Shown here: in pieces, positions 1 to 64,000 of the stretch | How the letters are laid out: each line of letters opens with the position of its first letter | Position numbering within the stretch: the stretch's first letter is position 1 | Origin: a virus | IMG/VR virus record: IMGVR_UViG_3300046001_004063 | Coordinates: 1-64,000 of that record | Direction: 5' to 3' (one strand) | DNA: 64,000 nucleotides | Made by a program: the position numbers and the translations under genes | The notes under the pieces: model-generated | Database searches by the model: none | What the model was told of the DNA's origin: nothing | The model's input: the letters and a program-made list of their open reading frames with translations, nothing else

Positions 1-802
1 AGAAACAGAAATTCTTTTCAACCAACGCAACACAATGTGCTCGGTCGCAGTCGTTGAATGTCATTGCCAATATACCACCTGGGCGTAGTTTATTAAAGAT
101 GTTTCGTAAGTATTGCTCCACCACTTCGAGTGTGGTAAACTCAAAAAAGTTAAATGCAAGACACATGCCAAATTGGTTATCTGGCAGTGTGTCTAGCACG
201 TTGGTTGAACATGGATCTTGTTCGTACACTCGCAGTCGGCGTTGGTACTCTTCTGGAAAAGTACTCAATGCTGGCTGCAATAGTTCTGTGCTGTAGTCAA
301 CAAGGTATAGAGGATCCAGTGCTACCAAGTCACTTATAAATGTTTCAACTCCGGGGCGTATAATTAATCCAGGGTATTTCCAATCAACATAACTCTTAAT
401 GCGGTTAGAAATCATTTGCTGAACGTCTGCAGTCATTGGCATGCGACGATCTAGAATTTGTTGATTGACCTTTTTATTAGTAGGCTCGTCAAGTCGACCA
501 TACCGTGCTACCGCTTCATTGTATAACCTGGTGCTTTCGGCATACTGTGTTTTTTCAGCCGTCTCAATCATGCTGTCTAGTTCGCTTATTAATTCAACCA
601 GTGTAGAACTAAAATAATCAAAAGCAGTTATTACACGAGTTTGATCTTCCTGCAGAGTTTGTGTAAATGCACGTGGCTGTATCACACTGTTCTGTACATT
701 ATACACAATTTCTTCTAGCTTATGCCGTGCAGTATATTGGATGGTGTTAACATCAAACCCTGACAAATGATTGCGGTATGCAACTAATTCACTAAGTTTC
801 AT
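1..802 (-). CDS. SAM-dependent methyltransferase-like protein (partial, runs off window start; not in ORF track)
   Basis: Manual translation from ATG at 802 (MKLSELVAYRNHL...) stays open to base 1; contains ...LAFNFFEF...KLRPGGILAMTFND, typical of a class I MTase C-terminal half. Confidence 0.6.
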   Translation of the reverse strand, partial: MKLSELVAYRNHLSGFDVNTIQYTARHKLEEIVYNVQNSVIQPRAFTQTLQEDQTRVITAFDYFSSTLVELISELDSMIETAEKTQYAESTRLYNEAVARYGRLDEPTNKKVNQQILDRRMPMTADVQQMISNRIKSYVDWKYPGLIIRPGVETFISDLVALDPLYLVDYSTELLQPALSTFPEEYQRRLRVYEQDPCSTNVLDTLPDNQFGMCLAFNFFEFTTLEVVEQYLRNIFNKLRPGGILAMTFNDCDRAHCVALVEKNFCF

Positions 803-805
803 AGA

Positions 806-3463
806 TCACCATTCAAATAAAGTTTGGAATGTATTCTCTGTGTTGGTGGCACTTGCCAAGTCCCAGTCCAGCACACCCAACAAGTTGTCAATTTTTTGAT
901 CCACCACAGTTGCCTCCATCAATCCGTCATCAAATGGCAGTTCTGTGAACCAAGCAGGCAAGCGTTGTTCATCTGTGGGATAACCAATTGACGTCCACCC
1001 AAGAGCATTGCTTTTAAGTTTACACACAATAGTTTTCATACCATCAACAATTTGCATACTGTAGTTGTCGCCGTTCATTTTCCGCATGTTGTTCCAGTTC
1101 ATGGCTGCTCGCACATGCCCTGGCATGTTGGCTTTGCCAAGTCTGGCTTCTTCTGCACCATACTTGGTCAAGTTGTTCACACGCTTGGGCGAACCTTTTT
1201 CCCAGCCCGGACGTTCCATAAACTCATACTTGAATTCTCGGATACGTGCCACAATGGAATCTCTGTCAGCACCATGCAATGTACTATTTAGAATTTCCAA
1301 CAAGAAGTCTTGAATTACCTTGGGTGTGTCACTACGCTTCAAGTCCAGGCCCATGGCCTTGGTCTTGCCCTTCTTGCCTTCCACATCCAATCGCTTGCCT
1401 TCCAAGTCAATGATGTTCACAGCATAGCGTTTCTTTGTGATAAACAATCCACGATCTGCCACCAGTTCTCGACCAGCCGCAATTAATGCACCCATCTCTC
1501 TTGGGCAATGGAATGCCTGTTCCATAAAGCCAGGGAAGCTGGCATTAACTTGCTCGGCAATGGAGTCATACAAGGCAATAGCAATATCCTTGCTCCACTC
1601 CATGCGACCTTCTGCTACTTCTTTCTTCAGCACTGGCCACGCAGTAAAGTAGCAGGAGTCTGTGTCACCATAGATAATGGCTTCACCTGTGTGGTCATAT
1701 ACACCTGTGATGCATTCGTTGATGTGTGCATCCATGTGCCGGGCAATGGCACGACCAGTTAGTGTGGTACTCTGTCCAATACGATGATCAAAGAATCTAC
1801 AACCAGGATTCAAAATAGCACCATACAAACTGTTCAAGTTAATCTTTTTAACCAGCTGTCGCTTGTCCCAGAATGCTTCTTCTTTCTTGTCCTTGGCTGT
1901 TTTCTTTTTGGCCTGCAGTTCTTTGCGTTCTGAATACCAACGTTCCAGCAATCCTGGGATGATACCCTTCTTCTCATAGGTAAGTATTGTACCATTAGCA
2001 CTCATGATCCAAGGCTGATTGCTGTCAAACATGATGGTCCAGATCTCTGCGGCACTGTGTGTGCTTTCTGTGCCATCTTGCCAGTCAATGGTGATCTCTG
2101 TGCCACGTTGCTGTTCCATCACCGCAGTGTATTCTAAACTGCCAAACAGGCCCTCCCAAGCAGCCGCAAAACTTGCGCCTTTGGCAATCTTTTCTTTGAT
2201 GTAGTGATCAGTCATGATGGGACGCAGTTGTCCTACCACAGTCTCCGGTCCCATGTTCATGGCACGAATGGCCGACGGATACAGACTGTTGATGTCGACA
2301 GATCCAATCCAGTCATGCAGGCCTTTCTTGGGGTACGCAACATACGCACCCGCCGCCTGTGTGTCGTCGTCTGTGAGACGTTGCTTGCGATTAGGAACCA
2401 CCATTCCACGTTCATGTGCTTCATTGATAATGGCCTGTTCAGTCACTGCCACAGCACCCATTGTGGTTTGTAGTAGCACAGTATTGGCGTGTGCCAGTTC
2501 GCTTGCCAATGATAAAAACTGTAGTTTGCGATCCAGTTTATGCAACAACAGCGTATCTTGTCTGTTGTATTCAATAAACTTTTTAAAGTGTTGGTTGTAC
2601 AAAGCATCCAACGTGCCTTCAAACTGGGTCTTACGCTCATTGAGTTCATACTCACCAATAGCATCCAGGCTATAGCTATGGCGTTCTTCATATGTGTACT
2701 TGCGATACAGTTGCATATAGTCCATATGTACACGACCAATCAAGTCATATGTTTGGCTTTCACTGCCAAAGCGTTCAAACATACGCATCTTGGGCAGTTG
2801 TCCCCACAGACAGAACTTGCGTGTGTCGTCTTTGCTCAGCACACGAGTGCAACGATTCACAGTGTAAGGGATATCATATCCCTCTGAGTTCCAGCCACTC
2901 AGCACGTCTGCATCTTCGATCAAGTCCAGGAATGTTTTGATCATGTCCTCTTCTCGTTCAAACAAGATGGTATTTTCAAAGTCCTTCACAAGATCTTGTG
3001 CAGTTGCCCACGATAAGCCTTTGGGCGGAACTGCCAGTGTAACCAATTGATCCAACCAGTTTAGATAGACTGAGATTGCAGTGATGGGGTTGAATGGATC
3101 ATCCACAGGCGAGAAACCTCGCTCTTTGTCAAAGTCTACCTCAATGTCGAAAAATGCAACATTGAGTTCCGGGGCGTCTTGGTCTTTGTAGTTTTCTTCT
3201 AAGCAACGAAAGATAGGGTTAATATCACTCTCATACAATTGCTTGCTGGAGTGCATGCGAACTTCCTTGCGGAACTCTTTGTTGTTGCGTGTGCTGAAGC
3301 GACTGACAGGTGTTCCATAGATACTTTGGAACTTGCCTCTGGCATCGTCGTAATAGAAGATGTAGTTGGCAGGATACTCTTGGTATTTCCTCACGCCGTC
3401 TCGGCGTTCTACAACGTGAATGCGATCGTGTTCACGATCAAATAGTGCGTCAATATAACTCAT
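806..3463 (-). CDS. Family B DNA polymerase (T4 gp43-like) with 3'-5' exonuclease
   Basis: ExoI FFDIEVD, ExoII WNSEGYD, motif A DINSLYPS, motif B KKINLNSLYG, motif C YGDTDS, KKRY. Confidence 0.97.
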   Translation of the reverse strand: MSYIDALFDREHDRIHVVERRDGVRKYQEYPANYIFYYDDARGKFQSIYGTPVSRFSTRNNKEFRKEVRMHSSKQLYESDINPIFRCLEENYKDQDAPELNVAFFDIEVDFDKERGFSPVDDPFNPITAISVYLNWLDQLVTLAVPPKGLSWATAQDLVKDFENTILFEREEDMIKTFLDLIEDADVLSGWNSEGYDIPYTVNRCTRVLSKDDTRKFCLWGQLPKMRMFERFGSESQTYDLIGRVHMDYMQLYRKYTYEERHSYSLDAIGEYELNERKTQFEGTLDALYNQHFKKFIEYNRQDTLLLHKLDRKLQFLSLASELAHANTVLLQTTMGAVAVTEQAIINEAHERGMVVPNRKQRLTDDDTQAAGAYVAYPKKGLHDWIGSVDINSLYPSAIRAMNMGPETVVGQLRPIMTDHYIKEKIAKGASFAAAWEGLFGSLEYTAVMEQQRGTEITIDWQDGTESTHSAAEIWTIMFDSNQPWIMSANGTILTYEKKGIIPGLLERWYSERKELQAKKKTAKDKKEEAFWDKRQLVKKINLNSLYGAILNPGCRFFDHRIGQSTTLTGRAIARHMDAHINECITGVYDHTGEAIIYGDTDSCYFTAWPVLKKEVAEGRMEWSKDIAIALYDSIAEQVNASFPGFMEQAFHCPREMGALIAAGRELVADRGLFITKKRYAVNIIDLEGKRLDVEGKKGKTKAMGLDLKRSDTPKVIQDFLLEILNSTLHGADRDSIVARIREFKYEFMERPGWEKGSPKRVNNLTKYGAEEARLGKANMPGHVRAAMNWNNMRKMNGDNYSMQIVDGMKTIVCKLKSNALGWTSIGYPTDEQRLPAWFTELPFDDGLMEATVVDQKIDNLLGVLDWDLASATNTENTFQTLFEW

Positions 3464-3535
3464 AGTCTCCGTTTGTGGCCGGTAAGCCGTGATTCATGTT
3501 CCTTACGGGAACGACTCGCTGTTGTAAAACAGTAC
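3464..3535 (-). promoter_or_regulatory. Structured 5' leader of DNA polymerase gene (candidate translational operator)
   Basis: Minus-strand hairpins CTGTT-ttac-AACAG, GTTCC-cgtaa-GGAAC and GGC-ttaccg-GCC in front of SD GGAG; TAAGTA just upstream (3533-3538). Confidence 0.5.
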
Positions 3536-3799
3536 TTATAGAGTTTTGCCAACAGTCTCAAGAATTGTTTCCAGTGTTTCGTGGTCTTGTTTTTCTTTGC
3601 CAAATTCAGCTTTGTGTGCCAATTTAATAGCCTTCTTTAAAATGGCAGGCTTGACTTCTAGTTCCTCAGCAATGGCTTTGATGGTGTCGTTAAGACCACC
3701 CTGAAGTGTGTCAATCTCGTGCATGACCTGCATGCCCTCGTTGATGATTTGAACGAGTTTGATCTTTTGATCGCCGTTGAATGATTTGGGTTGTGACAT
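3536..3799 (-). CDS. Small dsDNA-binding protein, T4 DsbA/GapR-like
   Basis: 87 aa helical protein, pattern IKAIAEELEVKPAILKKAIKLAHK; size and pattern resemble T4 DsbA; SD AAGGAG. Confidence 0.55.
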   Translation of the reverse strand: MSQPKSFNGDQKIKLVQIINEGMQVMHEIDTLQGGLNDTIKAIAEELEVKPAILKKAIKLAHKAEFGKEKQDHETLETILETVGKTL

Positions 3800-3818
3800 A
3801 AAATGCTCCTTGTTTTCT

Positions 3819-3847
3819 ATTATATACTTGTTCTAGCGCAAAGTCAA
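3819..3847 (-). promoter_or_regulatory. Sigma70-type promoter
   Basis: TTGACT-17nt-TATAAT upstream of the 3799 start. Confidence 0.8.
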
Positions 3848-3884
3848 ATATTGTTTGGCTCAAGATTACCAAATAAATATCTGC

Positions 3885-4766
3885 ATGCCAAAAATATATG
3901 TAGAAATAAACCAAGCAATTGATTTTAACATTGATATTTACAATACCCCAATTGGTGAACAGTTCTTTAATCAGCATGTGGAAATTACCAAACAAGATCC
4001 GGTTCGTGCAGTGCCTGTTGTTACAGATTTTACCAAATACACAATTAACTATTTTATAAAATTAATCGAAGAAGCACGTGACACCAATGCAGTAGACTGG
4101 TCTATGTACAATATTCAAGCCGGTCCGGAACATTACGAGTCTAACCAGTTGCATTTTAATTCAATGCATAAAGATTTAGAAGTAACAGCAGGAATTAACA
4201 AGTATGCTGGACTTGATAAAGAACAAATAAAATTAGTTGACGAGCTACATTGTTGCCTGCACAGTTTAGAAACCACTGAAGCCCCTCTTGATTACAATTT
4301 TACAGGACGGTCGTTCGCTAACATTAGTTATTTTATCAATGGCCCAACAGACAATCAAATGCCCGAGCTTGTAAAATTTGCCAGAGTAATCAAACCGGGC
4401 GAAGTACAGTTAGATTACCCGTATGTAGGTAAAGAACCATTCTTTTGCATGATGCACAATGATAATTCTATGCTACAACAAACTTGTAAAATGATTGATC
4501 GTATCAGCCTTAATTGGAAATTACATCTCAACAATTTCAATGGTACCAACTGGGGGCCATCGCCGTGGCCCGATGATGTGGATGCCGCACTCACTGAGTG
4601 GTACTATGCAAATCAACCTGATCTAACAATGTTAGGATACAGTTTAGAAAAAATAATAGACCATACTGGATTTTGTATCCCGGGTAGAATTGACAATCTG
4701 TCCAAACTTGAGTACATGAGAAACACTCCAAACATCCAGATCACTGGGTACCAACTTATTAATTAA
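3885..4766 (+). CDS. Hypothetical protein (start moved to ATG 3885)
   Basis: Long ORF; TAAATA at 3874-3879 lies 5 nt before ATG 3885; motifs DELHCCLH and YPYVGKE. Confidence 0.7.
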   Translation: MPKIYVEINQAIDFNIDIYNTPIGEQFFNQHVEITKQDPVRAVPVVTDFTKYTINYFIKLIEEARDTNAVDWSMYNIQAGPEHYESNQLHFNSMHKDLEVTAGINKYAGLDKEQIKLVDELHCCLHSLETTEAPLDYNFTGRSFANISYFINGPTDNQMPELVKFARVIKPGEVQLDYPYVGKEPFFCMMHNDNSMLQQTCKMIDRISLNWKLHLNNFNGTNWGPSPWPDDVDAALTEWYYANQPDLTMLGYSLEKIIDHTGFCIPGRIDNLSKLEYMRNTPNIQITGYQLIN

Positions 4767-4768
4767 TC

Positions 4769-6139
4769 ATGAATAAAGATTTTCCAAACATTGCAGTAGT
4801 ACTGTACGACAATTTAAAACCTGAATGTGTTGATATTGCGCAAAACTTAATTGACTTGACTGAGTTTAAACTGTGCGGGCGATATCAGTTTAATCTATAT
4901 CAAACAAAAATACTCACGGAAGAATTAAAAAAACTGGCCGAGCAAGGGTACGAATGGGCCGGCGTAGTTGCCGCTGGAAACTTCTTGCAAAATCAGACAT
5001 TGGTAATTGACACAATCGAACATGCTAAATTAGAAAATGCACCAATGGCCTGTCACATATTGGATCGTGGCGGCTACTATCATTTACACCCACAATGGTT
5101 TGCACTTGATTTACGGGCATGGACGGCAGTTGGTCAACCTGCATTCGAAGAACAGTCTGGCCCGGTCACGTTTACCACACGTAAAACACGTCGTGACACC
5201 AATAATGCACACAATGATTATACTCCTTGGTGGGTAGCACCCGAGTCAGAAGAGTTGGTAGAATACACTAGCGATTATCAATACACCGGCATCAATGTTA
5301 TTGCTGAGTTTATCCGTGCTGGGCACCGCATAACTAATATTCCCAATGAAATCAGACAGAAGAAAAATTATTGCTATCCTGATCATGGACATGACGATAT
5401 TGTAAAACTGATTGCTGATAAAAATCACGAGCCCCAGGACGAAGCACTTTGGTGGTTTGGATTTGCTATGCGGCAAATTACCAAAAACTTGGACACTGGT
5501 TATTATGTGTTGAACACCGAAACATTGATTGATCCGCAAGAGATGAAACGTCAGCCGCTTGATTGTTTTGTTGGGGTATGTGGCGGACTCAAGCCTGCTT
5601 GTATAACTGGCAATGATAATTTTGTTGCCAACACCAGTGTGTATCTATTTGATATCAGCCGAGCGGCAATAGAGTGGCAACAGTATCTGTTGGCAGAGTG
5701 GAACGGTGATTTTGATGTGTTTGAAAGTGTCTGGCATAAATTTCAATCAGCTCATCCAGACTATGGTCCTATGTATCACAGTCATCAGTCAATCGCTGAC
5801 AACATAGATTGGTTCTTGAACAATGCCGGATTGACAAGAGCTGATTTTTGCGCAAGATGGATCAAGTATTGTGGCATGACACACACATTTGTACACCTTG
5901 ACCTTATGGACGCTGATGCCACTGCAAAAATACTAGAGATAACCAATCAATCTGCATTGGGATCCTATTTGTGGACCAGCAATGCATTTGTCATGGACTA
6001 TCTGATGTTTTTTAAAACTCGGGCTTGGGCATTGAACAAGACTCAGAGCTTTATCAACGAACTTGCTGCCAATACTGCACAACCTATTTTGTTAGAGAAT
6101 CAAGGTTCTCTTAAACACATATTACCCAATGTGCAGTAG
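4769..6139 (+). CDS. Hypothetical protein (possible glycosyltransferase-like N-terminal and MTase-like C-terminal parts)
   Basis: 456 aa ORF directly after the preceding gene; CHILDRGGYYHLHPQW; VGVCGG...LFDIS resembles a Rossmann SAM-binding strand pattern. Confidence 0.6.
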   Translation: MNKDFPNIAVVLYDNLKPECVDIAQNLIDLTEFKLCGRYQFNLYQTKILTEELKKLAEQGYEWAGVVAAGNFLQNQTLVIDTIEHAKLENAPMACHILDRGGYYHLHPQWFALDLRAWTAVGQPAFEEQSGPVTFTTRKTRRDTNNAHNDYTPWWVAPESEELVEYTSDYQYTGINVIAEFIRAGHRITNIPNEIRQKKNYCYPDHGHDDIVKLIADKNHEPQDEALWWFGFAMRQITKNLDTGYYVLNTETLIDPQEMKRQPLDCFVGVCGGLKPACITGNDNFVANTSVYLFDISRAAIEWQQYLLAEWNGDFDVFESVWHKFQSAHPDYGPMYHSHQSIADNIDWFLNNAGLTRADFCARWIKYCGMTHTFVHLDLMDADATAKILEITNQSALGSYLWTSNAFVMDYLMFFKTRAWALNKTQSFINELAANTAQPILLENQGSLKHILPNVQ

Positions 6140-6787
6140 AATGATGTCTTTTTGATCAACCAACCGATGCTGTACCCAGTTGGAACTGCAATGTACATGT
6201 GTGCGATCAAACATGCCAATTGACCCCAGCTGGTAGTTGTACACACCGTCCAACAGCCAGGTGTCCACAATAGACGGAGTTCCTGCCCAGCAATGATTGA
6301 CTTCCTGAGTCTGACTGACAGTGCTTATAACAGGAAATCGACTGTTGTCGGCAATAAATTCTCTGAAGTATTGCTGTAGGTCATCATTGGTCAAGAATGC
6401 CCGATCCCATATTACAGTTTTAAACACCCCGTTGATGTTTTCATCTAATGGAATGATTGCACTTTTGGCATAATTTAGATCTGTGGTAGGGTATACACCG
6501 TCAACATGCAGTTGGTGCGGCAAGTATTGTCGCTGATAGGCCATGTAAAAGAATGTACCGCGTGGCACGTATCTATATAAAATATCGCCCATTCGCCGAA
6601 ATGCTTCATCGCCCGGTTGCAATATGTGTCTGCGATCAATGTTTGTAATTTCCTGTCCATAGATACGCAGTGAATCTTCAACACTGTAAGGACGATCCAC
6701 TGGATCAACATCAATAAGTGCTGCCAGGTCAGATTTAAACCACACAATGTCGTCGGCAGTTAGTGCGTTTTCAAAAGTTTCAACCAT
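6122..6787 (-). CDS. Putative 2OG-Fe(II) oxygenase/cupin-fold protein
   Basis: HVD ... IIPL ... FDRTHVHCS, an HxD...H facial-triad pattern. Confidence 0.55.
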   Translation of the reverse strand: MVETFENALTADDIVWFKSDLAALIDVDPVDRPYSVEDSLRIYGQEITNIDRRHILQPGDEAFRRMGDILYRYVPRGTFFYMAYQRQYLPHQLHVDGVYPTTDLNYAKSAIIPLDENINGVFKTVIWDRAFLTNDDLQQYFREFIADNSRFPVISTVSQTQEVNHCWAGTPSIVDTWLLDGVYNYQLGSIGMFDRTHVHCSSNWVQHRLVDQKDIILLHIG

Positions 6788-7493
6788 TTTTTATCGCCTC
6801 TCGATAGCTGTTTACAACCAAGTGATTCCACTCTGGGTTACGCCATGCGCCGTGTACAATCATGTGGAATCGATCAGTATCACTGTTGTTATGTACTGCA
6901 TGCTGATAGTGGTTGTTGAACAAAAATATGCTGCCGCTATTTCTAAAAGGCACAGTGCCATGTATGTTGGTTAGTCTGCAATTATCAGGATTGTTTAGAG
7001 AAATGTTTACAGCGGCACCAGGCGTGTTGTTTACATTGTCGCTATGCGGTGCAATGTATCCTCCAGGTTCAACCAACATGTATCGCAGTCGTTGATACTG
7101 ATTGTACGGAAATACTTCTTTAAAAAATTTCACAGTAACCGGGCACTGATCTTGTATTTCAGTCCAGTTGTACTTGACTTTGTCAGGATCTAGGCCATAT
7201 GTCTGCGGAACATTAGTCATTGTAGCACTTATGCCATGTATGGCCAAACTACGCCAGCCCTTCATTCCTGCTTCTTCGCCGCGATGGAATACAAACATGT
7301 CTCGCAAGGCCTGTGCTTCTTGGTACATTTCTGCGTAGGGTGCGTCAATGCCTAGGATTTCCAACCACGGTGCTTGACTGTGTTTTAAAATCCAATCAGC
7401 CTGGAAATGCACATCGCCTTCTGGAAGTGGCAACAACTCGAATGTATTCTTATCATTGTGTTGATCTAAAAATTCTTTAATCCACTGTTCCAT
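6780..7493 (-). CDS. Aspartyl/asparaginyl beta-hydroxylase-like 2OG-Fe(II) oxygenase
   Basis: RYMLVEPGGYIAPHSD ... HAVHNNSDTDRFHMIV. Confidence 0.8.
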   Translation of the reverse strand: MEQWIKEFLDQHNDKNTFELLPLPEGDVHFQADWILKHSQAPWLEILGIDAPYAEMYQEAQALRDMFVFHRGEEAGMKGWRSLAIHGISATMTNVPQTYGLDPDKVKYNWTEIQDQCPVTVKFFKEVFPYNQYQRLRYMLVEPGGYIAPHSDNVNNTPGAAVNISLNNPDNCRLTNIHGTVPFRNSGSIFLFNNHYQHAVHNNSDTDRFHMIVHGAWRNPEWNHLVVNSYREAIKNG

Positions 7494-8544
7494 TGCTTAT
7501 TTCCTTGTTGTTTAACACTTGTCTTTCCCAGTGTTGATACTTTCTACCACAATGAGAATCACACAAGATTAATCTGCCATCTTTGTATTTTTCTATTTTC
7601 CAACGTTCTTCAATTTGATTGAACCATTCTGTTGCAGCCTCTAGACCTATTTCAAGTGCATTGTTGTTGACATGGTCTACAATGGTCTTTAGTTGAGTGT
7701 GTACTAGGTCATACCAAGGTCCATCCATAAATGTTCGGGGGAACGCACCAAGATAACAGCAAGGATACACTTCTCCATTGGCAGCAACAAAAATAGTTTC
7801 ACTGCGGTTGCTATAACAGTCTAATGTTTCTTTTTCTTCTGGCGGCAGCCGCGGAGTTGTATGGTGTTGCCATTGTATTATTTGATCAATAGTTCGTGGT
7901 CCATTACGGTCGTCGACGATGCCTAAGATATGCGTCATATTTCCTTGGCGATCAAACGCCGGTCCCCAGTCTCTGCCGTGATCAGTAAGATCAAATCTAT
8001 AAAATCCCAAAGTTTTAGCCATTTCACGACAAGCATCAATTTGATGCAGGTTGTGTCGAAATTTGATCATCTTCCACACAGCACGACTGCCCGTGGTCAT
8101 CACAGTCTCTGCATTACGAATGATATTTTGCCAATGGGTGTCTACTCTATACATAGCATGAGTGTCTTCGAGTCCGTCTAAATCAAATATTACTTCAACA
8201 TTGCATTTAGCAATACGTGTCCAAAATTCGCGATCTCTTGCACTGCCATTGGTGTTGATTGTAATTTTGGTAGAAGGATTGACGCTACGTAAATACTCAA
8301 CAATTTCCACAGCGTCTGGCGCCATTACAAAGTCGCCAAAATTACCGCAAAAATCAATGAGCCGCAATTGGCGAATAAAATCAACAGAAAATATCTGTTT
8401 GACTTGTTCCAGCGATAATGACGTTTCGGGATACCCAAAGTTGTGTGGATATCCGTTTGCGTTCCTTACACACAACGGGCATCGTGCGTTGCAAAGTGTC
8501 GTGAGTTCTAGGTGTATCTCTTTAACATTATCGATGGTGATCAT
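7477..8544 (-). CDS. Radical SAM protein with SPASM/twitch domain
   Basis: CNARCPLC (CxxxCxxC), NTNGS, C-terminal C...ANGEVYPCC...C. Confidence 0.9.
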   Translation of the reverse strand: MITIDNVKEIHLELTTLCNARCPLCVRNANGYPHNFGYPETSLSLEQVKQIFSVDFIRQLRLIDFCGNFGDFVMAPDAVEIVEYLRSVNPSTKITINTNGSARDREFWTRIAKCNVEVIFDLDGLEDTHAMYRVDTHWQNIIRNAETVMTTGSRAVWKMIKFRHNLHQIDACREMAKTLGFYRFDLTDHGRDWGPAFDRQGNMTHILGIVDDRNGPRTIDQIIQWQHHTTPRLPPEEKETLDCYSNRSETIFVAANGEVYPCCYLGAFPRTFMDGPWYDLVHTQLKTIVDHVNNNALEIGLEAATEWFNQIEERWKIEKYKDGRLILCDSHCGRKYQHWERQVLNNKEISNGTVD

Positions 8545-8552
8545 GATGTATA

Positions 8553-8650
8553 TAGCTCACTTTTGGATTCCCGGTAGCGAATCGGGCCGTCCAAGGCAGC
8601 AGCCGCCTCACACTTGAGTCAGTAACAAGTACTGGTCCTAAGGTAGTGTG
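8553..8650 (-). ncRNA. Candidate structured cis-regulatory RNA (riboswitch-like, family not identified)
   Basis: GC-rich island with nested stems CACACT/AGTGTG, CAGTA/TACTG, GGCG/TGCC, TTGGA/TCCAA, CCCG/CGGG; loop TTCGCT complementary to 3' AGTGAG (pseudoknot). Confidence 0.55.
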
Positions 8651-9498
8651 ATCAGAGGTTCATTATGATATTTAACTATTGTTTGACAAGTTACCTTTTT
8701 TATTGAATCTAAATCAAGATTTAAAAAATTATCAAAACTGATATCAGCATATTTTTCTATTAGACGAATGTTTGCCAGTTTATATGCGTGTATCACGTCA
8801 ATTAATTCATAGTTAGGAGTTATATTTGCCCAAGAGCACAGTTCTGTGTACACTTGTTTTGTATCACCAAAATATAATTCATCTACATTGAACAACTTGG
8901 TACTGTTAAACATTAAATATTCTGCGTAGACACGTTTTCTTCTGCTTTCAAGTGCATCAATATTAATTTCTTTCCACGAGTCTAATGTTGTTGACAAATG
9001 ATTTAAAAAATCGGGCACACAGCCGGCAACAGAAAATGCTTCTGCTTCGTACCAATAATAAAAATTCCTATTAATTGCTTGTTTGAAATTGTCCCAAGTA
9101 TTATTTTCTAACATTAGCGTTTTAATTCCGCTAGGAGTATTAACATTAAGTTTGAAGTATGTGGTCTTGAGTAAAAAAAGAATTGAATAATAAAAATGAT
9201 ACTTTGTCGAAACATCTGCAATAAACAAATTTGCCTGCCCTGTACGTAAAATTTCATTTAATGAAGGAGACAACTTAGGATGAACAGGTACAAATAACAA
9301 TTGATCACTGCCGTCAGAATCAATTTGCCATTGGGCATGTTCTTTGAGACTTACGGCAGCATATTTGTTATTTGGTAATTGTTTTATGTCAACTGTGGCG
9401 CACTCTTGGTGATGATTGAAAAGATAACTTAAAAACTCTCCGCCTTGCCCGCCAATGTACATTATCAACTGTAATTTGTTAGGTTGAACGCAAATCAT
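8638..9498 (-). CDS. Hypothetical protein, possible P-loop/sulfotransferase-like fold
   Basis: AT-rich ORF; N-terminal IMYIGGQGGEFL resembles the start of 46999..47868. Confidence 0.55.
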   Translation of the reverse strand: MICVQPNKLQLIMYIGGQGGEFLSYLFNHHQECATVDIKQLPNNKYAAVSLKEHAQWQIDSDGSDQLLFVPVHPKLSPSLNEILRTGQANLFIADVSTKYHFYYSILFLLKTTYFKLNVNTPSGIKTLMLENNTWDNFKQAINRNFYYWYEAEAFSVAGCVPDFLNHLSTTLDSWKEINIDALESRRKRVYAEYLMFNSTKLFNVDELYFGDTKQVYTELCSWANITPNYELIDVIHAYKLANIRLIEKYADISFDNFLNLDLDSIKKVTCQTIVKYHNEPLITLP

Positions 9499-9506
9499 CT
9501 AATACA

Positions 9507-10139
9507 TTATTTGCCAGCAACTGCCAGTGCGGCACCTTTGTTAAAACTTGGTGACCAAGGGCTATTGCCCTGCTTCAGACCTTTGCGCTTGCTCCATTCG
9601 TATCCAGCACGATGCCCGCTACAGTCTTTGGTACACTGCGATCCTAAGAATGATAGTTCGTCTAAGTGATCTTTTAAAAATGTATCAGCAAACGCCTTGC
9701 ACAGTTCTTTGATACGTGGGTTGGTTGTGGTCTTGACATGAAACTTTTTGCGTGTTTCGTCCTGTGATGGATCTGCGTAGCCTGCATACACTTTGTGTAC
9801 ACCAGAACGATTGATCAAGTCTGTGCAACTTTCGCCATGGCGATCTGGCATGTCTTTTGTGCAAGGACTCAGCGTTGTGATTATGATGCTGCCTTCAGGA
9901 ATGCTGCCAAACTGTTCCATGTAAGCATCCATTGCCGCACGTTCTGCGTGTACACGTGACCCATCTTCGGCAGGATAGTTTATGGCACTTACACAAACAT
10001 CATTGGGATCCAACACTGCGGCAGCCACCATGCCTAGATCAGTATGGTCACGTTTGGCTCGAACGATTTCACTGCAGAGATCCACTAGAATGCGATCTAG
10101 TTTGTCTAGGTTCTTGATTCTGAAGTCACTTAACAGCAT
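9507..10139 (-). CDS. Zn-dependent nucleoside/nucleotide deaminase fused to a small Cys/His C-terminal module
   Basis: HAE ... TLSPC...C deaminase motifs; after LDE, a module with CTKDCSGHRAGYEW. Confidence 0.8.
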   Translation of the reverse strand: MLLSDFRIKNLDKLDRILVDLCSEIVRAKRDHTDLGMVAAAVLDPNDVCVSAINYPAEDGSRVHAERAAMDAYMEQFGSIPEGSIIITTLSPCTKDMPDRHGESCTDLINRSGVHKVYAGYADPSQDETRKKFHVKTTTNPRIKELCKAFADTFLKDHLDELSFLGSQCTKDCSGHRAGYEWSKRKGLKQGNSPWSPSFNKGAALAVAGK

Positions 10140-10216
10140 TATACCGGTGAGTAGGGATTGCGGAAACGATCGTATCCGTCATCTTCTGGATATACTGGAT
10201 ATTCGTTTGTGTTCAT
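10139..10216 (-). CDS. 25-aa micropeptide MNTNEYPVYPEDDGYDRFRNPYSPV (not in ORF track)
   Basis: Fills the gap exactly: ATGA overlap with the upstream stop and TAATG overlap with the downstream start. Confidence 0.6.
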   Translation of the reverse strand: MNTNEYPVYPEDDGYDRFRNPYSPV

Positions 10217-12309
10217 TTTTTAGGTTGCACCGCTACAGGAACGTTTCGGTACACACGTTTTTCGGGGTCGTACACAGTCTTTAATGGGCCTGCACCGGCC
10301 AACTGTTTAAGACGTGCCATGGCCGCGTCAAACTTGTCGGCATCCATGTCGCCAACTTTTTCTTGAGATTCATTAGCAGGTGCTCTGGTGTAAGTTCCGT
10401 TTGGGTTTAGTTCCACTTTGGTTGAGCCCATGCTTCTAGATCCAACAGCCATTGACGGCGCAGTGACAACTTCGCCTTGTCCGGTTGCTTGAGCATCTGA
10501 GTTCCATTTATATTGCTTGCCCTTGTACGTTAGTATCCGAGTATCAACATCGTACTGTGCCTGAGGTTTTGCAAGATTGATTGAAGACGTTGACTGAGTT
10601 GGTGCAGTATCAGTTGCCTGTTGAGTTGCAATCGGCTTGCCTGTTAAACGATTGATGCCAGGATCATCTCCAGGCATGACTCTAGCTTGTGCTCCGCCTG
10701 CGCCCAGTGCCATTGCACCTGCCAATGCCGCGCCACCTAATTTTTCTTTCCAGCCTTCCTCTAATTCAGGTTCTTGATTGGATTCAATGTAGTCAGCCGC
10801 TGTGTCAAGATAGTCAGCAGCCAGGGTAACTTTCATCTGCACCCACTCTGGCATGTTTTCGTTGTCATCCAACAGGCCGTCAAGTCTACGGGCCGCACGT
10901 ACAATGGTGTTCATTTGATCTCTAGCTTGGTCGCCTTCGTAATCGTATTCGCCAGAGTCAGCGTGGTCAACCGAGTATCCGTCGCTGTCTACATCGCCTT
11001 CTGCTAGGCCTTCGCCTAACGCATCTATCTCTGCTTGCATTGCAGCCGCAAGTTTAGGGTTCTTTGCCTTCATTGCATCAATCTTTGCCTGCATTGCTGT
11101 TTTCACTTGTGCAGGATCACCATTTGCTATTTTTACATTGCCGGGCGCAGTAGATGTTTGCGTAATGTTATTTGTAACGTTAGATGGATTTTGCCTTACG
11201 CCTTGTCGGACCAGTTCGGCATTCTGTGCATCTCGTTCAGCGGCAGCGGCTTGTGATTTTTGGCGGTTTGCTTGATACTCTACTTCACGGGCTGCCTCTT
11301 GTTTGTCCAACTCTTTTTGCCATTCAGGTGTAGGTTTACCGGTAACTCCGTCATACTTAGCACCCTTACCTGTTGCAGGATCATATGGTTTATCAAGCGT
11401 AGATGGTGCCTTCGTTGTAGGTTGCTGTTGTGCAGGTTGTGTTGCGGCTGGTTGTGCGGCAGTGGCCGCCGGCCGTTGTTGTGCAGTTTGTGCGGCGGCA
11501 GCTTGGTTAGCTTGTTTAGCTTGTTTAATCTGGTCAGGTTTCATGCCTGGAAATTTAGTTAGGTCTAAGGTACCACCTTTTGCCACTGCACCGGGTGCGG
11601 CTTTGGCAGCAACTTGCGGCTTGCCAGTGTTCGGATCATATCCTTGTGGAGCGGCTGCGATTCTTGCTTGTGTAGCCGCATCAGGGACTACTGGTGCCGG
11701 AGCGGCCGGAGTAGGTGCTGCCGCCGATTGTCCTGGCTTGGTAAACATACTTTTGGCTTTGTTGACCATGTTGCCTACAAAGCCTTCGTCCATGTCATCA
11801 TCTGCTACACCTTGTTGGTCAGCAGTTTTACGACGAGCAACATCGCTCAAGTGTGTGACCACGCCACGTGGATCTTTGGGCTGACCTTGCTTGTTTTTTT
11901 CGACTGGGTGCCATTCTGAGTCGTCTTTCCAACTCACAACTTTACCTTGTTTGTCCTTGACTTCTGTGTGGCCTTCTGCTACACCTTGTTGCTTATCGTT
12001 GGGGTTGGTAGTCAACATGAACTCTTTGTCTTTGTTGAACAGCTTGGCCTGCATTATACGTGCGGCTTTGTTTGCGGCTGCCTTATCTTGGAATGCATAA
12101 GGATTGCCTGATTTATCTTTGATCAGTTTGCCATTGAGGCGAATATACCAAGTATTTGATTGTTGATCAAGGCCGTGATTCTCATCATTGGCACCACCAT
12201 CTGCACGATATGCTTGTGAGTCTTTGCCAAAGCCGCTGGTGCTATTGGCAACGTCACGTTCGTATGCGTCACGTGGGTCTCTCATTTCATATAGGTCATT
12301 TAGGTTCAT
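10213..12309 (-). CDS. Multi-module putative internal virion polyprotein
   Basis: MNLNDLYE leader; modules separated by QQGVAEG, QQGVAD/MDEG, GLAEG, LEEG and ANES; low-complexity Ala/Pro/Gln linkers. Confidence 0.7.
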   Translation of the reverse strand: MNLNDLYEMRDPRDAYERDVANSTSGFGKDSQAYRADGGANDENHGLDQQSNTWYIRLNGKLIKDKSGNPYAFQDKAAANKAARIMQAKLFNKDKEFMLTTNPNDKQQGVAEGHTEVKDKQGKVVSWKDDSEWHPVEKNKQGQPKDPRGVVTHLSDVARRKTADQQGVADDDMDEGFVGNMVNKAKSMFTKPGQSAAAPTPAAPAPVVPDAATQARIAAAPQGYDPNTGKPQVAAKAAPGAVAKGGTLDLTKFPGMKPDQIKQAKQANQAAAAQTAQQRPAATAAQPAATQPAQQQPTTKAPSTLDKPYDPATGKGAKYDGVTGKPTPEWQKELDKQEAAREVEYQANRQKSQAAAAERDAQNAELVRQGVRQNPSNVTNNITQTSTAPGNVKIANGDPAQVKTAMQAKIDAMKAKNPKLAAAMQAEIDALGEGLAEGDVDSDGYSVDHADSGEYDYEGDQARDQMNTIVRAARRLDGLLDDNENMPEWVQMKVTLAADYLDTAADYIESNQEPELEEGWKEKLGGAALAGAMALGAGGAQARVMPGDDPGINRLTGKPIATQQATDTAPTQSTSSINLAKPQAQYDVDTRILTYKGKQYKWNSDAQATGQGEVVTAPSMAVGSRSMGSTKVELNPNGTYTRAPANESQEKVGDMDADKFDAAMARLKQLAGAGPLKTVYDPEKRVYRNVPVAVQPKK

Positions 12310-13007
12310 TATGCTTCCTCAATATAGTCGGCTGACAGATCTTGTTTACGCTGTCTAGCCATGTACATTTCCAATGCCATCTGTGCTTGGTCCAAGTTCT
12401 TAAAGCGGCTCTTCATTGCACGTCCACCATGACGAATTTCAAATCCCGCACGTTCGTCTCCGTATATTTCGCAAGCACGACCATCTTCTAATGCAACGGT
12501 TTTAACCGGTGCCGATTCAGCATAGGTTGGTTCTTGCACAGGTGTTGTGGGCATTTGTACAATGGGATTCTCGTCGGTGGGATCTTCTGCAACAGCAGTG
12601 ATTTGTTTGGCAATGATGCTGGCATCTTTCGCAGGCTTTTTACTGATGTCACGATCTACTTGAACCCGGTCTTTTAAGTCAGTGTCTTTCTTTTCGTCAG
12701 CAATACTGTCAAGGTAGTCAGCAAAGGACTTTTTAACCTTGTCTAACTTGTCTTCACTGGTCACTGCTTCTTCCAGTGCATCCTGTTCAGGTTCTTCACT
12801 TTCGTTAGAGCCAACCATGTAACCAGCACTGGGAGCTTTCTTATCAGGATCGCCACCCAGCACTGGACCTTGATCGGGCATTTTAAATAATGCAGGCATT
12901 TGTGGCACAGACTTTTGTTGTGCGTTCAATCCTTTAGTAACCGTATCTGGGGTGATAGTGCTTTCAATCAATGCAAGCCTCTGCATTATTGTGTAAATTT
13001 CATCCAT
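12309..13007 (-). CDS. Putative internal head protein
   Basis: Coupled ORF (TAATG); LIES/LEEA/VAED/YAES linkers; C-terminal DYIEEA. Confidence 0.6.
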   Translation of the reverse strand: MDEIYTIMQRLALIESTITPDTVTKGLNAQQKSVPQMPALFKMPDQGPVLGGDPDKKAPSAGYMVGSNESEEPEQDALEEAVTSEDKLDKVKKSFADYLDSIADEKKDTDLKDRVQVDRDISKKPAKDASIIAKQITAVAEDPTDENPIVQMPTTPVQEPTYAESAPVKTVALEDGRACEIYGDERAGFEIRHGGRAMKSRFKNLDQAQMALEMYMARQRKQDLSADYIEEA

Positions 13008-13008
13008 G

Positions 13009-13449
13009 TTATGCCCTCGCGTCCTTCAAATAACTTTTCAGTTGCCACTGATACTTGCCGTGTTGGCTTTGGCGTTCTGCGGCAAAGTTTGCAATGTCTT
13101 CACGACCTTCGGCAGCGGCAGCTTCAAAAACTTGCCGGCTCATGCCAATCATGATCTGTGTATCTGCGAGTAATTCTTCCAGCATCAAACGAGCACGTGG
13201 CACTTTGGTTTGATCCGGTATCTGTGTTAGTTCTAAGAAGCGGCTGAGACTGCCGGGAGCATATTCATCTGTGGTACGAATGTATTCAGCAATGGGATCT
13301 ACTGCTGAATATGAATCTTCGTAGATGTTGGAAAAGAATTCGTGTAGTTCACCAAAGTCAGGTCCTTCTACATTCCAATGAAAATAGTGTGCCTTCAAAT
13401 AGTACGAAAACGTACTGGCCAAATAGGTCTTTAGTAAATCACTTAACAT
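13009..13449 (-). CDS. dps: Dps-family DNA-protection ferritin-like protein
   Basis: HYFHWNVEGPDFGELHEFF ... D.IAEYIR ... W.LKS signature. Confidence 0.92.
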   Translation of the reverse strand: MLSDLLKTYLASTFSYYLKAHYFHWNVEGPDFGELHEFFSNIYEDSYSAVDPIAEYIRTTDEYAPGSLSRFLELTQIPDQTKVPRARLMLEELLADTQIMIGMSRQVFEAAAAEGREDIANFAAERQSQHGKYQWQLKSYLKDARA

Positions 13450-13639
13450 TTGTTTTCCTTGCTTTCTTTCTCATACTTTTCGGTGTGTTTGGAAAAGGGT
13501 CATTGGTATATTTACCAGAAAAGAAACTATCGGGATTTCTTGCAATCATGCCACCCACGGGCATGGCCACTGTGGCAACGCTACCACTACTGGTGGCACC
13601 AACGGACGCATTTTCTTTGATAAATTCCTGAGCTCTCAT
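13439..13639 (-). CDS. Small putative internal head protein
   Basis: MRAQEFIKE leader followed by NASVGATSSGSVA and a basic tail. Confidence 0.65.
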   Translation of the reverse strand: MRAQEFIKENASVGATSSGSVATVAMPVGGMIARNPDSFFSGKYTNDPFPNTPKSMRKKARKTNVK

Positions 13640-13917
13640 GTGAGTATCTTTAGTAGATTTCCTTTGATTTTTCCGGGACCGTAATCCACACGCATATTCA
13701 AAACACGTATGGTGGCACCGGGAGAATTGACAAGTTCGTAACTGATTACATATTCGCCCGGCTCTGCTTCGATCTGTATCATTTCTTCAAGATATTCATC
13801 CCGCCAACGCCAGGTTCTTTCAGCAAATAATTCGTCATCTACGTAAACGCGGTAAACAGGTGGAGTTTCAGTCCAACTGCAATCAACGTCACATAGCACA
13901 CGAATAAACTGTTTCAT
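13636..13917 (-). CDS. Hypothetical protein
   Basis: 93 aa; TAAATA 4 nt before ATG; overlaps the next gene by ATGA. Confidence 0.7.
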   Translation of the reverse strand: MKQFIRVLCDVDCSWTETPPVYRVYVDDELFAERTWRWRDEYLEEMIQIEAEPGEYVISYELVNSPGATIRVLNMRVDYGPGKIKGNLLKILT

Positions 13918-13921
13918 ATTG

Positions 13922-13995
13922 TATTTAGCGTGATTAACTGTATAGTTAAATTAGCAATTTAACAGTGGGTATAAATCAGTAGTTCTACTTAAATA
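13922..13995. promoter_or_regulatory. Divergent pair of TAAATA late-type promoters
   Basis: TAAATA on minus (13922-13927) and plus (13990-13995), each 4 nt before an ATG; palindrome TTAACT-gtat-AGTTAA between them. Confidence 0.65.
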
Positions 13996-13999
13996 CTCA

Positions 14000-14707
14000 A
14001 TGACTGAACTTATCTATACCCTAATAGTCACACACATTACTATAATCTGTGTTACATTGTATCTACATCGCGGGCAAGCACATCGCGCGGTTACATTTCA
14101 CCCTGCGGTGGCACATTTTATGCGCTTTTGGTTATGGGGAACTACCGGCATGGTGACCAAACAATGGGTTAGCACTCATCGTAAGCATCATCGTTTTACT
14201 GAGCAACCAGGCGACCCACATAGCCCACATGTCTACGGTATATGGACCGTATTTTTTAAAGGTGCATTTTTATATAATCAAGCAACTAAAGACAACACAA
14301 TGGTTCAAGCGTATGGAGCAGGCACCCCAGACGATTGGATTGAACGCAATGTTTATACACCACATAGTCGTCTTGGCATCGTGCTTATGCTTATTATTGA
14401 TCTATGTTTATTTGGATTATGGGGATGGTTAGTTTGGTTAGTTCAGATAGTTTGGATTCCATTATGGGCTGCTGGTGTTGTCAATGGAGTTGGGCACTGG
14501 TGGGGGTATCGTAATACTAACACCAAAGATTTTAGTCGTAATATAGTGCCTTGGGATTTTTGGGTGGGCGGCGAGCTTTTACACAACAACCACCATGCGG
14601 ACCCAGCAAGTCCTAAACTAAGTCGTAAGTGGTATGAGTTTGATATTGGATGGTTATATATTAAACTATTAAGCTATTGTGGATTGGCTACGATCCGAAC
14701 TACTTAA
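14000..14707 (+). CDS. Membrane fatty-acid (delta-9-type) desaturase
   Basis: His boxes HRGQAH, HRKHH and HNNHH; DPHSP; WYEFDIGW. Confidence 0.93.
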   Translation: MTELIYTLIVTHITIICVTLYLHRGQAHRAVTFHPAVAHFMRFWLWGTTGMVTKQWVSTHRKHHRFTEQPGDPHSPHVYGIWTVFFKGAFLYNQATKDNTMVQAYGAGTPDDWIERNVYTPHSRLGIVLMLIIDLCLFGLWGWLVWLVQIVWIPLWAAGVVNGVGHWWGYRNTNTKDFSRNIVPWDFWVGGELLHNNHHADPASPKLSRKWYEFDIGWLYIKLLSYCGLATIRTT

Positions 14708-15277
14708 TTTGCATTTATTATGGTGCCGTTGATAAAATACATTAATAGGCAAGTCTTTTTTACAGCACAGACAACTTATCCTTACAGCTTTTTTTCCAAA
14801 GTTTGGACACAAAGGTCCTTTTGTTCCAAACATAGGATTGTTTTTGCCTGCTTTCTTGGCCCGTTGAACTGTTAAGGTTTCCTCACTGTGGCGCTTTCCA
14901 AAAAATGGGTTAAGCTCACCTTTTAATTTAGCACTTACTTCTGTACGCTTTTTACCAAAGTTTGGATGATTTTTTCCAGAGCGACTTGCTTTTTCTTCAG
15001 TTGACATAATACGGCCACTTATACCGTCTCCACCATCTGTTTTATTTCTAAGTATTCCTGTGCCCGTATCTTTGCGACCATACCATCTTATTAATCGTCG
15101 TTCAATGGCCAGAGAGCCAACTTCAGTTAATCCAGATTCGACAATAATGATTTTAGAACGATCTTTTGGAGGATGTACTTCGCCCTTGCCTTTTATCCAC
15201 GCACGTTTGCCTTTTCCTTTTCCGATGTAGTACGGAGTGTTGTCTTTTCTTAGATAGGCATAAACATAGTATTCCAT
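14669..15277 (-). mobile_element. Free-standing GIY-YIG homing endonuclease with NUMOD3-like repeats
   Basis: YYVYAYLR...PYYIGKG, E..LI..YGR, LRNKTDGG; repeats HPNFGKK/NPFFGKRHSEET/NPMFG. Confidence 0.88.
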
Positions 15278-15331
15278 AATAATACTTATTATATTATAGA
15301 TAAACTTTATTATTCTGGCACGGTTGCGTGA

Positions 15332-15520
15332 CTAACGCAGTTCTTTGATTGAGCCCACGTGCCAATCTTCGATGCGGTACTGTGCTTTGATCATTTGTCT
15401 AGCCACATGTGTGTTGGGAGCCCATACCACTGCATCGACCCAGCCCACATATCCAGGGTTCTGAACACGCACCTTGGCAGTCCATTGTTTTGCACCTCGG
15501 ATGATTTCTTTGGCTCGCAT
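15332..15520 (-). CDS. Small hypothetical protein (start moved to MRAKEII)
   Basis: TGATG coupling to the upstream ORF; MRAKEI leader like its neighbours. Confidence 0.6.
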   Translation of the reverse strand: MRAKEIIRGAKQWTAKVRVQNPGYVGWVDAVVWAPNTHVARQMIKAQYRIEDWHVGSIKELR

Positions 15521-16473
15521 CAGCAGTTCCAACGTCTACGAGCTTTGCAAATGGCCTTGTCCGGAGTCTTGGCACATGAAATATTGTGCATCTTCATTTG
15601 TCCGCGACTGCGGCTACAATAGCTCTTTCTACGCTTGCTGGCCTTGCTACCACGCTTTAGTTTGCTGGGTTTGGTAGTCACAGCAGTCTTTAGCTTTGAT
15701 CCTGGATTCTCTCTGCGATAAGCATTCACAGCCTTTTGACTCATGCCCGCAGTGCGATCTCGTTTGTTGGCCTTTTGCCAGTCTTCGTTCAGTTGCGAAG
15801 TCACAGCAAACACATACAGTTCATCTTCGGTTAGTGATTCTAAGTCCGCCCATACTGCTTCGGCGTCTACACCATTTTGTTCAGCAATACGATCGATAAT
15901 AGATTCAATAAGATCAAACTCTTCTGTCAAGCCTTCATCGGCATTGGGTTTGTCACGGAGTGGGCCGCCTGTGACCCAGGCATCGCAGGTTCTACGGCTG
16001 GCACATTTGAATTTTAAGAACTTACAATAACCCAGCTCACCTGCATCAATAACGCCGGCTGCATCCGCAGGAGAGTCACTGTCGATGCCTTGAGCAATGC
16101 AGTCCAAGGTTTCTTCTCGTATGTCAAACGCCGCACAGTTGCCGCATAGGCTTTGTTTGGCTTCCTCTGCTGAGTCCAAGTTCCACTCATCAACTTTTTT
16201 CATCCAGAACTTGGTGTTGGGCATGTCTGGGTTCAGCGGCCCATAGCCATAGTCATTGATGGCTTTTTGTCTGTTCTTGAGATTGAGTGTAATGTCTTGT
16301 GTAGCAGGAGGGCACTTGTTGTCAGAGTCTTCTGCTATGCTTTCAGCAGGCACACAGTTGTTTACACGTACTCCGCCCTTCATTTTAGTTTTAGGGTTGC
16401 CAATCTTTTTGCCTGTCCAGCACTTGGGATCCAAGCGGACTTTTTCTTCTACAATGAATTCGTTAGCTCTCAT
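15520..16473 (-). CDS. Multi-module putative internal virion protein with Cys-rich modules
   Basis: MRANEFIVEE leader; modules LDPKCW...NNCVP, CPPATQD...CGNC...C...C...C, and a basic EDWQKAN...CKARRRWNC; linkers IAED/GLTEE/LNED. Confidence 0.7.
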   Translation of the reverse strand: MRANEFIVEEKVRLDPKCWTGKKIGNPKTKMKGGVRVNNCVPAESIAEDSDNKCPPATQDITLNLKNRQKAINDYGYGPLNPDMPNTKFWMKKVDEWNLDSAEEAKQSLCGNCAAFDIREETLDCIAQGIDSDSPADAAGVIDAGELGYCKFLKFKCASRRTCDAWVTGGPLRDKPNADEGLTEEFDLIESIIDRIAEQNGVDAEAVWADLESLTEDELYVFAVTSQLNEDWQKANKRDRTAGMSQKAVNAYRRENPGSKLKTAVTTKPSKLKRGSKASKRRKSYCSRSRGQMKMHNISCAKTPDKAICKARRRWNC

Positions 16474-18335
16474 TTTTTCTTACCTCGTCGCATATTTAGT
16501 TGCCACTGTGCCATCCTGCGACGCTCGCCTGTGCTGGATTGAGCAATCTTTTCCAGTTGGCCCAAGGTGGCTTTTTTAGGAATCCCTACTCTGCGACTCA
16601 GCCCTTTGCGTCCAGGATTTTTACCATCCGCAAAGTTTTCATCTATCTCTTGTTCCCATACATTTTGTTCAGGACGATGCTTGTCCCAAAATCCAGCACC
16701 TGCATCAGTTTGCTGACCACTGCGGCGTATTTTATAGCCTTTGCTTTTTACATAGTCATACATTGTAGCGGCAATACCCTGACCTTGATAGCGTTCTTCT
16801 ACTTCTAAATCTTGCGGCATTAAGTAATCGCCTTCTTGAACAAATAATACATGTCCAAGTTCGCGGCCGCCTGGCATCATGGCCGTTATTAAAATTTCGT
16901 CATCTTCTTTTTCCAAGGAGATTTCTATTCCATTATAATGTTCCATGCCTTCCGCCACACCTTGTTCTACGCTTTCACTTTTGTATGTGGCTCCAGTGCA
17001 GACCCAAGCAGGGCCTGTGTATCCTTGAGGGAATGCCTTCAAATGCTGAATAGTTCTATGCCAACCTTCAATCAAATCATAACCGTTTGCTAATTTAGCA
17101 ACAATAATTGGTTCCGCACTCACACCCTTTTGCTGAATCATTTGTGATTGCAGTGCGTGTCTTTCAGCATCTTTTGGAACTTGAAAAGGATTAGAACTAC
17201 CACCTTCACGACTTTGAATCATACGCTGAGTTTTTGGTGTAAAGATATCTAGTGTGATGGGAATCTTAGTCAGTGTCCATTTACAATTACCAAAGTCTTG
17301 TTGTATTTCATCTAAAAAATCTTCTAAATCTTTTTGATTTTTATTACCTTTTGCCTTGGCATATAAAAAATCTCGTTGCACATATTCAGGCCATTGTGTT
17401 CTTGGAAATTTAGACTGAACCCAGGTCCAGAGTTGGTCACGATACTCACTTAGTGAGCCTTCCGCCACCGGTTGTTTTATTCTACTTAATTCGTATATAA
17501 CTTTGTTGCCAGTGTCTGCACGAAAAGCTCTGAAACCCCATGCTCTAGCATAACGCTGTACTAAACTATCATATAGTCTAGCTCTACTTTGTGCGTTTTG
17601 TCCTTGTTCAACTTCTTTACTGGCAGTAAAGGTTATTCTATTAGGAGTATACTTTTTAATAAACGTTTGTATAGCACTTAACACAGTGGCAAACACACGT
17701 TGTTGATCGCCTTCACCTGTGACTTCTTGGCTGTTGTTTCTATAGAATTCAACACTCCATGCTTCCTCTTTTGAATCTTTACTAAATCCCTTGTTAAACA
17801 TAATACTTAGAAAAGTTCCGTCATCTAATCGTGCTATTGCATCCACATCACCAAAGTCACCCTTTTCCCATCGAAGTAGTTCATACGGTTTATCAAATGC
17901 TTCTGTCAGACCCTGTGCAATTGCTTCACGGGCCTGGCGTTCATTCTCTACTTTGAATTTTTGTAAGGCTTGATTATCATTAATTTGTCTACGGTCCAAT
18001 TGTTGCCAAATTGACAAGTCAAATTTGAGAAGTTTTCGTTCTACTGCTTGTGCAAAACTAAGTTCATTATTACCTCGGCCTTGCCAATTAGGTTTCATGC
18101 CCCACACAACTGATACAGAATTATCGTAATCGTTGGACAGTGTAATTCTCATACGTTCGCCATAAAATACGTATGTACGTCCTTGCCAAGTAAAGTAAAG
18201 ATCACCATTACTTGTTTGTCCCGTGCTCCAGCCATGCTTTTTTTGCAGAGCACTAACTGCGGCTTGATCTGCATTTTCCGCCACACCTTGCCGAGTCTGT
18301 GCAACAACTTCTGTTATAAATTCACTAGCTCTCAT
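16470..18335 (-). CDS. Polyvalent putative internal virion protein: unknown modules + ParB/Srx-like + GNAT acetyltransferase
   Basis: MRASEFITE leader; EPIIV...LIEGWHR (ParB-like); EVEERYQGQGIAATMYD...AGAGFW (GNAT); linkers QGVAE, QGLTE, QPVAEG, QGVAEG, EIDE. Confidence 0.75.
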   Translation of the reverse strand: MRASEFITEVVAQTRQGVAENADQAAVSALQKKHGWSTGQTSNGDLYFTWQGRTYVFYGERMRITLSNDYDNSVSVVWGMKPNWQGRGNNELSFAQAVERKLLKFDLSIWQQLDRRQINDNQALQKFKVENERQAREAIAQGLTEAFDKPYELLRWEKGDFGDVDAIARLDDGTFLSIMFNKGFSKDSKEEAWSVEFYRNNSQEVTGEGDQQRVFATVLSAIQTFIKKYTPNRITFTASKEVEQGQNAQSRARLYDSLVQRYARAWGFRAFRADTGNKVIYELSRIKQPVAEGSLSEYRDQLWTWVQSKFPRTQWPEYVQRDFLYAKAKGNKNQKDLEDFLDEIQQDFGNCKWTLTKIPITLDIFTPKTQRMIQSREGGSSNPFQVPKDAERHALQSQMIQQKGVSAEPIIVAKLANGYDLIEGWHRTIQHLKAFPQGYTGPAWVCTGATYKSESVEQGVAEGMEHYNGIEISLEKEDDEILITAMMPGGRELGHVLFVQEGDYLMPQDLEVEERYQGQGIAATMYDYVKSKGYKIRRSGQQTDAGAGFWDKHRPEQNVWEQEIDENFADGKNPGRKGLSRRVGIPKKATLGQLEKIAQSSTGERRRMAQWQLNMRRGKKK

Positions 18336-18336
18336 A

Positions 18337-21300
18337 TCAACTCACAATTGGTAGCACAGTAACATCTGCACCATGGCTGTAGCCATTGTCGGTCAACCAT
18401 TGTGTGGCCACACGGTTAGCATCACGCTGTTGATTGCCTATGCCGGAGAATCGATGCAGTTCATTGCCATCAGAATCTACAATCTTCCAAGCACCTGTAA
18501 ATGTACCTGGTGTGGCTCGTTGTTGTGCTAGGTCTGCGGTGGATCCTGCAGCAGGTGTAGATGCCGTTTCTTCTGCAGGTTCCACTTGATAGTTGCCATC
18601 CCAGTTGTATTCTCTAGCCCACACTGCGGCAAGTTCGTTGGCCTTGGCTCTGGTATTAACTGCAGGACGGAAACGATATACTTCGCGGCCTAACCCGTCA
18701 ATGATTTTCCATTGTCCAGTTGGGCTTGTGGCAGCACGACCTGCGGCTATTGGCATGTCTATATCAACAATTCCCACTCCACCGACGGTACGTATGCCAA
18801 ACATACGTTCAGCCTGACCTCGTTGTAGGCTATGTGGACCGTGTTCAATGTAATCATTCAGGCGAACCAATGCCTCTTCATCATTGGTGATTCCATCAGC
18901 ATCCTCTACTGAGTTGCCAGTTTGTTTGTTGTAAATTTCGTAGCGAACAGTTTTTGCAGATTGTTCATATGGACGCAATGGCTTTGCAGTCATATCATTA
19001 GCTGTGGCCCAATCTGGATATTCTGCACGACCTTTTTCAATGGCTTCTTCTTTGCTGGTAGCAACAACTTCAACACTGGCTCCATATCCAGGACGACCTA
19101 CACTCCACCAGTATTTTTCACCGCCTGTTGGATCTTTCTTCAACTTGCGTTCCAATTGTGCCTGCTTAACAAAACTACGCAAGGCAGCCGCAGGAATCTT
19201 GCCTGCTACGTATTCACTGAAGTACTTGATAGTGTCAGAACCTTTGTTGTCCTGTGTCAACAACTTGTACAGTTTCTTCAAGTATTCTTCGCGATACATT
19301 TCAGGATTCAGTGCCGCACTCATGGCCACTGTGAAACGCAACAGGGTGTTTTCAATTTGATCAAAGTTTTGATCCAACCAATCGCCGCCAGGGCTACGGA
19401 ATTCAATGTGTCCATCTTTGGTGTTGATACTGGTGTACTTGCTGGTCACACCCGAATGAATGGCTTTACTTGCCAAACTATCCAAGTTGCCTTTCATTTT
19501 GTTTAGTAACCGTTCTGCTTCGTCGGGCTTTTGCCGCACCTGATCACGTACCATTTTTATTGCTGGCTTGGCATAGGTATTGCCAGCACGTCCAAACAAG
19601 TCCAGTACATACTCATCGCCCATCAGCAGGGCTAACTTTACAAAGTCCAAGTTCTCTCTGCTGTAGTTGGGCACAGATATGTTGATGTGCAGGCCTGTTG
19701 AATCATTGGTGTAGCAACCATATACCTTGGCCCACTTTTTAACCTTGTTCAAGTCACTTAATATATCGTCAATGGGCAAGGGTGGGCTCACAAACTCCAG
19801 GCCTACATCATCGCTGTCATCGGCTTCTAAACTGCCATCAGGTTCCACAATATAATGTTGTGCAGTAGGGCTAGGTCTTGTTACCCCGCCACTGTGGTAG
19901 TTGCCGCTGGCTCGAACGTCACGTCCTATTGCATCTTGGAATTCGTTAGCAACATCTTCGATACTGGCTTCGCCACCACCCTGTTGTTCAAAATGGGGCC
20001 AACTCATGTTGTATTCACGTTCAATGTCTGACATGCGATTCAAATCTCGATCTTCTAGCCATTCTGATTCTAGGTCTGCATTCTGATTAAAATCTTCTTG
20101 TGCAGATTCACGTGCCGCATCGTACCAATAGTTGCCATAGCTTTCTTCTATTACTTTTTCTGTGGCATCGCGATATGCTTGTTTGTCTGCTACATATTCG
20201 CCGTCTACGCCGGGCTCTGTGCCTAGTATTTCTGCAATTTCATCTGCACTGGCGTTTTCTTTAAGGTAATTGTAGACAAATTCTGATTCGTCGCCGTCCC
20301 ATCGAGTATCAAACGACTCACTTAACCATTCGTAGTATTCATCCTGCATCCGGTCACGCAGTCTAGTGACATCGCCGCGGCTGTTGTAATCGCCATCGTA
20401 GAAGAAATCATAAGCCTCCTGTATGCTACTAACACCTTCATCGTAACTGTAATCTGCTTCCATTTGACCGTCGTCATCGCCGCCTTCAACATTGGGCACA
20501 ATCATTTCAAATTCCATGCCGGCAATGGCACCGGTCTTGGCAGCTTCGCGACGTAGGCTGCCTGTGCTCATGTTGATTTCAAACAGCATGTCATCAATGC
20601 CTTCGGCAATTAAATCTTCATCAGTTTTGGGTTGATGTTTGTCTGTGACATCTTCGCCACCTTCTACATCAGGATCGATGTCGTGTGTTTTTAGTCCCAG
20701 GCGTTTGAACTGTTTCAAGTAGCCCTGTTCTGCTTCATCGCTGGGGAAAACAACAACTGTTTGTGGTGGACCTTGATTGTAATTTTCCGGTTTGGCATCA
20801 TCCAAGTCAGATATGTCCATGCCCAACTGATACCAGTCAGTCAGGTCTTTAACATCAATTTTGGTTGTGCCTGCGGGAAATTGTGGTGGAAACTCTGGAC
20901 CTGTTGCTTCTTGATTGCCCAGTTCATCTTCACGTTCTCCGGGCACTTGACTCAAGGGTGTGGAGTTGTATCCATAACTTTTGTTGGACGTACGGCCAGT
21001 TTCTTTAAACTCGCGCAGTGCATTGGCCAAGCCGGTCATTAACAAGCCCGGATGTCCTTGACTGTCAGTTTTTAATCCCAACTTGTTTGCTTCTTTACCC
21101 ACTGCACCCGGACGCACATCTTGTGTCAGAGCCATGCTAAAGCGTGGGTCTCGAGCCTGCTTCTTTGTGGGAATGTATCCTGATGCTTCTGCTAACTCAT
21201 CTGCTTGCCCGGCAGCAAAATGTTCCGGGTGTAGTTTGGCATAGTCACGCATGAGTACGCCGGCACGAGCATTGGCTTCGTTTTCGTATGGACTGCCAGT

Positions 21301-22401
21301 TTCCCCTGCATCTGGTCCCATATCACTGCCATCACGTTCGTGTTGATGCTTGTGTGTGAGTTCATGAGCCACTGTGCGCAACACATCCATGATGTGTCGC
21401 TGACCCCAGGCCACTTCTAACATTTTTTCATCGTCGTTATACCGGCCAAATGTTTTGTGCCGCACAGGCCATTGTGGATCCTTGCGCAAGCGAATGCGTG
21501 GCATCTGTTCAATCGTTAATTCTGCAACACAAAACTCCACAAAGTCTGTAAGTATGTCTTCGTCTGATTTGGGTTCTTCATTCAAGAACATCTGTGTTGT
21601 GGGACTTACTCCGTCCCATGAAGCGCCAACATCTTCTGTGGCTTTGAATCCGTAGGTGAATCTAAATGGTTTATCAATTTCAATCGTGCGTTCTTTAAGA
21701 CTCAGTGCTCGATCTTTGGCAGCGGTTCTGGCATCATACAGTTTTTGTATCACACCCTGCGACCGCAACATCTTGTACGCAATGTTTTCTGGACCCAGTT
21801 CACCGTGCTGATCAAGACCAGCTTGACGCATCTTTTTAATCTTGGCAGCAGTGTTGGTCAAGCGTTTTAGACTGCCAGATTTTACTGCTGATTCAATGCG
21901 ATGTTTGATCACATCGTACTTGCTCTTTACCGCAGTGTCGTTTACTGTGGAACGTTTCTTAAGTGGAATGTTGATCCAGTCGTTGTTCAGCACACTGAAT
22001 ATGCCTTGACTGACTGCTGATTTGTTGGCGTTTTCCACATAGAGTTCTACATCGTAGCCACCAATTTTAATATTGTGTGTTTCGTTGTACTGAAACTTTT
22101 TAGCATCAAACAGCTCGCGATACACTTCACTCACATCTGCTTCAGGCAAATCAACTACCAGGTGCAGGTCAATATCACTATGTGGAGTATATGTATAACC
22201 AGCATTGCTGCCGGACAAGGTAATGTCTTTGAGGTTTAGATCTGTAAGTCCAAGACTCTGTTTAAAGTCTTCGGCAATTTGTAACAGTTTAGCCCGCACC
22301 TGTGGGCGCATTTTATTAGCCTGCCAGATACGTGGATTTAACTGTTCGTTGAATTTCACAGCGTCGGCGAGGTTATAGGAATCTAATTCAGAAATATTCA
22401 T
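18337..22401 (-). CDS. Polyvalent protein: Pol-beta-type nucleotidyltransferase + zincin-like peptidase + COOH-NH2 amidoligase + C-terminal repeats (start moved to 22401)
   Basis: GSNAGY...SDIDLH...VELYVE (NTase); AHELTH...ENEAN (HExxH); GMEFE...EPDGSL...GLEFVSP...TGLHINIS...IEFRSPGG (amidoligase); TAAATA before ATG 22401. Confidence 0.8.
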   Translation of the reverse strand: MNISELDSYNLADAVKFNEQLNPRIWQANKMRPQVRAKLLQIAEDFKQSLGLTDLNLKDITLSGSNAGYTYTPHSDIDLHLVVDLPEADVSEVYRELFDAKKFQYNETHNIKIGGYDVELYVENANKSAVSQGIFSVLNNDWINIPLKKRSTVNDTAVKSKYDVIKHRIESAVKSGSLKRLTNTAAKIKKMRQAGLDQHGELGPENIAYKMLRSQGVIQKLYDARTAAKDRALSLKERTIEIDKPFRFTYGFKATEDVGASWDGVSPTTQMFLNEEPKSDEDILTDFVEFCVAELTIEQMPRIRLRKDPQWPVRHKTFGRYNDDEKMLEVAWGQRHIMDVLRTVAHELTHKHQHERDGSDMGPDAGETGSPYENEANARAGVLMRDYAKLHPEHFAAGQADELAEASGYIPTKKQARDPRFSMALTQDVRPGAVGKEANKLGLKTDSQGHPGLLMTGLANALREFKETGRTSNKSYGYNSTPLSQVPGEREDELGNQEATGPEFPPQFPAGTTKIDVKDLTDWYQLGMDISDLDDAKPENYNQGPPQTVVVFPSDEAEQGYLKQFKRLGLKTHDIDPDVEGGEDVTDKHQPKTDEDLIAEGIDDMLFEINMSTGSLRREAAKTGAIAGMEFEMIVPNVEGGDDDGQMEADYSYDEGVSSIQEAYDFFYDGDYNSRGDVTRLRDRMQDEYYEWLSESFDTRWDGDESEFVYNYLKENASADEIAEILGTEPGVDGEYVADKQAYRDATEKVIEESYGNYWYDAARESAQEDFNQNADLESEWLEDRDLNRMSDIEREYNMSWPHFEQQGGGEASIEDVANEFQDAIGRDVRASGNYHSGGVTRPSPTAQHYIVEPDGSLEADDSDDVGLEFVSPPLPIDDILSDLNKVKKWAKVYGCYTNDSTGLHINISVPNYSRENLDFVKLALLMGDEYVLDLFGRAGNTYAKPAIKMVRDQVRQKPDEAERLLNKMKGNLDSLASKAIHSGVTSKYTSINTKDGHIEFRSPGGDWLDQNFDQIENTLLRFTVAMSAALNPEMYREEYLKKLYKLLTQDNKGSDTIKYFSEYVAGKIPAAALRSFVKQAQLERKLKKDPTGGEKYWWSVGRPGYGASVEVVATSKEEAIEKGRAEYPDWATANDMTAKPLRPYEQSAKTVRYEIYNKQTGNSVEDADGITNDEEALVRLNDYIEHGPHSLQRGQAERMFGIRTVGGVGIVDIDMPIAAGRAATSPTGQWKIIDGLGREVYRFRPAVNTRAKANELAAVWAREYNWDGNYQVEPAEETASTPAAGSTADLAQQRATPGTFTGAWKIVDSDGNELHRFSGIGNQQRDANRVATQWLTDNGYSHGADVTVLPIVS

Positions 22402-22423
22402 GATTGTAATATTTAGCGCAAAT

Positions 22424-22451
22424 AAAAAAGCCACTGGGTAAAGTGGCTTTT
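22424..22451. terminator. Intrinsic terminator (possibly bidirectional)
   Basis: AAAAAAGCCACT-gggtaa-AGTGGCTTTT hairpin with A/T tracts on both sides. Confidence 0.75.
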
Positions 22452-22474
22452 GGATTGGCTATTAAACTAGCAGT

Positions 22475-23380
22475 TTATTTCTTTTTACTGGCTTTTTTAC
22501 TCGATGCCAACACTTTAGTTTCGGCTGGCGCAGGCACGGCAGCGGCTCTAGCGGCAGCCTGTCTTGCTTCCACCATTGGCGTAACATCAGTGATCAGTTT
22601 CTCTTGTGCTTCGTGAGCAAATGTGTACGTGCCGGTGTGACGCAATAAAACACGTTTGTCAACCCAAACCCGACCGCCCAAGTCACGCCAGTTTTCACAG
22701 AATGTCCAGTCTTCCGAATAGTAGCGATTTTCACGCACTGCTGTGTCAAAGTAGGTTTTCATGTAGGGATTGAGTTCTACTGGCAGGCCAATGTCGTTGA
22801 TAAACGGCTTGGTTGCAGGGTGTGCATTCAACTTGTCAAACACATGACGCTTGACCAAGAAGAAGCCTGTGCCTGTTTTAGACACTTCTTGTAAGCCGTC
22901 AGCGCCTTCTTCTGCACCGTCAAATCCGTTGACGCACCACTTGATTGGAAGTGACTTCATTGGGTACAATCCGCCAATAACATCCACGTCACGATTTAAC
23001 ATGACCAACAGGTGCCATGGCTCCCAGCCAATGTCCGCATCAACGAACATCAAGTGTGTTGAATCAGGATTGGCCAAGAACTTGGCAACCATTGTATTAC
23101 GAGCACGACTGATCAAACTTTCGTTTGTGAGTGTTTCCATGGTCCAATCAATGCCCAATTGACGTGCAGTATTTGACCATTTGATGTAGCTCATAAACGT
23201 TGACTCAGTCAACATACCGCCATAACATGGCATACAAATGTGAACACGGGTGGTTTTCAAGTAGTCAACATTTACTTGAATTTGTTGTTGTTGCCCGCCC
23301 ACTTGTTGTGGTGTTGAGGGTGTTTCTGTGGTGGGTACAACATCTGGCATTTTGCCGGTTACGTTTTGTTCGTCAGCCAT
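22475..23380 (-). CDS. GT-A fold glycosyltransferase-like protein
   Basis: ICMPCYGG, ESLISRARN, LMFVDADI (DxD), GTGFFLVKR, SEDWTFC, H.G. Confidence 0.8.
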   Translation of the reverse strand: MADEQNVTGKMPDVVPTTETPSTPQQVGGQQQQIQVNVDYLKTTRVHICMPCYGGMLTESTFMSYIKWSNTARQLGIDWTMETLTNESLISRARNTMVAKFLANPDSTHLMFVDADIGWEPWHLLVMLNRDVDVIGGLYPMKSLPIKWCVNGFDGAEEGADGLQEVSKTGTGFFLVKRHVFDKLNAHPATKPFINDIGLPVELNPYMKTYFDTAVRENRYYSEDWTFCENWRDLGGRVWVDKRVLLRHTGTYTFAHEAQEKLITDVTPMVEARQAAARAAAVPAPAETKVLASSKKASKKK

Positions 23381-23443
23381 ATTTTCCTTAAAAAGTTAGT
23401 CAGATATTTACTAACTTTGCTTGCGGGTGTGATTTTTTTGAGG

Positions 23444-24334
23444 TTAAATTTCTACTGTGATTAATTCAAATTCGTCAGCACGATCTTCGTAGCCAACATA
23501 ACCACGTGGGTTACACACGATACGTGTAGAACCAATCCGGTAGTCAAACGGGTGATGTGTATGTCCGTGTGTCCACAGCCGGATCTGCGGATGATCCAGG
23601 ATATAATCATTCATATCACTACTGTAGCCGCCGTTCATGATTACATCATCTGCATAGCGTGGATGTGTGCTTAACTTGCTGGGACTATGATGTCCACAAA
23701 CTACAAACTTCTGTTCTGGGTTGCCTTCGATGATTTGCTGAATATAGCCTCGGAATTTTACATGTTCTTCCATGGCATCTTCGGGACTAAACTTTGCAGT
23801 ACGAGTCTTGAAGATGGGTTTTTCACGGTTGTCTACTCCGTTGATTTGCTCATAGTTCTTGTAGTTTACAACTCGGTTGGAGTTTTCAACACAGCGGAAG
23901 TCGTTCATCATGCTGGTCATGTGATACAGAGTTATTCCGTCACCGTTGTTCATGTCTGTCCACAGTGTGCCGCCAATAAAGGTAACATCACCAATGATTC
24001 GAATTTCTTTTTCCAACAGGTACACATTTGGCAAGTAACTGAGTACGTCTTTTAAGTGCGTTTCTGTGCGAGCAAAGTCACCGTTGTAGTGCTCGTGGTT
24101 GCCCATGATGTAAATCACATGCGGGAACTGTGCAGAACATCTTTGCATAAAATCGTGATAACGATTACTTCGGTAATCTGGACCCATGATTCCGTGTGGA
24201 TCACGTTGCGTTATATCCTTGGCCACAAGAATATCACCAGATAGAATCAATACTTCTGCGTTGTTGTTGTTGGTTAGATCTAAGTCACCAAATTCTAGGT
24301 GAACATCACTTGCTATTGCTATCTTCATACTCAA
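23444..24334 (-). CDS. Calcineurin-like metallophosphoesterase
   Basis: SDVHLE, GDI, GNHE, HH, HGHTH, NPRGY. Confidence 0.92.
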   Translation of the reverse strand: MSMKIAIASDVHLEFGDLDLTNNNNAEVLILSGDILVAKDITQRDPHGIMGPDYRSNRYHDFMQRCSAQFPHVIYIMGNHEHYNGDFARTETHLKDVLSYLPNVYLLEKEIRIIGDVTFIGGTLWTDMNNGDGITLYHMTSMMNDFRCVENSNRVVNYKNYEQINGVDNREKPIFKTRTAKFSPEDAMEEHVKFRGYIQQIIEGNPEQKFVVCGHHSPSKLSTHPRYADDVIMNGGYSSDMNDYILDHPQIRLWTHGHTHHPFDYRIGSTRIVCNPRGYVGYEDRADEFELITVEI

Positions 24335-24346
24335 TACTCCGAGCGA

Positions 24347-25102
24347 TTAGCGATTATATGTTTTTTCGTCTATATAATCAGGGTTGATGTGTGTAAAGTC
24401 AGCGTCAATGCTGTTTACTTGTTTTTCTAATTGTAACACATTCTCCAGCCACTCCACAACCTTGACATTGCCGATCTGACGCGATTCGCGAATATAATTT
24501 TGGGCTTGCTCAGAAATGCCCAATTTCTTATCAAACACTGCACGAATTGCCGAATCTGGTTGACCATACAAGTCAGCAATCACTTGATCTTTGTCACGGT
24601 CGTTGCCTTTGAGATACATTTTGCGTATTTCGGATGCAGAGTTAGCATCAACGCCATTTACTTTAAAGTTGATAGTGGGAGTGATCACAACGTAGCCATG
24701 TTTGGTCATGGGCTTTATTGACTTTTTATTCTTGGGCAATGGTTGTAGATAACCTAGGGAGCCATCTTTTTTAGGAGCAAAATTAAAACGTTCGGCATCC
24801 TTGGCGCTTACAGCAAATATCAGCACTGTATTTTTCTTTTCTTCATCAGGGATAGCACTGGTAATTTCAACAGCTTGATATGGATTTTTTACGTTGACAA
24901 TGCGACCAGCCGGAATACCCAGTTTAGTCATCATCATTACTTTATCAGAATAACTAAAAGGACTGGTAACAGGTGCTTGTACACCACTGGTAGCAATAAA
25001 AATGCTGTCGTTGCTAAACTGTTTGTTCAGCCAATCATAACTGGCCTTATGGCCTTTATGGAATGGGTGGAAACGTCCTGGGTAGATTACTAGATAATTC
25101 AT
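24347..25102 (-). CDS. HxGH (cytidylyltransferase-like) nucleotidyltransferase
   Basis: YPGRFHPFHKGH; SASEIR; C-terminal DYIDE. Confidence 0.8.
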   Translation of the reverse strand: MNYLVIYPGRFHPFHKGHKASYDWLNKQFSNDSIFIATSGVQAPVTSPFSYSDKVMMMTKLGIPAGRIVNVKNPYQAVEITSAIPDEEKKNTVLIFAVSAKDAERFNFAPKKDGSLGYLQPLPKNKKSIKPMTKHGYVVITPTINFKVNGVDANSASEIRKMYLKGNDRDKDQVIADLYGQPDSAIRAVFDKKLGISEQAQNYIRESRQIGNVKVVEWLENVLQLEKQVNSIDADFTHINPDYIDEKTYNR

Positions 25103-25118
25103 TATAGCATATTTATGC

Positions 25119-25553
25119 TTACATGTTTTCTAGTAGCCACAGGTAAATTGGTGTTGTAAACCGTAAACTCACATGGCCATTGCAGCCCATATCGCCGTAA
25201 AATTTGTCTTCAACAGGTGCTTGTGATCCGTTAAAACTGTGATGATACACACTTTGGTCAACAAACACCTGTCCTAATTTAATGTCGTCAAATGCAATAT
25301 TAGCAATGGACAACATTGCATCTTTGGTAATATTACCGTTGTCGTCTATAACGGTGTGCTCCGGAGTTTTATTTTTCATCACGAACTTAAACTCATGTTC
25401 GCCGTCGTCGTCGAGAATTTCTAAACTCACAGGAGTTAGGTTGTTTACGTGGTCGATTGAAAGGAGTGAAACATTGTCTAGTACCACTTCAAACCCCAGA
25501 GCAGAAGTGTAGTCAGAGGAAGTGAGGTCAAATGTTACTGTTATTTTATCCAT
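25119..25553 (-). CDS. Hypothetical protein
   Basis: 144 aa ORF; C-terminal GDMGCNG...FTTPIYLWLLENM. Confidence 0.7.
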   Translation of the reverse strand: MDKITVTFDLTSSDYTSALGFEVVLDNVSLLSIDHVNNLTPVSLEILDDDGEHEFKFVMKNKTPEHTVIDDNGNITKDAMLSIANIAFDDIKLGQVFVDQSVYHHSFNGSQAPVEDKFYGDMGCNGHVSLRFTTPIYLWLLENM

Positions 25554-25562
25554 GATAATGCC

Positions 25563-25946
25563 TTAGTATGAAACTGAAACGTTGTTGATGTAAGCAGGGT
25601 TATTGTCGTATTCTTCAAAACTGGTTACCACTGCTTTTAACCAGGAAAAATTGCCGGTTAAATTAACAGGGTATCTAAAGTCTGTTGCTGGTGTAGATCC
25701 ATCACCGTATTCAAACACATCGAACCAGTTGGCGTCTGCGGGATCAAAATCCAAGGTTGCTTGCAAAGTTATCTTGCCCGGAAAGTTATCAACAGTAATA
25801 AACACAGTTTCTAAACTGCCTTGTCCTTGATAATAGCCCACTGCTTTAACAGGATTGCTTTCAAAGTCAACAGTACTACCATCATAGTTGCCGCTGGGAG
25901 TGCCGGTCACTAGGTCGCTTAATAATGTCAACGTTGTGATAGTCAT
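25563..25946 (-). CDS. Hypothetical beta-rich protein (possibly structural)
   Basis: 127 aa; G.ITLQATL...WFDV...GNFSWLKA. Confidence 0.65.
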   Translation of the reverse strand: MTITTLTLLSDLVTGTPSGNYDGSTVDFESNPVKAVGYYQGQGSLETVFITVDNFPGKITLQATLDFDPADANWFDVFEYGDGSTPATDFRYPVNLTGNFSWLKAVVTSFEEYDNNPAYINNVSVSY

Positions 25947-25947
25947 G

Positions 25948-26112
25948 TTATGCTCGTTCCGCTTCTACAACAACCCCTGCACCAGCAAGTTCTTCTGCTA
26001 CACTTTGTAGTGCTGTAACAATGTCTGCTGTGGCAATTTCGATGCCAGCATCTGTATCTTTGACCAATTTTGATAGTTTGATCACAACTATTTCTTCGTG
26101 TATTTTTGCCAT
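25948..26112 (-). CDS. 54-aa hypothetical protein (not in ORF track)
   Basis: MAKIHEEIVVIKLSKLVKD...GVVVEAERA fills the gap; TAAGTA 7 nt upstream. Confidence 0.7.
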   Translation of the reverse strand: MAKIHEEIVVIKLSKLVKDTDAGIEIATADIVTALQSVAEELAGAGVVVEAERA

Positions 26113-26122
26113 AGTATATTAC

Positions 26123-26797
26123 TTATGATTTTATGATCTGAATTGTGTTTTTTATCAAGCCGGGATATACCAAACTCAACATGGTCATCCAGCCAGTGTC
26201 CGTGTGATCCACAAAATAGTAAGATTCAGTCCAGCCTCGCCAATTAGTGTGCAATGTCCAGTCCCGTAACCCAGGGCTTAGTCTGATACCTTCTTGCTTT
26301 TTCAACAAGTTGCTGATTGATCGTTTTTGCTGTTCGTTTACCACCACTGATCTCAAGTAGGTGCGATGCGTGTATGCAGATTCTTTAAGACAGATAGTGT
26401 CTCTGGGACGATCAATCACTGCTTGTGTGTAGGTTAGATAACTGAGCCCTGACACTGTGTCTGTTATTTCAGAGAACAGTTCGGGATCATTGGTGTACAC
26501 ACGTACTTGATTGTATTCTATCACCACTTTGTGTTGATGTTTGGTGTTGATCAACACATCACACATGCTGTGTAAATTTTTTACCGCGTCATCTGTGATG
26601 GCTCGGTTTGCAGAATAGTAATCTTGTAGTTTGTTTACCCACTCTCTACGTACTGATACAACGTGATCAATTGCGTCATGGTCAAGTTTACGCAGGCAAC
26701 CTGCTTCTCGCAACCGGCCGTACATGCAGTATCGATATTGATCGTAAAACAACCGATCTTTACTTACATCATTGAATGTTGGGATTGAATTGGTCAA
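26123..26797 (-). CDS. Hypothetical protein
   Basis: 224 aa ORF overlapping the end of the Clp ATPase; exact start uncertain. Confidence 0.6.
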   Translation of the reverse strand: MTNSIPTFNDVSKDRLFYDQYRYCMYGRLREAGCLRKLDHDAIDHVVSVRREWVNKLQDYYSANRAITDDAVKNLHSMCDVLINTKHQHKVVIEYNQVRVYTNDPELFSEITDTVSGLSYLTYTQAVIDRPRDTICLKESAYTHRTYLRSVVVNEQQKRSISNLLKKQEGIRLSPGLRDWTLHTNWRGWTESYYFVDHTDTGWMTMLSLVYPGLIKNTIQIIKS

Positions 26798-29051
26798 TTA
26801 CAATGTATCCTTCGTCATTGACAACAGGTATGGTCAATGTTGATGTGGTTGTGAATTCCACTGCGTCATTGACCATACCAGCATGAATTGCACAGTCAGC
26901 AATCTGATCAAACAAGATGCGCTTGCTCAATGGCACACAAATCAGTTCGTCAATTTTGCGACCCAATGGACGAGCACCCATCTTGGGATCGTAACCTTTG
27001 TCTGCCAACATGTCGATCACATCTTCAGCAAAGGTAAGACGAATGTTCTTGCTCAGCAATGTTTCCTGCAACTCTGCTGTGAACTTGACCACAATCTTCT
27101 TGATGGCCAATTTGTCCAACTTGTTGAACTTGCACACTTTGTCAATACGATTACGCAGTTCTGGTTTGAAGAACTCTTTCATGGCACGATCTTCCTCGCC
27201 ACTCTTTTCTAACGATTGACCAAAGCCAATGTTGTTGTTTTCATTGTCTCTAGCACCTAGGTTCGAAGTCATGATAATGATACAGTTCTTGACGTCAACT
27301 GATTTGCCACTGCTGCCAGTGATCCGGGCCTCGTCCAGCATCTGCAACATGATGTTGACCACATCTGGGTGTGCCTTTTCAATTTCGTCAAACAACAAAA
27401 TACTGAACGGATGCTTGGAAATATCGCTGATCAACTTGCCGCCACCCACATTGCCGTCGTCGAAGCCCACATATCCAGGAGGTGCACCAATCAAACTGGC
27501 AATGCTGTGCTTCTCTTGGAACTCACTCATGTCATATTTCAGCAGGTGCATGTCGAGATTTTTACTCAGCAGTTTGGCCAGTTCTGTTTTACCTGTGCCG
27601 GTTGGACCTAGGAACAAGAAACTGGCCACAGGCTTTTTAGCATTGCCAATGCCGGAGAAGTTGATATAAATGCGTTCTAGCACAGTGTCAATGGCTTCGT
27701 CTTGTCCGTACAGGAACTGCTTGATGTTGCCTTCGAGCTCGGTAACTTTGGTACTGCGTTCGTTTTGTAATCTATCCAACGGAACCCCTGTGACACGACT
27801 GAGTTGTGCCATGATCATGTCACGGTTGATAGTGACTGTGCCTAGGTCTTTGACCCGCTCTCCAGCACAAGCGCCATCCAACAGGTCAATTGACTTGTCA
27901 GGATTCTTGCGATCATGAATGTAGCGTCCACTTAGTTCCACAGCCGCTGTCATTGCTTCTGTGTCAATTAGCACATTGTGGAATGTTTCTAACCGGGGGC
28001 TAATGCCAATTAAGATTTGTTCAGTGGTTTCTGCATCGGGCTCACCAATGTTGACTCTGTGGAATCTGCGCATCAACGCACGATCCTTTTCAAACGATTC
28101 GTAGTATTCTTCCCAGGTGGTACTAGCAATCACTTTGATGTTGCCTTTGGTGATGGCCGGCTTGATCATGTTGGCAAAGTCCAAACTGCTGGAGCCACTG
28201 GTGCCTGCACCCATCATGGTGTGTGCTTCGTCAATGAACAAAACACAGTTCTTTTTGGTTTCCAGCGCGGCAATAACGTCCTTGAACTTTTCTTCAAATT
28301 CGCCGCGATACTTTGAACCTGCTAGTAAGGATCCAATTTCTAATCCCCAAACTTCAGAACCTTTAAGGAACTCTGGAACACGACCTGCGTTGATCTCCTG
28401 TGCAAGCCCGTCAATGATGGCAGTTTTGCCCACGCCAGGGTCGCCTACCATCAACACGTTGGCCTTGAACTTGCGAGCCAACACAGTGATCATTTCTTCA
28501 AGTTCAGTGGCTCGACCAATCATGGGCTCTAACTTGCCGTCGGTTGCCATCTTGCTTAGATTTGTACAGTGTTGATCCAGTATCTCGTTTGCACTTTCGT
28601 TGCTGAGACCTTTTTCTGGTGCGCTGTGATTCTTTTGATAGAACTCAGCAAACTCAGTTTTGTGAACGCCATACTTCAACAAGAAGTAGTGTGCATGGCT
28701 GTTGTTTTCTGCCATCATTGCTAGATATAAATCCAACAGTGTAATTGCTCTGCGACCGGTAAACAGTACCTGCGTCAATGCACGATTAAACATACGCTCA
28801 AGGCCATTTGTTTTTCGTGGTGTGTAATCTTCTTTGCTGGTTAGTAAACTAACCTGACTCAGGATGTATGCACTGAGTTCGCCTTCGAACTGTTCAACGG
28901 CTGTGCCGTATTTGGTCAACACCGATCGAAACGGTGCGTATTGAATCATGGCCATCAATACATGTTCAGTTATTACATAAGCATGGTTGTGGGCTTTTGC
29001 AATAGCAACAGCATTGTTAACAATCTTTTCAATTTCAGGATTATTTTGCAT
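26769..29051 (-). CDS. clpA: ClpA-like Hsp100 AAA+ ATPase
   Basis: Clp N-domain; GDPGVGKT/FIDEAH and GPTGTGKT/FDEIEKAH; GAPPGYVGF; IGF ClpP-docking loop; no ClpB middle domain. Confidence 0.9.
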   Translation of the reverse strand: MQNNPEIEKIVNNAVAIAKAHNHAYVITEHVLMAMIQYAPFRSVLTKYGTAVEQFEGELSAYILSQVSLLTSKEDYTPRKTNGLERMFNRALTQVLFTGRRAITLLDLYLAMMAENNSHAHYFLLKYGVHKTEFAEFYQKNHSAPEKGLSNESANEILDQHCTNLSKMATDGKLEPMIGRATELEEMITVLARKFKANVLMVGDPGVGKTAIIDGLAQEINAGRVPEFLKGSEVWGLEIGSLLAGSKYRGEFEEKFKDVIAALETKKNCVLFIDEAHTMMGAGTSGSSSLDFANMIKPAITKGNIKVIASTTWEEYYESFEKDRALMRRFHRVNIGEPDAETTEQILIGISPRLETFHNVLIDTEAMTAAVELSGRYIHDRKNPDKSIDLLDGACAGERVKDLGTVTINRDMIMAQLSRVTGVPLDRLQNERSTKVTELEGNIKQFLYGQDEAIDTVLERIYINFSGIGNAKKPVASFLFLGPTGTGKTELAKLLSKNLDMHLLKYDMSEFQEKHSIASLIGAPPGYVGFDDGNVGGGKLISDISKHPFSILLFDEIEKAHPDVVNIMLQMLDEARITGSSGKSVDVKNCIIIMTSNLGARDNENNNIGFGQSLEKSGEEDRAMKEFFKPELRNRIDKVCKFNKLDKLAIKKIVVKFTAELQETLLSKNIRLTFAEDVIDMLADKGYDPKMGARPLGRKIDELICVPLSKRILFDQIADCAIHAGMVNDAVEFTTTSTLTIPVVNDEGYIVIDQFNPNIQ

Positions 29052-29080
29052 CTTTTCCTTTTGTGGTTCGTGTATATATT

Positions 29081-29109
29081 ATTATACAGCAATTTGTTTT
29101 ATATATCAA
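29081..29109 (-). promoter_or_regulatory. Sigma70-type promoter for clpA
   Basis: TTGATA-17nt-TATAAT; SD AAGGA downstream. Confidence 0.7.
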
Positions 29110-29885
29110 GAGGTAATTGTTCGTTTTTGCTCTATCATGTCCAGCAGATCTTTTGGTATGTCTTTGGGAATCACTGCCTGTATTTGAACCAGCATGTCTC
29201 CAGGGCCTGTGCGTCCGGGCAATCCTCTGCCACGTAATCTCAGTCGAGCGCCAGGCTGTGTGCCTTTTGGCACAACAATGGTTATCTCGTTGCCGAGCAG
29301 GTCTTTAACTGTGGTTTCAGTGCCTAGTATAAGATCCCAGATGTTTACTTCGTGGTCAGTCAACAGGTTTGATCCTTGTCGACCCCAGGTTGAACTGGCA
29401 GCAATTCTAAAAGTTATCACAAGATCACTGCTGTGTGGTCCAATGCCCCGGTACTGAACACTGTCACCATCGTTGATGCCCACAGGTATTTCTATTTCTA
29501 CTGTGGATGCTCCAATGCCAATTGTGCGTTTGCCACCTGTTGCTACATCTGCCAGAGTAATGGTTAAGTTTGCACGACTAACTGCAGGCTGTTGGCGTTG
29601 TTGACGCTGTCCAAACTGTGTGCCAAAAACATTAAAGATAGTATCAAAATCAAACTGTGGGCCACCTGCCGGATTAAAGTTGTTGAATTGTGGTCTGGGA
29701 TTGTCATACTGTTGTCGTTTGGCGCTGTCGCCTAAGGTATCGTAGGCAGCTTGTATTTCTTGAAACTTGGCAGTATCTCCACCTTTGTCAGGATGATGCT
29801 GGCTGGCCAACTTACGAAAAGCCCGTTTGATTTCATCTTGCGTGGCAGTTCGGCTCACGCCCAAAGTTGAATAGTAATCTATCAT
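29106..29885 (-). CDS. DnaJ-class co-chaperone (CbpA-like, no Zn finger)
   Basis: DYYSTLGV...HHPDKGGD J-domain; G/F region; C-terminal DnaJ domain [16 protein letters not shown]. Confidence 0.92.
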
Positions 29886-29886
29886 G

Positions 29887-29935
29887 AAAAAAGTCCTGTA
29901 CAGTTAATTATACAGGACTTGCAGGGTCGAGTCAA
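29887..29935 (-). terminator. Terminator hairpin overlapping a sigma70 promoter
   Basis: AAGTCCTGTA-10nt-TACAGGACTT + TTTT; TTGACT(29930-35)-17nt-TATAAT(29907-12) with the -10 spanning the stem end and loop. Confidence 0.7.
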
Positions 29936-30148
29936 TTACTTCTTAACAGGAACTTCGTGTCCTTCTAGCTTCTTGTGTACTTTGACTTCTTTGCAGTTTT
30001 GTTTGACTTTTTTGGTTTTTGGATCAATCACATCTCGGCCTTCTTTGTCTTTGACATCAACACAAACTCGAGTTTTTTCTTTTGGTTCTTCAGCCACTGC
30101 AAATTGACTACCTAGGGCCAATGCTAATGCTAATACGATTTTTTTCAT
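29936..30148 (-). CDS. Small secreted protein with two Cys
   Basis: Signal peptide MKKIVLALALALGSQFAVA; SD AAGGA. Confidence 0.7.
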   Translation of the reverse strand: MKKIVLALALALGSQFAVAEEPKEKTRVCVDVKDKEGRDVIDPKTKKVKQNCKEVKVHKKLEGHEVPVKK

Positions 30149-30165
30149 TTTGTTTTTCCTTTATT

Positions 30166-30789
30166 TTATCCAATCATTACAGCCGAGTATAATGTGTACC
30201 TGTCTTTATTTATATTGCGTATATTGTGCAGTGTGCCAGCACCGTTGAGAAACATAATGCCTTTGTTACGTTGTCCGGTCATTGTGTAGTAGGGGTCTGG
30301 CGTAGTGATATCAAACAGTTCGGTTCCGGTATCGTTGTCAGTTAAATTAACAATCATCTGTAGAATAATATGATTGTTGTCACAGTGAGTGCCCATTGCA
30401 AATCCCGGAGCATCATGATTTATAACAGTTACAGTTTTTGTGGAATTGACATAGTAATCAAGATTTTTGTGCCAGAGCTTTCTAAAATAAGCCTTGCCTG
30501 TGTCTATATCTGTCTGTGTTGCGGCATGAAGAAATTCTGCACGTTGCCTACTAGGCACCTGTAATAGTTCTTTCAACATATCTGACTTGCAATCTGCATG
30601 ACACTGTTTTCGTTGGTGACTGATAGCTGATGTTGTATTATCAACCCAGATGTCTGCGCAAAGTAATTCATTTGAACAATCAGGAGCATCAACTAGTTCA
30701 ACTTCCCAAAACATACTATCATACATGCCATTTAAGTGGCTTGGCTGTAGCACTTTATGTATGCGTCGTTGGCCTAGTTGTATATGCAT
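30166..30789 (-). CDS. 2OG-Fe(II) oxygenase-like protein (start moved to MHIQLG)
   Basis: HDAPGFAMGTHCD...GTELF...TLH...RYTL; TGATG coupling with the holin stop. Confidence 0.7.
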   Translation of the reverse strand: MHIQLGQRRIHKVLQPSHLNGMYDSMFWEVELVDAPDCSNELLCADIWVDNTTSAISHQRKQCHADCKSDMLKELLQVPSRQRAEFLHAATQTDIDTGKAYFRKLWHKNLDYYVNSTKTVTVINHDAPGFAMGTHCDNNHIILQMIVNLTDNDTGTELFDITTPDPYYTMTGQRNKGIMFLNGAGTLHNIRNINKDRYTLYSAVMIG

Positions 30790-31316
30790 CAGCGTTCCGG
30801 GAACGGTGGAACAACAGGTGCTGTCTTGCCACCCCAGCCTGTTATTATTTCTGTACTTGCTGGCGCTCCAAATCCTGTTGACGTACTTGCAAATCCTGCG
30901 CTTGAAGGTTGCGATCCCCAAGCATGTGTGACTGTTGTTGCTGTTGGTGCACCAAACGTACCAAGCCCGGACTGCGGTGTTGATCCAGGTATTTGATATG
31001 TTGAACCGACATTTGATGGTAAGTTGATTCCGCCATTGTTGGCTCCTCCAAGTTTTTCCTGTGTACGACCATACGCCGCAATACCCAACACAGCACCCAT
31101 GGCAATGTGATACAACCCAGCGCCTTGCAAGGTGATAGGTTGCCACTGAACGTTGACCTGTCCTTTTGAAATACTCTGTAGCACTGACCACAGCACTGGA
31201 AATATCACAAAGTCAGCAATACAGGTCAACATGTAACTCCATCCCATCATGGGACGCCATTTTGAATTCATCCAGTCTTCTTTTTTCTTTTCACTCTCAC
31301 TCATTTTTTGTGTCAT
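30789..31316 (-). CDS. Holin-like membrane protein (GTA 3TM holin-like) with low-complexity tail
   Basis: KWRPMMGWSY, two TM segments, LGIAAYGRTQEK; located near the endolysin. Confidence 0.7.
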   Translation of the reverse strand: MTQKMSESEKKKEDWMNSKWRPMMGWSYMLTCIADFVIFPVLWSVLQSISKGQVNVQWQPITLQGAGLYHIAMGAVLGIAAYGRTQEKLGGANNGGINLPSNVGSTYQIPGSTPQSGLGTFGAPTATTVTHAWGSQPSSAGFASTSTGFGAPASTEIITGWGGKTAPVVPPFPER

Positions 31317-31337
31317 ATCTGGCTCCGTATTATAATT

Positions 31338-31874
31338 TTAAAACCACAGCCAATAGCCCTGGGCCATCAGCACTAATCCCAATGCACCAACGCCTAAACT
31401 GGCCTTATACATTTTGTTGTTTACCGACAAAATACTAGCACTCAACAGCACAATAGCCAGTTGAAACAACATGCCGGAGAATGTTAGCCATGGGCTGTGT
31501 GCTCTAGCCGCTTCACGTGCGGCATCTTGTGCTCGTGCCTTGGCCAGTAATTCTCGTTTGCCTTCGCCTGTGTCAGGTTCGCTTTCGTATCTAGCAATCT
31601 TGGCTTCTAGTTTCTCAATACGTTCTTTGTCAACGCCTTTTTTAGCTTCTTCTAATTGTCCTTCGGCCAGAGTCTGTTTGATACTTTTGCTCTGATAGAA
31701 TCCATAAGTGTTGCTGGCCTGTAGCAGGTTGGTCTGTGCTGTGCTTGAAAAGCCATTGGCAAGATATGTGTTGGCAGCCAAAAATAAGGCCATAAACACA
31801 ATGACCAGGCCGGCTTTGTCTTTGATCTGTGCTTCACGCTCTGAACGCGATAGGGGTTTGTTTTCTTCAGCCAT
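31338..31874 (-). CDS. DUF4337-like membrane protein
   Basis: TM; YQSKSIKQ coiled coil; LFQLAIVLLSASIL TM pair. Confidence 0.7.
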   Translation of the reverse strand: MAEENKPLSRSEREAQIKDKAGLVIVFMALFLAANTYLANGFSSTAQTNLLQASNTYGFYQSKSIKQTLAEGQLEEAKKGVDKERIEKLEAKIARYESEPDTGEGKRELLAKARAQDAAREAARAHSPWLTFSGMLFQLAIVLLSASILSVNNKMYKASLGVGALGLVLMAQGYWLWF

Positions 31875-31878
31875 TTCA

Positions 31879-31995
31879 TTAATCCTTTTTAATCACGGCC
31901 ATCACACGAGCCTGTATGCGTTTTGCAAAGTCCGGTTGTGGGAAATTCCAACCAATGAATGCTCCTACGGCCAACCAAAATAGTGTTTCCAACAT
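31879..31995 (-). CDS. 38-aa single-TM protein in lysis region (not in ORF track)
   Basis: MLETLFWLAVGAFIGWNFPQPDFAKRIQARVMAVIKKD; GGAG upstream; fills the gap. Confidence 0.6.
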   Translation of the reverse strand: MLETLFWLAVGAFIGWNFPQPDFAKRIQARVMAVIKKD

Positions 31996-31998
31996 GAT

Positions 31999-32616
31999 TT
32001 ATGCTCCTAGTATATGTAATGCGTGTTCAGTATGCTTGATGCGATCTTCTAAGCCAATATAACCACCGTTGATGGCTCGTGTCAGGCCCTTGGTATCATT
32101 TGCATCAGCAAATCTATTTAAGTTATTTTGTTCCCAGAAGAAACAAGCACTCTGTGCGGCACCTTCGAATGTGGCCAGATACTCGGCAGCTTCTTCTACT
32201 GAAATACCCAGTGATCCTGCAAAGAATGTGTAGTTGTCCTTACCAGTCAACTGAATCAATCCACGACCACAAAAACGCCAGCCATCGCCAGACGCTTCGT
32301 CGCCATTGCCCATGCGGTTGGCATAGACTCTGTTGGCAATTTTTTCAGGCTTGTTGGCGTATTGTTGTGCCAGTTCAGCAGTGGGGAAATACTTTTTAAA
32401 CACTGTCATCAAACTTGCGGCCTTGTAGTTTAGATTTTCTTTGATAAAAACAAAATTACCTGACTCGTGTGCGCACTGTGCTACAAAGTGTGCCACACGC
32501 AGGGGTGTGTTGATTTCGTAATCATCCAGCAACTGGTCCAGTGCTTCGTGCCAGTGCGTGATGTAGGGATTCTTGACCATTTGTTTTAGTTGGTCTAGTG
32601 CTAGTATACTACTCAT
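31999..32616 (-). CDS. Glycoside hydrolase family 19 endolysin
   Basis: AHFVAQCAHESG, ANRVYANRMGNG, GRGLIQLTGKDNY, INGG. Confidence 0.92.
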   Translation of the reverse strand: MSSILALDQLKQMVKNPYITHWHEALDQLLDDYEINTPLRVAHFVAQCAHESGNFVFIKENLNYKAASLMTVFKKYFPTAELAQQYANKPEKIANRVYANRMGNGDEASGDGWRFCGRGLIQLTGKDNYTFFAGSLGISVEEAAEYLATFEGAAQSACFFWEQNNLNRFADANDTKGLTRAINGGYIGLEDRIKHTEHALHILGA

Positions 32617-32894
32617 TTAACGGCTCCTTCAAATATATTCTTTTGTATCTGATACCACTGTTGCCAAGCATCTGCTTTCACAGCGCACTCATAGTATGTG
32701 CCATAGTTGATGGTTACTGTTCTTGCAACATCACTTAACACAGGTGCATCTTTTAATTTTTCTAAATTGGGACAACGTTCTAAAGAGTTTAGCCCAGGCG
32801 GTTCAGGAAACCGTGCAGTAACTGGTACTGCGGTTGAGCATCCTGCAAGTGCGACAAGTACGGCCAAACTAACTACAACACTTTTGCTACTCAT
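32613..32894 (-). CDS. o-spanin-like lipoprotein (Rz1-like)
   Basis: Lipobox LAGC, Pro-rich stretch, two further Cys; adjacent to the endolysin. Confidence 0.75.
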   Translation of the reverse strand: MSSKSVVVSLAVLVALAGCSTAVPVTARFPEPPGLNSLERCPNLEKLKDAPVLSDVARTVTINYGTYYECAVKADAWQQWYQIQKNIFEGAVK

Positions 32895-34933
32895 TTCCTA
32901 TACCTTTTACTTTCGGGTGCCATTCCCCAGGATGCGTCTTCGGCTGCCACTGCGGGTGGTTTTGCTGTGGCCGTCTGGTATCCAGAGAAACCAGTTTTAC
33001 TAAAGTTTGTAACAGGCGCGGCAGATTTCTTTGGTGCCAATAACCCACCGTAGGTTACCTTAGACGGTGCACCTGCTGTGGTAGATGTTGCTTGAGGAGC
33101 CGCTGGTTTAGCAACTGGTGCGGCTGGTGCGGCTGGTGCGGCTGGTGCGGCTGGTGCGGCTGGTGCGGCTGGGTTAGCAACCGGAGTCGCTGGGTTAGCA
33201 CCCGGTACACCAGCAAACGGTATCTTCATTGTTCCGTAAACTTGCTTGACAGAAGCAGATGGCACACCTGCATCTTGCATCACTTTGGCCACAGCCTCAC
33301 TGTCAGTTGGGTTGCCTGCTTTCTTCCATGCTTGTAATAGTTTGTCAGCAGTGATTTTGGTTGTCAAGTTAGCGCCTTTGGTCTTGGCCCAGTCAACTGC
33401 TGAACCAACTGCTTTACTGGCAGCACCTTTGACACTATCCCAGATTCCTTCGTCAAGTTTGCGTTGACGTTCGAGGATCTTGCCAATCACCAAATAGATT
33501 TGGCTTTCAGTTAAATCGATACTTTCATTGACGCCGGCTGCTTTTGCTACAGCCGCTTTACCTGCGGCCATTGCCGCTTGCTTAGCCGCTTGGATCATAT
33601 ATGGACTGTTGCCTGCTCGCGCCATTCCCTTAGCTAGTGTCTGTTGAAATTCAGGAGTAGCCATTATTTGATCTATAGTGATTCCAGAAACATTACCAGC
33701 AAAATCACTCACTGCGCTAGTTGCAACATTAGAGGCAGCATTTGCGGCAGTACCTACCGCTGAGCCGCCACCGTCTTGTAGTTGTTGCATTAATTGGGCA
33801 CGAACTTGCTTTGTTAAAAGGTCTTTGCCCATCTGTGTTAGACCTTCACCGGTAGCACCTACAATGTTATCTGTTAAATCCAATACATCATTATAACTGT
33901 TTACCCCATTAGCGGCAATAAGTTCTTTCACTGAGTCATTTGCGGCTTTAAATGCGGCATCTTGTGCGGCTCTAGCCGAAGCAACACTACTAGCGGCTGT
34001 ACTTACATCTGGTGTGCCTTTAATCAAGTCGCCAATCTTACTAGCACCGTAAGCCATTGCGCCTGTTTTAGCACCTGAGTATGCGGCACTGGAGAACTTC
34101 TCACCTTGCAACAACTTGTCTACCAGTTTGAACAACCCAACAGCGGCTGCACCACCAACTCCCGCGGTGCTGATACCAGCGGCAGCAATCAATGCTGAAT
34201 AGATTAAACTCTGTGCAACAGGATGCTTCTTAGCAAAGTCTCTGTACTTTTGTACATATTTCATAGCACCCTGGTCGCCACCGGTTGCTTGCTTTAGTTT
34301 CTCGGCGGCACTATCATACATGGCATCAACGTTCTTGATGGGACCAGAGTTCTGTACTTTGGTCTTTAGTTCTTCCCATGCTTGACCAACAGCACTGGCA
34401 GCATCTTTGCCTTGGCCAATCAAGGTACGATTGCCGCCTGCGGCAGTGGCACCTTGTTCTACTTGTTGGAAGATTTGATTAATTTGATCAGCAGTTAGTT
34501 GTGCTTCAGAAATTCTTTGTCCAGCATTTTCCCACAACTTGTATGTGCGTGTTTCTGTAATCATTACTTTTGTTGTGCGATTGCTCTCACTTACTTTCTT
34601 GGGCAATGATTTATAATTTTGTTTACGATCAGCACCGTGAAATTCCTTGGCAACGTCCGGACTGATACCAACTTTCCGGGCAAACTTGGGATTGTGTGCG
34701 GCTGCTGCCATTGTGCGGAACTGTGCTTGGCTGGTGCTCTTTTCATCTAGTTGTTCTTCAGCTAGGCCGCCTGCTTGTGCATCTTGGTCGGCCATTCGAA
34801 CAGTTTCTGCGTCACGTCGTTGATCAGCCGCTTGTGATTGCCAACTGTCGGGATTGTCGGCTTGATCTTCAACCATGGCGGCCCTGGACGCCGCTACTCT
34901 AGGTGTTTCGTTTATAAATTCATTAAATTTCAT
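32891..34933 (-). CDS. Multi-module putative internal virion protein
   Basis: MKFNEFINE leader; linkers LAEE/LDE/VSES/ITE/VNES/LDEG; Ala/Gly-rich hydrophobic segment; PAA repeats. Confidence 0.65.
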   Translation of the reverse strand: MKFNEFINETPRVAASRAAMVEDQADNPDSWQSQAADQRRDAETVRMADQDAQAGGLAEEQLDEKSTSQAQFRTMAAAAHNPKFARKVGISPDVAKEFHGADRKQNYKSLPKKVSESNRTTKVMITETRTYKLWENAGQRISEAQLTADQINQIFQQVEQGATAAGGNRTLIGQGKDAASAVGQAWEELKTKVQNSGPIKNVDAMYDSAAEKLKQATGGDQGAMKYVQKYRDFAKKHPVAQSLIYSALIAAAGISTAGVGGAAAVGLFKLVDKLLQGEKFSSAAYSGAKTGAMAYGASKIGDLIKGTPDVSTAASSVASARAAQDAAFKAANDSVKELIAANGVNSYNDVLDLTDNIVGATGEGLTQMGKDLLTKQVRAQLMQQLQDGGGSAVGTAANAASNVATSAVSDFAGNVSGITIDQIMATPEFQQTLAKGMARAGNSPYMIQAAKQAAMAAGKAAVAKAAGVNESIDLTESQIYLVIGKILERQRKLDEGIWDSVKGAASKAVGSAVDWAKTKGANLTTKITADKLLQAWKKAGNPTDSEAVAKVMQDAGVPSASVKQVYGTMKIPFAGVPGANPATPVANPAAPAAPAAPAAPAAPAAPVAKPAAPQATSTTAGAPSKVTYGGLLAPKKSAAPVTNFSKTGFSGYQTATAKPPAVAAEDASWGMAPESKRYRK
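33115..33172. repeat. 9-bp tandem repeat (CTGGTGCGG) x6, encoding (PAA)n
   Basis: Six perfect copies plus a partial copy, read directly. Confidence 0.95.
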
Positions 34934-35403
34934 TTCTTAGGTCCTTCTGCGGCATCATTGTGTGCCTTGATAAATTCTCGAGGTATTTCACAAATACCAC
35001 CCGGCATGAACTTGGTGTCGTATTTGATTACTTCTCGATCCACGTACTCTCTTACAACTTCTGTACGACCACGAATGTACTTGATTGTTTCCTTGGTTTT
35101 GGTTTCTATTTCTGTGTTGGCAGCCGCAGATTGTTCTTCAGCAATTTTTAACTTGGCTTCAACTTCTGCAACCTTTGCTTGCCAACGGTCATCAGCGGCT
35201 TGGCCGCCTAGCATCCAGGCACCAATGACCAACAACACAACGCCTGCCAACTCAGCAGGTGTTCGGTACAGGGCAACCCCGGGAATCCAACGCACTGCTT
35301 TGCTGGCTAAAAATAGTCCAAATCCGCCTGCGGCAGCGGCCCAGGCCATGAGTACAAAAATAAAATCCGGAATTAAACTAAACATCCATGCAAGTTGCGA
35401 CAT
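34930..35403 (-). CDS. i-spanin-like inner-membrane protein (Rz-like)
   Basis: N-terminal TM segments, periplasmic coiled coil, C-terminal C.IP.EFIKAHNDAA. Confidence 0.7.
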   Translation of the reverse strand: MSQLAWMFSLIPDFIFVLMAWAAAAGGFGLFLASKAVRWIPGVALYRTPAELAGVVLLVIGAWMLGGQAADDRWQAKVAEVEAKLKIAEEQSAAANTEIETKTKETIKYIRGRTEVVREYVDREVIKYDTKFMPGGICEIPREFIKAHNDAAEGPKK

Positions 35404-35475
35404 ACGTATACCTTATATGTACGTATTTAGCAAGTGGCATATTTACTGTAACCCTATATTTTTTATGTGTTAATA

Positions 35476-36531
35476 CTAGTAAACAAACAGTTTTTGATCA
35501 CCGCGATCTGGAAACAAATCAATTTTGGTATCTTGTCTGCGTATATCTAAAGTGATACAATGCAATCCACCATCCCAAAATGTTCTTGTTCTAAATGGCA
35601 TTGCATGTGCGGTAACTCCGTGTTTTTCTAACTCTCGAAATACGCCTTCATTTTCGCCCACCATCAACACATTGTGCTCATCAATTACCAAACAGTTGAC
35701 TTCGAAGTAAGTTTCTGTATAGTCTCCTACCCAATCTTGAGCATGTTTAATCACGTGATCGTTAAATTTTGCTGATTCGACAATGCTGGGCAAATACCAC
35801 TTGCCATTACTAACAGGACCTTTTCTCCATGCAAGCGTGTGCTTGGAAAATTCTGGTTGGCTTATGTTGATACAATCCCATCCAGGAAATGTACGTTCAT
35901 AGTCTGAAAAATATTCACTGGTCAGCAACACTCCAGGTTTGATCACAGCAAAACACGCATCCACGTGGCCGCCATTGTTTAATACATGCAACCGATAATC
36001 TTTAAAAGTTTGCTGTACATATTCAACATCTATATCACCTTCATTCCAGTGAGTGTCTAGATAGAGATCACGACCAGCACGTACAGTGTTAGCGCCGCAT
36101 ATATGAGTGACCGCAGGAACATTGGGACGATTGAATATAAGGCTGGCAGGATCCTGTGAGTATTCAGCAACAGCGTCGGCCCAGGGCCGGTGGAACCAAG
36201 GGTGTCCATACAATGTGTTACCAAAAACTAAAAAATGATCACGCGGTGTGATCATGGGCTTGCGCAATTGCCCTGCACTGGTGGGATGGGTAGGGTGTTC
36301 CAAAAAATTTTCAATGCGATCATATTGGGGTCTGCGCACTTGTACACCGAACTCTTCTAACTTGCGTTGTATTACAGTGAGATCTTCTTGGGTCTTTTCT
36401 GTGATTTCATAAAAGATATCACGCACTTCAGATTCCAAATGGTCATAAAAATGTGCAGGATAACAATCTCCCAACCAGACTTCTTCCAGGCAACCCCAGT
36501 TGGTAAAACTGTTTATCTTTGGCAGTGTCAT
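35476..36531 (-). CDS. Amidinotransferase (pentein fold; glycine/inosamine-phosphate amidinotransferase-like)
   Basis: NSFTNWGCLEEVWLG, TPRD, GHVD, FEVN, WDGGLHCITLDIRR. Confidence 0.88.
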   Translation of the reverse strand: MTLPKINSFTNWGCLEEVWLGDCYPAHFYDHLESEVRDIFYEITEKTQEDLTVIQRKLEEFGVQVRRPQYDRIENFLEHPTHPTSAGQLRKPMITPRDHFLVFGNTLYGHPWFHRPWADAVAEYSQDPASLIFNRPNVPAVTHICGANTVRAGRDLYLDTHWNEGDIDVEYVQQTFKDYRLHVLNNGGHVDACFAVIKPGVLLTSEYFSDYERTFPGWDCINISQPEFSKHTLAWRKGPVSNGKWYLPSIVESAKFNDHVIKHAQDWVGDYTETYFEVNCLVIDEHNVLMVGENEGVFRELEKHGVTAHAMPFRTRTFWDGGLHCITLDIRRQDTKIDLFPDRGDQKLFVY

Positions 36532-37322
36532 TTAAGTCCCATGCTTTTTCGTATGTTTGTAGCACTGATACTGTGGGTTGATTCATCAAATGACTCTTGT
36601 TCAATTTTATAGCCCACGTCACGTCCGTAGGTGATGTTTACAATGTTAGGAACAACCTGTATTTCGTATTGTCCTTGATACACCATGTCTAGATCTCTGC
36701 GTATATAATTCTTTACTTGTTCAATGGCAAATGGGTTTGAACCTTGCCATCCTTGACAGTCGCGAATTTGTATAACAACCTGCCCTGTTTTGGCAATGGC
36801 ACGGTCAAACAGCGCACGATGTCCTGCATGCCAAGGTTGCCAACGTCCTAGCATTTGCACAGTTTCTCGTTGCCAATCAAACACAGGTCTACGACGGTTG
36901 TCTAAGATATGTGCGGCAATGAACTCACCCCATTTCTCACTGTGCTGTTCTGTAATTCTAAAATCATAAACTTCAGGCGGAACAAAGGCTCGGTTAGTGT
37001 CTTCGTATCTACCTTTGTCAATGGTGTCAACCCACACTGTCCAGTCTGCTTTGAAGTTATTGCGCATTTCCACCAACGGAGCAACAAAGTCACAGATGAC
37101 ATAATCAACATCGGTCATCGTGTCTGCCAATGATCGCATACGTAGACTTTGTCGAATACGGCCTGCTTCGCTAAAGTCCCAGTCATTGTATTCTTTGCGT
37201 ACATCGTCGGCATTTAACCAATGAACTCGTTTCTTTTCGTTTTGCAAATGCTCGAGTATGTGCTGTGCCAGATATGTTTTGCCGGCTCCTGGTAAGCCCA
37301 TGATTAAAATACGTTGTGGCAT
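36528..37322 (-). CDS. APS-kinase-like P-loop kinase fused to an HxGH nucleotidyltransferase
   Basis: GLPGAGKT, LNADDVR, DFSEAGR; C-terminal LGRWQPWHAGH...SISATNIR. Confidence 0.8.
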   Translation of the reverse strand: MPQRILIMGLPGAGKTYLAQHILEHLQNEKKRVHWLNADDVRKEYNDWDFSEAGRIRQSLRMRSLADTMTDVDYVICDFVAPLVEMRNNFKADWTVWVDTIDKGRYEDTNRAFVPPEVYDFRITEQHSEKWGEFIAAHILDNRRRPVFDWQRETVQMLGRWQPWHAGHRALFDRAIAKTGQVVIQIRDCQGWQGSNPFAIEQVKNYIRRDLDMVYQGQYEIQVVPNIVNITYGRDVGYKIEQESFDESTHSISATNIRKSMGLK

Positions 37323-37323
37323 G

Positions 37324-37953
37324 TTATTTCCATTTCCTTGAAGTGTGTTTTGCTAGATCATCTGTGGCATGATGCGCCACAGGTTGAAAGTATTTACTGT
37401 TGGTATCATCCACTAGAATATTTGTCAACTGCGGATGTTCAAAATCCATTGGGAATTCCAACTGCTTTGCAATCTGCCGCAGGTAATCTTCTCGGTACAA
37501 GTGTAGCAATTCATAACTTAAAAACACAGGATCCCAGGTGCGTAGTTTTTCATACTCAGCAAGTGCAATGTCAACTGTGGGCTCGCCACGCACACGAGTT
37601 TGTTGATAATTTAGTATGTTGCAATCTCGTCCGATCACAGCAATCTTTACACAGATACCCAGGCCCATAGCAGTGGCAGCAAAACGTACAATGTTGGGCA
37701 CAGTGCGCTCGCCGTTGAGCATGTAAGGTGTGCTTACACTGGTGACAAAGTAATCACAGCGGCTCCAGTCAAAGTCTTTGAGTAAATCAGGATTTTCCCA
37801 GTACTCGGCAAAGGGTTCTTGATCATGCCCTATCCAGTATTCATGCAACAACTTATGCCAACCGTGTACATCAGGATGCAGGGCAAATATTTTTGACCAT
37901 AAATGATTGCCAGACCCCTGTGGGCCTGTTAAAATTACGAGTGTTTTTGCCAC
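37324..37953 (-). CDS. Sulfotransferase-like/P-loop protein
   Basis: ILTGPQGSGNHLWSKIFALHP, IGRD, LSYE. Confidence 0.6.
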   Translation of the reverse strand: MAKTLVILTGPQGSGNHLWSKIFALHPDVHGWHKLLHEYWIGHDQEPFAEYWENPDLLKDFDWSRCDYFVTSVSTPYMLNGERTVPNIVRFAATAMGLGICVKIAVIGRDCNILNYQQTRVRGEPTVDIALAEYEKLRTWDPVFLSYELLHLYREDYLRQIAKQLEFPMDFEHPQLTNILVDDTNSKYFQPVAHHATDDLAKHTSRKWK

Positions 37954-38144
37954 GTGATTTTATTCCAAATTCTTTCGTGTATGTAATACAAAATAGTATT
38001 CAGTGTTACTTGAGTTATTGCAATTGTGCCAGCAACAGAAAAATCTCCCAGCACCAAATAAGATATTGCAAAAGTTGCGCCACTACCAGTTATACGCCAA
38101 CTGATAGTTTTGACCAAACTTCTTGTTGATGTGTCTGTGCTCAT
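37935..38144 (-). CDS. DUF2061-like small membrane protein
   Basis: RSLVKTISWRI...YYIHERIWNKI.W. Confidence 0.8.
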   Translation of the reverse strand: MSTDTSTRSLVKTISWRITGSGATFAISYLVLGDFSVAGTIAITQVTLNTILYYIHERIWNKITWQKHS

Positions 38145-38803
38145 TGTAGAGATGCCAGGAAGCGGCGAGTTTGATCTGTAATAACCCCAGTTAATTGAAA
38201 TGTAACTCTAGGATGATGACCTGCATTGGCAGTGCTGTGCGGCATGTTGGCCCAGTCAAAAGTTGATACATCACCGGCACGCCATTGATTCCAATGGTGG
38301 TTGCCATACTCCCAGAACTGTCCAGGTTGCCAATCTGTTAACTGTACAAAATAGCGTCCTATCTTTGTGGGATCTTCAGGGCACCATTTCTGCAGTTTGT
38401 CTATGTGTAAATTCCACACTTCTCCAGGCTGCTGTACGTGTATGCGTTCCATGCAATCATCTAGGCCAAATACCCGAGTAATTGCTTGTAACGAAGCAGG
38501 AATACGCCAGTTAATATGAGTAATGATCATTTTGGGATCTGCGCCCACACGTTCAATGTCGTATTCTTCTGCCAACAAATCTTCACGTGGAGGAGGAACA
38601 CCTTCGCCTTTGTAGCCGCGAGTTTCCCAAGTTGCTGGGTTTGAGTTGGCAACAATGTCTTCAATATCGGCCTGCCATGTGGGTTCAATATGTCCTAGAT
38701 GGTTGATTACATCTTCGAATCGATCTATTTTGACAGTGTCAAAATGATATGTACTGTAACTCTTGGTGAAATCCCAACTGCTTTTAAATTCGTCTGTTAT
38801 CAT
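38141..38803 (-). CDS. 2OG-Fe(II) oxygenase-like protein
   Basis: QQPGEVWNLHID...PHSTAN...RVTFQLTG. Confidence 0.75.
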   Translation of the reverse strand: MITDEFKSSWDFTKSYSTYHFDTVKIDRFEDVINHLGHIEPTWQADIEDIVANSNPATWETRGYKGEGVPPPREDLLAEEYDIERVGADPKMIITHINWRIPASLQAITRVFGLDDCMERIHVQQPGEVWNLHIDKLQKWCPEDPTKIGRYFVQLTDWQPGQFWEYGNHHWNQWRAGDVSTFDWANMPHSTANAGHHPRVTFQLTGVITDQTRRFLASLQ

Positions 38804-39426
38804 ATTAATGTGACCCTTACGTCGCTTGCGCCATAACTTTGTTCATACTCTGCCGGCGGAACTTCTATACCCAACATACGTGCCAACTGTTGATTGGTCA
38901 ACGGATGTTGTCCTGGATATTTCAATGAAGCATTCACAATGCCTGTGTTCTGTTGTTTAATTATGCTGGCCATTGTTTTTAAGTTTTTATAGTACATGTC
39001 ATATGCAGGATAGGTAATATCAAAGTGTCCACACTTGACCCACCAGCCTAAACAAGCATCATCAGGGCGATGTACAATTACAATAGGCACTTCGGAGAAC
39101 TGTTCTCGCAAATAGTCAATGTGATTTGAGAACACATGGCTTTTGATAATGCGTACACCTCGAGATTCTTTAAATTGAAATGGCTCAGCAAAGATAGTTT
39201 CTAACTCAGTTCTAGTTAGTGTGGTCAAATCCTCTGGCAATGCAGAGATCATACCGGGATCAAAGTAAGCACCCAAGTGCATGAGTTCGCGAGTGCCCGA
39301 CGCATCGTGATAATAAGTCCATTCATCTCTATAGTCCGAACGATCAATGTCGGGACTATAGTAGATGTTCTTGACCACACTGCTCCATTTACTGCCAGGA
39401 GCACCGGCTACAAAGATATATTTCAT
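38800..39426 (-). CDS. Sulfotransferase-like protein (paralogue 1)
   Basis: IFVAGAPGSKWS, IIKSH, VHRPD...WW. Confidence 0.6.
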   Translation of the reverse strand: MKYIFVAGAPGSKWSSVVKNIYYSPDIDRSDYRDEWTYYHDASGTRELMHLGAYFDPGMISALPEDLTTLTRTELETIFAEPFQFKESRGVRIIKSHVFSNHIDYLREQFSEVPIVIVHRPDDACLGWWVKCGHFDITYPAYDMYYKNLKTMASIIKQQNTGIVNASLKYPGQHPLTNQQLARMLGIEVPPAEYEQSYGASDVRVTLI

Positions 39427-40001
39427 TTTATAATAGTAATTAGCATATCGCTAAACTTGTGATCAACTTCTCTGTTGACACCAAAATTATCTAATACCCA
39501 TTTGGGTGTTAAATGATTCCAAGTCGCATTGTGTTTGTACGAAAACCCCAGTATAGATTGATTCATTCGAGCTATTTCACTCATCATATTGGTAGCATCT
39601 TTAAATGCATCATACTTGGGATATGTGATATTAAACCCGCCTGCACCATTCCACCACGCAAAGCTGATAGTGTCTGGACGATATACTAGTACAATCCAAT
39701 CATTGGGATACTGTTGCTTAATCGCATCTAAGTGATGTGCCCACTCATGTGCTTTAATTAATCTACAGCCATCCAATGTAGTGTGTGCGCTGTCAATGTT
39801 GGCAGGGGTTAAATCCAAGGGGAATTCCATACCCGAGCCAAAGTATGCGCCTAAATGATCTGAAAAGGGTTTAAAGATAAACGTGCGTTCGGGTGTGCGA
39901 TCGCTTGTGTTAAACCCTGGCACAGTTTCTAATAGTTGTGCAACACCGGACCAGCGTGATCCGGGTACACCTGAAAAGAATATGCGTTTAGGCAAAGACA
40001 T
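39423..40001 (-). CDS. Sulfotransferase-like protein (paralogue 2)
   Basis: FFSGVPGSRWS, HLGAYF, LIKAH, VYRPD...WW...F.ITYP.YD shared with 38800..39426. Confidence 0.6.
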   Translation of the reverse strand: MSLPKRIFFSGVPGSRWSGVAQLLETVPGFNTSDRTPERTFIFKPFSDHLGAYFGSGMEFPLDLTPANIDSAHTTLDGCRLIKAHEWAHHLDAIKQQYPNDWIVLVYRPDTISFAWWNGAGGFNITYPKYDAFKDATNMMSEIARMNQSILGFSYKHNATWNHLTPKWVLDNFGVNREVDHKFSDMLITIIK

Positions 40002-40979
40002 TTATTCCTTGCTTAAATCAATCTTGCTCAGCACAGGAATAAATGCCGCACGTAGTTCATCCATGTGCCGCTTCAAACCCGCAGGATTTAATTCATCTTC
40101 TGCGTAGAAAATAACATTGGCATCTGTGTATTCTTTATATTCTGCTGAACGAACTGCTTTACTAAATTGCTGTTGGTACCAGGCCACAATGTCTTTGTTG
40201 GTACCTGGTGGTAATTGAATACTCCAGGCCGCATACACATTAATGCCAGGTGCCACTGTGTTCAGCAACGGTACATTGGGAAACTGTGCCATCCGTTGTG
40301 TACCAGTAAATCCAATGGGTTTTACCTTGCCTGCATCCACCAGAGCTTTAGCCACTGCAATGGGCATGATACCAAATTCTGTGCCAGTTTTGCCATCATA
40401 ACTGGCTACACTTTGTACTGCTGGTTGTGGGCCGTTGAATTTCACAGGTTTGACTGTGTCTCGGTTGCCACGGCCTTTGTCCATCAAGTATTCAAATGCT
40501 GTTCTATGTGCGCCGCCACCAATGGCAATGCTGATTGTTCTGCCTGATTGAATATACTTCACAAACTCTTGTGGTGTATTGACGCCGCTTTTGACACTGG
40601 CAACCAATACCAGGGGCGATTTACCCATGGTCAATACATCCACAAATGAGTCGTAGTTGTATTTCTTTATGGACTTTTCCCAGATATCATTTGTGACATA
40701 ACTGCTCATGTGACTGGGCAAGTTGATTGTATGGCCATCGTTTGTGGCTTCCAAAAACTTGTTGTTGGCAATTACACTGTCTGCACCTGGTATGTTTTGT
40801 ACTACAAAAACAAATTTGGGATTTTCTTTTTGCACAATCTGTGCCAGTTTTCTAAAGGCCATTTCGTTTCCGGCACCGGGTGTATTACCAATAGATACAG
40901 TAACGGGTTTAGTGGGTTCCCAAGCAAACGCCAGGGCAGGCGCTAATAACAGCGCGGCAAATAATTTTTTGATTGACAT
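40002..40979 (-). CDS. Tripartite tricarboxylate transporter substrate-binding protein (TctC/Bug family; start moved to MSIKK)
   Basis: Signal peptide; PTKPVTV..G.PGAG; VQNIPGA; DGHTI; PNVPLL; PPGT; SD AAGGA. Confidence 0.88.
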   Translation of the reverse strand: MSIKKLFAALLLAPALAFAWEPTKPVTVSIGNTPGAGNEMAFRKLAQIVQKENPKFVFVVQNIPGADSVIANNKFLEATNDGHTINLPSHMSSYVTNDIWEKSIKKYNYDSFVDVLTMGKSPLVLVASVKSGVNTPQEFVKYIQSGRTISIAIGGGAHRTAFEYLMDKGRGNRDTVKPVKFNGPQPAVQSVASYDGKTGTEFGIMPIAVAKALVDAGKVKPIGFTGTQRMAQFPNVPLLNTVAPGINVYAAWSIQLPPGTNKDIVAWYQQQFSKAVRSAEYKEYTDANVIFYAEDELNPAGLKRHMDELRAAFIPVLSKIDLSKE

Positions 40980-41071
40980 ATAGTTCCTTAAATAGTATGC
41001 TTGATTTTTAAACGCCTGGCAAATAATTTGCTGGTTTGTCAAAAATTCTACTTTATTTATTAAATTTTTCT

Positions 41072-41797
41072 ATGAACACTAAAATTTTTAACCTAATCTG
41101 CAAAAATTTGCAGGACTCCTTTAACTTGCCCAAGTATGCTAATATCACAATCAACGCAGATACTCAGGTACAAAATTTACCCTGGACACCTGCACGTTAT
41201 CGCAAGTTCAAGGACGCTGTAGAAGCAGAACTAAGTTTGCCCTGTGATTATGTAGGTACCGTACGGAACATTGTGGATGATCTCTCTGAACGTTATATCT
41301 TGCGTTTCTTTAGTGAAATTTGGAAGCCACGCACAGGTGACTATGAACACACGGGCTGGGAACTTGCAGAAGAAATTAACAAACTGAACCCGGAACGTGT
41401 GCTCGATGTGGGCTGTGGCTATCATCCTTTTAAAGGACGTATCAACAACTTGGTTGGCATCGATCCCTACAATAACTGCGCAGATTATGAAGTAGATATC
41501 CTAGAGTACCGAGTAAAACATCAGTATGATGTTATCATGGCACTAGGGTCAATCAATTTCAACTCACATGATGAAATCGAATCCAGGTTCAGTCATTGTG
41601 TTGGTTTGTTGAAGCAGGGCGGCAAGTTTTTCCTACGTGCCAATCCCGGCATCACACATAAGACAGGACCCTATGTGGAAATTTTTAATTGGACATTTGA
41701 GATAGCAAATGAGTTTGCTGAAAAGTATAATCTTCAACTAGAAACGTTCAAGAAAGATGCTAACGATCGATTGTATTTTGTGTATCAAAAACTTTGA
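41072..41797 (+). CDS. Class I SAM methyltransferase with N-terminal ACP-like helical domain (start moved to 41072)
   Basis: VLDVGCG, VGIDP, YDVIMALGS, LLKQGG. Confidence 0.8.
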   Translation: MNTKIFNLICKNLQDSFNLPKYANITINADTQVQNLPWTPARYRKFKDAVEAELSLPCDYVGTVRNIVDDLSERYILRFFSEIWKPRTGDYEHTGWELAEEINKLNPERVLDVGCGYHPFKGRINNLVGIDPYNNCADYEVDILEYRVKHQYDVIMALGSINFNSHDEIESRFSHCVGLLKQGGKFFLRANPGITHKTGPYVEIFNWTFEIANEFAEKYNLQLETFKKDANDRLYFVYQKL

Positions 41798-42455
41798 TCA
41801 TTAATTCGCCGGCAGCGGCATGTGCTGATTCCAATGGATGCCCTATATCAGTTATAGCGTGTCCATTTTTTTTGCTCCATTGTTGAAAATTCGTGCCTTC
41901 AAATGTGGTCATATGCGGCCGAATGTAGTCTTGTAGATCGGTAATGGCCGGAGTTGTATGCCACCGCCGATCAAACATCAGTTCATCCATATAGGTCATT
42001 ATGAACGGGCAGTTTTTTTGTTTAAGTGTGTCTATCACTACTCGTATGCTCATAAGAGTTGTGAGTTTGTCTCGTATTTCTGAATGTAAGTTTTTATAGT
42101 ATGTGTTTGCTATATCAGTTGTGTCACTGGGCGCAATTGTCAACCAAGGCTGCCATGAGCTCTGTCTGGGATTAGCAATATTAACGTAATCAAACCGATC
42201 TATGTATGTCCAACCAATAACAAAGAATGCTTGTTCATTTATGGCCAATTGAGACAATGCTCTTTCGGCTATTTGTAGATTCCCAGAGCCGGGTCTTGCA
42301 CAGCACAAATAATTATAGTTTAGATGCTGAGCCAAATGCGCCGGCCATGTTGAGTTACTGTGGTTTGGTCTCTGTCCAATAGATTCGTTCCAAAAAACTT
42401 CGTCACTTAGTTCACTACCGTAGATAAAACTGCAACCAAAACTTTTTAAATTCAT
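41760..42455 (-). CDS. SGNH/GDSL-like hypothetical protein
   Basis: FGCSF.YG, ARPGSGN, GWT..DR, GHP...H; paralogue of 59547..60242. Confidence 0.65.
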   Translation of the reverse strand: MNLKSFGCSFIYGSELSDEVFWNESIGQRPNHSNSTWPAHLAQHLNYNYLCCARPGSGNLQIAERALSQLAINEQAFFVIGWTYIDRFDYVNIANPRQSSWQPWLTIAPSDTTDIANTYYKNLHSEIRDKLTTLMSIRVVIDTLKQKNCPFIMTYMDELMFDRRWHTTPAITDLQDYIRPHMTTFEGTNFQQWSKKNGHAITDIGHPLESAHAAAGELMIKVFDTQNTIDR

Positions 42456-42492
42456 AGGTAATTATATACCTACTTTACAGAGTAGGAAAGAA

Positions 42493-43058
42493 TTAACGCA
42501 GGCCGGCTGCGGTTTGTAGGGATTTTAGTTCTGCGTCAGTTTCATAGATCTGCTTGTAGGGCAGTCCAGCTGACACACGCACTTCGTTGAGATCCTTTTC
42601 GTAGCGTTCTCTGTAGGCCTTGGGGCTTGTGGGAACAGTACTGTCAAATGTATCTCTGCTGAACGGCACAGAGTCACCTTTGTAGTGCATGGTCCAGTCA
42701 TCTGGCTCATACTCTGTTAAGGTGTTTAGATCATTCAACAGGGTTTCTACATGCTGACCTGCTGTGCTACGACGACGTATTTCCACATACACCAGGTAAC
42801 GATTGGGCTTGACTTCTCCGGGGCTCTTGTCTGCATCCAGTACAAAGTCATAGCCCTTTTCAAACCAAGCCATCAGATCCTTGGCAGCCTGTGGATCACG
42901 CACAAAGAAACTCACTACAATGATGTCATCGTCGTCGCCCATTTTACTGCTAAATTCGTCAACATGAATAGTGGGCTTCATCAAGCCTTCCAAATCCTTG
43001 TAACTAAGGCTTTCAGACAGCAGGTTGCTGAGGCTGTTGGGAAAGGTTGTTTTGTGCA
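42493..43058 (-). CDS. Hypothetical protein (possible head-associated); start uncertain
   Basis: LSESL, HVDEFSSKMG.DDD, FEKGYDFVLDAD; overlaps the upstream gene. Confidence 0.65.
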
Positions 43059-43603
43059 TTTTGTGCTTGCTCGTCGTTTTGGTATTCATCTTGATCAATG
43101 TCTTGTTCATAGGCATCATCCAAGTCTGCTAGGTCAATGTCTTGATCTTCCAGTTCAATGGATCCTGTGCGGATATCACTCATCAGGCTCTTTGGCATGG
43201 TAATTTGTACCAGCCAAATCTTCTGTTCCATTATCTTTGCTTTGTGTGTGCCAGGGCGATAGTCACTGGGTGACTCAATCTTTACCGGCACCTTCATTGT
43301 GGTTTTCTTGAACTTTACTGTGCAATCAAACGGCAACAATCTACGTGCGGCACGTGGATCGGGCATGCGTTTTTCGGGCCACATGAATGTGCAAGTTACG
43401 TTGTATTTGCCAATGTCTGGGCCTGCGACTAGTTCGCCAATATCCCAGTTTTGAAATGCGTACAAGTCTAGTTCGTCAATCACACGCTCGAAATCCAACA
43501 AGGTCAACAAACTTCCTTCTGACATGTAAATGTCGCGAATGTTTTCTGCTACTTGCCAGTAATCTGAGCCGTCTTTAAATACTTTTTCGTCTGCTAAATC
43601 CAT
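43013..43603 (-). CDS. Hypothetical phage protein with acidic tail
   Basis: LDFERVIDELDLYAF.NW..GELV.GP...MPDP; TAAATA 5 nt before ATG. Confidence 0.75.
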   Translation of the reverse strand: MDLADEKVFKDGSDYWQVAENIRDIYMSEGSLLTLLDFERVIDELDLYAFQNWDIGELVAGPDIGKYNVTCTFMWPEKRMPDPRAARRLLPFDCTVKFKKTTMKVPVKIESPSDYRPGTHKAKIMEQKIWLVQITMPKSLMSDIRTGSIELEDQDIDLADLDDAYEQDIDQDEYQNDEQAQNAQNNLSQQPQQPAV

Positions 43604-43621
43604 ACAGTTATTTAGTCTTCT

Positions 43622-43690
43622 TATAAATAGAGGTGTAGTTCACGGAATTGGCGTTCCCAACTACTCTAACGCTTATAAGGAGCAATCAGC
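43622..43690 (+). promoter_or_regulatory. TATAAATA late promoter plus structured (pseudoknot-capable) leader of HNH gene
   Basis: TATAAATA 43622-29; GTAGTT/AACTAC and GGAA/TTCC stems; GCGTT/AACGC alternative pairing; SD AAGGAG. Confidence 0.6.
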
Positions 43691-44188
43691 ATGCGTATTT
43701 ACTCGCACAAGATTTATCGACAAATTTACAAAAAACATATTGGCCCTATTCCATCGGAGTCCAATGGTCGCACATACGAAATTCATCATATAGATGGAAA
43801 TCATAATAACAATAATCCATCAAATTTAAAAGCGGTCACTGTTAAAGAACACTATGACATACACTATGCACAAGGTGATTATAATGCTTGTGTCCTGATG
43901 TCGTTTAGGATGAATTTAGAACCAGAAGAGTTATCTGCACTGCGAAGCAAGGCAGCATACACACGGGTAGAAAACGGAACTCATCCGTGGACCGATAAAG
44001 AGAAAATGAAGAAACAAAATCAAAAAAGAACAGCAGAAGGAAAAAATGCGTTCTCAAACCCTGATATTGTAAAACAACAAATAGCAAACGGTACTCATGC
44101 CACTACAAAAAGAGTTAGTTGTTTAGGTTGCAAGAAAGAAACGTATGTTTCCGCGTTTAATAAGTGGCACACAAAATGTTCGCCATAG
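43691..44188 (+). mobile_element. Free-standing HNH homing endonuclease
   Basis: YEIHHIDGNHNNNNPSNLKAVTVKEHYDIH; NGTH repeats; C-terminal CxxC...H..C. Confidence 0.88.
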
Positions 44189-44307
44189 AGAAATACTTAT
44201 GCCGTACGAATCCGTTATCAGCACCCATAGAATTCACAAAGTTATAGCCTAAATACTCAGGACAGCAGGTTGCTGTCAGACAAAAAACCTCAACTTTGGA
44301 GATTACA

Positions 44308-45039
44308 TTGAGCAGACAAAGAGCCGCAAAAGCACAAAAACGTATGGCACAAGTAGAAAACACAATTGATTTTTCCCAGGCACACCAGTATCATCGCCCA
44401 AAAGCGATTGCACTTGTGCCACGGACTCGCAATCAAGAACGACTTGTACTGGCGTTGTTGGATGATGACCAACACATTGTAGTAACAGCAGGACCGGCAG
44501 GCACTGGCAAAACCTATCTGGCCATGCAAGCCGCAGTAAAAGCCCTTAAAGAAGGCTCCTGCGAACGTATAGTATTGACACGCCCGGCGGTGGGCGTAGA
44601 GGATGAATCACATGGATTCCTACCCGGGGACCTTAACCAGAAAATGGAACCTTGGACAAGACCCTTGATAGATGTGCTACGTGAGACCTATCGTCCACAG
44701 GACATAGCCGCTATGATTGAAAATCAATTGATAGAAATATCACCCTTGGCATTCATGCGTGGGCGCACGTTCAAGCACAGTTGGATCATTGCTGATGAAA
44801 TGCAAAATGCCACACCCAATCAGATGAAAATGCTGATGACACGCATCGGTGTAGGCAGTAAGATTGTGGTCACTGGCGATGTAGAACAGACTGACCGACC
44901 GGGCAGTAACAACGGCTTGCTGGACCTGTGTGTCAAGTTAGATCGAACGGATGTGGAAGGAATTGCAATGTGTCCAATGGAAGCACGTGATGTTCAACGT
45001 CATGCTATCATTGGCTCAGTGCTAAAACTTTACTCTTGA
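44308..45039 (+). CDS. phoH: PhoH-family ATPase (likely TTG start after GGAG)
   Basis: GPAGTGKT, LTRPAV, GFLPGD, MRGRTF, DEMQN, TRIG, GD..Q.D. Confidence 0.95.
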   Translation: MSRQRAAKAQKRMAQVENTIDFSQAHQYHRPKAIALVPRTRNQERLVLALLDDDQHIVVTAGPAGTGKTYLAMQAAVKALKEGSCERIVLTRPAVGVEDESHGFLPGDLNQKMEPWTRPLIDVLRETYRPQDIAAMIENQLIEISPLAFMRGRTFKHSWIIADEMQNATPNQMKMLMTRIGVGSKIVVTGDVEQTDRPGSNNGLLDLCVKLDRTDVEGIAMCPMEARDVQRHAIIGSVLKLYS

Positions 45040-45638
45040 TCAGTTATTAACTGGTAAATCTCTTTCCAGTTTTTGACAATTGTGATGCCTTCGTGGTAGT
45101 GGTGCATGTTATGACCGTGCTCTACCAGAAGGCTCCGCAATCCTGCGCGGTATCCTGCAATGGCATTTTCTGGTTTGTCTTCTAACCAGTAGCATCCAGT
45201 ACCTTCGTATTCTTCCAGTGCTTCTTCCTTGTCGGCTCCGGTGTCCAAGCACACTATGCGTTCAAATGCTGATGTTCCAAACAGTTTGTTTAGATTCATT
45301 TCACGGAGTTTTTGTGCGTTGGGATCTAGACTCAAACTGGTAATACAATGAAATCTAAATCCATGCTCTTCGTGCAGTCGCTTGACGTAATACATGGCAT
45401 CACGCAGTGCAGGCAAGAATCCAATTGCGGCTGATTCGTTAAAGATGCGTATTAGTTTTTTAACTTGTTCTTTTGGTATGCCATATCTCATTGACATATC
45501 ATAGTTGAGCTTGCTACCAGGAACTTCTTCAAAGCCGTGTTCCTGCATCCAAACATTAAACGCCCATTCCCAATCTAATAAGACACCATCAGCATCAGTT
45601 AGGATTAGTTTTTTTAGGTTTTTGTATTTTGATTTCAT
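45030..45638 (-). CDS. HAD-superfamily phosphatase/5'-nucleotidase-like
   Basis: ILTDADGVLLDW (DxD), ITS, K, EDK..N. Confidence 0.85.
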   Translation of the reverse strand: MKSKYKNLKKLILTDADGVLLDWEWAFNVWMQEHGFEEVPGSKLNYDMSMRYGIPKEQVKKLIRIFNESAAIGFLPALRDAMYYVKRLHEEHGFRFHCITSLSLDPNAQKLREMNLNKLFGTSAFERIVCLDTGADKEEALEEYEGTGCYWLEDKPENAIAGYRAGLRSLLVEHGHNMHHYHEGITIVKNWKEIYQLITDQE

Positions 45639-45643
45639 AGTGT

Positions 45644-45672
45644 ATTATACTACAAAATCCGATTGCTGTCAA
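45644..45672 (-). promoter_or_regulatory. Consensus sigma70 promoter, leaderless start
   Basis: TTGACA-17nt-TATAAT, then 5 nt to ATG 45638. Confidence 0.85.
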
Positions 45673-45962
45673 CTGGCTGCGGGCACAGGAGCATCCGCTT
45701 TGACATCAATTGGATGTCCATTTTCGTTAAACAGTCGTTCGATGATGTTGGCATAGTGCTGGTAATAATAACTCACAACAGTGTCCCACACTCTAGGAAC
45801 TTGTACACCGTTCATGCTACATTTTTCGACTTTTAATTTTTTAAAATCTAAAATTACACTGGCAGTTTGAATATCGCTGGTTTTTAATCTTGTGGCCACA
45901 GTCATAACTTCGTCAGTTTGACCATTTGCTTTTTTGTAATAGGTAAGGATTAGATATCTCAT
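45669..45962 (-). CDS. Hypothetical protein
   Basis: 97 aa; TAAATA 4 nt before ATG. Confidence 0.7.
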   Translation of the reverse strand: MRYLILTYYKKANGQTDEVMTVATRLKTSDIQTASVILDFKKLKVEKCSMNGVQVPRVWDTVVSYYYQHYANIIERLFNENGHPIDVKADAPVPAAS

Positions 45963-45969
45963 GGTGTAT

Positions 45970-46503
45970 TTAAATGATTATTGGAGTCTTGTCAAAAATT
46001 AAAAAACAATCGCCGTTTAGCGAATTTGTTATAAATGGGCGCAACATTTGATATGTCAACTGCATCTGGTAATTATTTGCCATGTGCAAAGTCAGTTGGG
46101 CAAATGCCTGTTCTGGACTCAATGCTGTTCTATTCCAGTTAATAAAGATAGAATTAATACCAAGAATTAAACGTCCACCGGGTAATAGATTATCACACAA
46201 ATGGCCTAACTGGTGTGCGTACTCAGCTATAGAGTTATACCGCAGTTCAAATACATTCAAAGCTAGAATGTTATTAAACGAATTTACCGCGTCGGGACGT
46301 TGATCCAGCAAGTTTTCGTGTATTGTTAAATTAGGAATCCAGTTTTGAAATCTAGCACCAAAAGAATTCCATGCAAGTGTGGTTCCGGGTATAATAAATT
46401 TAGTAACAATTCGATCTCGTGGCAATAGTTGATCACTATGTCGATAGTGATACCACACTGCATCCCAGTGATTGATCATTGACCGAAGTTTAGTTTTGTT
46501 CAT
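45970..46503 (-). CDS. Degenerate methyltransferase-like protein (start moved to MNKTKL)
   Basis: FNNILALN...NLLPGGRLILG...NGDCFLIFDK. Confidence 0.55.
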   Translation of the reverse strand: MNKTKLRSMINHWDAVWYHYRHSDQLLPRDRIVTKFIIPGTTLAWNSFGARFQNWIPNLTIHENLLDQRPDAVNSFNNILALNVFELRYNSIAEYAHQLGHLCDNLLPGGRLILGINSIFINWNRTALSPEQAFAQLTLHMANNYQMQLTYQMLRPFITNSLNGDCFLIFDKTPIII

Positions 46504-47002
46504 GTTTGGCCAACCAAAATCTGTTGTTGCCATGCACCCAGTTACCAATGCCGCCGCGTTCGTCAGGAATATAACAATACTTGTTAATTTTAAAGTTAGG
46601 TAGTTTGCGTTGAACGTACAGTGGCAATGCTGAATCGAAATCATGATTGATCAACGTCGAGTCAGGAGTATCCACACGAATACACCACTTGTTCAGCGCC
46701 ATGTAAATTTGTCCATTGGGTAACAATTGATCAACCAAATTGTCTATCTTGTGACACAGATCTCCAAGCTCTACAATCTGTGTGTTGTTAAAATACATTA
46801 TTAAATCCCAGGGTGCAGATCCTTTGGAGAATTGATCCCATAAACGTTGTTGTTGTCCCACCGTATCCCACTCAGCATACTCACTGATATTTAACACACT
46901 AGATAATTGTTGTTTGCCAAACCAGTTGTTAAACTCGTTCTCTTGTTGGGATTGCATGCGACAAGATTTTTTTAGTTGAGTACGTGTATGCAGTCTGTTC
47001 AT
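46490..47002 (-). CDS. Degenerate methyltransferase-like protein
   Basis: WDLIMYF...QLLPNGQIYMAL...GNWVHG. Confidence 0.55.
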   Translation of the reverse strand: MNRLHTRTQLKKSCRMQSQQENEFNNWFGKQQLSSVLNISEYAEWDTVGQQQRLWDQFSKGSAPWDLIMYFNNTQIVELGDLCHKIDNLVDQLLPNGQIYMALNKWCIRVDTPDSTLINHDFDSALPLYVQRKLPNFKINKYCYIPDERGGIGNWVHGNNRFWLAKHEQN

Positions 47003-47868
47003 TGTTGATAAAATTTTACTAACGCACGACCAATTAAATCATCCTGATCAGGCACAGTGTCTTTATTAAACTGGTAATACGTTAAGTTTGATTGAGTTTT
47101 ATAGAAACTGCTATACAACTCTTGTAATCCTTGCAAATTGGCCACAGTGCTGTTTAAAAAACTTGCCACATTACGCATAGTTAATTCAAATGTGGTCCAC
47201 TTTGTCAAACACTCAATATTGAAATTAAATATGCGATTATCTACTGCTGGTTTATTAAAGGTTTTACCATATAAATTGAAATCTTGTTGAAACAACTGCA
47301 CCAGGGCATCTTCCACTAGTTGATCTAAGTCTCCACCACGATCTCTGAACTGATCTATTGTGGCGTTATCAAACAAACTGTTTTTATAAATGCTACCCTG
47401 TTTGTGAGACAATGCTTTATGTATTAAATTGGCATATCCCACTAATCTATCTACAAAGTTAGGCATGTATGATCGAATCATTGTGCCATTGGGCCACATA
47501 GACAACAGATATCGATGGTTATCAATTACTGACGTATCACAAAGCACCAGGAATTTTTTTCCGTCTTGTATTTGTTGCCATGCTGATTGGTCAGTGACTG
47601 TTGGAGTATAATTGTAGTCTGAATAACTTTTTAAATGTTTACCAAGTTGTCCTGCTAGGTAATATGTCGAAACATACTTGGCTGTAGAATGAGAATCACC
47701 AGTGCGACTAAACGTAAAGTTGTCATTGCTGATTTTAACCGTGTTGTCAATATGATTGCTGATTGCGTGGAACATAAAGTTACCATACGCACCACCGCGA
47801 TAATGAATTAATACCGCATTAGTGGAATTAAAATCAGCAATCATATTACCCAATTTGTCCGAGTTCAA
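46999..47868 (-). CDS. Hypothetical protein, possible P-loop/sulfotransferase-like fold
   Basis: LIHYRGGAYGNFM...TGDSH; AT-rich. Confidence 0.55.
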   Translation of the reverse strand: MNSDKLGNMIADFNSTNAVLIHYRGGAYGNFMFHAISNHIDNTVKISNDNFTFSRTGDSHSTAKYVSTYYLAGQLGKHLKSYSDYNYTPTVTDQSAWQQIQDGKKFLVLCDTSVIDNHRYLLSMWPNGTMIRSYMPNFVDRLVGYANLIHKALSHKQGSIYKNSLFDNATIDQFRDRGGDLDQLVEDALVQLFQQDFNLYGKTFNKPAVDNRIFNFNIECLTKWTTFELTMRNVASFLNSTVANLQGLQELYSSFYKTQSNLTYYQFNKDTVPDQDDLIGRALVKFYQQ

Positions 47869-48769
47869 TCAATGTTGCACTGAGATTAATTTCTTGATCT
47901 GCTACCAAGGGAATGTTGGCAATACCATTGCGAATAATGATAATTGCTTGGTCTTGCTTTTCAACATCTCGACTCCACAGATCAAGATTATCATACATCC
48001 AGCGGAATGTAACGTCTGCTTCTTCTGGAGTGCTTTGTTGACACAGCAATGTACGTGCTTCACGAATCTTGCCTGCTTTGAACAAGCCCACACAGTCCAG
48101 TTTCCAGTCGCCTACCGAACGATCAGTCACACTTGGCGCCAACAGCGTGCCAGTTTGACTGTTTTGTTGTGTTAGATTCAAACACTTACGCAGGTCTGGA
48201 TAAGTGGCTTTGACATAACTGTCCAAGGTGTCGATGTCGAACTCCACGCCTTCTGTGACCAGCACAGTGGCCGCACGGGCAGTGAACTCTGTGTGATCTG
48301 TTTTGGGAATGGCAATATGCTGACAACGACTGTGGATTGGTGGCAGGATCTTGTTGGGATAGTTACAGGTCAAAATAAACCGCACACTGTGACTGTAGTC
48401 TTCCATCAAGTTACGCATGGCCGGTTGTACACTGCTGGGATTCATGTAGTCTGCTTCATCAATCAGCACAACCTTGAATCGTCCAAATGGCATGGTCTGA
48501 CAGAAAGAGATCAGTTTGTCAACCCATTCAATCTTACGTGCTTCTTTACTGCCGTTAGCATACAGCACATCGTATTCGTCAACACCCAGTTCATTGATCA
48601 ACACTTTGGCCAAGGTTGTTTTACCTGTGCCCGGCCCGCCACTGAACAACAGGTGCGGAATGGTTCCATCTTTGATCCAAGCTGCCACTTGTTGTCTATG
48701 ATTATCATCAATAAACACATAGTCGCTGACTGCGGTTGGTCTATATTTTTCTGTCCAGAGTTGTTTCAT
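47846..48769 (-). CDS. Sliding-clamp loader AAA+ subunit (T4 gp44/RFC-like)
   Basis: LWTEKYRP, GGPGTGKT, LIDEAD, FILTCNY, SRC. Confidence 0.93.
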   Translation of the reverse strand: MKQLWTEKYRPTAVSDYVFIDDNHRQQVAAWIKDGTIPHLLFSGGPGTGKTTLAKVLINELGVDEYDVLYANGSKEARKIEWVDKLISFCQTMPFGRFKVVLIDEADYMNPSSVQPAMRNLMEDYSHSVRFILTCNYPNKILPPIHSRCQHIAIPKTDHTEFTARAATVLVTEGVEFDIDTLDSYVKATYPDLRKCLNLTQQNSQTGTLLAPSVTDRSVGDWKLDCVGLFKAGKIREARTLLCQQSTPEEADVTFRWMYDNLDLWSRDVEKQDQAIIIIRNGIANIPLVADQEINLSATLIELGQIG

Positions 48770-48800
48770 GTTATTGCAATTTGTTGTTTCATTGTTGACA

Positions 48801-48829
48801 ATTATAACACCAAGAGCGGCATGTGTCTA
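48801..48829 (-). promoter_or_regulatory. Sigma70-type promoter
   Basis: TAGACA-17nt-TATAAT with extended TG. Confidence 0.7.
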
Positions 48830-49309
48830 CTAGTTTGGAGCAGTTAATGTTTTAAATGTTTCCGCGGCTGCTACACGTTTGCGGAGACTACTTGATGAAA
48901 AGGAATGGTCTCGTCCATTGAACACCAATTCAATACCACGCTGATTACCTTCCCATTGTCCGGTAAAATCTTTTTCTTGATATTCTACTCCCAAAATGCG
49001 TACATCCAAGGGAAGAATTAACAACAGGTCAATTAGGTCCTGTTCAGTTTGATACACAACAACTTCGTCAACATAACGGCAGGCAGCCAATTGAATTTGA
49101 CGTTCTACAATGCTTTGAACAGGCTTGTTTTTGGTGTCAGGTCGATCAATCGTGGGATCGGTTTGTAATCCGCAAATTAGATAATCACAATGATTCTTTG
49201 CTTCACTCAGCATGGCAATATGTCCTGCGTGAAGCATGTCAAATGTGCTGAAGGTAATGCCAATTTTCTTGCCGTCAGCCTTGAGTTTTTTAATATGATT
49301 AAAAATCAT
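48830..49309 (-). CDS. Glycerol-3-phosphate cytidylyltransferase-like (TagD/RfaE-like)
   Basis: TFDMLHAGH, GLQTDP, YVDEV, RDHSFSSSSLR. Confidence 0.88.
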   Translation of the reverse strand: MIFNHIKKLKADGKKIGITFSTFDMLHAGHIAMLSEAKNHCDYLICGLQTDPTIDRPDTKNKPVQSIVERQIQLAACRYVDEVVVYQTEQDLIDLLLILPLDVRILGVEYQEKDFTGQWEGNQRGIELVFNGRDHSFSSSSLRKRVAAAETFKTLTAPN

Positions 49310-49701
49310 TAGGCAAATCTATGTTTGGATTCCACGTGTTCGGCTGTGCCCATTGTGTCGTCCTGTGGCTGTTCGTCTGACACTAGTAAAATGTCATTGG
49401 GATCAATGCGCCGGATGGTACGTTCAACACCGTTATCATCGATTTCAATACCACGTGTCCAACGACCGTGTGCCACGCAGATCCAGTTGCCTGGTCGAAC
49501 ATCCTGTTGCTCCGGGCCCACTGCATACACCTGAGCCCAGCGTGGACGAATACCTAGACCTGTTCCGTTGTCGTTTAACAGCACAATACCAGAACTTGTT
49601 TGTCGCATGTCAAAAGACATATCGCTGACAATTACAGCATCACGCAATGGCTCGAGACTGCTGGCTGATAATTTATATGGTGCAAATGCGGCTTTACTCA
49701 T
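49309..49701 (-). CDS. GroES-like co-chaperonin (T4 gp31-like role inferred)
   Basis: LEPLRDAVIV...TSSGIVL...VYAVGP...V.PG...DIL. Confidence 0.8.
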   Translation of the reverse strand: MSKAAFAPYKLSASSLEPLRDAVIVSDMSFDMRQTSSGIVLLNDNGTGLGIRPRWAQVYAVGPEQQDVRPGNWICVAHGRWTRGIEIDDNGVERTIRRIDPNDILLVSDEQPQDDTMGTAEHVESKHRFA

Positions 49702-49710
49702 TGATTCCTC

Positions 49711-50286
49711 TTAGATTTTGTTAACGCCAGGCTTGTTTTGTGCCATTTGACGTGGTGTTTTAATTAATTCTTGTTTGACTGTTTGTGCTTTGGCAATGGC
49801 TGCTGCCAATCCACCACGTGGAATAGGTTTTGCAGGTTCTTGTGCTAGTTCTGGAATGGCAGCTTCTAGTTCGGCAAGTTCTTCTAATGATTCGATTTCT
49901 GGAATTTCTTCAACGTCGACAGGTTCTGGCGCAGGTTGTATCTTATCATGCACAGATACTAACCGCTCATCATTGTATGCATCCAACACTGAATCACTTA
50001 CAACTTTTTCTTTGCGTTTCTTAATCTTGGCTTTTTCTGCCTGTTGCTTTTTGGCAACTGCGGTGCTGGTGGTGGGCTCCATTGCTGATGTGTTTGTGCT
50101 CTGCTTCTGATAGTGTTTTTGTACTTGTTTGTTCTTGGACTCAATCACGCGGTTGGCACTATCAAGTGTATCACCACGAGCATTAACATTCATGTTGCCA
50201 ACTGCACGGACGTTTTCGTTTTCTAACATCAATGCGCCAATGTCAACCACACGCCCCATAGCCGATTTATATATTTTTTGTGCCAT
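49711..50286 (-). CDS. Hypothetical phage protein
   Basis: YKSAMGRVVD...AVGNMNVNARGD; TAAATA and SD upstream. Confidence 0.7.
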   Translation of the reverse strand: MAQKIYKSAMGRVVDIGALMLENENVRAVGNMNVNARGDTLDSANRVIESKNKQVQKHYQKQSTNTSAMEPTTSTAVAKKQQAEKAKIKKRKEKVVSDSVLDAYNDERLVSVHDKIQPAPEPVDVEEIPEIESLEELAELEAAIPELAQEPAKPIPRGGLAAAIAKAQTVKQELIKTPRQMAQNKPGVNKI

Positions 50287-50313
50287 AACTATTCCTTTGA
50301 AATATATGTATAT

Positions 50314-50823
50314 TTAACGTAGAAACTCTTCCACATCTAAATTATAGTACATGCTGTCAATTCGATGTACCTGTAATTTGTACAGTACATAACTGGCCAC
50401 ACTGGATCCACGCCCAACACCCCATACTATCTTGTGTTCGGTCATTACGTCAACCATGTACACCATAAAACGTAATAGATTAAACAGACCACGTTCTTGA
50501 TACAACAACAACTCTTTGCCGCAACGCTGTAGTTCTGCTTCGGTACCGCATAATCCCAGCACATGTGCCGCAATGTCCATGTTTTTGTATTGATCGGGCA
50601 TGTGCCATGCGGCTTGTTGCTGTGCGTGAAAGTCGTTGGAATTGGTACGCTCTTTTTCATAGAACCATTGTGGAACTGGATCTAACAATTCATTCAAGTA
50701 CTTTAATTCCACAGTTGAATCAACGATCATCCCACTGAGTTCTGTCGGCGTGTGACCTTTCATCACAAGATCGCACACATCATCTTGGGTGTAAATTAAC
50801 TCACCAACGTTATTTTGTTTCAT
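50314..50823 (-). CDS. Stand-alone fragment of DNA polymerase III alpha (DnaE)-like domain (start moved to MKQNN)
   Basis: R...EL...YMVDVM......WGVGRGSSVASYVLY.L.VHRID...Y.L..EEFL matches the DnaE GPGRGS region. Confidence 0.75.
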   Translation of the reverse strand: MKQNNVGELIYTQDDVCDLVMKGHTPTELSGMIVDSTVELKYLNELLDPVPQWFYEKERTNSNDFHAQQQAAWHMPDQYKNMDIAAHVLGLCGTEAELQRCGKELLLYQERGLFNLLRFMVYMVDVMTEHKIVWGVGRGSSVASYVLYKLQVHRIDSMYYNLDVEEFLR

Positions 50824-51421
50824 CTTTATTAAAATTAACAAACACAATAGTGTTACCGGTGTCTTCGGAACTGGGTTCATCGTCCTCGGGCCACTGTAGT
50901 TCTAATTCTCTCCAGGATGATACGGCACCCAGGCTCATGATGTTTTCTGTTTCGGATATCTTATTATTGTAGTGCATCAAGTTGGCGTCGTGCCACCAGC
51001 CCTTTTGATCATATGGACCAATTGGCTCTTCGTCACTGTGCATGTACGTTACTTCGCCACCAAGTTCACTGCTGACCTCAACTTCGCCAATGATCATGCG
51101 GTCTTCACAAATGGCATTTAGTTTGCAGTATAGCATGATACCAATCAGTTGGTCAACCGGTTCATCTGGTAAGGTGGTGATCTTGACACCGGCATTGGCC
51201 AACAGTTTGCATTGTTCTTCATTGCTGCCATTGATAAACACACTGGATTCTAGTGAGTCTGCAATGAAAAATTTAATACGATCAAATGCAACATTGTGAC
51301 TTTCACCATCCATTGTTGTGGTCATCATCCATAAACGAACCCGGTAATTGTTCATTCTCAGCATGCCGTCAAAATAACACCCGGCCATGAAGTCAATGGA
51401 GTATTGTAGTCTTACATTCAT
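50810..51421 (-). CDS. Hypothetical phage protein
   Basis: 203 aa; LPDEPVDQ...KLNAI; coupled to neighbours. Confidence 0.7.
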   Translation of the reverse strand: MNVRLQYSIDFMAGCYFDGMLRMNNYRVRLWMMTTTMDGESHNVAFDRIKFFIADSLESSVFINGSNEEQCKLLANAGVKITTLPDEPVDQLIGIMLYCKLNAICEDRMIIGEVEVSSELGGEVTYMHSDEEPIGPYDQKGWWHDANLMHYNNKISETENIMSLGAVSSWRELELQWPEDDEPSSEDTGNTIVFVNFNKDETK

Positions 51422-51666
51422 GATATATCAATGATTTGATCAAAGTTGGGACCTCGCCCGTCTTTGTCATTTTGTTTGTTAAACAGAGCTGTGGATTTCT
51501 CTGTGTACTTGGTTTGATATGTTTCGATTGCCATTTGAATTTGGCGCACCAGTTCAGTATTGCCCATTCTAATAGCAATACCCATTTTTTTGTTGAGTTC
51601 TGATATTTTGGAGCCTAGCTCATCAATGGTCAATGAGTCTACGCTGTTTATTAACGGATGTTCCAT
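51418..51666 (-). CDS. Hypothetical coiled-coil protein
   Basis: MEHPL...IIDIS; preceded by a sigma70 promoter. Confidence 0.7.
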   Translation of the reverse strand: MEHPLINSVDSLTIDELGSKISELNKKMGIAIRMGNTELVRQIQMAIETYQTKYTEKSTALFNKQNDKDGRGPNFDQIIDIS

Positions 51667-51672
51667 GCGTTA

Positions 51673-51705
51673 ATTGTACAGCAGGTTGACAGCAAAGTCA
51701 ACCTG
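51673..51705 (-). promoter_or_regulatory. Sigma70 promoter embedded in a 9-bp inverted repeat
   Basis: TTGACT-17nt-TACAAT, 6 nt to ATG; CAGGTTGAC-6nt-GTCAACCTG. Confidence 0.75.
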
Positions 51706-51710
51706 TTTGG

Positions 51711-52619
51711 TCAGGCAAACACTGCTCCGTTGTTGCCGATGCAATACCATTTGGAGTTTGTGTACATTAGTGTAACTGCATCACCAATGTCGTTGAATGT
51801 AATGGTGCCTGTACCACTTGACTTCCATCCTGCGTTGGTCACAGTAACAACCATATCACCAGTGTCACCGGCCATTGCTAGTACTTTAACTTGCCCATCT
51901 GTGCCAGCAGCCAATGTTGCTGTTTCGGCAGCGGCAGTTGTAAAATAACTGGTAGTTTTTGTCAGACTTGCGGCAGCGGCACTGGCTAAGTCTTCGCTTC
52001 CGGTCAAGAACAATGGATTTGTATACAAATTGCGAGGGCGAGTTAGTTCACTTAGATAAACTGTGTTGCCACCATCGTCTGTGTGGAATTGAAATTCATA
52101 TGTGCCTGTTTGAGCAAATGTAATAATGTTGCTGGCGAAGCCTTCGATACCCGTGACACTGGCAGAGGCTGCGCCATTACCAACAGCAGCCGGCAATGTC
52201 AAGGTGTGTGCAGTACTGGCCACAGTAACTCGAACAGTGACAAAACTCAGTGTGCCTGCGGCAGAAAAGTTAGTGAATGCCAAACTGATGCTGCCACCAG
52301 TTGTTACAGTTTGGTAATGACCGGCAGCATAGTTGATGCCAACACTTCCACTGAGTGTACCCAGTGCTACACGAGTCAAGGACATGTCTTGTAATTGCGC
52401 ATTGCTTAACACAGATCCGTTCATGTTGTTGTCAAGCACAGTTCCTGTCAGTGCGGCTTTTAACACAGCATAAGATTGCAATTGACTAATTTCGTCAGCG
52501 GCAAACTGGAAATTGGTCTTGGTATTGGTGAAGTTGTCGCGAAAACCTTGCGAATTGTTATCTTGCCCGGCTACAGGGTATGCGCCGTCGATGTTGTTGG
52601 GGTTAATGTTTGATGACAT
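51711..52619 (-). CDS. Virion structural protein (baseplate/tail-associated)
   Basis: YPVAGQDNNSQGFRDNF; T/G/S-rich beta domains; C-terminal GDAVTLMYTNSKWY. Confidence 0.7.
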   Translation of the reverse strand: MSSNINPNNIDGAYPVAGQDNNSQGFRDNFTNTKTNFQFAADEISQLQSYAVLKAALTGTVLDNNMNGSVLSNAQLQDMSLTRVALGTLSGSVGINYAAGHYQTVTTGGSISLAFTNFSAAGTLSFVTVRVTVASTAHTLTLPAAVGNGAASASVTGIEGFASNIITFAQTGTYEFQFHTDDGGNTVYLSELTRPRNLYTNPLFLTGSEDLASAAAASLTKTTSYFTTAAAETATLAAGTDGQVKVLAMAGDTGDMVVTVTNAGWKSSGTGTITFNDIGDAVTLMYTNSKWYCIGNNGAVFA

Positions 52620-52670
52620 TTGTTTATCCTAATTTGTTAGTGTATTTAGCACGATTATACGTTGCTTAAA

Positions 52671-54146
52671 TTATCCTATGTACCAATTGGAGCCGTCGCT
52701 CCACACAGGAACAACATTTGATCCTCCGGATCCTACTAGTGTTCCAAAATTGCTGGCAGCAACCAAGTTAGCATTGTTAATAAATGCGCGAGCACCTGCT
52801 ACGGCTGTCAAGTTGGCCAATGCAGTAGGTGTTGTTTTTACTGCACCAGAAACATAGGCATTTCCGTTAACGCTGAGTGTGTCAACAGGAGTGGCATTGC
52901 CAATGCCAACATTGCCGTTGATGTCAACTGTGACACGAGTTACGCCTCCTGTTTCAATTGATATCGGAAGATATGAGGCAGTTCCTGTTTTTGTAGATCT
53001 TAGTAACACATTACTAGATGTAGCAACAATTGCCAAAACTCCAGCATTGCCGACATCGGATGAGTTGTATCCTCCAAACCCTGCAGTAGTGTCTGTGCCA
53101 CTGGGCATAGCCCCAACCAATGTGGTACTATTTGCAACTGATGTTTGGAATACTGTTCTAGTGGCCGGGCCGCTGCTGAAATCGCCATAGATCTTTTTAC
53201 CAGCGGGTATTGCTATGTTCCCACCTATGACATTACCTGTGGCCGATATGTTCCCACCTGTGACATTACCTGTGGCCGATATGTTCCCACCTGTGACATT
53301 ACCTGTGGCCGATATGTCCCCAATTGTGTTAATGTCTCCGTGAACCGATAAATCATCTAAAACAGACACAGCAGTTGAATCATCGCTAGCAATAGTGTTG
53401 ATCACAAGATTGTATCCAGAAATATTGCCTGCAACATCAGCACCTGTGCTGGTCACAACCAACACATTACTAGTTCCATTCACTCCAATTGTTACGTTAC
53501 CGTTTGTGTTGGTAATGTCAACATTGCTTGATCCATTTTTAATACTGTTAACAGTGATATCAGTACCGATGAAGTTTCCAGTGACTGTTAAATTGTTTAT
53601 GACAGCATTGCCTACTACATCAAGTGAATCAGAAATTAAATCGCCAACTACTTCTAATCCATCGTTGACAGTCACGTATGTTGAATCATCGCTGTAAATA
53701 TAATTGACTGTAAGATTACCTGTGTTGACATTGCCACCGTTGATGTTGCCCACGGCTGTTATTAATCCTGCTGTTACCAAGTTGCCACCTGTAACGTTGC
53801 CAGTGGCACTGACATTTACAAATGCTAAATTTGCAACTGCCAATGTGCCGTTGATAATGATATTGTTACCTGTGATATTTCCAGTGACACTTACATTTGT
53901 ACCTGTATAATTAACACCAATTACAGCATTGGCCCTGACAATACCATTGGTAGAGACATTGCCAGCTGTCACATTACCATACGCAGACAAACTGTTCAGT
54001 GTGCCAACATCGGTAATATTGCTTTGATTGTTGCCAGTTACATAAGTTGCTGTGAGAGTACTAGCACTCACATTGGCAAAGTTTGCATCCAACTCACTGA
54101 GTGGTATGTTGCCGGATTGTGTTGCGAAATTAAAAGGAACGGTCAT
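52671..54146 (-). CDS. Tail fibre/spike-like protein with GNVTGGN repeats
   Basis: LSELDANF N-terminal motif; beta-helix-type repeats; GNVGIG..TP; C-terminal VPVWSDGSNWYIG. Confidence 0.75.
   Translation of the reverse strand: MTVPFNFATQSGNIPLSELDANFANVSASTLTATYVTGNNQSNITDVGTLNSLSAYGNVTAGNVSTNGIVRANAVIGVNYTGTNVSVTGNITGNNIIINGTLAVANLAFVNVSATGNVTGGNLVTAGLITAVGNINGGNVNTGNLTVNYIYSDDSTYVTVNDGLEVVGDLISDSLDVVGNAVINNLTVTGNFIGTDITVNSIKNGSSNVDITNTNGNVTIGVNGTSNVLVVTSTGADVAGNISGYNLVINTIASDDSTAVSVLDDLSVHGDINTIGDISATGNVTGGNISATGNVTGGNISATGNVIGGNIAIPAGKKIYGDFSSGPATRTVFQTSVANSTTLVGAMPSGTDTTAGFGGYNSSDVGNAGVLAIVATSSNVLLRSTKTGTASYLPISIETGGVTRVTVDINGNVGIGNATPVDTLSVNGNAYVSGAVKTTPTALANLTAVAGARAFINNANLVAASNFGTLVGSGGSNVVPVWSDGSNWYIG
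53215..53317. repeat. 33-bp tandem repeat x3 encoding ISATGNV(T/I)GGN
   Basis: ATGTTCCCACCTGTGACATTACCTGTGGCCGAT; two perfect copies and one with a single mismatch. Confidence 0.92.
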
Positions 54147-54161
54147 TGTTATCTTTCTTTG

Positions 54162-56678
54162 TTAAAGTTGTGATGGATCATTTATCCATTCAACTGCATC
54201 GGTATCATCGTTGACCCATTCAACTGTGGCAGAAGAATTATTGGTCCATGCCACTGGTTCTGCAGGAATAATTGGGCTCACTGGTGAAATAATATTTCTT
54301 CTTGGGAACACCAGATACTTGTCGTAGTCTTGTGTGTTGCTGTCAAGATATATATCCACTGGTGTAATGAATCGTAAACTTCCGCCATCAAATACAGTCT
54401 GCGGACCTGGAGAAAGATCGAACGTTGTTTCTGCTGGTGGTTGTGGCTCCCACTGATCGTATTCGGGGCTCCAGTTGTGTGTTAATGCACGATCCAATTC
54501 GTAACGGTCAACCTGGAAGTCTATTAGATTTAAACTTGTTCCAAATTGTGTACGTATATTATAGGCAACTTGTCCACTTTGGCCTGGCTTCACATATGCA
54601 ATAACCCAGGCTGGTGTAAATCCCAACACACGGCCATCAGTTTGTTTTGACAACATCCACAATGGTAACAAATTACTGCTTTGTCCAACAACATCAATCA
54701 CCTGGTCACGCATGTTTATCAAACTGTTGGGGTATACCACATCAATTTCTGCTGGGGTATTTGGATCTATTGGATAAGGAATCACAACTTGTTTGCCAAC
54801 GCTCTGGCCCGAACTGTTGACTAAATTATCAACTACACGACTATAAACCACTTCGTATAGAACTTCTCCAGTGATCGGGTCTAAGGCCCGTGCTGTGGAA
54901 ATTTCTCCCAGTACTAGATTTTTCCAGTAATGATTTAGGTACAAACTAGACACATAATCTATGTAGGTGGCTGCGGTCAATCCATAAGCATGATTATAAA
55001 TTACCTGTGTGGCACGGCCAAAGTTTGGATCATCTGCTCGGTATAATGATTCAACAGGGATGGCAATTGTATTTTGCAACAAATCGTTGATCAGATCTCG
55101 ATCGTTCTGTGGTGGCATAGCCTGTATATAAAGATTTTCGTAGGGCTGGTTAAATGCTCTGTTCACAACAATGGAGAAAGTTTTATACACACTGATATTA
55201 CTGCCACCATTGAATGCTTCCACTGTAAAGACAAATTCCATGTCAAACGTGGTTGGTGTAGTCACATTACGATTGCTACTGACCACATCAAAAGTTGTTG
55301 TGCCGCCATCCAATGCAAATGTATTAAAGCTGACACGACCAACAATGTTGCCTGATGACCTCAACTCTAAACCCTGCGGCAATCTACTGTCACTGCCGGA
55401 TTTAAGTCTATACTCTAGGCCAATGCCGTCTACATTATAGGCCGAAACATACAGTGTGCTTATTGCTCCGGTGTTGATAGTGCCCAATGGACTAGGATTC
55501 AACGCACGATCAACTGCTGTGCTGGGTGTTGTCCAAATGATCTCTGTGCCAATTTGTCCAATGATGGTCAAACTGTAACTTTGATAAGGGCTAGTTACAT
55601 CAGGATTATCAAGTTGGGAAACACGTATAGAAAAGTCGTATGTTTGTTCGGTCAACCCTGTGTTGGGGATATAACCATATAACCACCCGCTGTTTGGATC
55701 AAGAGTCAAGCCAGGCGGCAACTCGTAGGTGCCACGGTCAAATCCTGTCGTGTCGTACGGATCAGAGTCGTAGCCAACTCCCGCGCCTACGATAATATCA
55801 TATACAATTGTATTACCGTCAAGGTCAATTCCGTCAAACTTGAATGCATAAAAGTTGTCGTTGCGAACAGTTCCAATGCTGCCTTCTGGTGTTAACAACA
55901 GTGGCGGACGTATTGGAGAGCCGTCGGCCGTGATGAATGTATTATCTGCAGTGAAATCTGTTGTGTCTGCAGTCAAACTGTCCCGACTGTATACTTGAAT
56001 ATTAAATGTACGTATATTACTAGATTTGCCATCAGTGACTTCAAGAATAAATTCATAATTTACATTTAAACTATTTGTGGAAAAGTCAAAATCATATTCA
56101 TCATATCCTTGACCATCTCTAGAAAATCCTGCAATAGCATCACTTGGCGTTTCCGGGGCAATAAATCCTGATATAACCCCTTTGGTAGTTATAGTAGTGC
56201 CGGGCGGCAACGTTCCTGCAATCAGCCTTACAACCACCGCATCTAATGGATCAGTATCAGTGTACTCAATTTGCAAATCTATCACTTGACTACCATCAAA
56301 ATATGTGGCAATAAGTCCAGGTGGTGTGATAAACTCTGGAACGTCTTGTCCAGCCACTGTCATACTAAATGTTCGATCAGCCAGTCTATTGACCACAGTA
56401 ACGGTGCCAACTGTTTTCTTTGTATAGGCACGAACTGCAAACTTACTAACTGTATCTCTGGACACTAGATCCGGAACACCTTGCACATTAACGTACGGAA
56501 CTCCAACAATTGCACCAGTGTCTGTCAATTGTACACCTGTGGGCAATTCTCCAGCAATCAACCTATAGAACAAAGTGTCATCTACCACTTCTGCTAATAA
56601 TGGCAATTGGAAGAACACGCCCTCGGGATATGTTCCTAAATTACCTGCAGGAGTAAGCCACACTGGTTGCGCTGTCAT
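54162..56678 (-). CDS. Large baseplate/virion protein with repeated Ig-like (He_PIG-type) domains
   Basis: Repeated W.TP.G.LG...G.LP.G..L...G.I.G units. Confidence 0.75.
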   Translation of the reverse strand: MTAQPVWLTPAGNLGTYPEGVFFQLPLLAEVVDDTLFYRLIAGELPTGVQLTDTGAIVGVPYVNVQGVPDLVSRDTVSKFAVRAYTKKTVGTVTVVNRLADRTFSMTVAGQDVPEFITPPGLIATYFDGSQVIDLQIEYTDTDPLDAVVVRLIAGTLPPGTTITTKGVISGFIAPETPSDAIAGFSRDGQGYDEYDFDFSTNSLNVNYEFILEVTDGKSSNIRTFNIQVYSRDSLTADTTDFTADNTFITADGSPIRPPLLLTPEGSIGTVRNDNFYAFKFDGIDLDGNTIVYDIIVGAGVGYDSDPYDTTGFDRGTYELPPGLTLDPNSGWLYGYIPNTGLTEQTYDFSIRVSQLDNPDVTSPYQSYSLTIIGQIGTEIIWTTPSTAVDRALNPSPLGTINTGAISTLYVSAYNVDGIGLEYRLKSGSDSRLPQGLELRSSGNIVGRVSFNTFALDGGTTTFDVVSSNRNVTTPTTFDMEFVFTVEAFNGGSNISVYKTFSIVVNRAFNQPYENLYIQAMPPQNDRDLINDLLQNTIAIPVESLYRADDPNFGRATQVIYNHAYGLTAATYIDYVSSLYLNHYWKNLVLGEISTARALDPITGEVLYEVVYSRVVDNLVNSSGQSVGKQVVIPYPIDPNTPAEIDVVYPNSLINMRDQVIDVVGQSSNLLPLWMLSKQTDGRVLGFTPAWVIAYVKPGQSGQVAYNIRTQFGTSLNLIDFQVDRYELDRALTHNWSPEYDQWEPQPPAETTFDLSPGPQTVFDGGSLRFITPVDIYLDSNTQDYDKYLVFPRRNIISPVSPIIPAEPVAWTNNSSATVEWVNDDTDAVEWINDPSQL

Positions 56679-58616
56679 TTATAGTCTTCCAACAACAACT
56701 TCAATAATACTGTGATCGCCTGTTGATGCTTCTAACGCTTTGCCAATCACAGTGCCCATCATTGGGGTTTGTTTAGATTGAGCATAGCCGTTGCCTGCTG
56801 ATACAAGCATGTCGCCTTTGGCAACTGTGCCACGCACTCGACATGGAACTCGGCCCAACAATGCCACTGCTACCACATGCTCACTGTTCAACATGCTGTT
56901 CATCAAATGAGCAGGTTGAGTAGACACAATTCCTGCAACTCGCGCAGTTTCGTCTGCAGCAATGGTAACTTCTTTGCTGCCACCAAATTCAAGCACCGTG
57001 CCAGGCTCATAGGCAGCATCTGCTGTGTAGTTTTCTGCTATGTCAGCGTATTGTGCCGATGTTGCAGTTCCAACAAAATATGACCCAATGACGTTGCCTG
57101 TGGCACTTACTTGGCCGCCAGTTAATAAATTACCAGTTGTTGTATTTCCAGTCACACTCAATGAGGCTAATGTGCCTATGCTATTTGCAACTACGCCAGT
57201 CAATTGACTACCATTGCCAAAGAAATAGCTACCAGTGATGTTGCCTACAGCCGACATGGTTGAATTTGAGATCACCTGTCCACCAGTGACATTTCCAGTG
57301 GCAATAACGTCGGAAGTAGCCCTCAAGTTACTGCCAGTGACATTACCAGTACTTACAAATCGTCCTGACAGAAATATATTTGCGGCATTTACATTGCCGG
57401 TAGCACTGATAATATTGCCAAATACATCTCCAGTTGCACTGATCAATCCACCTGTTAATACATTACCGCCGGCACTGACACTTCCAACAGTGCGTAAGTT
57501 GCCTCCGGTGATGTTGCCCGAGGCCGACATGGTTAAATCTGAGTTTACATGCGCACCACTGACATTTCCAGTGGCAATAACACCAGAAGTGGCCAACAAG
57601 TTACTGCCAGTGACGTTACCAACACTTACAAATCTTCCTGTCAGATATATATTTGCAGAATTCACATTGCCCAGGACTTCTATGCCATTGGGTACAAATT
57701 GCGCTACATTTGAAACACCATCGATGTTGACCAAAATATTTCCAGCCGACCCTGCAACTGATAGAATAGATGTGCCATTGGCAATCTGTGTTACAGCCAC
57801 GTTGCTGACTACGGTGACATTACTTAAAAATCCGCCGTCACCAATGATATAGGCTCCAGAGACGTTTCCAACAGCAACAACATTTGCAGATGTGTTGATA
57901 TTTCCAACAGAACTTATTGTGCCGCCGGTTGTGACATTTCCTAGTGTGGCAGTTCCGGTTGCGCTTACTACACCGCCGGTTAAGACGTTACCACCGGTTA
58001 CAGTACCGGTTGCACTGGCCGCGCCTGCTGTCTCCAATCCGCTGGCTGAATAAACAATGCCAGTGGCACTTACAGCACCAGTTGTGCGCAAGTTTCCGGC
58101 ACTGACATTGCCGGTTGTACTGAGTGTGCCAGCAGTGACATTACCAGATATAACAACACCTGTGGTTGTGAACACAGCAACGTTTGATGTACCGTTGATT
58201 GTTATGTTTGCATTGCCGTTGTTGGCCAGGGTAATGTTGGTATTGCCATTGATAATCTCTGGGCCAGCCCCGGCTATTACGTTGGTTAATTGGCTGCCAT
58301 CACCAATGTAATAATTGGCTGTGACGTTGCCAGTTGCTGACAAAGCAGTGATATTGGCCTGGGCGGCATTTGGAACTTCTCTCCAAATTACAGATGACCC
58401 ATTGTAATTTGCAAAACAATAATAGTAATATTCTGCGTCGTACGCAGTCATGCCTGCAACGTCGCCCACGCTGCCTGTTAACGCAACAGGAGGTACAGTT
58501 TGAATTCTGGAGTAAAGTTCTCCAAAATTGTTGTTTGTTTTGGTAAATGCGGTGCGTATGGGATCGCCTTGTCCGTCATTCGGAGCCGCACCTACATTGA
58601 TAATTTCACGAGCCAT
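56679..58616 (-). CDS. Tail fibre-like protein with T4 gp9/gp10-type N-terminus and C-terminal intramolecular-chaperone-like domain
   Basis: INVGAAPNDGQGDPIRTAFTKTNNNF; GNV repeats; YADIAENY...GIVST.P...GRVP...KGD.LV...IGKALE. Confidence 0.78.
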   Translation of the reverse strand: MAREIINVGAAPNDGQGDPIRTAFTKTNNNFGELYSRIQTVPPVALTGSVGDVAGMTAYDAEYYYYCFANYNGSSVIWREVPNAAQANITALSATGNVTANYYIGDGSQLTNVIAGAGPEIINGNTNITLANNGNANITINGTSNVAVFTTTGVVISGNVTAGTLSTTGNVSAGNLRTTGAVSATGIVYSASGLETAGAASATGTVTGGNVLTGGVVSATGTATLGNVTTGGTISSVGNINTSANVVAVGNVSGAYIIGDGGFLSNVTVVSNVAVTQIANGTSILSVAGSAGNILVNIDGVSNVAQFVPNGIEVLGNVNSANIYLTGRFVSVGNVTGSNLLATSGVIATGNVSGAHVNSDLTMSASGNITGGNLRTVGSVSAGGNVLTGGLISATGDVFGNIISATGNVNAANIFLSGRFVSTGNVTGSNLRATSDVIATGNVTGGQVISNSTMSAVGNITGSYFFGNGSQLTGVVANSIGTLASLSVTGNTTTGNLLTGGQVSATGNVIGSYFVGTATSAQYADIAENYTADAAYEPGTVLEFGGSKEVTIAADETARVAGIVSTQPAHLMNSMLNSEHVVAVALLGRVPCRVRGTVAKGDMLVSAGNGYAQSKQTPMMGTVIGKALEASTGDHSIIEVVVGRL

Positions 58617-58672
58617 ATATTTGAGTCCTCTGGTAGTGTATTTACCAGATCACTCACGCTCGGTGTTTTGCG

Positions 58673-58996
58673 TTAACTCGGACTAAAACTGCTGCCGCAG
58701 CCGCAAGTTGACACTGCTTGCGGGTTATTAATAGCAAAACTACTGCCCATTGCGCCTTCTTCGTAGCGTATGCTGGAGCCTTGAAGGTATTGCCAACTCA
58801 TTGAGTCAACCAGCACTTTCACTGTGTCGTATTCAAAGTCCATGTCGTCTTCGTTTTGCACTTCATCCAGCGTAAACCCGTAACTAAATCCAGAACAGCC
58901 ACCTCCCTGCACAAATACACGTAGTTTAATGTCAGGATTGTTTTCTTCTGCTAGTATGTCTTTGAGTTTTACAACTGCACTGGGTTCTAATATCAT
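58673..58996 (-). CDS. erpA: A-type Fe-S cluster carrier (ErpA/IscA)
   Basis: [36 protein letters not shown]. Confidence 0.92.
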
Positions 58997-59538
58997 TATA
59001 GTCTTTCGTTACAAACATCCCAGTCAATAATTTTCCATATATTGTCCAGGTATTTTTCTTTGTCCCATTGGTAGTCCAGGGCCCATACATGTTCCCACCA
59101 ATCAATAAGTACGCATATATCTGTACGCACAGCATGGTTGGGAATTGTTTTGATTGTGCCGGTGGTACTGAGATAAACCCATCCGGATCCTTGGATTTTC
59201 ATTGCAGTTTCTTTGACTGCTTGTTTAAAGTCTTCGTATGTTTTAAAGTGTTCTTCTATCAGTGCCAGTACTGCACCGCGTGGTCTGTTGGCACCCTTAG
59301 GAGCTCGGAGTTGGGGGAAAAACTTATTGTGCAGGAAACTGCCAGCACGATTAAAATCCGCATTGCCTTCGCCTGCATTGTAACGCCGGGCATACCCTTT
59401 GGCCAAATGTCCATAATGGTATTCTAAACTTTCTTTGCTCAGTACTGGCTCAAGGTCTTTCTCACCGTAAGGCAGTGGTGTAGTTTCCAGTTTGGCTGGT
59501 CGAGTGCTTGCTTCGATTAGATCAATTTGTTCACGCAT
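58996..59538 (-). CDS. Fe/Mn superoxide dismutase (compact)
   Basis: LPY...LEP, YHYGH, LHN.FF, GSGW, DWWEH. Confidence 0.88.
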
Positions 59539-59546
59539 AAGGATAT

Positions 59547-60242
59547 TTATACAGTTAACACTTGATCATACTTGTCTTGCCAAAGAACACAGGCAGCCAA
59601 GTGAGCATCCTCGAGTGGATGTAGCCCAGGATCGGTTACACTAAATCCATGTTTATAACTCCAATCTAGAAAAGTTAATCCTTCAAAAGTTTGCAAAGGT
59701 TCTTTGGTAAGATCTTGTAAGGTTTTAACATAGTCTGGAGCATGCCAAGTTGTGTCCCACATTTCGGCATCCATATATGTTTGTATACTAGGAACATCAA
59801 TGTGTTTTAAAAATTGTTGTGTAGAGTAAATGGTTTGTAGAGTTCTAAACTTGTCCCACAATGTACTGTGTCCAGGATACTTTCCGTAGAATTCTAAAAT
59901 CTTTTCAGCATCTTCTGATCCAACCAATGGTGCTAACTTTGACGGGACACAGCTTAGTCCCAGTGTAGTCCATGTTTCCTGCTGTGGAATATAAAAATCC
60001 CACCGAGCACCCCATGTCCAATTAATTACAGCCAACACATTGTCACTGGAATTATTTGAAAAATATGTTAAAATTTGACGACTAATATTTTCGTTACCAC
60101 AGCCCGGCACAGCGGTAGTTTCATAATCAACGCCTAATTTCCGTGCTGCCAGGCCAATCCAACTTTGTTGTCCATCATTATTATTGGCAAGTTCGCTGCC
60201 AAAGACAAAGCTATCTCCAAAGCCAAATATTTTTGTTTTCAT
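59547..60242 (-). CDS. SGNH/GDSL-like hypothetical protein
   Basis: FGDSFVFG, AVPGCGN, NWT..AR, LHP..DAH; paralogue of 41760..42455. Confidence 0.65.
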   Translation of the reverse strand: MKTKIFGFGDSFVFGSELANNNDGQQSWIGLAARKLGVDYETTAVPGCGNENISRQILTYFSNNSSDNVLAVINWTWGARWDFYIPQQETWTTLGLSCVPSKLAPLVGSEDAEKILEFYGKYPGHSTLWDKFRTLQTIYSTQQFLKHIDVPSIQTYMDAEMWDTTWHAPDYVKTLQDLTKEPLQTFEGLTFLDWSYKHGFSVTDPGLHPLEDAHLAACVLWQDKYDQVLTV

Positions 60243-60376
60243 GCCTGTGCCTTATATAAAGTTAAATGATTTTTCTGTCTAATTTGATCCAACGTTTGAT
60301 TGTAAGATTGGCTACAATCCCAAAGTATTGAATTAAATTTAGCAGACTTAATTTGATTAATTAGACCTGTTAACAT
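60239..60376 (-). CDS. 45-aa ORF (not in ORF track), possibly a remnant or leader ORF
   Basis: MLTGLINQIK...LYKAQA; TAAATA 3 nt upstream; stop overlaps the next ATG (ATGA). Confidence 0.45.
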   Translation of the reverse strand: MLTGLINQIKSAKFNSILWDCSQSYNQTLDQIRQKNHLTLYKAQA

Positions 60377-60389
60377 GTTTATTTACATC

Positions 60390-61925
60390 CTAAAGAATAT
60401 AACTTCTCACAGCTTCTAGTTCGGGTATGTAATCTGCCAACTTGGTGCCACGAGCATGATCCAACTGATCATTATACATAAAAAAATCTCGTAGATTTTC
60501 AATATTGCAAACTGGGTTGTTTGTATAGTAATTGTAAATGCTGTCTATTCCGCTTTTGCAACTTTTACCGTTTGAATGATAAATGGAGGTTTGCATACAT
60601 TTTTTCATGGATTCAATCACTAGGTCTTTATTAGGGTGATTAAATGCCGACTGCCAATCCAAGTAATTGATTTGAAGATAGATGGCCGTAAACGGAAATT
60701 CACGATCTAAAAATTCAAACAGCAGGTGTAAATTAGTTACATTGTAAATGCCTGGCACAGTATTAATGCTAACAAAATGTCCACGAGATTCCATCATGTG
60801 AGCATTTTCTATAACTTTTTCCCAACGAGATCCCGACCTCCAGTAGTTATTGATTTTTGAAAATCCGTCTATACTAAAACTAAAATTGGTGTTGGAAAAA
60901 TGTGAAACTGTTTCTAAAAATTCTTGGGAAAATTTTACACCATTTGTACACATTGTAAGAAAAAAATCTGTTCGATTTTTTGCTATACAGCGTTTCATAA
61001 ACTCCAAAACTTCTGGCATGATTGTGGGTTCACCACCTTGGAAATACACTTCACTTTTTTTATCTAATTTGTCAATATCAATTGAATCAATTTTTGCAGA
61101 GCTTGAAATCCAGGATAATGGGCCAGGAGTTACAATATTAAATTTTTTTAATTCTTTTCCAATTGGCTCACTAAGTGCCGGTTGGCAACCTCTGCATTTA
61201 ATGTTACAGTTGTTTCCGGTGTGCATTTCATAAAAATGAGGATGATCTATTTGTTTTAAATCTTCAATTGTTTCTAAATTTAATTGTGTAACCCAATCTA
61301 AGGTTTCAAATTGTCTATAACTTTCGATGCCTTGATCTTCGTATGAGTAACACGTGGTACAACGGTCTGGTAACTTTTCACCCTGTAACATTTTGTTTCG
61401 AATTTGCGCATAGTTAACATCAGTTTTCCAATCTTTGAGTTGATCGCTTGGTGCAACTGATCCGTTATCACGTGAACATAATTTTAATTGTTTTCCATTA
61501 TCATAACGATTGATCCAGGGATATATGCAAAAACTTTTATTTTTATTGTAAACCAGGTCAGTCCAATAAGAAATTTTCTTTACGCTGTTGTTGTCTCTGA
61601 ATACTGTTTGGTAATTTAGTTTTTCTAAATCAACCATTAACTTAAATGTGGCCTGGAAACATTTCCAATGACTCCATTGGTCCGAAGCCTGATCGAGCAT
61701 GACAATAACATTGAATTTTTCAGCAAATTTAATTAATTTGCCACGAGGAATATCCACTATGGTTGTGTGATAATATCCAGGTTTTTGCGGATCAAATGCA
61801 GAATCTAACACCAATCCATGATTGACACTAGCGTGTTGCTTTGCTAAGTTTGACACTTGTTGATCTGTGGATTCGTCATTGTTGCCAAGAAACAATACTT
61901 TAGCGCCGGGTTCAAAAGAATTCAT
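60390..61925 (-). CDS. Radical SAM protein with N-terminal extension and twitch-like Cys domain
   Basis: FCIYPW...C...C..C; CNIKCRGC; GGEP; TNG; SIDG. Confidence 0.88.
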   Translation of the reverse strand: MNSFEPGAKVLFLGNNDESTDQQVSNLAKQHASVNHGLVLDSAFDPQKPGYYHTTIVDIPRGKLIKFAEKFNVIVMLDQASDQWSHWKCFQATFKLMVDLEKLNYQTVFRDNNSVKKISYWTDLVYNKNKSFCIYPWINRYDNGKQLKLCSRDNGSVAPSDQLKDWKTDVNYAQIRNKMLQGEKLPDRCTTCYSYEDQGIESYRQFETLDWVTQLNLETIEDLKQIDHPHFYEMHTGNNCNIKCRGCQPALSEPIGKELKKFNIVTPGPLSWISSSAKIDSIDIDKLDKKSEVYFQGGEPTIMPEVLEFMKRCIAKNRTDFFLTMCTNGVKFSQEFLETVSHFSNTNFSFSIDGFSKINNYWRSGSRWEKVIENAHMMESRGHFVSINTVPGIYNVTNLHLLFEFLDREFPFTAIYLQINYLDWQSAFNHPNKDLVIESMKKCMQTSIYHSNGKSCKSGIDSIYNYYTNNPVCNIENLRDFFMYNDQLDHARGTKLADYIPELEAVRSYIL

Positions 61926-61927
61926 AA

Positions 61928-62146
61928 TTATTTCCTACGTGTAATACGTCCCCGAGTTAGATCGTAAGGTGTAAATTCAATTTCCACACGATCCCCTAGT
62001 AACACTTTGATATTGTTGGTTCGCATGCGCCCACTCAAGTGTCCTAGCACTGTGGTATCTAAACTGTCTAATTTAATTCTAAACATGGCAGCTGGTAAAA
62101 TCTCCTCCACCCGGCCTTCCATGTTGATTGTTTCTTCTTTTGCCAT
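61928..62146 (-). CDS. infA: Translation initiation factor IF-1
   Basis: [23 protein letters not shown]...GHLSGRMR...[17 protein letters not shown]. Confidence 0.95.
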
Positions 62147-62156
62147 AAGCAATTAC

Positions 62157-62579
62157 TTATTCAAAACTCAGCTCTGCGCTAATCTTCTTCAGCCGGTCCA
62201 TTCGGAAACTGCGCCATGCTCCGGCGTCCAGATCATACACTTTGATCACAGCAGGATCGGGTTCTTTTGGTTGCTTTCGGGGTTTAGTGGATTCTGTTAC
62301 AAGCCCGTCTACACGTCCCACAATAGAAGCACTGTGTGATATAACAGCCATTGGGGGTTTTTCCGGAATCAAATCCCAATGCAGTGTGCATCGCATGGTG
62401 CGATCTGTACCATCTGCTTTGGTAAAGGTCACTGTGATAGGTTGTTTTTCCAACAAACTCCTGACCCAGTCACGCATGACATGTCGGTTTGTGTCATCTG
62501 CTTCTTGATACTGTGTGCCTGGTGCTCCTTTGAGCAGTCGTATCACTTCCTGTTGTTCCCATTTCATCATCAACTCCAT
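62157..62579 (-). CDS. WYL-like (SH3-fold) protein
   Basis: VTFTKADGTDRTMRCTL...VYDLDAGAWRSFR. Confidence 0.75.
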   Translation of the reverse strand: MELMMKWEQQEVIRLLKGAPGTQYQEADDTNRHVMRDWVRSLLEKQPITVTFTKADGTDRTMRCTLHWDLIPEKPPMAVISHSASIVGRVDGLVTESTKPRKQPKEPDPAVIKVYDLDAGAWRSFRMDRLKKISAELSFE

Positions 62580-62782
62580 TTTAAATTAAACCACGTTGCC
62601 CACTTGTTGTCATAAAATCTAAACTCAACATAGCCTGGAACATCTCCTGTCATGTTGTCCCATCTAGGCTGATAATACGCAAAATCAAAATCTGTTCCTT
62701 GTTGTAGTCCTTGCCGCCTGAGATCATTGACAATCAACAACATTTCATCCACACGTTTGTTGTGCAGTTTTACTATGTTCAC
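62570..62782 (-). CDS. Small hypothetical protein
   Basis: DFDFAY...FRFYD...ATWFNLKW; coupled. Confidence 0.65.
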   Translation of the reverse strand: MNIVKLHNKRVDEMLLIVNDLRRQGLQQGTDFDFAYYQPRWDNMTGDVPGYVEFRFYDNKWATWFNLKWS

Positions 62783-63057
62783 AACCAGGTCAGCTTAAAC
62801 ACAGCTAAATCTTGCTCATCCTCAAAGCAAACTTTATACTTGTTAGATTTGGTAAGTTTATCATAGGCTAGGGTTTTGAAGTCTTCGTCATGCCCACCCC
62901 AGACCATGTTCCATCTGCCTTCGGGATTGTTGAATGGTTCCCAGGCCTGGCCAAACTGTCGTTCACACCATTGGGAAACCTGCAGTCGGGTGTTCATGTC
63001 AATCAGGGTTTCATGCACCAAGTTGTTAAGTGATGCTGGATGTACAGATTGGACCAT
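62779..63057 (-). CDS. Small hypothetical protein
   Basis: WCERQFG...RW...F.DEQD...FKLTW. Confidence 0.65.
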   Translation of the reverse strand: MVQSVHPASLNNLVHETLIDMNTRLQVSQWCERQFGQAWEPFNNPEGRWNMVWGGHDEDFKTLAYDKLTKSNKYKVCFEDEQDLAVFKLTWL

Positions 63058-63449
63058 TAGCCTCTCCTCATTGTGGCAATGTCATGTGCCTCTTCGTTAC
63101 TAAAGATAGGCACTGCATTGGATTTGTGCATGGTGCCAATACCAAGAACTTTTGTGCCTGTGTACACTTTGTGAACAGGTGCAGTTGAAGAACCCGGGGT
63201 CACACGGCTGGGAATGTTGTGAGTGTTTGTGCGACCAACAGGTGTGCTCAATTTGTAGTTCAATGGTTCTGCCGCAAGCGCACGTTGGCGCCGCTTTTCG
63301 TCAGCATCCAGTTCCCACTTAGCCTGTAGCTCTTTCCAGGACGCATCAAGCTCACGTGCTTTACGTGCTTCTTCTGCGTTGCGGAATTTGACTTTGCCCT
63401 TTTTCTTGCCGTTGTAGGAAAGTGCAGGATGTTCGAGATGCATGCTCAT
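63057..63449 (-). CDS. Conserved T4-like hypothetical protein
   Basis: YTGTKVLGIGTMHKSNAVPIF motif. Confidence 0.75.
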   Translation of the reverse strand: MSMHLEHPALSYNGKKKGKVKFRNAEEARKARELDASWKELQAKWELDADEKRRQRALAAEPLNYKLSTPVGRTNTHNIPSRVTPGSSTAPVHKVYTGTKVLGIGTMHKSNAVPIFSNEEAHDIATMRRG

Positions 63450-63685
63450 TGTAAGTTCCTTGGTTCATCATTGATTGCTCGTTCAAGTGCAACACGCTCT
63501 TCGTCAGTCAAGCTATCCCAGTCTATAGGCCGGCTCTGTGCTTCAAGTTCTTCTGGCGTCATGTTGGCAAACATTTCTGTAATTTCTTTCATCACAGCAT
63601 CCAGTTCGGCCTGATCCTCTACGTCAAGGCTGTCAAACGCACCGGGCGCAAATTCTACCTTCATTGGTTTTTTAGGATCTGTCAT
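63446..63685 (-). CDS. Small acidic hypothetical protein
   Basis: VEFAPGAFD...QAELD; ATGA coupling. Confidence 0.65.
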   Translation of the reverse strand: MTDPKKPMKVEFAPGAFDSLDVEDQAELDAVMKEITEMFANMTPEELEAQSRPIDWDSLTDEERVALERAINDEPRNLQ

Positions 63686-63710
63686 AGTTGAACTCTGTTA
63701 ATCATGCTGT

Positions 63711-63739
63711 ATTATAGCACAAGAAGAATTAGCAGTCAA
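63711..63739 (-). promoter_or_regulatory. Sigma70-type promoter
   Basis: TTGACT-17nt-TATAAT with extended TG, 5 nt before ATG 63705. Confidence 0.8.
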
Positions 63740-64000
63740 CTAGCATTCTGCTACGCCGGAAAACTTGATTTCGGGCAGGCGTTCTCTTGGTATGCACAGC
63801 ATGTTTTGGTAATCCACCTGGAAAAAGGCATAATCTGGCACTCCAGCCAAACTAGCCTTGATTGGTTCCTTGCCGCTGATAAAAAACTCTACCCAAATGT
63901 ATGGACGGTGTTGCTGAATAGTTTTGAGCCCACCTGCCAGTGCGGCACACTCGTACCCTTCTACATCTAACTTGACAAAGTCCAAGCGTTCCAATTCCAA
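63740..64000 (-). CDS. FkbM-family methyltransferase, C-terminal part (truncated by window end)
   Basis: LDFVKLDVEGYE..AL.G...TI....P.I.VE. Confidence 0.8.
   Translation of the reverse strand: MELERLDFVKLDVEGYECAALAGGLKTIQQHRPYIWVEFFISGKEPIKASLAGVPDYAFFQVDYQNMLCIPRERLPEIKFSGVAEC

What the first reader, a model, noticed from the sequence alone, without database searches (positions are those of the whole stretch)
8545..8652. Riboswitch-like pseudoknotted RNA upstream of radical SAM/oxygenase operon
Seen: a ~100-nt GC-rich element in AT-rich surroundings. On the minus strand, CACACT...AGTGTG encloses CCTTAGGAC and a CAGTA/TACTG hairpin, followed by GGCGGCTGCTGCC and TTGGA[CCCG-ATTCGCTAC-CGGG]TCCAA. 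The loop TTCGCT can pair with AGTGAG about 12 nt before the ATG of the radical SAM gene. I cannot assign it to a known family. Inference: a ligand- or protein-responsive translational switch, or an independent ncRNA/ribozyme marking the end of the polyprotein operon.
Basis: partly seen in the sequence, partly recalled or inferred. Interest (0 to 1): 0.7.

Follow-up and report, generated by a model that had tools for sequence, protein, structure and literature searches.

The report
Phage pseudoknot RNA mirroring 23S rRNA
The flagged gap holds a real, about 100-base folded RNA found once per genome in a large family of uncultured lake jumbo phages; it is not a switch for the radical SAM gene, and its two unchanging exposed loops are exact antisense to a universally conserved stretch of bacterial 23S ribosomal RNA, so it may act on the host ribosome.

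Summary
Related phages confirm them by strong covariation: 93% of cells paired and 20 of 24 pairs changed on both sides. The element is one member of a large, single-copy RNA family of uncultured T4-like jumbo phages. I found it in at least 176 distinct contexts, and it matches no Rfam 15 family and no paper I could find. Earlier agents of this scan met the same family on other genomes.

It is not tied to the radical SAM gene. The downstream genes differ between genomes and usually have their own promoter. The proposed pairing of loop with Shine-Dalgarno fails. The 3' tail instead pairs with the loop of the GGCGG hairpin, forming an H-type pseudoknot backed by many compensatory changes.

The RNA starts a median of 2 nt after the stop codon of a co-directional upstream gene and ends just before the next promoter.

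Two unpaired boxes stay constant while everything else varies: CCUUAGGACC(G) and UUCGCUAC. They are antisense to abutting 23S rRNA segments, about nt 1920-1937 (helix 69/70).

Best reading, confidence about 0.4: a loop-presenting RNA that pairs with host 23S rRNA. Expression, ends and target are untested.

The parts
8552..8653 (-). Whole RNA element as matched by the covariance model (5' leader GAUC, helices P1-P4, 3' tail plus 3 nt)
   Evidence: CM R1 gives 98.1 bits, E = 5e-25, and this is the only hit in the window. It is also the only copy in the 75-kb record.
8645..8650 (-). P1 5' strand, CACACU
   Evidence: Pairs with 8609-8614. All five modelled P1 pairs change on both sides across homologues.
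8609..8614 (-). P1 3' strand, AGUGUG
8634..8646 (-). Box A: CUACCUUAGGACC here; the family-invariant core is CUUAGGAC at 8635-8642. It is unpaired (P1/P2 junction) and is 13 nt of exact antisense to 23S GGUCCUAAGGUAG. The TAG stop of the upstream ORF (8638-8640) lies inside it.
   Evidence: The core is invariant in every homologue, including sets whose search pattern did not require it. Complementarity to E. coli 23S was found by script on L099. In the subfamily without P2 the box sits in a 12-nt hairpin loop.
8620..8634 (-). P2 hairpin, CAGUA-CUUGU-UACUG. It is variable and is absent from one subfamily.
   Evidence: It covaries: CAGUA/UACUG, CGGUA/UACCG and CGCA/UGCG. It is missing in L112-type members.
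8594..8608 (-). P3 hairpin: stem AGGC/GCCU with the 7-nt loop GGCUGCU (8598-8604)
   Evidence: The stem covaries: AGGC/GCCU, CGCC/GGCG, GCCC/GGGC and GUCC/GGAC. Helix 3 is 99.7% paired.
8555..8563 (-). 3' tail AAAGUGAGC. AGC (8555-8557) pairs with GCU of the P3 loop (8601-8603), forming an H-type pseudoknot with P4 in its third loop.
   Evidence: Compensatory loop/tail sets, P3 loop first: GCUA/UAGC, GCCA/UGGC, ACCA/UGGU, GGU/ACC (many), ACU/AGU, GCCCCAU/AUGGGGC, GAACCC/GGGUUC and GAAGCCGG/CCGGUUUC. Loop-tail complementarity scores 297.5 against 271.5 +/- 4.8 when tails are shuffled, with 0 of 1000 shuffles as high.
8564..8593 (-). P4: UGGA/UCCA (P4a), internal loop CGG/AA, CCCG/CGGG (P4b)
   Evidence: All eight modelled P4 pairs change on both sides. 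P4a variants are CAGGA/UCCUG, CGGGA/UCCCG and CGGGA/UCUCG.
8574..8582 (-). Box B: the P4 loop AUUCGCUAC. UUCGCUAC(C) is exact antisense to 23S (G)GUAGCGAA, which abuts the box A target.
   Evidence: Invariant except for two members (ACUCGCUAC and AGUCGCUAC) in the synteny-selected set. 23S match.
8662..8689 (-). Sigma-70-like site TTGTCA-16-CATAAT inside the 3' end of the upstream ORF. It would start transcription a few nt before P1. Weak evidence only.
   Evidence: It matches 10 of 12 consensus positions, but the region holds no more such sites than its shuffles do (8 found against a mean of 8.0). It is weaker in the closest relative L006.
7477..8544 (-). Radical SAM/SPASM gene. It is cargo inserted directly after the RNA in this lineage and is not a conserved partner of the RNA.
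   Evidence: Pfam PF04055 and PF13186. Most family members lack it at this place. In L009 a 55%-identical homologue lies 1.8 kb from the RNA.

Best explanation
SHOWN. Window 8552-8653 (minus strand) encodes one member of a large, undescribed family of structured RNAs about 80-105 nt long. The family occurs once per genome in T4-like jumbo phages of about 345 kb from lakes.

The fold runs as follows. P1 encloses an unpaired box A and an optional hairpin P2. P1 abuts hairpin P3, which abuts hairpin P4. The 3' tail pairs back to the P3 loop, making an H-type pseudoknot. Every helix and the pseudoknot vary by compensatory changes.

Two unpaired boxes stay fixed: box A, CCUUAGGACC(G), and box B, (A)UUCGCUAC in the P4 loop. 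The RNA begins a median of 2 nt after the stop codon of a co-directional upstream gene and ends just before the next gene's promoter.

INFERRED. The RNA is made as the 3' end of the upstream transcript, or from a promoter buried in that gene's end. It presents the two boxes in loops for base pairing with host 23S rRNA. Box A is exact antisense to about nt 1920-1930 (the 3' strand of helix 69 and the following junction). Box B is antisense to the abutting nt 1930-1937.

This segment is paired or buried in the mature 50S subunit (my own knowledge of 23S structure). The likely substrate is therefore nascent or unfolded 23S rRNA. The likely effect is interference with, or marking of, large-subunit assembly or function, alone or as a guide for a protein.

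In this window the radical SAM/hydroxylase genes are cargo that happens to be inserted behind the RNA.
For: Family and copy number:
- There are at least 176 distinct genomic contexts.
- The CM hits 64 of 79 loci chosen only by DNA-polymerase homology, always on the polymerase strand.
- There is one hit in each of five large records, including a complete 346,856-bp genome with terminal repeats.

Structure and strand:
- Covariation is strong.
- Paired columns hold 42 G.U cells against 13 A.C cells, which fixes the sense strand as the window's minus strand.
- The pseudoknot is supported.

Boxes:
- The boxes are constant in scaffolds whose P3, pseudoknot and P4 sequences are completely different, such as L199, L235, L218 and L175.
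- A typed 32-mer containing the target was confirmed as E. coli 23S rRNA, present in 5426 of 5426 genomes.
- A script found box A matching 11-14 nt and box B 8-9 nt of abutting 23S positions.
- By my arithmetic, an 11-mer and an abutting 8-mer both matching 4.5 kb of rRNA is expected about 2e-7 times. With only the invariant cores (8 + 7 nt) the figure is about 6e-5.
- Predicted duplexes are -19 and -10 kcal/mol, and cofolding with the 23S fragment gains about 18 kcal/mol.

No rival target in the phage:
- There is no contiguous sense copy in three phage records.
- Box complements occur in the window no more often than chance.
Against: - No expression data exist, so the RNA's ends and abundance are unknown.
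- A single 11-nt complementarity to 23S arises in about 5% of shuffles of the RNA. The argument therefore rests on adjacency and on both boxes being the invariant unpaired parts.
- The 23S target does not vary, so target-side covariation cannot be tested.
- The two boxes are in permuted order relative to a simple antisense.
- A 9-nt loop cannot pair fully without strain.
- The target is paired or buried in mature ribosomes.
- It is unclear why a phage would benefit from this.
- Other rRNA complementarities of the window copy are not conserved across the family. These are P3 to 16S 519-528 and the tail to 23S near 1100. They show how easily such matches arise.
- The three closest cultured phages lack the RNA.
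Confidence: 0.4

Rival explanations
1. Protein-binding scaffold. The invariant boxes, the conserved P3 loop and the A-rich linker are recognition sites for a phage or host protein, for example an RNA chaperone, a nuclease or the neighbouring 86-aa nucleic-acid-binding protein. On this reading the likeness to antisense 23S has no pairing role.
For: The loop sequences are invariant on stems that covary freely, which is also the signature of protein operators. An 86-aa gene (PHROG 639, 'transcriptional regulator') and DNA polymerase are the ancestral downstream neighbours.
Against: This leaves unexplained why two separate boxes match abutting 23S segments (my estimate is at most 6e-5). No candidate RNA-binding protein was identified. 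The 86-aa protein shows only weak matches.
Confidence: 0.2
2. Cis-acting boundary element of the upstream transcription unit. It would act as a terminator or attenuator, a block to 3' exonucleases or a processing site, in the place where T4-type phages carry the stem-loop of PeSL cassettes. It could also anchor recombination that shuffles cargo genes on both sides.
For: - The RNA starts a median of 2 nt after a co-directional stop codon (132 of 159 contexts).
- It is followed at once by a sigma-70-like promoter (52 of 175) or a TAAATA motif (44 of 175).
- In 22 of 175 contexts a U-run follows the pseudoknot strand directly. In divergent members the pseudoknot helix is G+C-rich and followed by U5-7, as in L235, L199 and L218.
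- The neighbouring genes are highly variable.
- The PeSL layout is stop codon, stem-loop with early promoter, SD, start codon (PMC2839356).
Against: - Most members, including the window copy, have no U-tract. The window region has 0 terminator-like sites.
- A simple hairpin would be enough for this job.
- This does not explain the invariant loops or the pseudoknot.
- The element is single copy, unlike PeSLs.
- This role could coexist with the best explanation rather than replace it.
Confidence: 0.2
3. Riboswitch or translational switch controlling the radical SAM/hydroxylase operon.
For: - The conserved junction and loop bases, covarying stems and a pseudoknot resemble an aptamer.
- In this window the tail lies 11 nt before the ATG with no obvious promoter between.
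- Two of the immediately downstream cargo genes in different lineages are radical SAM enzymes.
Against: - The downstream genes are unrelated across the family and usually have their own promoter.
- Two members lie antisense to both neighbours.
- The proposed pairing of loop with Shine-Dalgarno is not compensated, whereas P3 loop-tail pairing is.
- There is no Rfam riboswitch match even at E <= 10.
Confidence: 0.04
4. A new small self-cleaving ribozyme that processes the transcript between the upstream gene and the next unit.
For: The element is compact and pseudoknotted, with invariant unpaired nucleotides, and it lies at a transcript boundary in phages, where small ribozymes are common (my own knowledge).
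Against: No match to twister, pistol, hatchet, hammerhead or HDV-like models at E <= 10. The helix order does not fit the HDV or hammerhead fold (my reading). The 23S complementarity would have to be coincidence.
Confidence: 0.05
5. A short peptide gene, for example a precursor peptide for the radical SAM/SPASM enzyme.
For: A GTG-started 27-codon frame runs through the element in the window (my reading). Radical SAM/SPASM enzymes often follow precursor peptides.
Against: The frame is broken by a 2-nt indel in the closest relative L006 and by a 1-nt indel in the CGCCGG variants. Substitutions are compensatory in stems rather than synonymous. Most members have no radical SAM gene nearby.
Confidence: 0.01

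Closest known systems
Loop-presenting antisense RNAs (CopA/CopT of plasmid R1, RNA I/RNA II of ColE1) and seed-bearing 3'-UTR-derived sRNAs
   Same: It is a small structured RNA whose conserved, exposed loop sequences are complementary to another RNA. It lies at the 3' end of an mRNA, as 3'-UTR-derived sRNAs do (my own knowledge).
   Different: The apparent target is ribosomal RNA rather than an mRNA or a replication primer. There are two boxes on one pseudoknotted scaffold. No dependence on Hfq or a terminator tail is evident. Pairing has not been shown.
Group II intron exon-binding sites (EBS2/EBS1 pairing with IBS2/IBS1)
   Same: Two separate loops, in the same 5'-to-3' order as their targets, read two abutting segments of a continuous target strand. 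This is the same 'permuted' topology as box A and box B on 23S (my own knowledge).
   Different: There are no intron domains, no reverse transcriptase and no Rfam intron match. The element is only about 100 nt long.
PeSL (promoter-early stem-loop) cassettes of T4-type phages (PMC2839356)
   Same: Same genomic niche: the stop codon of the upstream gene, a structured element, a strong sigma-70-like early promoter, SD and start codon. The niche lies in a region of gene shuffling.
   Different: PeSLs are repeated many times per genome and carry a simple G+C-rich stem-loop. This element is single copy, has four helices plus a pseudoknot, and carries invariant loops.
TURBS of caliciviruses and influenza B; snoRNA/sRNA guides of eukaryotes and archaea
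   Same: These are viral or cellular RNA segments that work through complementarity to conserved rRNA (my own knowledge).
   Different: TURBS pairs with 18S rRNA on the small subunit, from inside an mRNA upstream of a restart site. Guide RNAs carry C/D or H/ACA boxes. None of these features is present here, and nothing comparable is known in bacteria or phages.

Membership tests
Any Rfam 15 family (riboswitches, ribozymes, sRNAs, tRNA-like) | Score at or above the family's gathering threshold | tested here: not met
   There were 0 matches in the 64-kb window at gathering thresholds. At E <= 10 on 8450-8750 only two chance-level hits appeared, SNORD107 and Ms_IGR-8, at 12-15 bits against gathering scores of 44-50.
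Riboswitch | Conserved aptamer placed upstream of a functionally coherent set of genes | tested here: not met
   The downstream genes differ between genomes. In 96 of 175 contexts a promoter-like motif lies between the RNA and the next gene.
Riboswitch | Expression platform with alternative pairing that hides the SD or forms a terminator | tested here: not met
   The L4-AGUGAG pairing is not compensated. The tail pairs with the P3 loop in all contexts. U-runs occur in only 22 of 175 contexts.
Riboswitch | Specific ligand binding | not testable with these tools
   Needs in-line probing or ITC.
H-type pseudoknot | Hairpin-loop bases pair with a downstream single strand, supported by covariation | tested here: met
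   P3 loop positions 2-5 pair with the tail. At least 8 different compensatory sequence sets were seen. The complementarity score exceeds all 1000 tail shuffles.
PeSL cassette | Many copies per genome, concentrated in hyperplastic regions | tested here: not met
   There is one CM hit per genome, including a complete 347-kb genome.
PeSL cassette | Stem-loop joined to a sigma-70-like early promoter between a stop codon and the next SD/start | tested here: inconclusive
   The layout is present in 52 of 175 contexts. It is absent in the window, and the structure is far more complex than a PeSL stem-loop.
Intrinsic terminator | G+C-rich hairpin followed directly by a U-tract | tested here: not met
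   The region 7400-10300 has 0 terminator-like sites. UAUAUAC follows the tail in the window.
Trans-acting antisense RNA against 23S rRNA (proposed, no precedent) | Conserved unpaired segments complementary to the target | tested here: met
   Box A matches 11-14 nt and box B 8-9 nt of abutting 23S positions, verified on an E. coli rrn locus.
Trans-acting antisense RNA against 23S rRNA (proposed, no precedent) | The RNA is expressed and pairs with the target in cells | not testable with these tools
   Needs infected-cell RNA-seq, crosslinking or binding assays.
tRNA / tmRNA | Cloverleaf or tRNA-like domain detected by ARAGORN | tested here: not met
   ARAGORN finds 0 genes in the window.
Precursor peptide of a radical SAM/SPASM (RiPP) system | A conserved open reading frame | tested here: not met
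   The frame is broken by indels between close relatives.

The most novel reading that the evidence does not exclude
A family of jumbo phages makes a dedicated pseudoknotted RNA that base-pairs through two loops with the helix 69/70 region of the host's 23S rRNA. This would be the first natural anti-rRNA or rRNA-guide RNA known from a phage or a bacterium. It could be used to block or re-program large-subunit assembly, or to direct a phage enzyme to that site.
Probability: 0.3. Interest if true: 0.9.

Novelty: categorically new. Interest (0 to 1): 0.78.

Why it matters
Phage-encoded structured RNAs of unknown function are rare, and none is known to address ribosomal RNA directly. It is single copy and strongly constrained. 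Its only unchanging parts mirror one of the most conserved and functionally central stretches of 23S rRNA, the region of intersubunit bridge B2a.

If the pairing is real, it opens a new route by which viruses take over translation. It would also offer a natural antisense design against a site that synthetic oligomers already target. Because E. coli 23S carries the target sequence exactly, the idea can be tested directly in a laboratory strain.

If the pairing is not real, the family is still a new, well-defined RNA motif with a validated pseudoknot, ready for Rfam and for biochemical study.

Tried and rejected
- **Known RNA families and genes.** The Rfam gathering and E-value scans and ARAGORN found nothing.
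- **Single-sequence folding.** Neither strand is better than its shuffles.
- **GenBank phages.** blastn with 3.2 kb of context and with the RNA itself found no real match.
- **Closest cultured phages.** The CM and a two-box pattern were run on the three closest cultured phages by polymerase: Sinorhizobium phage Phosso, Vibrio phage 2.275.O and Agrobacterium phage Atu_ph07. The result was no member, only a 10-bit chance hit.
- **Sequencing runs.** No RNA holder was listed; 20 lake-water DNA runs hold the stretch.
- **Peptide reading.** Rejected because the frame is not conserved.
- **Ribosome bypass, as in T4 gene 60.** The CCU-UAG take-off and CCU landing codons exist only in the window lineage, so this was rejected on my reading.
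Rejected in favour of P3 loop-tail pairing.
- **Other rRNA complementarities.** The window copy's P3 matches 16S 519-528 and 349-357, and its tail plus UAU matches 23S near 1100. The matching bases vary across the family without regard to the rRNA, so I treat these as chance.
- **Sense copies or mRNA targets in the phage.** None was found.
- **Promoter scan.** One good sigma-70-like site lies upstream, but the region has no more such sites than its shuffles.
- **Chance hit.** L093 from the metagenome pattern scan is not matched by the CM.
- **Literature.** Three searches found no description of the family.

Full report
**What is there**

The window comes from a 75-kb IMG/VR virus record that is about 22% complete. 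Its relatives are phage contigs of 342-347 kb, one of them complete with terminal repeats.

On the minus strand, the 93-nt gap lies between the stop of a 286-aa ORF with no family (8638-9498) and the ATG of a radical SAM/SPASM gene (7477-8544). An Asp/Arg beta-hydroxylase-family gene follows. It has 53% G+C against about 40% around it.

Folding the single sequence gives nothing special on either strand: z = +0.55 and 0.00. Rfam 15 has no match at gathering thresholds or at E <= 10. ARAGORN finds nothing.

**Homologues**

Loci found through the radical SAM protein first showed the element 100% conserved where the flanks diverge. A second lineage has a different upstream gene and a compensated hairpin, CAGUA/UACUG changed to CGGUA/UACCG.

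Pattern scans of IMG/VR and of JGI metagenomes then gave dozens of variants in many contexts.

To escape the bias of sequence patterns, I fetched 80 loci by DNA-polymerase homology alone. At least 587 relatives exist, and the 80 kept share 84% or more identity. A covariance model hit 64 of 79 of them, always upstream of the polymerase and on its strand.

All 100 loci that I tested with the model matched it.

The element occurs once per genome.

**Structure**

| Measure (synteny-selected set) | Value |
|---|---|
| Cells forming a standard pair | 93.0% |
| Same, with 3' letters shuffled | 65% |
| Same, with partners slid | at most 42% |
| Pairs changed on both sides | 20 of 24 |
| Covariation score (shuffled) | 0.59 (0.16) |

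One search gives the same picture on the first, narrower set. Paired columns hold 42 G.U cells against 13 A.C cells, so the RNA is the window's minus strand.

P1, P3 and P4 abut without linkers. P2 is optional; where it is missing, box A sits in a 12-nt hairpin loop.

The 3' tail pairs with positions 2-5 of the 7-nt P3 loop. Matching changes, P3 loop first, include:
- GCUA/UAGC
- GCCA/UGGC
- ACCA/UGGU
- GGU/ACC, in many members
- ACU/AGU
- GCUC/GAGC

Some members have wholly different sequences that still match: GCCCCAU/AUGGGGC, GAACCC/GGGUUC and GAAGCCGG/CCGGUUUC. Loop-tail complementarity exceeds every shuffle of tails among sequences, 0 of 2000 and 0 of 1000.

**Context**

In 132 of 159 evaluable contexts, a co-directional ORF of at least 100 codons ends within a few nt of P1. 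The median is 2 nt and the interquartile range is 0-5. That ORF belongs to several unrelated families.

| What follows the tail (175 evaluable contexts; first three rows can overlap) | Contexts |
|---|---|
| Sigma-70-like promoter TTGACx-N16-18-TAxAxT | 52 |
| TAAATA late-type motif | 44 |
| U-run | 22 |
| Only an ATG within about 20 nt | 32 |
| None of these | 33 |

The commonest arrangement is RNA, early promoter, 86-aa PHROG 639 protein, then T4-type DNA polymerase.

In the window, a 4.7-kb block of cargo separates the RNA from the 87-aa gene and the polymerase. The block holds the radical SAM gene, the hydroxylase, a 221-aa gene and two genes on the other strand.

Two members lie antisense to their neighbours, behind a TAAATA motif.

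This niche resembles that of PeSL cassettes of T4-type phages (PMC2839356). The element differs in being single copy and far more elaborate.

**Why it is not a switch for the radical SAM operon**

- The downstream genes are not coherent, and promoters intervene.
- The tail is part of the pseudoknot everywhere.
- The frame through the element is not conserved, which also removes a precursor-peptide reading.

**The constant boxes and 23S rRNA**

After I had the structure, earlier notes of this scan pointed out that the family's loops are antisense to 23S helix 69-70. I tested this independently.

On the fetched rrn locus a script found the matches below. The annotated 23S starts 6 nt late, so I added 6 to reach standard numbering.

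| Box | RNA sequence | 23S target | Approx. standard position |
|---|---|---|---|
| A | CCUUAGGACC(G); 13 nt in the window, 14 in L049 | (C)GGUCCUAAGG | 1920-1930 |
| B | UUCGCUAC(C) | (G)GUAGCGAA | 1930-1937 |

A lone 11-mer match occurs in about 5% of shuffles. The weight therefore lies on three things: the two targets abut, both boxes are the family's unpaired invariants, and both persist in scaffolds that share nothing else. By my arithmetic the chance expectation is about 2e-7, or about 6e-5 using only the 8-nt and 7-nt cores.

Other rRNA complementarities of the window copy are not conserved, and I treat them as chance.

The phage holds no sense copy of the target and shows no excess of box targets. 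Predicted duplex energies are favourable.

The boxes are in the same order as their targets. This is the topology of group II intron EBS2/EBS1 rather than of a linear antisense.

**What remains open**

No RNA-seq run holds the sequence, so its expression and ends are unknown. The closest cultured phages lack the element. No paper describes it.

The mechanism is therefore inferred. I give about 0.4 to pairing with 23S rRNA, most plausibly the nascent or unfolded form. I give about 0.2 each to a protein-binding scaffold and to a purely cis-acting boundary element, and little to a riboswitch, a ribozyme or a peptide.

**Verdict**

This is a new RNA family, already met by this scan on other genomes, with a validated pseudoknot and a striking but untested link to the ribosome.

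Noticed in passing
window 6122-8544 (-); L009:3001-4023: The radical SAM/SPASM gene, the Asp/Arg beta-hydroxylase-family gene and a 221-aa gene form a cargo block inserted directly behind the RNA. No precursor peptide is evident. Homologues at 35-55% identity occur in other viral contigs, mostly without the RNA.
   Followed up: partly
window 8638-9498 (-) versus L002:2263-2895: The 286-aa ORF of unknown family lies between the dCMP deaminase-like gene and the RNA. It is absent from a sister lineage, where the deaminase gene ends 2 nt before the RNA. The window copy's TAG stop lies inside box A.
   Followed up: partly
loci such as L025, L042 and L134, directly after the RNA: A near-consensus sigma-70 promoter (TTGACATCTCC...GTTATACT or GTTATAAT) followed by UUUAGGAG precedes the 86-aa gene and the DNA polymerase. 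It is highly conserved at the DNA level. It points to a host that uses sigma-70-type promoters and SD sequences.
   Followed up: partly
L297 and L298 (NZ_JBBAKG010000058.1 and NZ_JBBAKG010000001.1): Two different family members lie on two contigs (39 kb and 183 kb) of one 'Haliscomenobacter sp.' MAG. These are probably phage contigs binned with a bacterial genome rather than evidence of the host.
   Followed up: partly
window 8594-8608 and 8552-8561 (-): The window copy's P3 is also complementary to 16S 519-528 (CAGCAGCCGC) and 349-357. Its tail plus UAU is complementary to 23S AUAGCUCACU near 1100. Neither match is conserved across the family.
   Followed up: yes
L040:2239-2336 and L056:2181-2277: In these two contexts the RNA points away from, or against, its neighbouring ORFs. 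A TAAATA late-promoter-like motif lies 5-14 nt upstream, which suggests the RNA can be a transcription unit of its own.
   Followed up: partly
window 8162-8617 (+): A 151-aa GTG-started ORF runs antisense to the radical SAM gene and into the RNA. It is most likely spurious.
   Followed up: no
upstream genes in L134, L150, L153, L176 and others: Many different-sized upstream proteins (about 375 to 1194 aa) share one C-terminal coding motif just before the RNA...GGTGCTCAACGTCGTAGAGAACA...TAA. This fits the modular 'cargo' proteins noted by first-stage readers on this genome.
   Followed up: no

What the first reader, a model, noticed from the sequence alone, without database searches (positions are those of the whole stretch)
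9507..25102. Array of capsid-targeted, protease-cleavable effector polyproteins
Seen: consecutive ORFs begin with near-identical leaders (MRASEFITE, MRANEFIVEE, MRAQEFIKE, MRAKEII), with looser variants MNLNDLYE, MLLSDF and MNISEL, and MKFNEFINE at 34933. Unrelated domains inside them are joined by aliphatic-X-E linkers (GVAE, PVAE, GLTE, GLAE, LDE, LEE, LNE). Known: T4 internal proteins carry a 10-aa capsid-targeting sequence (MKTYQEFIAE) removed by prohead protease gp21, which cuts after (L/I)-X-E. Inference: these are polyproteins packaged in the head, cut into separate enzymes (NTase, amidoligase, zincin, GNAT, ParB-like, deaminase) and injected as a host-takeover or anti-defence payload.
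Basis: partly seen in the sequence, partly recalled or inferred. Interest (0 to 1): 0.85.

Follow-up and report, generated by a model that had tools for sequence, protein, structure and literature searches.

The report
Tagged, protease-jointed phage cargo polyproteins
An uncultured giant relative of phage T4 starts several proteins with a T4-style "load me into the head" tag and joins unrelated enzyme modules with short peptides that fit the head protease's cutting rule. This looks like a plug-in system for packing swappable enzymes into the virion, but neither cutting nor packing has been measured.

Summary
The core observation holds. Three genes start MRAxEFIxE (p621, p317, p66). p680 starts MKFNEFINE, and p698 starts with a conserved variant, MNLNDLYE. 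MRAKEII lacks the final Glu; MLLSDF and MNISEL are not leaders.

Hundreds of metagenomic homologues carry the same leader in front of different modules. The same modules also occur inside other proteins. In 61% of 333 such internal copies a hydrophobic-x-Glu motif ends exactly at the module's first residue; other registers give 0-13%.

All window joints lie in low-confidence inter-domain segments of two AlphaFold models. Five complete 340-525 kb genomes with the leader all encode a T4 gp21-type head protease. Their capsid protein has an L-x-E site at the expected maturation point.

The leader keeps the T4 capsid-targeting residues known to matter (F, I, E). The commonest joint, QGVAE, is also kept as a fixed DNA word with a rare codon, which suggests in-frame recombination.

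Packaging, cleavage and injection remain inferred. Several genes in 9507-25102 do not belong to the system. Module content matches published "polyvalent proteins".

This scan has reported the same theme on other phage DNA. I found no paper describing it. Verdict: new variant of a known kind, interest about 0.7.

The parts
16470..18335 (-). p621, a five-module polyprotein: leader 1-9, spacer to E20, module A 21-145, DUF6934 146-292, ParB-like 293-462, GNAT 463-566, basic tail 567-621
18309..18335 (-). Leader MRASEFITE of p621
   Evidence: more than 50 of 120 homologues start MRAxEFIxE
18273..18290 (-). Joint QGVAE|N (E20). The homologue P0007 has MRAQEFIIE|NADQAAV at this module start
17898..17915 (-). 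Joint QGLTE|A (E145), in front of DUF6934
   Evidence: P0115 has MRATEFITE|AFDKPYELLRWEK. 64 of 64 internal copies have phi-x-E here; 35 of 35 spanning homologues. pLDDT below 50 at 134-146
17457..17474 (-). Joint QPVAE|G (E292), in front of the ParB-like module
16944..16964 (-). Joint QGVAE|GM (E462), in front of the GNAT module; DNA word GGTGTGGCGGAA
16635..16652 (-). Joint QEIDE|N (E566), in front of the basic C-terminal module NFADGKNPGRKG
   Evidence: L098 has MRINELFE|NFADGKNPGRKG. pLDDT below 50 at 553-569
15520..16473 (-). p317: leader MRANEFIVE (16447-16473), Cys-rich module, joint EGLTE|E (15919-15936), joint SQLNE|D (15781-15798), DUF6321 tail
15332..15520 (-). p62: MRAKEII start, leader-like but without the Glu at position 9. 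Translationally coupled to p317
13439..13639 (-). p66: leader MRAQEFIKE followed by NASVGATSSGSVATV, which resembles the capsid protein's cleavage site and mature N-terminus in this clade; basic tail
10213..12309 (-). p698: variant leader MNLNDLYE (12286-12309); joints QGVAE|G (11971-11988), EGLAE|G (10996-11013), PELEE|G (10753-10770); long Ala/Pro/Gln-rich stretch
18337..22401 (-). p1365 (likely start ATG at 22401, 1354 aa): Pol-beta NTase 18-243, zincin 277-396 (HELTH at 21352-21366), conserved disordered region, small domain 508-576, amidoligase core. Joints DELAE|A (21184-21201), DLIAE|G (20599-20616), DMLFE|I (20575-20592). No MRA leader
9507..10139 (-). Deaminase (210 aa) with a decayed leader or none. 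C-terminal module starts after HLDE|L (9651-9668)
32891..34933 (-). p680: leader MKFNEFINE (34907-34933), joint GGLAE|E (34754-34771). Module 57-127 is homologous to the N-terminus of a protein annotated 'virion structural protein' in PBECO4

Best explanation
The genes p621, p317, p66, p698 and p680, and probably p1365, encode head cargo of a giant (~340 kb) T4-superfamily phage.

Proposed mechanism (inferred):
1. A 9-residue N-terminal tag, MRAxEFIxE (variant M-x3-[DE]-L-[FY]-E), works like the T4 capsid targeting sequence and docks the protein on the scaffolding core of the prohead.
2. The phage's gp21-type serine protease, which cuts after hydrophobic-x-Glu, then removes the tag.
3. It also cuts at internal joints of the same form (QGVAE, PVAE, GLTE, GLAE, LNE, LDE, LFE).
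4. Each module (GNAT, ParB-like, DUF6934, deaminase-type, basic tails, perhaps NTase, zincin and amidoligase) is thereby released with the same mature N-terminus, whichever protein carried it.
5. The pieces leave with the DNA at infection.

The commonest joint is also kept as a fixed DNA word, CAA GGT GTG GCG GAA. This most likely serves as short homology for in-frame swapping, gain and loss of modules.

Shown here: tag conservation, exact-register equivalence of tag and joints, joints lying between folded domains, co-occurrence with a gp21-type protease, and DNA-level conservation of the joint.

Inferred only: docking, cleavage, packaging, injection, and what the enzymes do.
For: Leader.
- It is conserved in front of unrelated modules: more than 50 of 120 homologues; at least 119 IMG/VR contigs; 2-5 per complete genome, 0 in reversed controls.
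- Its codons vary synonymously, so selection acts on the peptide.
- The T4 record carries MKTYQEFIAE twice. In T4, residues 4 and 7 drive targeting and residues 8 and 10 drive processing (PMC9026906). F, I and E align with the leader here.
- T4 Alt is cut at ITE-6 and LTE-619 (PMC5694885).

Exact register.
- Of 333 internal copies of modules that elsewhere follow a leader, 202 have phi-x-E ending at position -1; other offsets give 0-13%.
- In 11 of the 22 module families with at least two internal copies, at least 75% of copies show this.
- At least 9 different modules follow the same DUF6934 C-terminus plus [VI]-x-E.
- The sites stay phi-x-E in spanning homologues while x varies.

Structure. 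All six p621 sites and all three p1365 sites fall in pLDDT<50 inter-domain segments.

Protease and capsid.
- PF03420 and PF07068 are present in 5 of 5 complete genomes with leaders.
- The clade's capsid protein has ...YLKE|NASAG (LLAE|SSVG in G009) where T4 gp23 has its maturation region. p66 copies this site and its flank: 14 of 28 identical.

DNA word.
- GGTGTGGCGGAA is used in 46 of 77 distinct GVAE contexts, although GCG makes up only 8% of Ala codons.
- The word occurs 2-6 times in 4 of 5 complete genomes, with none in the reversed controls.

Module indel. P0011 equals p621 minus the ParB module, with junctions at the two VAE joints.
Against: - No proteomic or biochemical evidence exists, and no cultured phage with this leader was found.
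- The window's own record lacks the protease and capsid genes because it is a 22% fragment.
- p1365 has no canonical leader.
- Vibrio phage nt-1 has NLTE|AFDKP in a protein without a leader. So for DUF6934 the motif could be part of the domain.
- 39% of internal copies lack phi-x-E at the exact register, although many of these are offset by tandem sites.
- The strong DNA-level conservation of the main joint shows that part of its conservation is not due to the peptide.
- Val at P3 is not the classic T4 Leu/Ile.
- The TAAATA boxes upstream are too close to the start codons, and in one case lie inside conserved coding sequence, so they do not establish late expression.
Confidence: 0.6

Rival explanations
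1. Recombination joints only. The leader and the QGVAE word are conserved because they give short homology for shuffling modules between genes and between co-infecting phages. The chains stay uncut and act as multi-domain (polyvalent) proteins.
For: - The GVAE joint is a fixed DNA word with a rare codon in 46 of 77 distinct contexts and recurs in 4 of 5 complete genomes.
- The ParB module indel relative to P0011 lies exactly between two such words.
- Some published polyvalent proteins are delivered uncut (PMC5512222).
Against: - Joints other than GVAE use mixed codons yet keep phi-x-E.
- Leader codons vary synonymously.
- The leader (EFIxE) and the linker (QGVAE) share no DNA homology, yet they sit in the same exact register before the same modules. 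That points to selection on the peptide.
Confidence: 0.15
2. Processing by the encoded zincin or another protease, not the head protease. The HExxH module of p1365, or a host enzyme, cuts the chains in the cytoplasm or after delivery, as proposed for polyvalent proteins. The leader has another role.
For: - p1365 carries an invariant HExxH zincin with a minigluzincin-like fold.
- Iyer et al. 2017 propose metallopeptidase (MPTase) autoprocessing.
- The p1365 family is near-universal in this clade.
Against: - The cut rule implied by the joints (Glu at P1, aliphatic at P3) is that of gp21-type proteases and matches the clade's capsid-protein site.
- The leader matches the T4 CTS determinants.
- Nothing links minigluzincins to Glu-specific cutting.
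Confidence: 0.12
3. Structural coincidence. The phi-x-E is merely a common end of a linker helix or the start of the domains, and the MRAxEFIxE start is a translation or stability signal. There is no targeting and no cleavage.
For: - AlphaFold puts short helices over some joints.
- nt-1 has LTE before DUF6934 without a leader.
- p62 and the MKLNEFKK family have leader-like starts without the Glu.
Against: - The same rule holds for 28 of 40 unrelated module families, with a sharp register peak.
- Tandem sites occur, such as MRATEFIVE-GVTE|.
- The leader is restricted to genomes with a T4-type head.
Confidence: 0.08

Closest known systems
Phage T4 internal proteins IPI, IPII, IPIII and Alt: capsid targeting sequence (MKTYQEFIAE) removed by prohead protease gp21
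   Same: - A short N-terminal tag with the E-F-I-x-E core.
- A Glu-specific cut after an aliphatic residue at P3.
- Diverse cargo behind one tag.
- A T4-type head module (gp20/21/22/23 homologues) in related complete genomes.
   Different: - The tag is 9 residues, starts MRA, and belongs to a clade whose DNA polymerase is only 42-49% identical to the nearest cultured jumbo phages.
- The cargo is not single small basic proteins. It is chains of up to 5 or more modules with internal sites of the same form, and many modules are enzymes.
- The main joint is also a fixed DNA word.
- Nothing has been shown experimentally.
Polyvalent proteins of phages and conjugative elements (Iyer, Burroughs, Anand, de Souza, Aravind 2017, PMC5512222)
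   Same: - Disparate domains in one polypeptide.
- The same hub domains: zincin MPTase, Pol-beta NTase, DdrB-type ParB, GNAT.
- Predicted delivery with the DNA.
   Different: That paper has no occurrence of 'capsid targeting' or 'linker' and only one (reference-list) occurrence of 'prohead'; it proposes zincin autoprocessing. Here a T4-type tag and head-protease-type joints sit exactly at module borders.
Ejection and inner-body proteins of phiKZ, 201phi2-1 and SPN3US, processed at [SAG]-x-E by the S80 prohead protease
   Same: Many head-internal proteins have propeptides cut after Glu. Paralogues share N-terminal propeptides, and propeptides hold multiple sites (PMC5694885, PMC9026906).
   Different: A different protease family (S80 rather than S77) and a different phage lineage. 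In those phages cleavage removes propeptides; it is not described as separating strings of enzymes.
Phage P1 Dar system (DarA, DdrB), head-incorporated anti-restriction proteins
   Same: Large multi-domain proteins (ParB, MPTase) that are processed and packed in the head.
   Different: No shared tag, a different head type, and no repeated joints.
Short conserved sequences that mediate gene shuffling in T4-type phages (promoter-stem-loop cassettes; CTS-coding homology at the IP locus) - recalled from my own knowledge, not checked here
   Same: Short conserved DNA at the borders of swappable units.
   Different: Here the word lies inside coding sequence, in frame, and also encodes the putative protease site.

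Membership tests
T4-type CTS / internal-protein system | N-terminal tag of about 10 aa carrying the residues needed for targeting (aromatic, T4 position 7) and for processing (Ile 8, Glu 10) | tested here: met
   M-R-A-x-E-F-I-x-E aligns with M-K-T-Y-Q-E-F-I-A-E. The determinants are taken from PMC9026906. This is sequence resemblance only.
T4-type CTS / internal-protein system | The phage encodes a gp21-type (Peptidase_S77) prohead protease and a T4-type scaffold and capsid | tested here: inconclusive
   Not found in the window's own 75-kb record, which is 22% complete. Present in 5 of 5 complete genomes that carry the leader and in the nearest cultured relatives.
T4-type CTS / internal-protein system | One tag in front of many unrelated cargo proteins | tested here: met
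   114 post-leader sequence families among 278 distinct leader-bearing sequences.
T4-type CTS / internal-protein system | The tag is cleaved off after Glu by the prohead protease | not testable with these tools
   Only indirect evidence: the capsid protein's L-x-E site and register equivalence.
T4-type CTS / internal-protein system | The protein is present inside the mature head and ejected | not testable with these tools
   Only a weak hint: p680 module 57-127 is homologous to the N-terminus of PBECO4 gp454, annotated 'virion structural protein'.
Polyvalent proteins (Iyer et al. 2017) | Two or more domains of disparate biochemistry in one phage polypeptide | tested here: met
   p1365: NTase + zincin + Amidoligase_2. 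p621: DUF6934 + ParB-like + GNAT.
Polyvalent proteins (Iyer et al. 2017) | Hub domains present: zincin MPTase, Pol-beta NTase, DdrB-type ParB, GNAT | tested here: met
   HExxH is invariant in 41 sequences. Folds match minigluzincins and CD-NTase/ANT and GNAT. ParB is PF02195 in homologues but only E 0.2 in the window.
phiKZ-type inner-body / ejection proteins | Processed by an S80 (gp175-type) protease in a phiKZ-like phage | tested here: not met
   The related complete genomes have S77 gp21-type protease and gp23-type capsid matches above Pfam cut-offs. The DNA polymerase is nearest to Atu_ph07 and Rak2-like T4-superfamily phages.

The most novel reading that the evidence does not exclude
A two-layer cargo grammar in uncultured giant T4-type phages.
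1. A peptide tag addresses proteins to the prohead.
2. Head-protease joints release each module with the same mature end whatever chain carried it.
3. The dominant joint is held as a fixed in-frame DNA word (CAAGGTGTGGCGGAA), so phages can swap, gain or lose cargo modules by short-homology recombination without breaking frame or processing.
4. p66, which copies the capsid protein's cleavage site, may be a substrate mimic that tunes the protease.
Probability: 0.35. Interest if true: 0.85.

Novelty: new variant of a known kind. Interest (0 to 1): 0.7.

Why it matters
If true, the T4 capsid-targeting principle would extend from a few small internal proteins of T-even phages to a large uncultured clade of giant phages, which would use it to pack strings of enzymes. 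It would give the 'polyvalent protein' hypothesis a concrete, testable loading and processing mechanism: a tag plus defined cut sites.

It would also let cargo be predicted from sequence alone. Any protein in these phages that starts with the tag becomes a candidate injected effector, and each joint predicts a mature N-terminus that mass spectrometry can look for. The tag and joints could serve as parts for loading foreign proteins into T4-type capsids in laboratory phage work. The DNA-level joint would be a new example of coding sequence doubling as a recombination site.

Tried and rejected
I could not fetch the 350-kb contigs behind P0032 and P0076, so I reached complete genomes through a leader DNA-pattern scan instead.
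- Megablast of the region against GenBank phages found nothing.
- No cultured phage carries the leader. It is absent from Vibrio phage 2.275.O, Atu_ph07 and Phosso even with a relaxed pattern. A conserved leader-bearing 129-aa protein has no tblastn hit among cultured phages.
- The protease and capsid genes were not found in the window's record or in four related 58-91 kb fragments.
- My first attempt to map leader-equivalent boundaries from ordinary BLAST HSP ends was too imprecise. I replaced it with post-leader 40-mers and HSP-end clustering.
- I considered TAAATA/CTAAATA as a late promoter. 13 of 26 minus-strand copies lie within 45 nt upstream of gene starts, or just inside the annotated ORF for p1365, including the tail-fibre-like genes and p1365, p317 and p93. 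However, the boxes sit only 4-25 nt from the ATG, and the one before p317 lies in a conserved coding peptide, so I do not rely on it.
- I considered an internal Shine-Dalgarno reading of the joint word (AAGGTG...GGAAGG). I rejected it because only one joint is followed by a Met codon.
- Foldseek on the whole p621 model gave only weak E-values. I accept the GNAT assignment and make no other claim from it.
- I did not use the representative-library HMM search or the protein atlas, because a 9-residue tag is below their reach.


Full report
WHAT THE WINDOW IS

The window is the first 64 kb of a 75,097-bp IMG/VR record that CheckV rates 22% complete, which implies a genome of about 340 kb. Its family-B DNA polymerase is 42-49% identical to those of Sinorhizobium phage Phosso, Agrobacterium phage Atu_ph07, Vibrio phage 2.275.O and the Rak2/PBECO4-like jumbo phages. 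Each of the three relatives I tested (Phosso, Atu_ph07, Vibrio phage 2.275.O) encodes a T4 gp21-type prohead protease (PF03420). The record itself, and four related 58-91 kb fragments, do not reach the head genes.

ANATOMY OF THE REGION

All the relevant genes are on the minus strand.

| Gene | Coordinates | Start / notes |
|---|---|---|
| Deaminase (210 aa) | 9507-10139 | MLLSDF |
| p698 | 10213-12309 | MNLNDLYE |
| p232 | 12309-13007 | no leader |
| Dps/ferritin | 13009-13449 | unrelated |
| p66 | 13439-13639 | MRAQEFIKE |
| p93 | 13636-13917 | no leader |
| NUMOD3 homing endonuclease | 14669-15277 | unrelated |
| p62 | 15332-15520 | MRAKEII |
| p317 | 15520-16473 | MRANEFIVE |
| p621 | 16470-18335 | MRASEFITE |
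| p1365 | 18337-22434 | real start most likely the ATG at 22401, MNISELDSY |

- A plus-strand desaturase lies at 14000-14707.
- Three unrelated enzyme genes follow p1365: 22475-23380, a metallophosphoesterase at 23444-24334, and a cytidylyltransferase-like gene at 24347-25102.
- p1365, p621, p317 and p62 abut or overlap by 1-4 nt.
- p680 (32891-34933) starts MKFNEFINE.

IS THE LEADER REAL?

- MR..E[FILV][ILV] occurs four times in the six frames of the whole record, each time at one of these gene starts.
- Of 120 homologues of p621, more than 50 start MRAxEFIxE or a close variant, and very different sequences follow the leader.
- A DNA-pattern scan found the leader in at least 119 IMG/VR contigs.
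- Five complete or near-complete genomes of 340-525 kb each carry 2-5 strict copies on the coding strand, with none in reversed-pattern controls.
- Codons for Ala, Glu, Phe and Ile vary between copies, so the peptide is what is conserved.
- A second class, M-x3-[DE]-L-[FY]-E, covers p698 (MNLNDLYE in about 60 of 120 homologues) and others such as MHLFDLFE and MRINELFE.

- MNISEL is the conserved N-terminus of the NTase module.
- MLLSDF is leader-like only in its first six residues.
- MRAKEII and its family lack the final Glu.

ARE THE LINKERS REAL, AND DO THEY SIT AT MODULE BORDERS?

I took the 40 residues that follow each of 278 distinct leaders.

- Of 333 such internal copies, 202 (61%) have hydrophobic-x-Glu ending exactly one residue before the module. 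Every other offset from -8 to +8 gives 0-13%. The background rate is 2-4%.
- The rule holds in 28 of 40 module families. It reaches 64/64 for DUF6934, 30/30 for a YRDR module and 9/9 for a WSQKYK module.

Window examples, with the homologue on the left and the window protein on the right:
- P0115 MRATEFITE|AFDKPYELLRWEK and p621 ...AQGLTE|AFDKPYELLRWEK.
- P0007 MRAQEFIIE|NADQAAV and p621 ...QGVAE|NADQAAV.
- L098 MRINELFE|NFADGKNPGRKG and p621 ...QEIDE|NFADGKNPGRKG.
- L139 ...KQGVAE|EKQRLDPKCW and p317 MRANEFIVE|EKVRLDPKCW.

Further support:
- After the same DUF6934 C-terminus plus [VI]-x-E, at least nine different modules follow in different proteins.
- Homologues whose alignment runs across a joint keep phi and Glu while the middle residue changes: VAE, VTE, VNE, INE, LDE and so on.
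- HSP ends cluster at the joints in p621, p1365 and p698.

Two AlphaFold2 models were built with homologue alignments.
- In p621 (mean pLDDT 67.8), the segments with pLDDT below 50 are 1-36, 79-88, 134-146, 202-209, 288-297, 379-386, 455-462 and 553-569. All six proposed sites (9, 20, 145, 292, 462, 566) lie in them.
- In p1365 residues 1-620, the folded parts are 18-243, 277-396 and 508-576. Sites 405, 600 and 608 lie in low-confidence segments.

No joint falls inside a confidently folded domain.

Fold searches support a GNAT fold in p621. In p1365 they support a Pol-beta nucleotidyltransferase (CD-NTase and ANT-like) and a minigluzincin-like zincin. The HExxH motif is invariant in 41 homologues, as is the Glu of the LFE|IN joint in front of the amidoligase core.

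LINK TO A T4-TYPE HEAD PROTEASE

- All five complete genomes with the leader encode Peptidase_S77 (gp21) and Gp23.
- In G006 the order is portal, small proteins, protease, scaffold, capsid protein.
- The capsid protein reads ...RKYLKE|NASAGSTVSGNIATLNRV (LLAE|SSVG in G009), which aligns with the N-terminal maturation region of T4 gp23.
- p66 repeats this site and the following arm: EFIKE|NASVGATSSGSVATV, 14 of 28 identical, pairwise E 6e-6.
- The T4 record carries MKTYQEFIAE twice.

Published work supplies the rest:
- All T4 internal head proteins bind the core through the CTS, and gp21 removes it (PMC5694885).
- Alt is cut at ITE-6 and LTE-619 (PMC5694885).
- Targeting depends mainly on CTS residues 4 and 7, and processing on residues 8 and 10. 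Asp at position 10 blocks processing but not targeting (PMC9026906).
- The diverse T-even internal proteins share only the CTS (PMC3012670).

The leader here keeps F, I and E in the same spacing.

A SECOND LAYER: THE JOINT AS A DNA WORD

Two first-reader notes on this genome (e1-6031723, e1-6031735) suggested DNA-level conservation of the joint, and I tested it.

- In the window, the three VAE joints of p621 all use GTG GCG GAA. Yet GCG is only 8% of Ala codons and GTG 30% of Val codons.
- Across related contigs, 46 of 77 distinct GVAE contexts (68 different downstream modules) use exactly GGTGTGGCGGAA, and the preceding Gln is CAA in 51 of 52.
- The word occurs 2-6 times in four of five complete genomes, against about 0.1 expected and none in the reversed controls.
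- Other joint variants (PVAE, GLTE, GLAE, GLFE) use mixed codons.
- P0011 is about 90% identical to p621 but goes straight from ...IKQPVAE to the GNAT module. It therefore lacks exactly the ParB module that the two VAE joints flank in the window.

The simplest reading is that the canonical joint doubles as short homology for in-frame module exchange. The wider phi-x-E rule, which also covers the leader that shares no DNA with the joint, reflects selection on the peptide.

MOST LIKELY MECHANISM (confidence about 0.6)

Tagged proteins dock on the prohead core. The gp21-type protease removes the tag and cuts the joints. The separated modules stay in the head and enter the host with the DNA.

The module set (NTase, zincin, amidoligase, ParB-like, GNAT, deaminase-type) is that of the 'polyvalent proteins' of Iyer et al. 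2017. Those authors predicted injection and zincin autoprocessing. Their text contains neither 'capsid targeting' nor 'linker', and 'prohead' only once, in the reference list.

What the enzymes do in the host is unknown. Take-over or counter-defence is a reasonable guess from domain content only.

WEAK POINTS

- There is no experimental evidence, no cultured member of the clade, and no head genes on the window's own record.
- p1365 lacks the tag.
- Vibrio phage nt-1 has NLTE|AFDKP in an untagged protein.
- Val rather than Leu/Ile sits at P3 in the main joint.
- Part of the joint's conservation is clearly at the nucleotide level.
- About half the genes inside 9507-25102 are unrelated to the system.

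RELATED MODULES IN CULTURED PHAGES

- The DUF6321 tail of p317 is about 70% identical to the C-termini of multi-module proteins in T4-like cyanophages, encoded next to the large terminase gene. P-TIM68 AIR93437 starts MDNSNSINE|SLRDWFGK..., and S-CREM2 gp137 has ...SSMNE|DWQKANRKD.
- p680 residues 57-127 match the N-terminus of PBECO4 gp454, annotated 'virion structural protein'.

These are leads for testing in cultured systems.

PRIOR NOTES AND LITERATURE

This scan has already reported the same theme on other phage DNA (e1-5841484, e1-5756021, e1-5685155, e1-5783521 and others). None of those reports has experimental support either. In the searchable paper library I found the T4 CTS concept, Glu-specific prohead proteases of giant phages, and polyvalent proteins. 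I found no description of tagged, protease-jointed enzyme polyproteins.

Noticed in passing
window 13439-13639 (-), compared with L184:10301-11518: p66 (66 aa, basic tail) carries the leader and then copies the capsid protein's putative maturation site and mature N-terminal arm (14 of 28 identical). The family is conserved in related genomes. It may be a substrate mimic or a small internal protein.
   Followed up: partly
window 16944-16964, 17457-17474, 18273-18290; G005-G009: The joint QGVAE is kept as the DNA word (CAA)GGTGTGGCGGAA with a rare Ala codon, at dozens of different module junctions and in 4 of 5 complete genomes.
   Followed up: yes
window, minus strand: 13927, 16498, 22415, 23410, 25115, 35429, 52648, 58644, 59549 and others: TAAATA/CTAAATA boxes lie 10-42 nt upstream of many gene starts. 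13 of the 26 minus-strand copies are near a start, including tail-fibre-like genes. The spacing would give near-leaderless mRNAs. It is unclear whether this is a late promoter.
   Followed up: partly
window 13636-15520 compared with L164 (G007:63551-66577): The block p62 - p93 - p66 - p232 is syntenic in related genomes. In the window a NUMOD3/GIY-YIG-type homing endonuclease (14669-15277) and a convergent fatty-acid desaturase (14000-14707, overlapping it by 39 nt) are inserted between p62 and p93, and a Dps/ferritin gene sits between p66 and p232.
   Followed up: partly
window 24347-25102 (-): This cytidylyltransferase-like (HxGH, NMNAT-like) gene stands alone without a tag. The same module occurs behind variant leaders elsewhere, for example MYANELFE|APRRTIVLYAGRFQPFHKGH in L007 and MLLRELFE|GGGKHITFCFGRMNPPTIGH in L083.
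   Followed up: partly
L190:2581-3501 (Vibrio phage nt-1 ORF252): A cultured KVP40-like phage has a DUF6934 module preceded by ...NLTE|AFDKP inside an untagged 306-aa protein. This could serve as a test case for gp21-type cutting.
   Followed up: no
L195:481-1764 (P-TIM68 AIR93437) and L196:304-1776 (S-CREM2 gp137): T4-like cyanophages encode multi-module proteins next to the large terminase gene. They share the WF..KW module and the DUF6321 tail with the window's proteins, and the DUF6321 tail follows M-N-E in S-CREM2 (T-N-E in P-TIM68); P-TIM68 also starts with a leader-like ...INE.
   Followed up: partly
window 32891-34933 (-): p680 combines the leader, a module shared with PBECO4 'virion structural protein' gp454, long Ala/Gly-rich hydrophobic stretches and a PAAPAAPAAP repeat. 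It follows a spanin-like or signal-peptide gene (34930-35403).
   Followed up: partly
window 26769-29885 (-): The phage encodes a ClpA/B-like AAA+ chaperone (760 aa, read from its sequence only; no family search was run on it) and a full DnaJ (J domain plus C-terminal domain).
   Followed up: no
G005-G009 (e.g. L174:1501-2255, L166, L169, L162): Every complete genome has a conserved tandem pair of leader-bearing proteins of about 124-131 aa. One is basic (mature pI about 9). They are the best candidates for true 'internal proteins' of the clade. The window's record does not reach them.
   Followed up: partly

What the first reader, a model, noticed from the sequence alone, without database searches (positions are those of the whole stretch)
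11801..18290. Conserved DNA word CAAGGTGTGGCGGAAGGC at module junctions: candidate domain-shuffling recombination site
Seen on the minus strand: CAAGGTGTGGCGGAA at 18276-18290, CAACCGGTGGCGGAAGGC at 17457-17474, CAAGGTGTGGCGGAAGGC at 16947-16964, CAACAAGGTGTAGCAGAAGGC at 11971-11991 and CAACAAGGTGTAGCAGA at 11801-11817. Looser copies lie at 17901-17915, ~10996-11013 and ~15919-15936. Synonymous positions are identical within each gene (GTG-GCG-GAA three times in one gene), although the enclosed modules are unrelated and look more AT-rich by eye (about 16965-18275). Inference: the QGVAEG codons double as a short-homology or site-specific crossover point, so effector cassettes can be inserted in frame and each is released automatically by the head protease. 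This would be an integron-like cassette system working inside genes.
Basis: partly seen in the sequence, partly recalled or inferred. Interest (0 to 1): 0.9.

Follow-up and report, generated by a model that had tools for sequence, protein, structure and literature searches.

The report
DNA-fixed cassette junction in phage polyproteins
A giant uncultured T4-related lake phage builds several probable head-cargo proteins from unrelated small modules joined by a short linker (Q-G-V-A-E-G) whose DNA is fixed even at silent positions. Related phages gain, lose and move modules exactly at this linker, which also looks like a cut site for the head-maturation protease.

Summary
All eight listed copies are at the stated coordinates, in frame, in three adjacent minus-strand genes.

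The window belongs to a ~340-kb T4-superfamily jumbo phage. The genes start with T4-CTS-like leaders (MRAxEFIxE), and their modules end in hydrophobic-x-Glu.

- **Silent sites.** In relatives found by protein homology, the motif Ala uses the rare GCG at 53 of 76 junctions, against 6.9% elsewhere in the same ORFs (p = 4e-41). The exact 17-mer occurs at least 162 times in IMG/VR, 161 in frame, with very diverse flanks.
- **Breakpoints.** DNA homology breakpoints pile up at the word. Contigs 97-99% identical differ by clean module indels, swaps and a between-gene move bounded by the word.

Every copy in the window sits on such a breakpoint.

Near-complete relatives have no tyrosine or serine recombinase but do have a UvsX/RecA homologue. 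Short-homology recombination is therefore more likely than an integron-type mechanism.

Cleavage and packaging are inferred, not measured. The AT-richness claim is weak.

This scan has already reported the same linker in at least eight other genomes.

The parts
16470..18335 (-). 621-aa polyprotein: leader, 11-aa spacer, four unrelated modules (A unknown, B DUF6934, C ParB/Srx fold, D GNAT-like) and a basic tail
   Evidence: Translation. Pfam hits: DUF6934 above cut-off; weak GNAT and ParB_N. Each module has its own set of relatives.
18309..18335 (-). Leader MRASEFITE, resembling the T4 capsid targeting sequence MKTYQEFIAE
   Evidence: The T4 sequence is found in 10.1101/2021.01.19.427310. Roles of CTS residues 4, 7, 8 and 10 are in PMC9026906. 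The same leader type starts ORFs at 16473, 13639 and 34933.
18276..18290 (-). Word copy 1, CAAGGTGTGGCGGAA (QGVAE|N), between the leader spacer and module A
   Evidence: DNA homology with L025 and L026 starts at 18278.
17901..17915 (-). Looser copy CAGGGTCTGACAGAA (QGLTE|A), junction of modules A and B
   Evidence: HSPs end at 17897-17906, including L120 at 96% identity. In L120 the leader ...ITE is joined directly to module B.
17457..17474 (-). Word copy 2, CAACCGGTGGCGGAAGGC (QPVAE|G), junction of modules B and C
   Evidence: HSP ends fall at 17468-17476 in more than 10 loci.
16950..17459 (-). Module C, ParB/sulfiredoxin-fold domain with invariant EGWHRT; the most mobile cassette
   Evidence: AlphaFold pLDDT 89, with a disordered tail over the linker. 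Foldseek top hits are sulfiredoxin and ParB, probability about 1. Found in 371 cluster representatives, in proteins of 125-1852 aa, at any position.
16947..16964 (-). Word copy 3, canonical CAAGGTGTGGCGGAAGGC (QGVAE|G), junction of modules C and D
   Evidence: HSPs from more than 20 loci end at 16947-16950. Eleven different sequences follow GAA in relatives.
15520..16473 (-). 317-aa protein: leader MRANEFIVEE, a Cys-rich module, then a module with DUF6321
15919..15936 (-). Looser copy GAAGGCTTGACAGAAGAG (EGLTE|E). Relatives have the canonical word immediately before GLTE here.
   Evidence: HSPs with L038 and L120 start exactly at 15936. L120 reads ...ESQGVAEGLTEEFDL.
10213..12309 (-). 698-aa polyprotein with a conserved leader module and C-terminus and a variable interior
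   Evidence: Relatives of 400-935 aa share the ends and differ inside.
11971..11991 (-). Word variant CAACAAGGTGTAGCAGAAGGC (QQGVAE|G), upstream flank of the GHTEVKDK module
   Evidence: HSPs at 92% identity end at 11971-11974. The GTA-GCA variant flanks this module in four different contexts.
11801..11817 (-). Word variant CAACAAGGTGTAGCAGA(T) (QQGVAD), downstream flank of the same module. Asp replaces Glu at the cut position.
   Evidence: In T4, Asp at CTS position 10 blocks processing (PMC9026906). In relatives the next module follows here directly, whereas the window has a 268-aa insert.
10996..11013 (-). Looser copy GAAGGCCTAGCAGAAGGC (EGLAE|G), end of the 268-aa insert
   Evidence: HSPs from at least 14 loci start at 11012.
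10756..10767 (-).
   Evidence: HSP ends fall at 10753-10773 in many loci. Protein comparison.
18337..22401 (-). 1354-aa polyvalent protein: Pol-beta NTase, HExxH zincin, amidoligase and C-terminal repeats. It has no canonical word.
   Evidence: The probable start is the ATG at 22401, which matches the N-termini of L018 and L026.
21187..21198 (-). ELAE|A site in the polyvalent protein. The L018 orthologue carries a 365-aa insert here; a canonical word precedes the insert and a second one follows its ParB-like module.
13439..13639 (-). 66-aa ORF with leader MRAQEFIKE
   Evidence: Conserved in L120.
32891..34933 (-). 680-aa protein with leader MKFNEFINE and a GGLAE site
   Evidence: PHROG hits to 'virion structural protein' families at residues 66-127.

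Best explanation
The word is the standard in-frame junction of a cassette-built family of phage polyproteins.

**Protein level (inferred).** Each module ends in hydrophobic-x-Glu, most often Q-G-V-A-E followed by Gly. The genes mostly begin with a T4-like capsid targeting leader. The chain is therefore probably carried into the prohead and cut into separate modules by the gp21-type prohead protease. The pieces would then be ejected with the DNA, as T4 internal proteins and Alt are.

**DNA level (shown by comparison; mechanism inferred).** The 15-17 nt CAAGGTGTGGCGGAAGG is kept at silent positions across hundreds of otherwise unrelated junctions. It is the point at which related phages insert, delete, replace and relocate modules. 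The most likely mechanism is ordinary recombination by the phage's UvsX-type machinery, using the word as a short patch of homology. This could occur between co-infecting relatives or between two copies in one genome. Every such crossover keeps the reading frame and recreates a cleavable linker. Cassettes carry their flanking word copies with them. The word probably stays uniform because junctions are young and because modules flanked by the common form spread best.
For: **1. Silent-site conservation.** In loci found by protein homology, not by the word, 76 junctions were distinct on at least one flank:

| Codon | At the motif | Elsewhere in the same ORFs | p |
|---|---|---|---|
| Ala GCG | 53/76 | 186/2697 | 4e-41 |
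| Gly GGT | 60/76 | 40% | 2e-11 |
| Val GTG | 44/58 | 25% | 3e-15 |

- A synonymous 17-mer built from the favoured codons occurs in 33 stretches, all single copies.

**2. Breakpoints.**
- 18% of 2230 internal blastn HSP ends lie within 3 nt of the motif end, against 0.15% for random positions.
- HSPs that share the upstream module stop at 0 to +5. HSPs that share the downstream module start at -17 to -11.
- The share of breakpoints at the word is highest among the most similar pairs: 157 of 242 internal ends at 90-95% identity.

**3. Recent events.**
- L014 and L062 have flanks 96.6-98.7% identical. One gene is 679 aa in L014 and 378 aa in L062. The difference is an exact three-module indel between two copies of AAGGTGTGGCGGAGG.
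- A second gene in the same pair has its interior modules replaced.
- One module sits in different genes in the two contigs.
- L017 and L028 are 99.9% identical for 5.6 kb, then differ by one module lying between the leader and the word.

**4. In the window.** All eight copies lie on homology breakpoints. The GTA-GCA variant flanks one module on both sides in four contexts.

**5. Protease reading.**
- The leaders resemble the T4 CTS (PMC9026906).
- Relatives whose DNA polymerase is 71-85% identical to the window's encode a Peptidase_S77 prohead protease and a gp23-type capsid protein with ...HLAE|NATAG.
- The linker region is disordered in the model of module C.

**6. Recombination machinery.** There is no Tyr or Ser recombinase, but a RecA/UvsX homologue is present in relatives 97-99% complete.
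Against: - No cleavage, packaging or recombination event has been observed directly. All of this is comparative inference.
- Because every junction carries the word, a breakpoint at the word does not prove that the crossover took place in it. Selection for cleavable in-frame fusions would also place breakpoints there.
- Some junctions use non-canonical sites with only 5-7 nt in common: ITE/LTE in L120, VWE|ASGY in L026, and ELEE|G.
- About 60% of internal HSP ends are not at the word.
- The head genes of relatives do not use QGVAEG. The long form is therefore not shown to be the protease's preference.
- The 1354-aa protein and some relatives lack a CTS-like leader and carry their own zincin peptidase. 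That peptidase could be the processing enzyme instead.
- 15-17 nt is short for T4-type homologous recombination.
Confidence: 0.62

Rival explanations
1. The word is conserved for a reason unrelated to recombination, for example a demand on the mRNA or on translation: a pause at the rare GCG codon, or at the SD-like AAGGUG, to let modules fold. Modules would then be shuffled by random illegitimate recombination, and selection would keep only in-frame, cleavable fusions.
For: - Some junctions lie at non-canonical sites with minimal shared DNA.
- GCG is a rare codon.
- All copies but one are in frame, so no copy shows a function free of coding.
Against: - Four codons, including the common GGT and CAA, are fixed together, not only the rare one.
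- No start codon or shared structure follows the word; the flanks are very diverse.
- Clean indels occur between copies in genomes 97-99% identical.
- One variant form flanks the same module on both sides. That fits copying of DNA, not codon-level selection.
Confidence: 0.12
2. The word is a true site-specific target, which would make this an integron-like system in the strict sense. A dedicated enzyme, such as a recombinase or a homing-type nuclease, would cut or pair it.
For: - The 17-mer is exact across phages whose polymerases differ by 15-29%.
- A NUMOD3 homing endonuclease gene lies among the polyprotein genes at 14669-15277 and is absent from the close relative L120.
Against: - No tyrosine or serine recombinase was found in near-complete relatives, while the controls were positive.
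- The word is not palindromic.
- Variant words and non-canonical junctions are tolerated.
- There are only 2-6 copies per genome.
Confidence: 0.1
3. The linker is cut, but by the zincin metallopeptidase carried in the polyvalent proteins themselves rather than by the prohead protease. Alternatively it is not cut at all and serves only as a flexible spacer.
For: - An HExxH zincin domain is present in the 1354-aa protein and at the C-terminus of the L014 and L062 polyproteins.
- Such peptidases are predicted to process polyvalent proteins (PMC5512222).
- Some polyproteins lack a CTS-like leader.
Against: - The 621-, 698- and 317-aa proteins have no peptidase domain.
- The site has the Glu-at-P1 form typical of T4-type and giant-phage prohead proteases (PMC5694885).
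- The leaders look like the CTS.
- Single-module proteins join the leader directly to the module at [IL]-x-E.
Confidence: 0.15

Closest known systems
T4 internal proteins IPI, IPII, IPIII and Alt (capsid targeting sequence, gp21 processing, ejection with the DNA)
   Same: - A short N-terminal leader of similar sequence (MRASEFITE against MKTYQEFIAE).
- A cut site of the form hydrophobic-x-Glu.
- Highly variable cargo among relatives.
- A T4-type protease and capsid genes in the same phage family.
   Different: - T4 cargo proteins are single units, each with its own gene and leader. Here up to five or more unrelated modules share one leader and one reading frame.
- The internal linkers are uniform and fixed at the DNA level.
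- Packaging and cutting have not been measured here.
PeSL-mediated modular shuffling in T4-type phages (Arbiol et al. 2010, PMC2839356; PMC4122927)
   Same: - A short conserved DNA motif flanks variable cassettes.
- Indels and replacements between close relatives are bounded by the motif.
- Exchange is attributed to the phage's own homologous recombination, without an integrase.
- The authors also draw the integron comparison.
   Different: - PeSLs are about 100-bp intergenic promoter plus stem-loop elements that move whole genes.
- Here the motif is 15-17 nt, lies inside genes, is read as protein, and moves protein domains in frame.
- Mini-circles were shown for PeSLs and could not be sought here.
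Polyvalent proteins of phages and conjugative elements (Iyer et al. 2017, PMC5512222)
   Same: - Many unrelated effector-type domains sit in one polypeptide (ParB/Srx, Pol-beta NTase, zincin peptidase).
- The protein is thought to be delivered with the DNA and processed into units.
- The 1354-aa protein fits this description.
   Different: - The word 'linker' does not occur in that paper's main text, and none of the passages shown for 'recombination' concerns a junction site.
- Processing there is ascribed to the built-in zincin peptidase.
Polymorphic toxin systems (CdiA, Rhs; from my own knowledge, not tested here)
   Same: A conserved short peptide motif marks the border before variable modules. 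Its coding DNA is thought to serve as the homology for module replacement.
   Different: - Those are bacterial secreted toxins with one variable C-terminal tip and a cognate immunity gene.
- Here there are serial modules, no immunity genes were seen, and the setting is a phage head.

Membership tests
T4-type capsid-targeted, gp21-processed head cargo | N-terminal targeting leader of about 10 residues ending in [IL]-x-E | tested here: met
   MRASEFITE, MRANEFIVEE, MRAQEFIKE and MKFNEFINE, compared with T4 MKTYQEFIAE. This is sequence resemblance only. The 698-aa and 1354-aa proteins have different N-termini.
T4-type capsid-targeted, gp21-processed head cargo | The phage encodes a gp21-type prohead protease (Peptidase_S77) and a gp23-type capsid protein | tested here: inconclusive
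   Found in relatives G006 and G007, whose polymerase is 71-85% identical to the window's. Not found in the window's own 75-kb record, which is only 22% complete.
T4-type capsid-targeted, gp21-processed head cargo | The protein is found in virions, cut after Glu | not testable with these tools
   No proteomic data are available. There is only a weak PHROG 'virion structural protein' hit, for the 680-aa leader-bearing protein.
Integron | IntI-type tyrosine recombinase | tested here: not met
   PF00589 has no match in the window's record or in four relatives, two of them 97-99% complete. The controls rang in 14 of 14 genomes. PF00239 also has no match.
Integron | attC-type recombination site (imperfect inverted repeats that fold) | tested here: not met
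   Read directly, the word CAAGGTGTGGCGGAAGG has no inverted-repeat symmetry. Its flanks are unrelated among copies.
PeSL-type modular shuffling | Indels and replacements between close relatives are bounded by a conserved short motif | tested here: met
PeSL-type modular shuffling | The motif is an intergenic early promoter plus stem-loop | tested here: not met
   161 of 162 copies lie in frame inside long ORFs.
PeSL-type modular shuffling | Excised mini-circles joining two motif copies | not testable with these tools
Polyvalent proteins (Iyer et al. 2017) | Two to fifteen unrelated effector-type domains in one phage polypeptide, including ParB/Srx, NTase or zincin | tested here: met
   NTase and amidoligase. 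HExxH read directly. ParB/Srx fold. GNAT hit weak.

The most novel reading that the evidence does not exclude
The word may be more than passive homology. It could be an actively used recombination hotspot, for example one recognised by a phage nuclease or acting like a Chi site. Word-flanked modules would then excise as circles and reinsert at any other copy. That would give giant phages a true intragenic cassette system for assembling injected anti-defence arsenals, with the protease site ensuring that each new cassette is released.
Probability: 0.15. Interest if true: 0.95.

Novelty: new variant of a known kind. Interest (0 to 1): 0.8.

Why it matters
**Evolutionary interest.** If the reading holds, these phages solve two problems with one 17-nt sequence. 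Any module dropped in at the word is in frame, is carried into the head behind a single leader, and is freed by the maturation protease. This would be a domain-level counterpart of the gene-level cassette exchange known from PeSLs and integrons. It would also explain how large phages diversify their injected proteins so quickly.

**A resource.** The linker gives a simple sequence handle for harvesting thousands of candidate injected effectors from metagenomes. Module C alone occurs in 371 protein clusters.

**Practical use.** It suggests a natural design rule for loading foreign proteins into T4-type heads as cleavable strings.

**A general question.** It makes testable whether silent-site conservation in coding DNA can be maintained by recombination alone.

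Tried and rejected
- **Megablast of 10000-22500 against GenBank phages:** no match.
- **Pfam gp23 and Peptidase_S77 in the window's record and four fragmentary relatives:** nothing, and the controls were silent too, so this is uninformative. Both families were later found in two larger relatives.
- **Single-linkage clustering of modules cut at the motif:** it chained into one giant family, because some segments hold several modules. I dropped it in favour of the breakpoint analysis.
- **phmmer of the 621-aa protein against PDB sequences:** no hit.
- **Scan of bacterial genomes for the 17-mer:** at least 120 single hits, mostly in high-GC genomes (median 65% GC) and never more than one per locus. 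I read this as chance background in 596 Gb, not as host or prophage copies.
- **A QGVAE match near the head genes of G007:** it is out of frame with non-canonical codons, so it is a chance match.
- **Internal translation start after the word:** rejected, because the next codons are diverse.
- **Foreign origin of modules from base composition:** rejected.
- **Complex prediction of protease with linker:** not attempted.

Full report
**What is in the window**

The window is the first 64 kb of a 75,097-base IMG/VR virus record rated 22% complete. Its B-family DNA polymerase (806-3463, minus strand) is 42-49% identical to those of Sinorhizobium phage Phosso, Agrobacterium phage Atu_ph07 and the Rak2/GAP32 group. 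It is 71-85% identical to the polymerases of five larger IMG/VR contigs of 168-343 kb, two of which are rated 97-99% complete. The source is therefore an uncultured jumbo phage of about 340 kb in the T4 superfamily. The related contigs have a median GC of 41%.

Between 10.2 and 22.4 kb lies a minus-strand run of genes:
- A 1354-aa protein (18337-22401) with a Pol-beta nucleotidyltransferase, an HExxH zincin and an amidoligase.
- A 621-aa protein (16470-18335).
- A 317-aa protein (15520-16473).
- After a homing endonuclease, a desaturase, a Dps-like gene and two small ORFs, a 698-aa protein (10213-12309).

**Check of the observation**

The peptides are QGVAE|N, QGLTE|A, QPVAE|G and QGVAE|G in the 621-aa gene, EGLTE|E in the 317-aa gene, and QQGVAE|G, QQGVAD and EGLAE|G in the 698-aa gene.

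The strict degenerate pattern occurs twice, against none in 100 shuffles.

GTG-GCG-GAA is used three times in one gene, although GCG makes up only 8.6% of Ala codons in this genome.

The statement that the enclosed modules are AT-richer is only marginally true. They are 38-41% GC, against an ORF mean of 42.9 +/- 3.7%. The modules of the 698-aa gene are GC-richer than average.

**The word is conserved as DNA, not only as peptide**

I collected relatives by protein homology, so that the sample is not biased towards the word. This gave 76 GVAE or GMAE junctions that differ on at least one flank:
- 36 use exactly GGT GTG GCG GAA.
- The Ala codon is GCG in 53 of 76, against 186 of 2697 elsewhere in the same ORFs (Fisher p = 4e-41).
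- GGT is enriched at p = 2e-11 and GTG at p = 3e-15.

These hold 162 copies, 161 of them read as QGVAEG inside long ORFs (median 564 aa). The flanking peptides are extremely diverse, and 32 loci hold two to four copies. A synonymous control word made of the favoured codons gave 33 stretches, all single copies.

In near-complete relatives there are only 2-6 QGVAE sites per genome, and 10 of 16 are the exact word. One of the 16 later proved to be an out-of-frame chance match.

The head genes of relatives do not use this long form. Their capsid protein has ...HLAE|NATAG. The extended identity is therefore not explained by a need of the essential protease substrates.

**Modules break at the word**

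Module C of the 621-aa protein (aa 293-462) recurs in relatives in proteins of 277-1933 aa. It has at least 11 different sequences upstream and at least 11 downstream. Homology stops exactly after ...QGVAE.

A full scan of 1.84 billion cluster representatives found module C in 371 clusters, in proteins of 125-1852 aa, at any position. Often it lies directly behind an MRAxEF[IL]xE leader, and it is often followed by ...QQGVAE.

In an all-against-all blastn of the loci:
- 18% of 2230 internal HSP ends fall within 3 nt of the motif end, against 0.15% for random positions.
- HSPs that share the upstream module stop at 0 to +5. HSPs that share the downstream module start at -17 to -11. The two kinds of homology therefore overlap only in the word.
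- The share of breakpoints at the word is highest among similar pairs: 157 of 242 internal ends at 90-95% identity and 42 of 75 at 95-98%.

**Recent events**

Contigs L014 and L062 are 96.6-98.7% identical over about 9 kb.
- One gene is 679 aa in L014 and 378 aa in L062. The difference is three whole modules (301 aa) lying between two copies of AAGGTGTGGCGGAGG, and L062 keeps a single copy.
- In a second gene about 6 kb away, the leader and the C-terminal part are shared but the interior modules are different.
- One module (…DGQVVFSGTGADGGKYEI…) sits in the first gene in L014 and in the second gene in L062.

L017 and L028 are 99.9% identical for 5.6 kb. They then differ by one module placed between the leader and the word.

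**The window's own copies**

All eight copies lie on such breakpoints.
- 18278, 17897-17906, 17468-17476 and 16947-16950 bound modules A, B and C.
- The close relative L120 (96% identity in module B) has only leader, module B and tail.
- 15936 is the start of the DUF6321-bearing module.
- 11971-11974, 11795-11811 and 11012 bound the modules of the 698-aa gene. Its relatives keep the two ends and vary the interior.

That module carries the same variant on both sides in four different contexts. The identity within the gene therefore reflects word copies travelling with the cassette. Across ORFs, word pairs within an ORF are somewhat more alike than shuffled pairs (0.52 against 0.32, p = 0.012, small sample).

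The 1354-aa protein has no canonical word. However, at its ELAE|A site (21187-21198) the L018 orthologue carries a 365-aa insert. A canonical word (…DQQGVAE) precedes that insert, and a second one follows its ParB-like module. L026 combines the nucleotidyltransferase with modules B and D of the window's 621-aa protein.

**What the linker probably does in the protein**

This part is inference.
- The leaders resemble the T4 capsid targeting sequence MKTYQEFIAE. In that sequence, residues 4 and 7 direct targeting, residues 8 and 10 direct processing, and Asp at position 10 blocks processing (PMC9026906).
- Prohead proteases of T4 and of giant phages all cut after Glu in a short motif (PMC5694885).
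- Relatives encode a Peptidase_S77 protease next to scaffold and capsid genes.
- In single-module proteins the leader's [IL]-x-E abuts the module exactly where polyproteins have the linker.
- The linker is disordered in a confident model of module C (pLDDT 89). That model has the ParB/sulfiredoxin fold.

By the T4 rule, the copy at 11801-11817, which encodes Asp instead of Glu, would not be cut.

An alternative protease is the zincin carried by the polyvalent proteins themselves (PMC5512222).

**How the DNA word probably works**

Two relatives that are 97-99% complete have no tyrosine or serine recombinase, with positive controls, but they do have a RecA/UvsX homologue. The word is not an inverted repeat. 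Strict integron membership therefore fails.

The pattern fits recombination through a short patch of identity, as proposed for the intergenic PeSL elements of T4-type phages. Those authors cite T4 recombination as needing under 50 bp of homology and also draw the integron analogy (PMC2839356).

Several caveats apply.
- Breakpoints at a universal linker cannot by themselves separate crossover in the word from selection for cleavable fusions.
- Some junctions use non-canonical sites with 5-7 nt in common.
- No circles or split reads could be sought.

**Novelty**

Full-text searches found no phage paper containing QGVAEG and no description of such linkers. In the polyvalent-protein paper the word 'linker' does not occur in the main text.

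The closest known systems are T4 internal proteins and Alt, PeSL shuffling, and polyvalent proteins. What differs here is an in-frame, DNA-fixed junction that is at once a probable protease site and the exchange point. I rate it a new variant of a known kind.

This scan has already reported the same linker in at least eight other genomes, with the same reading. I reached my reading before consulting those notes and re-tested the claims here.

Noticed in passing
window 14669-15277 (-): A NUMOD3 homing-endonuclease gene lies among the polyprotein genes. Together with the 66-aa ORF at 15332-15532, it is absent from the otherwise collinear close relative L120. This is a typical presence/absence polymorphism.
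   Followed up: partly
window 13009-13449 (-) and 14000-14707 (+): A Dps/ferritin-like protein (Pfam E = 9e-21) and a fatty-acid desaturase-like membrane protein are embedded in the polyprotein gene cluster. The Dps gene is syntenic in L120 and G007.
   Followed up: no
window 11801-11817 (-): One word copy has GAT (Asp) instead of GAA (Glu) at the predicted cut position. In T4, Asp at this position blocks processing. Two modules of the 698-aa protein may therefore stay fused.
   Followed up: partly
window 18335-18337 and 16470-16473: The polyprotein genes are tightly coupled. The stop of the 1354-aa gene lies one base from the start of the 621-aa gene, and the 621-aa and 317-aa genes overlap by ATGA. 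Three leaders share the DNA ATG AGA GCT nnn GAA TTy ATh nnn GAA. That sequence could be a second homology patch: the L017/L028 event has its left end there.
   Followed up: partly
window 26769-29051 (-): A 760-aa Lon-like ATP-dependent protease (PHROG 4871, E = 2e-228). This is another phage-encoded protease that I did not consider further as a processing enzyme.
   Followed up: no
window 16473-16655 (-) and 15520-15760 (-): A basic C-terminal tail (ENFADGKNPGRKGL...RRGKKK) and the DUF6321 tail recur as terminal units after the last linker in many relatives (…QGVAE|NFADGK…). They may be a DNA-binding or anchoring end-piece.
   Followed up: partly
window 9507-10139 (-), 60390-61925 (-): A dCMP/cytidine deaminase-like gene lies directly downstream of the 698-aa polyprotein. 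A radical SAM protein lies further along. Neither was examined.
   Followed up: no
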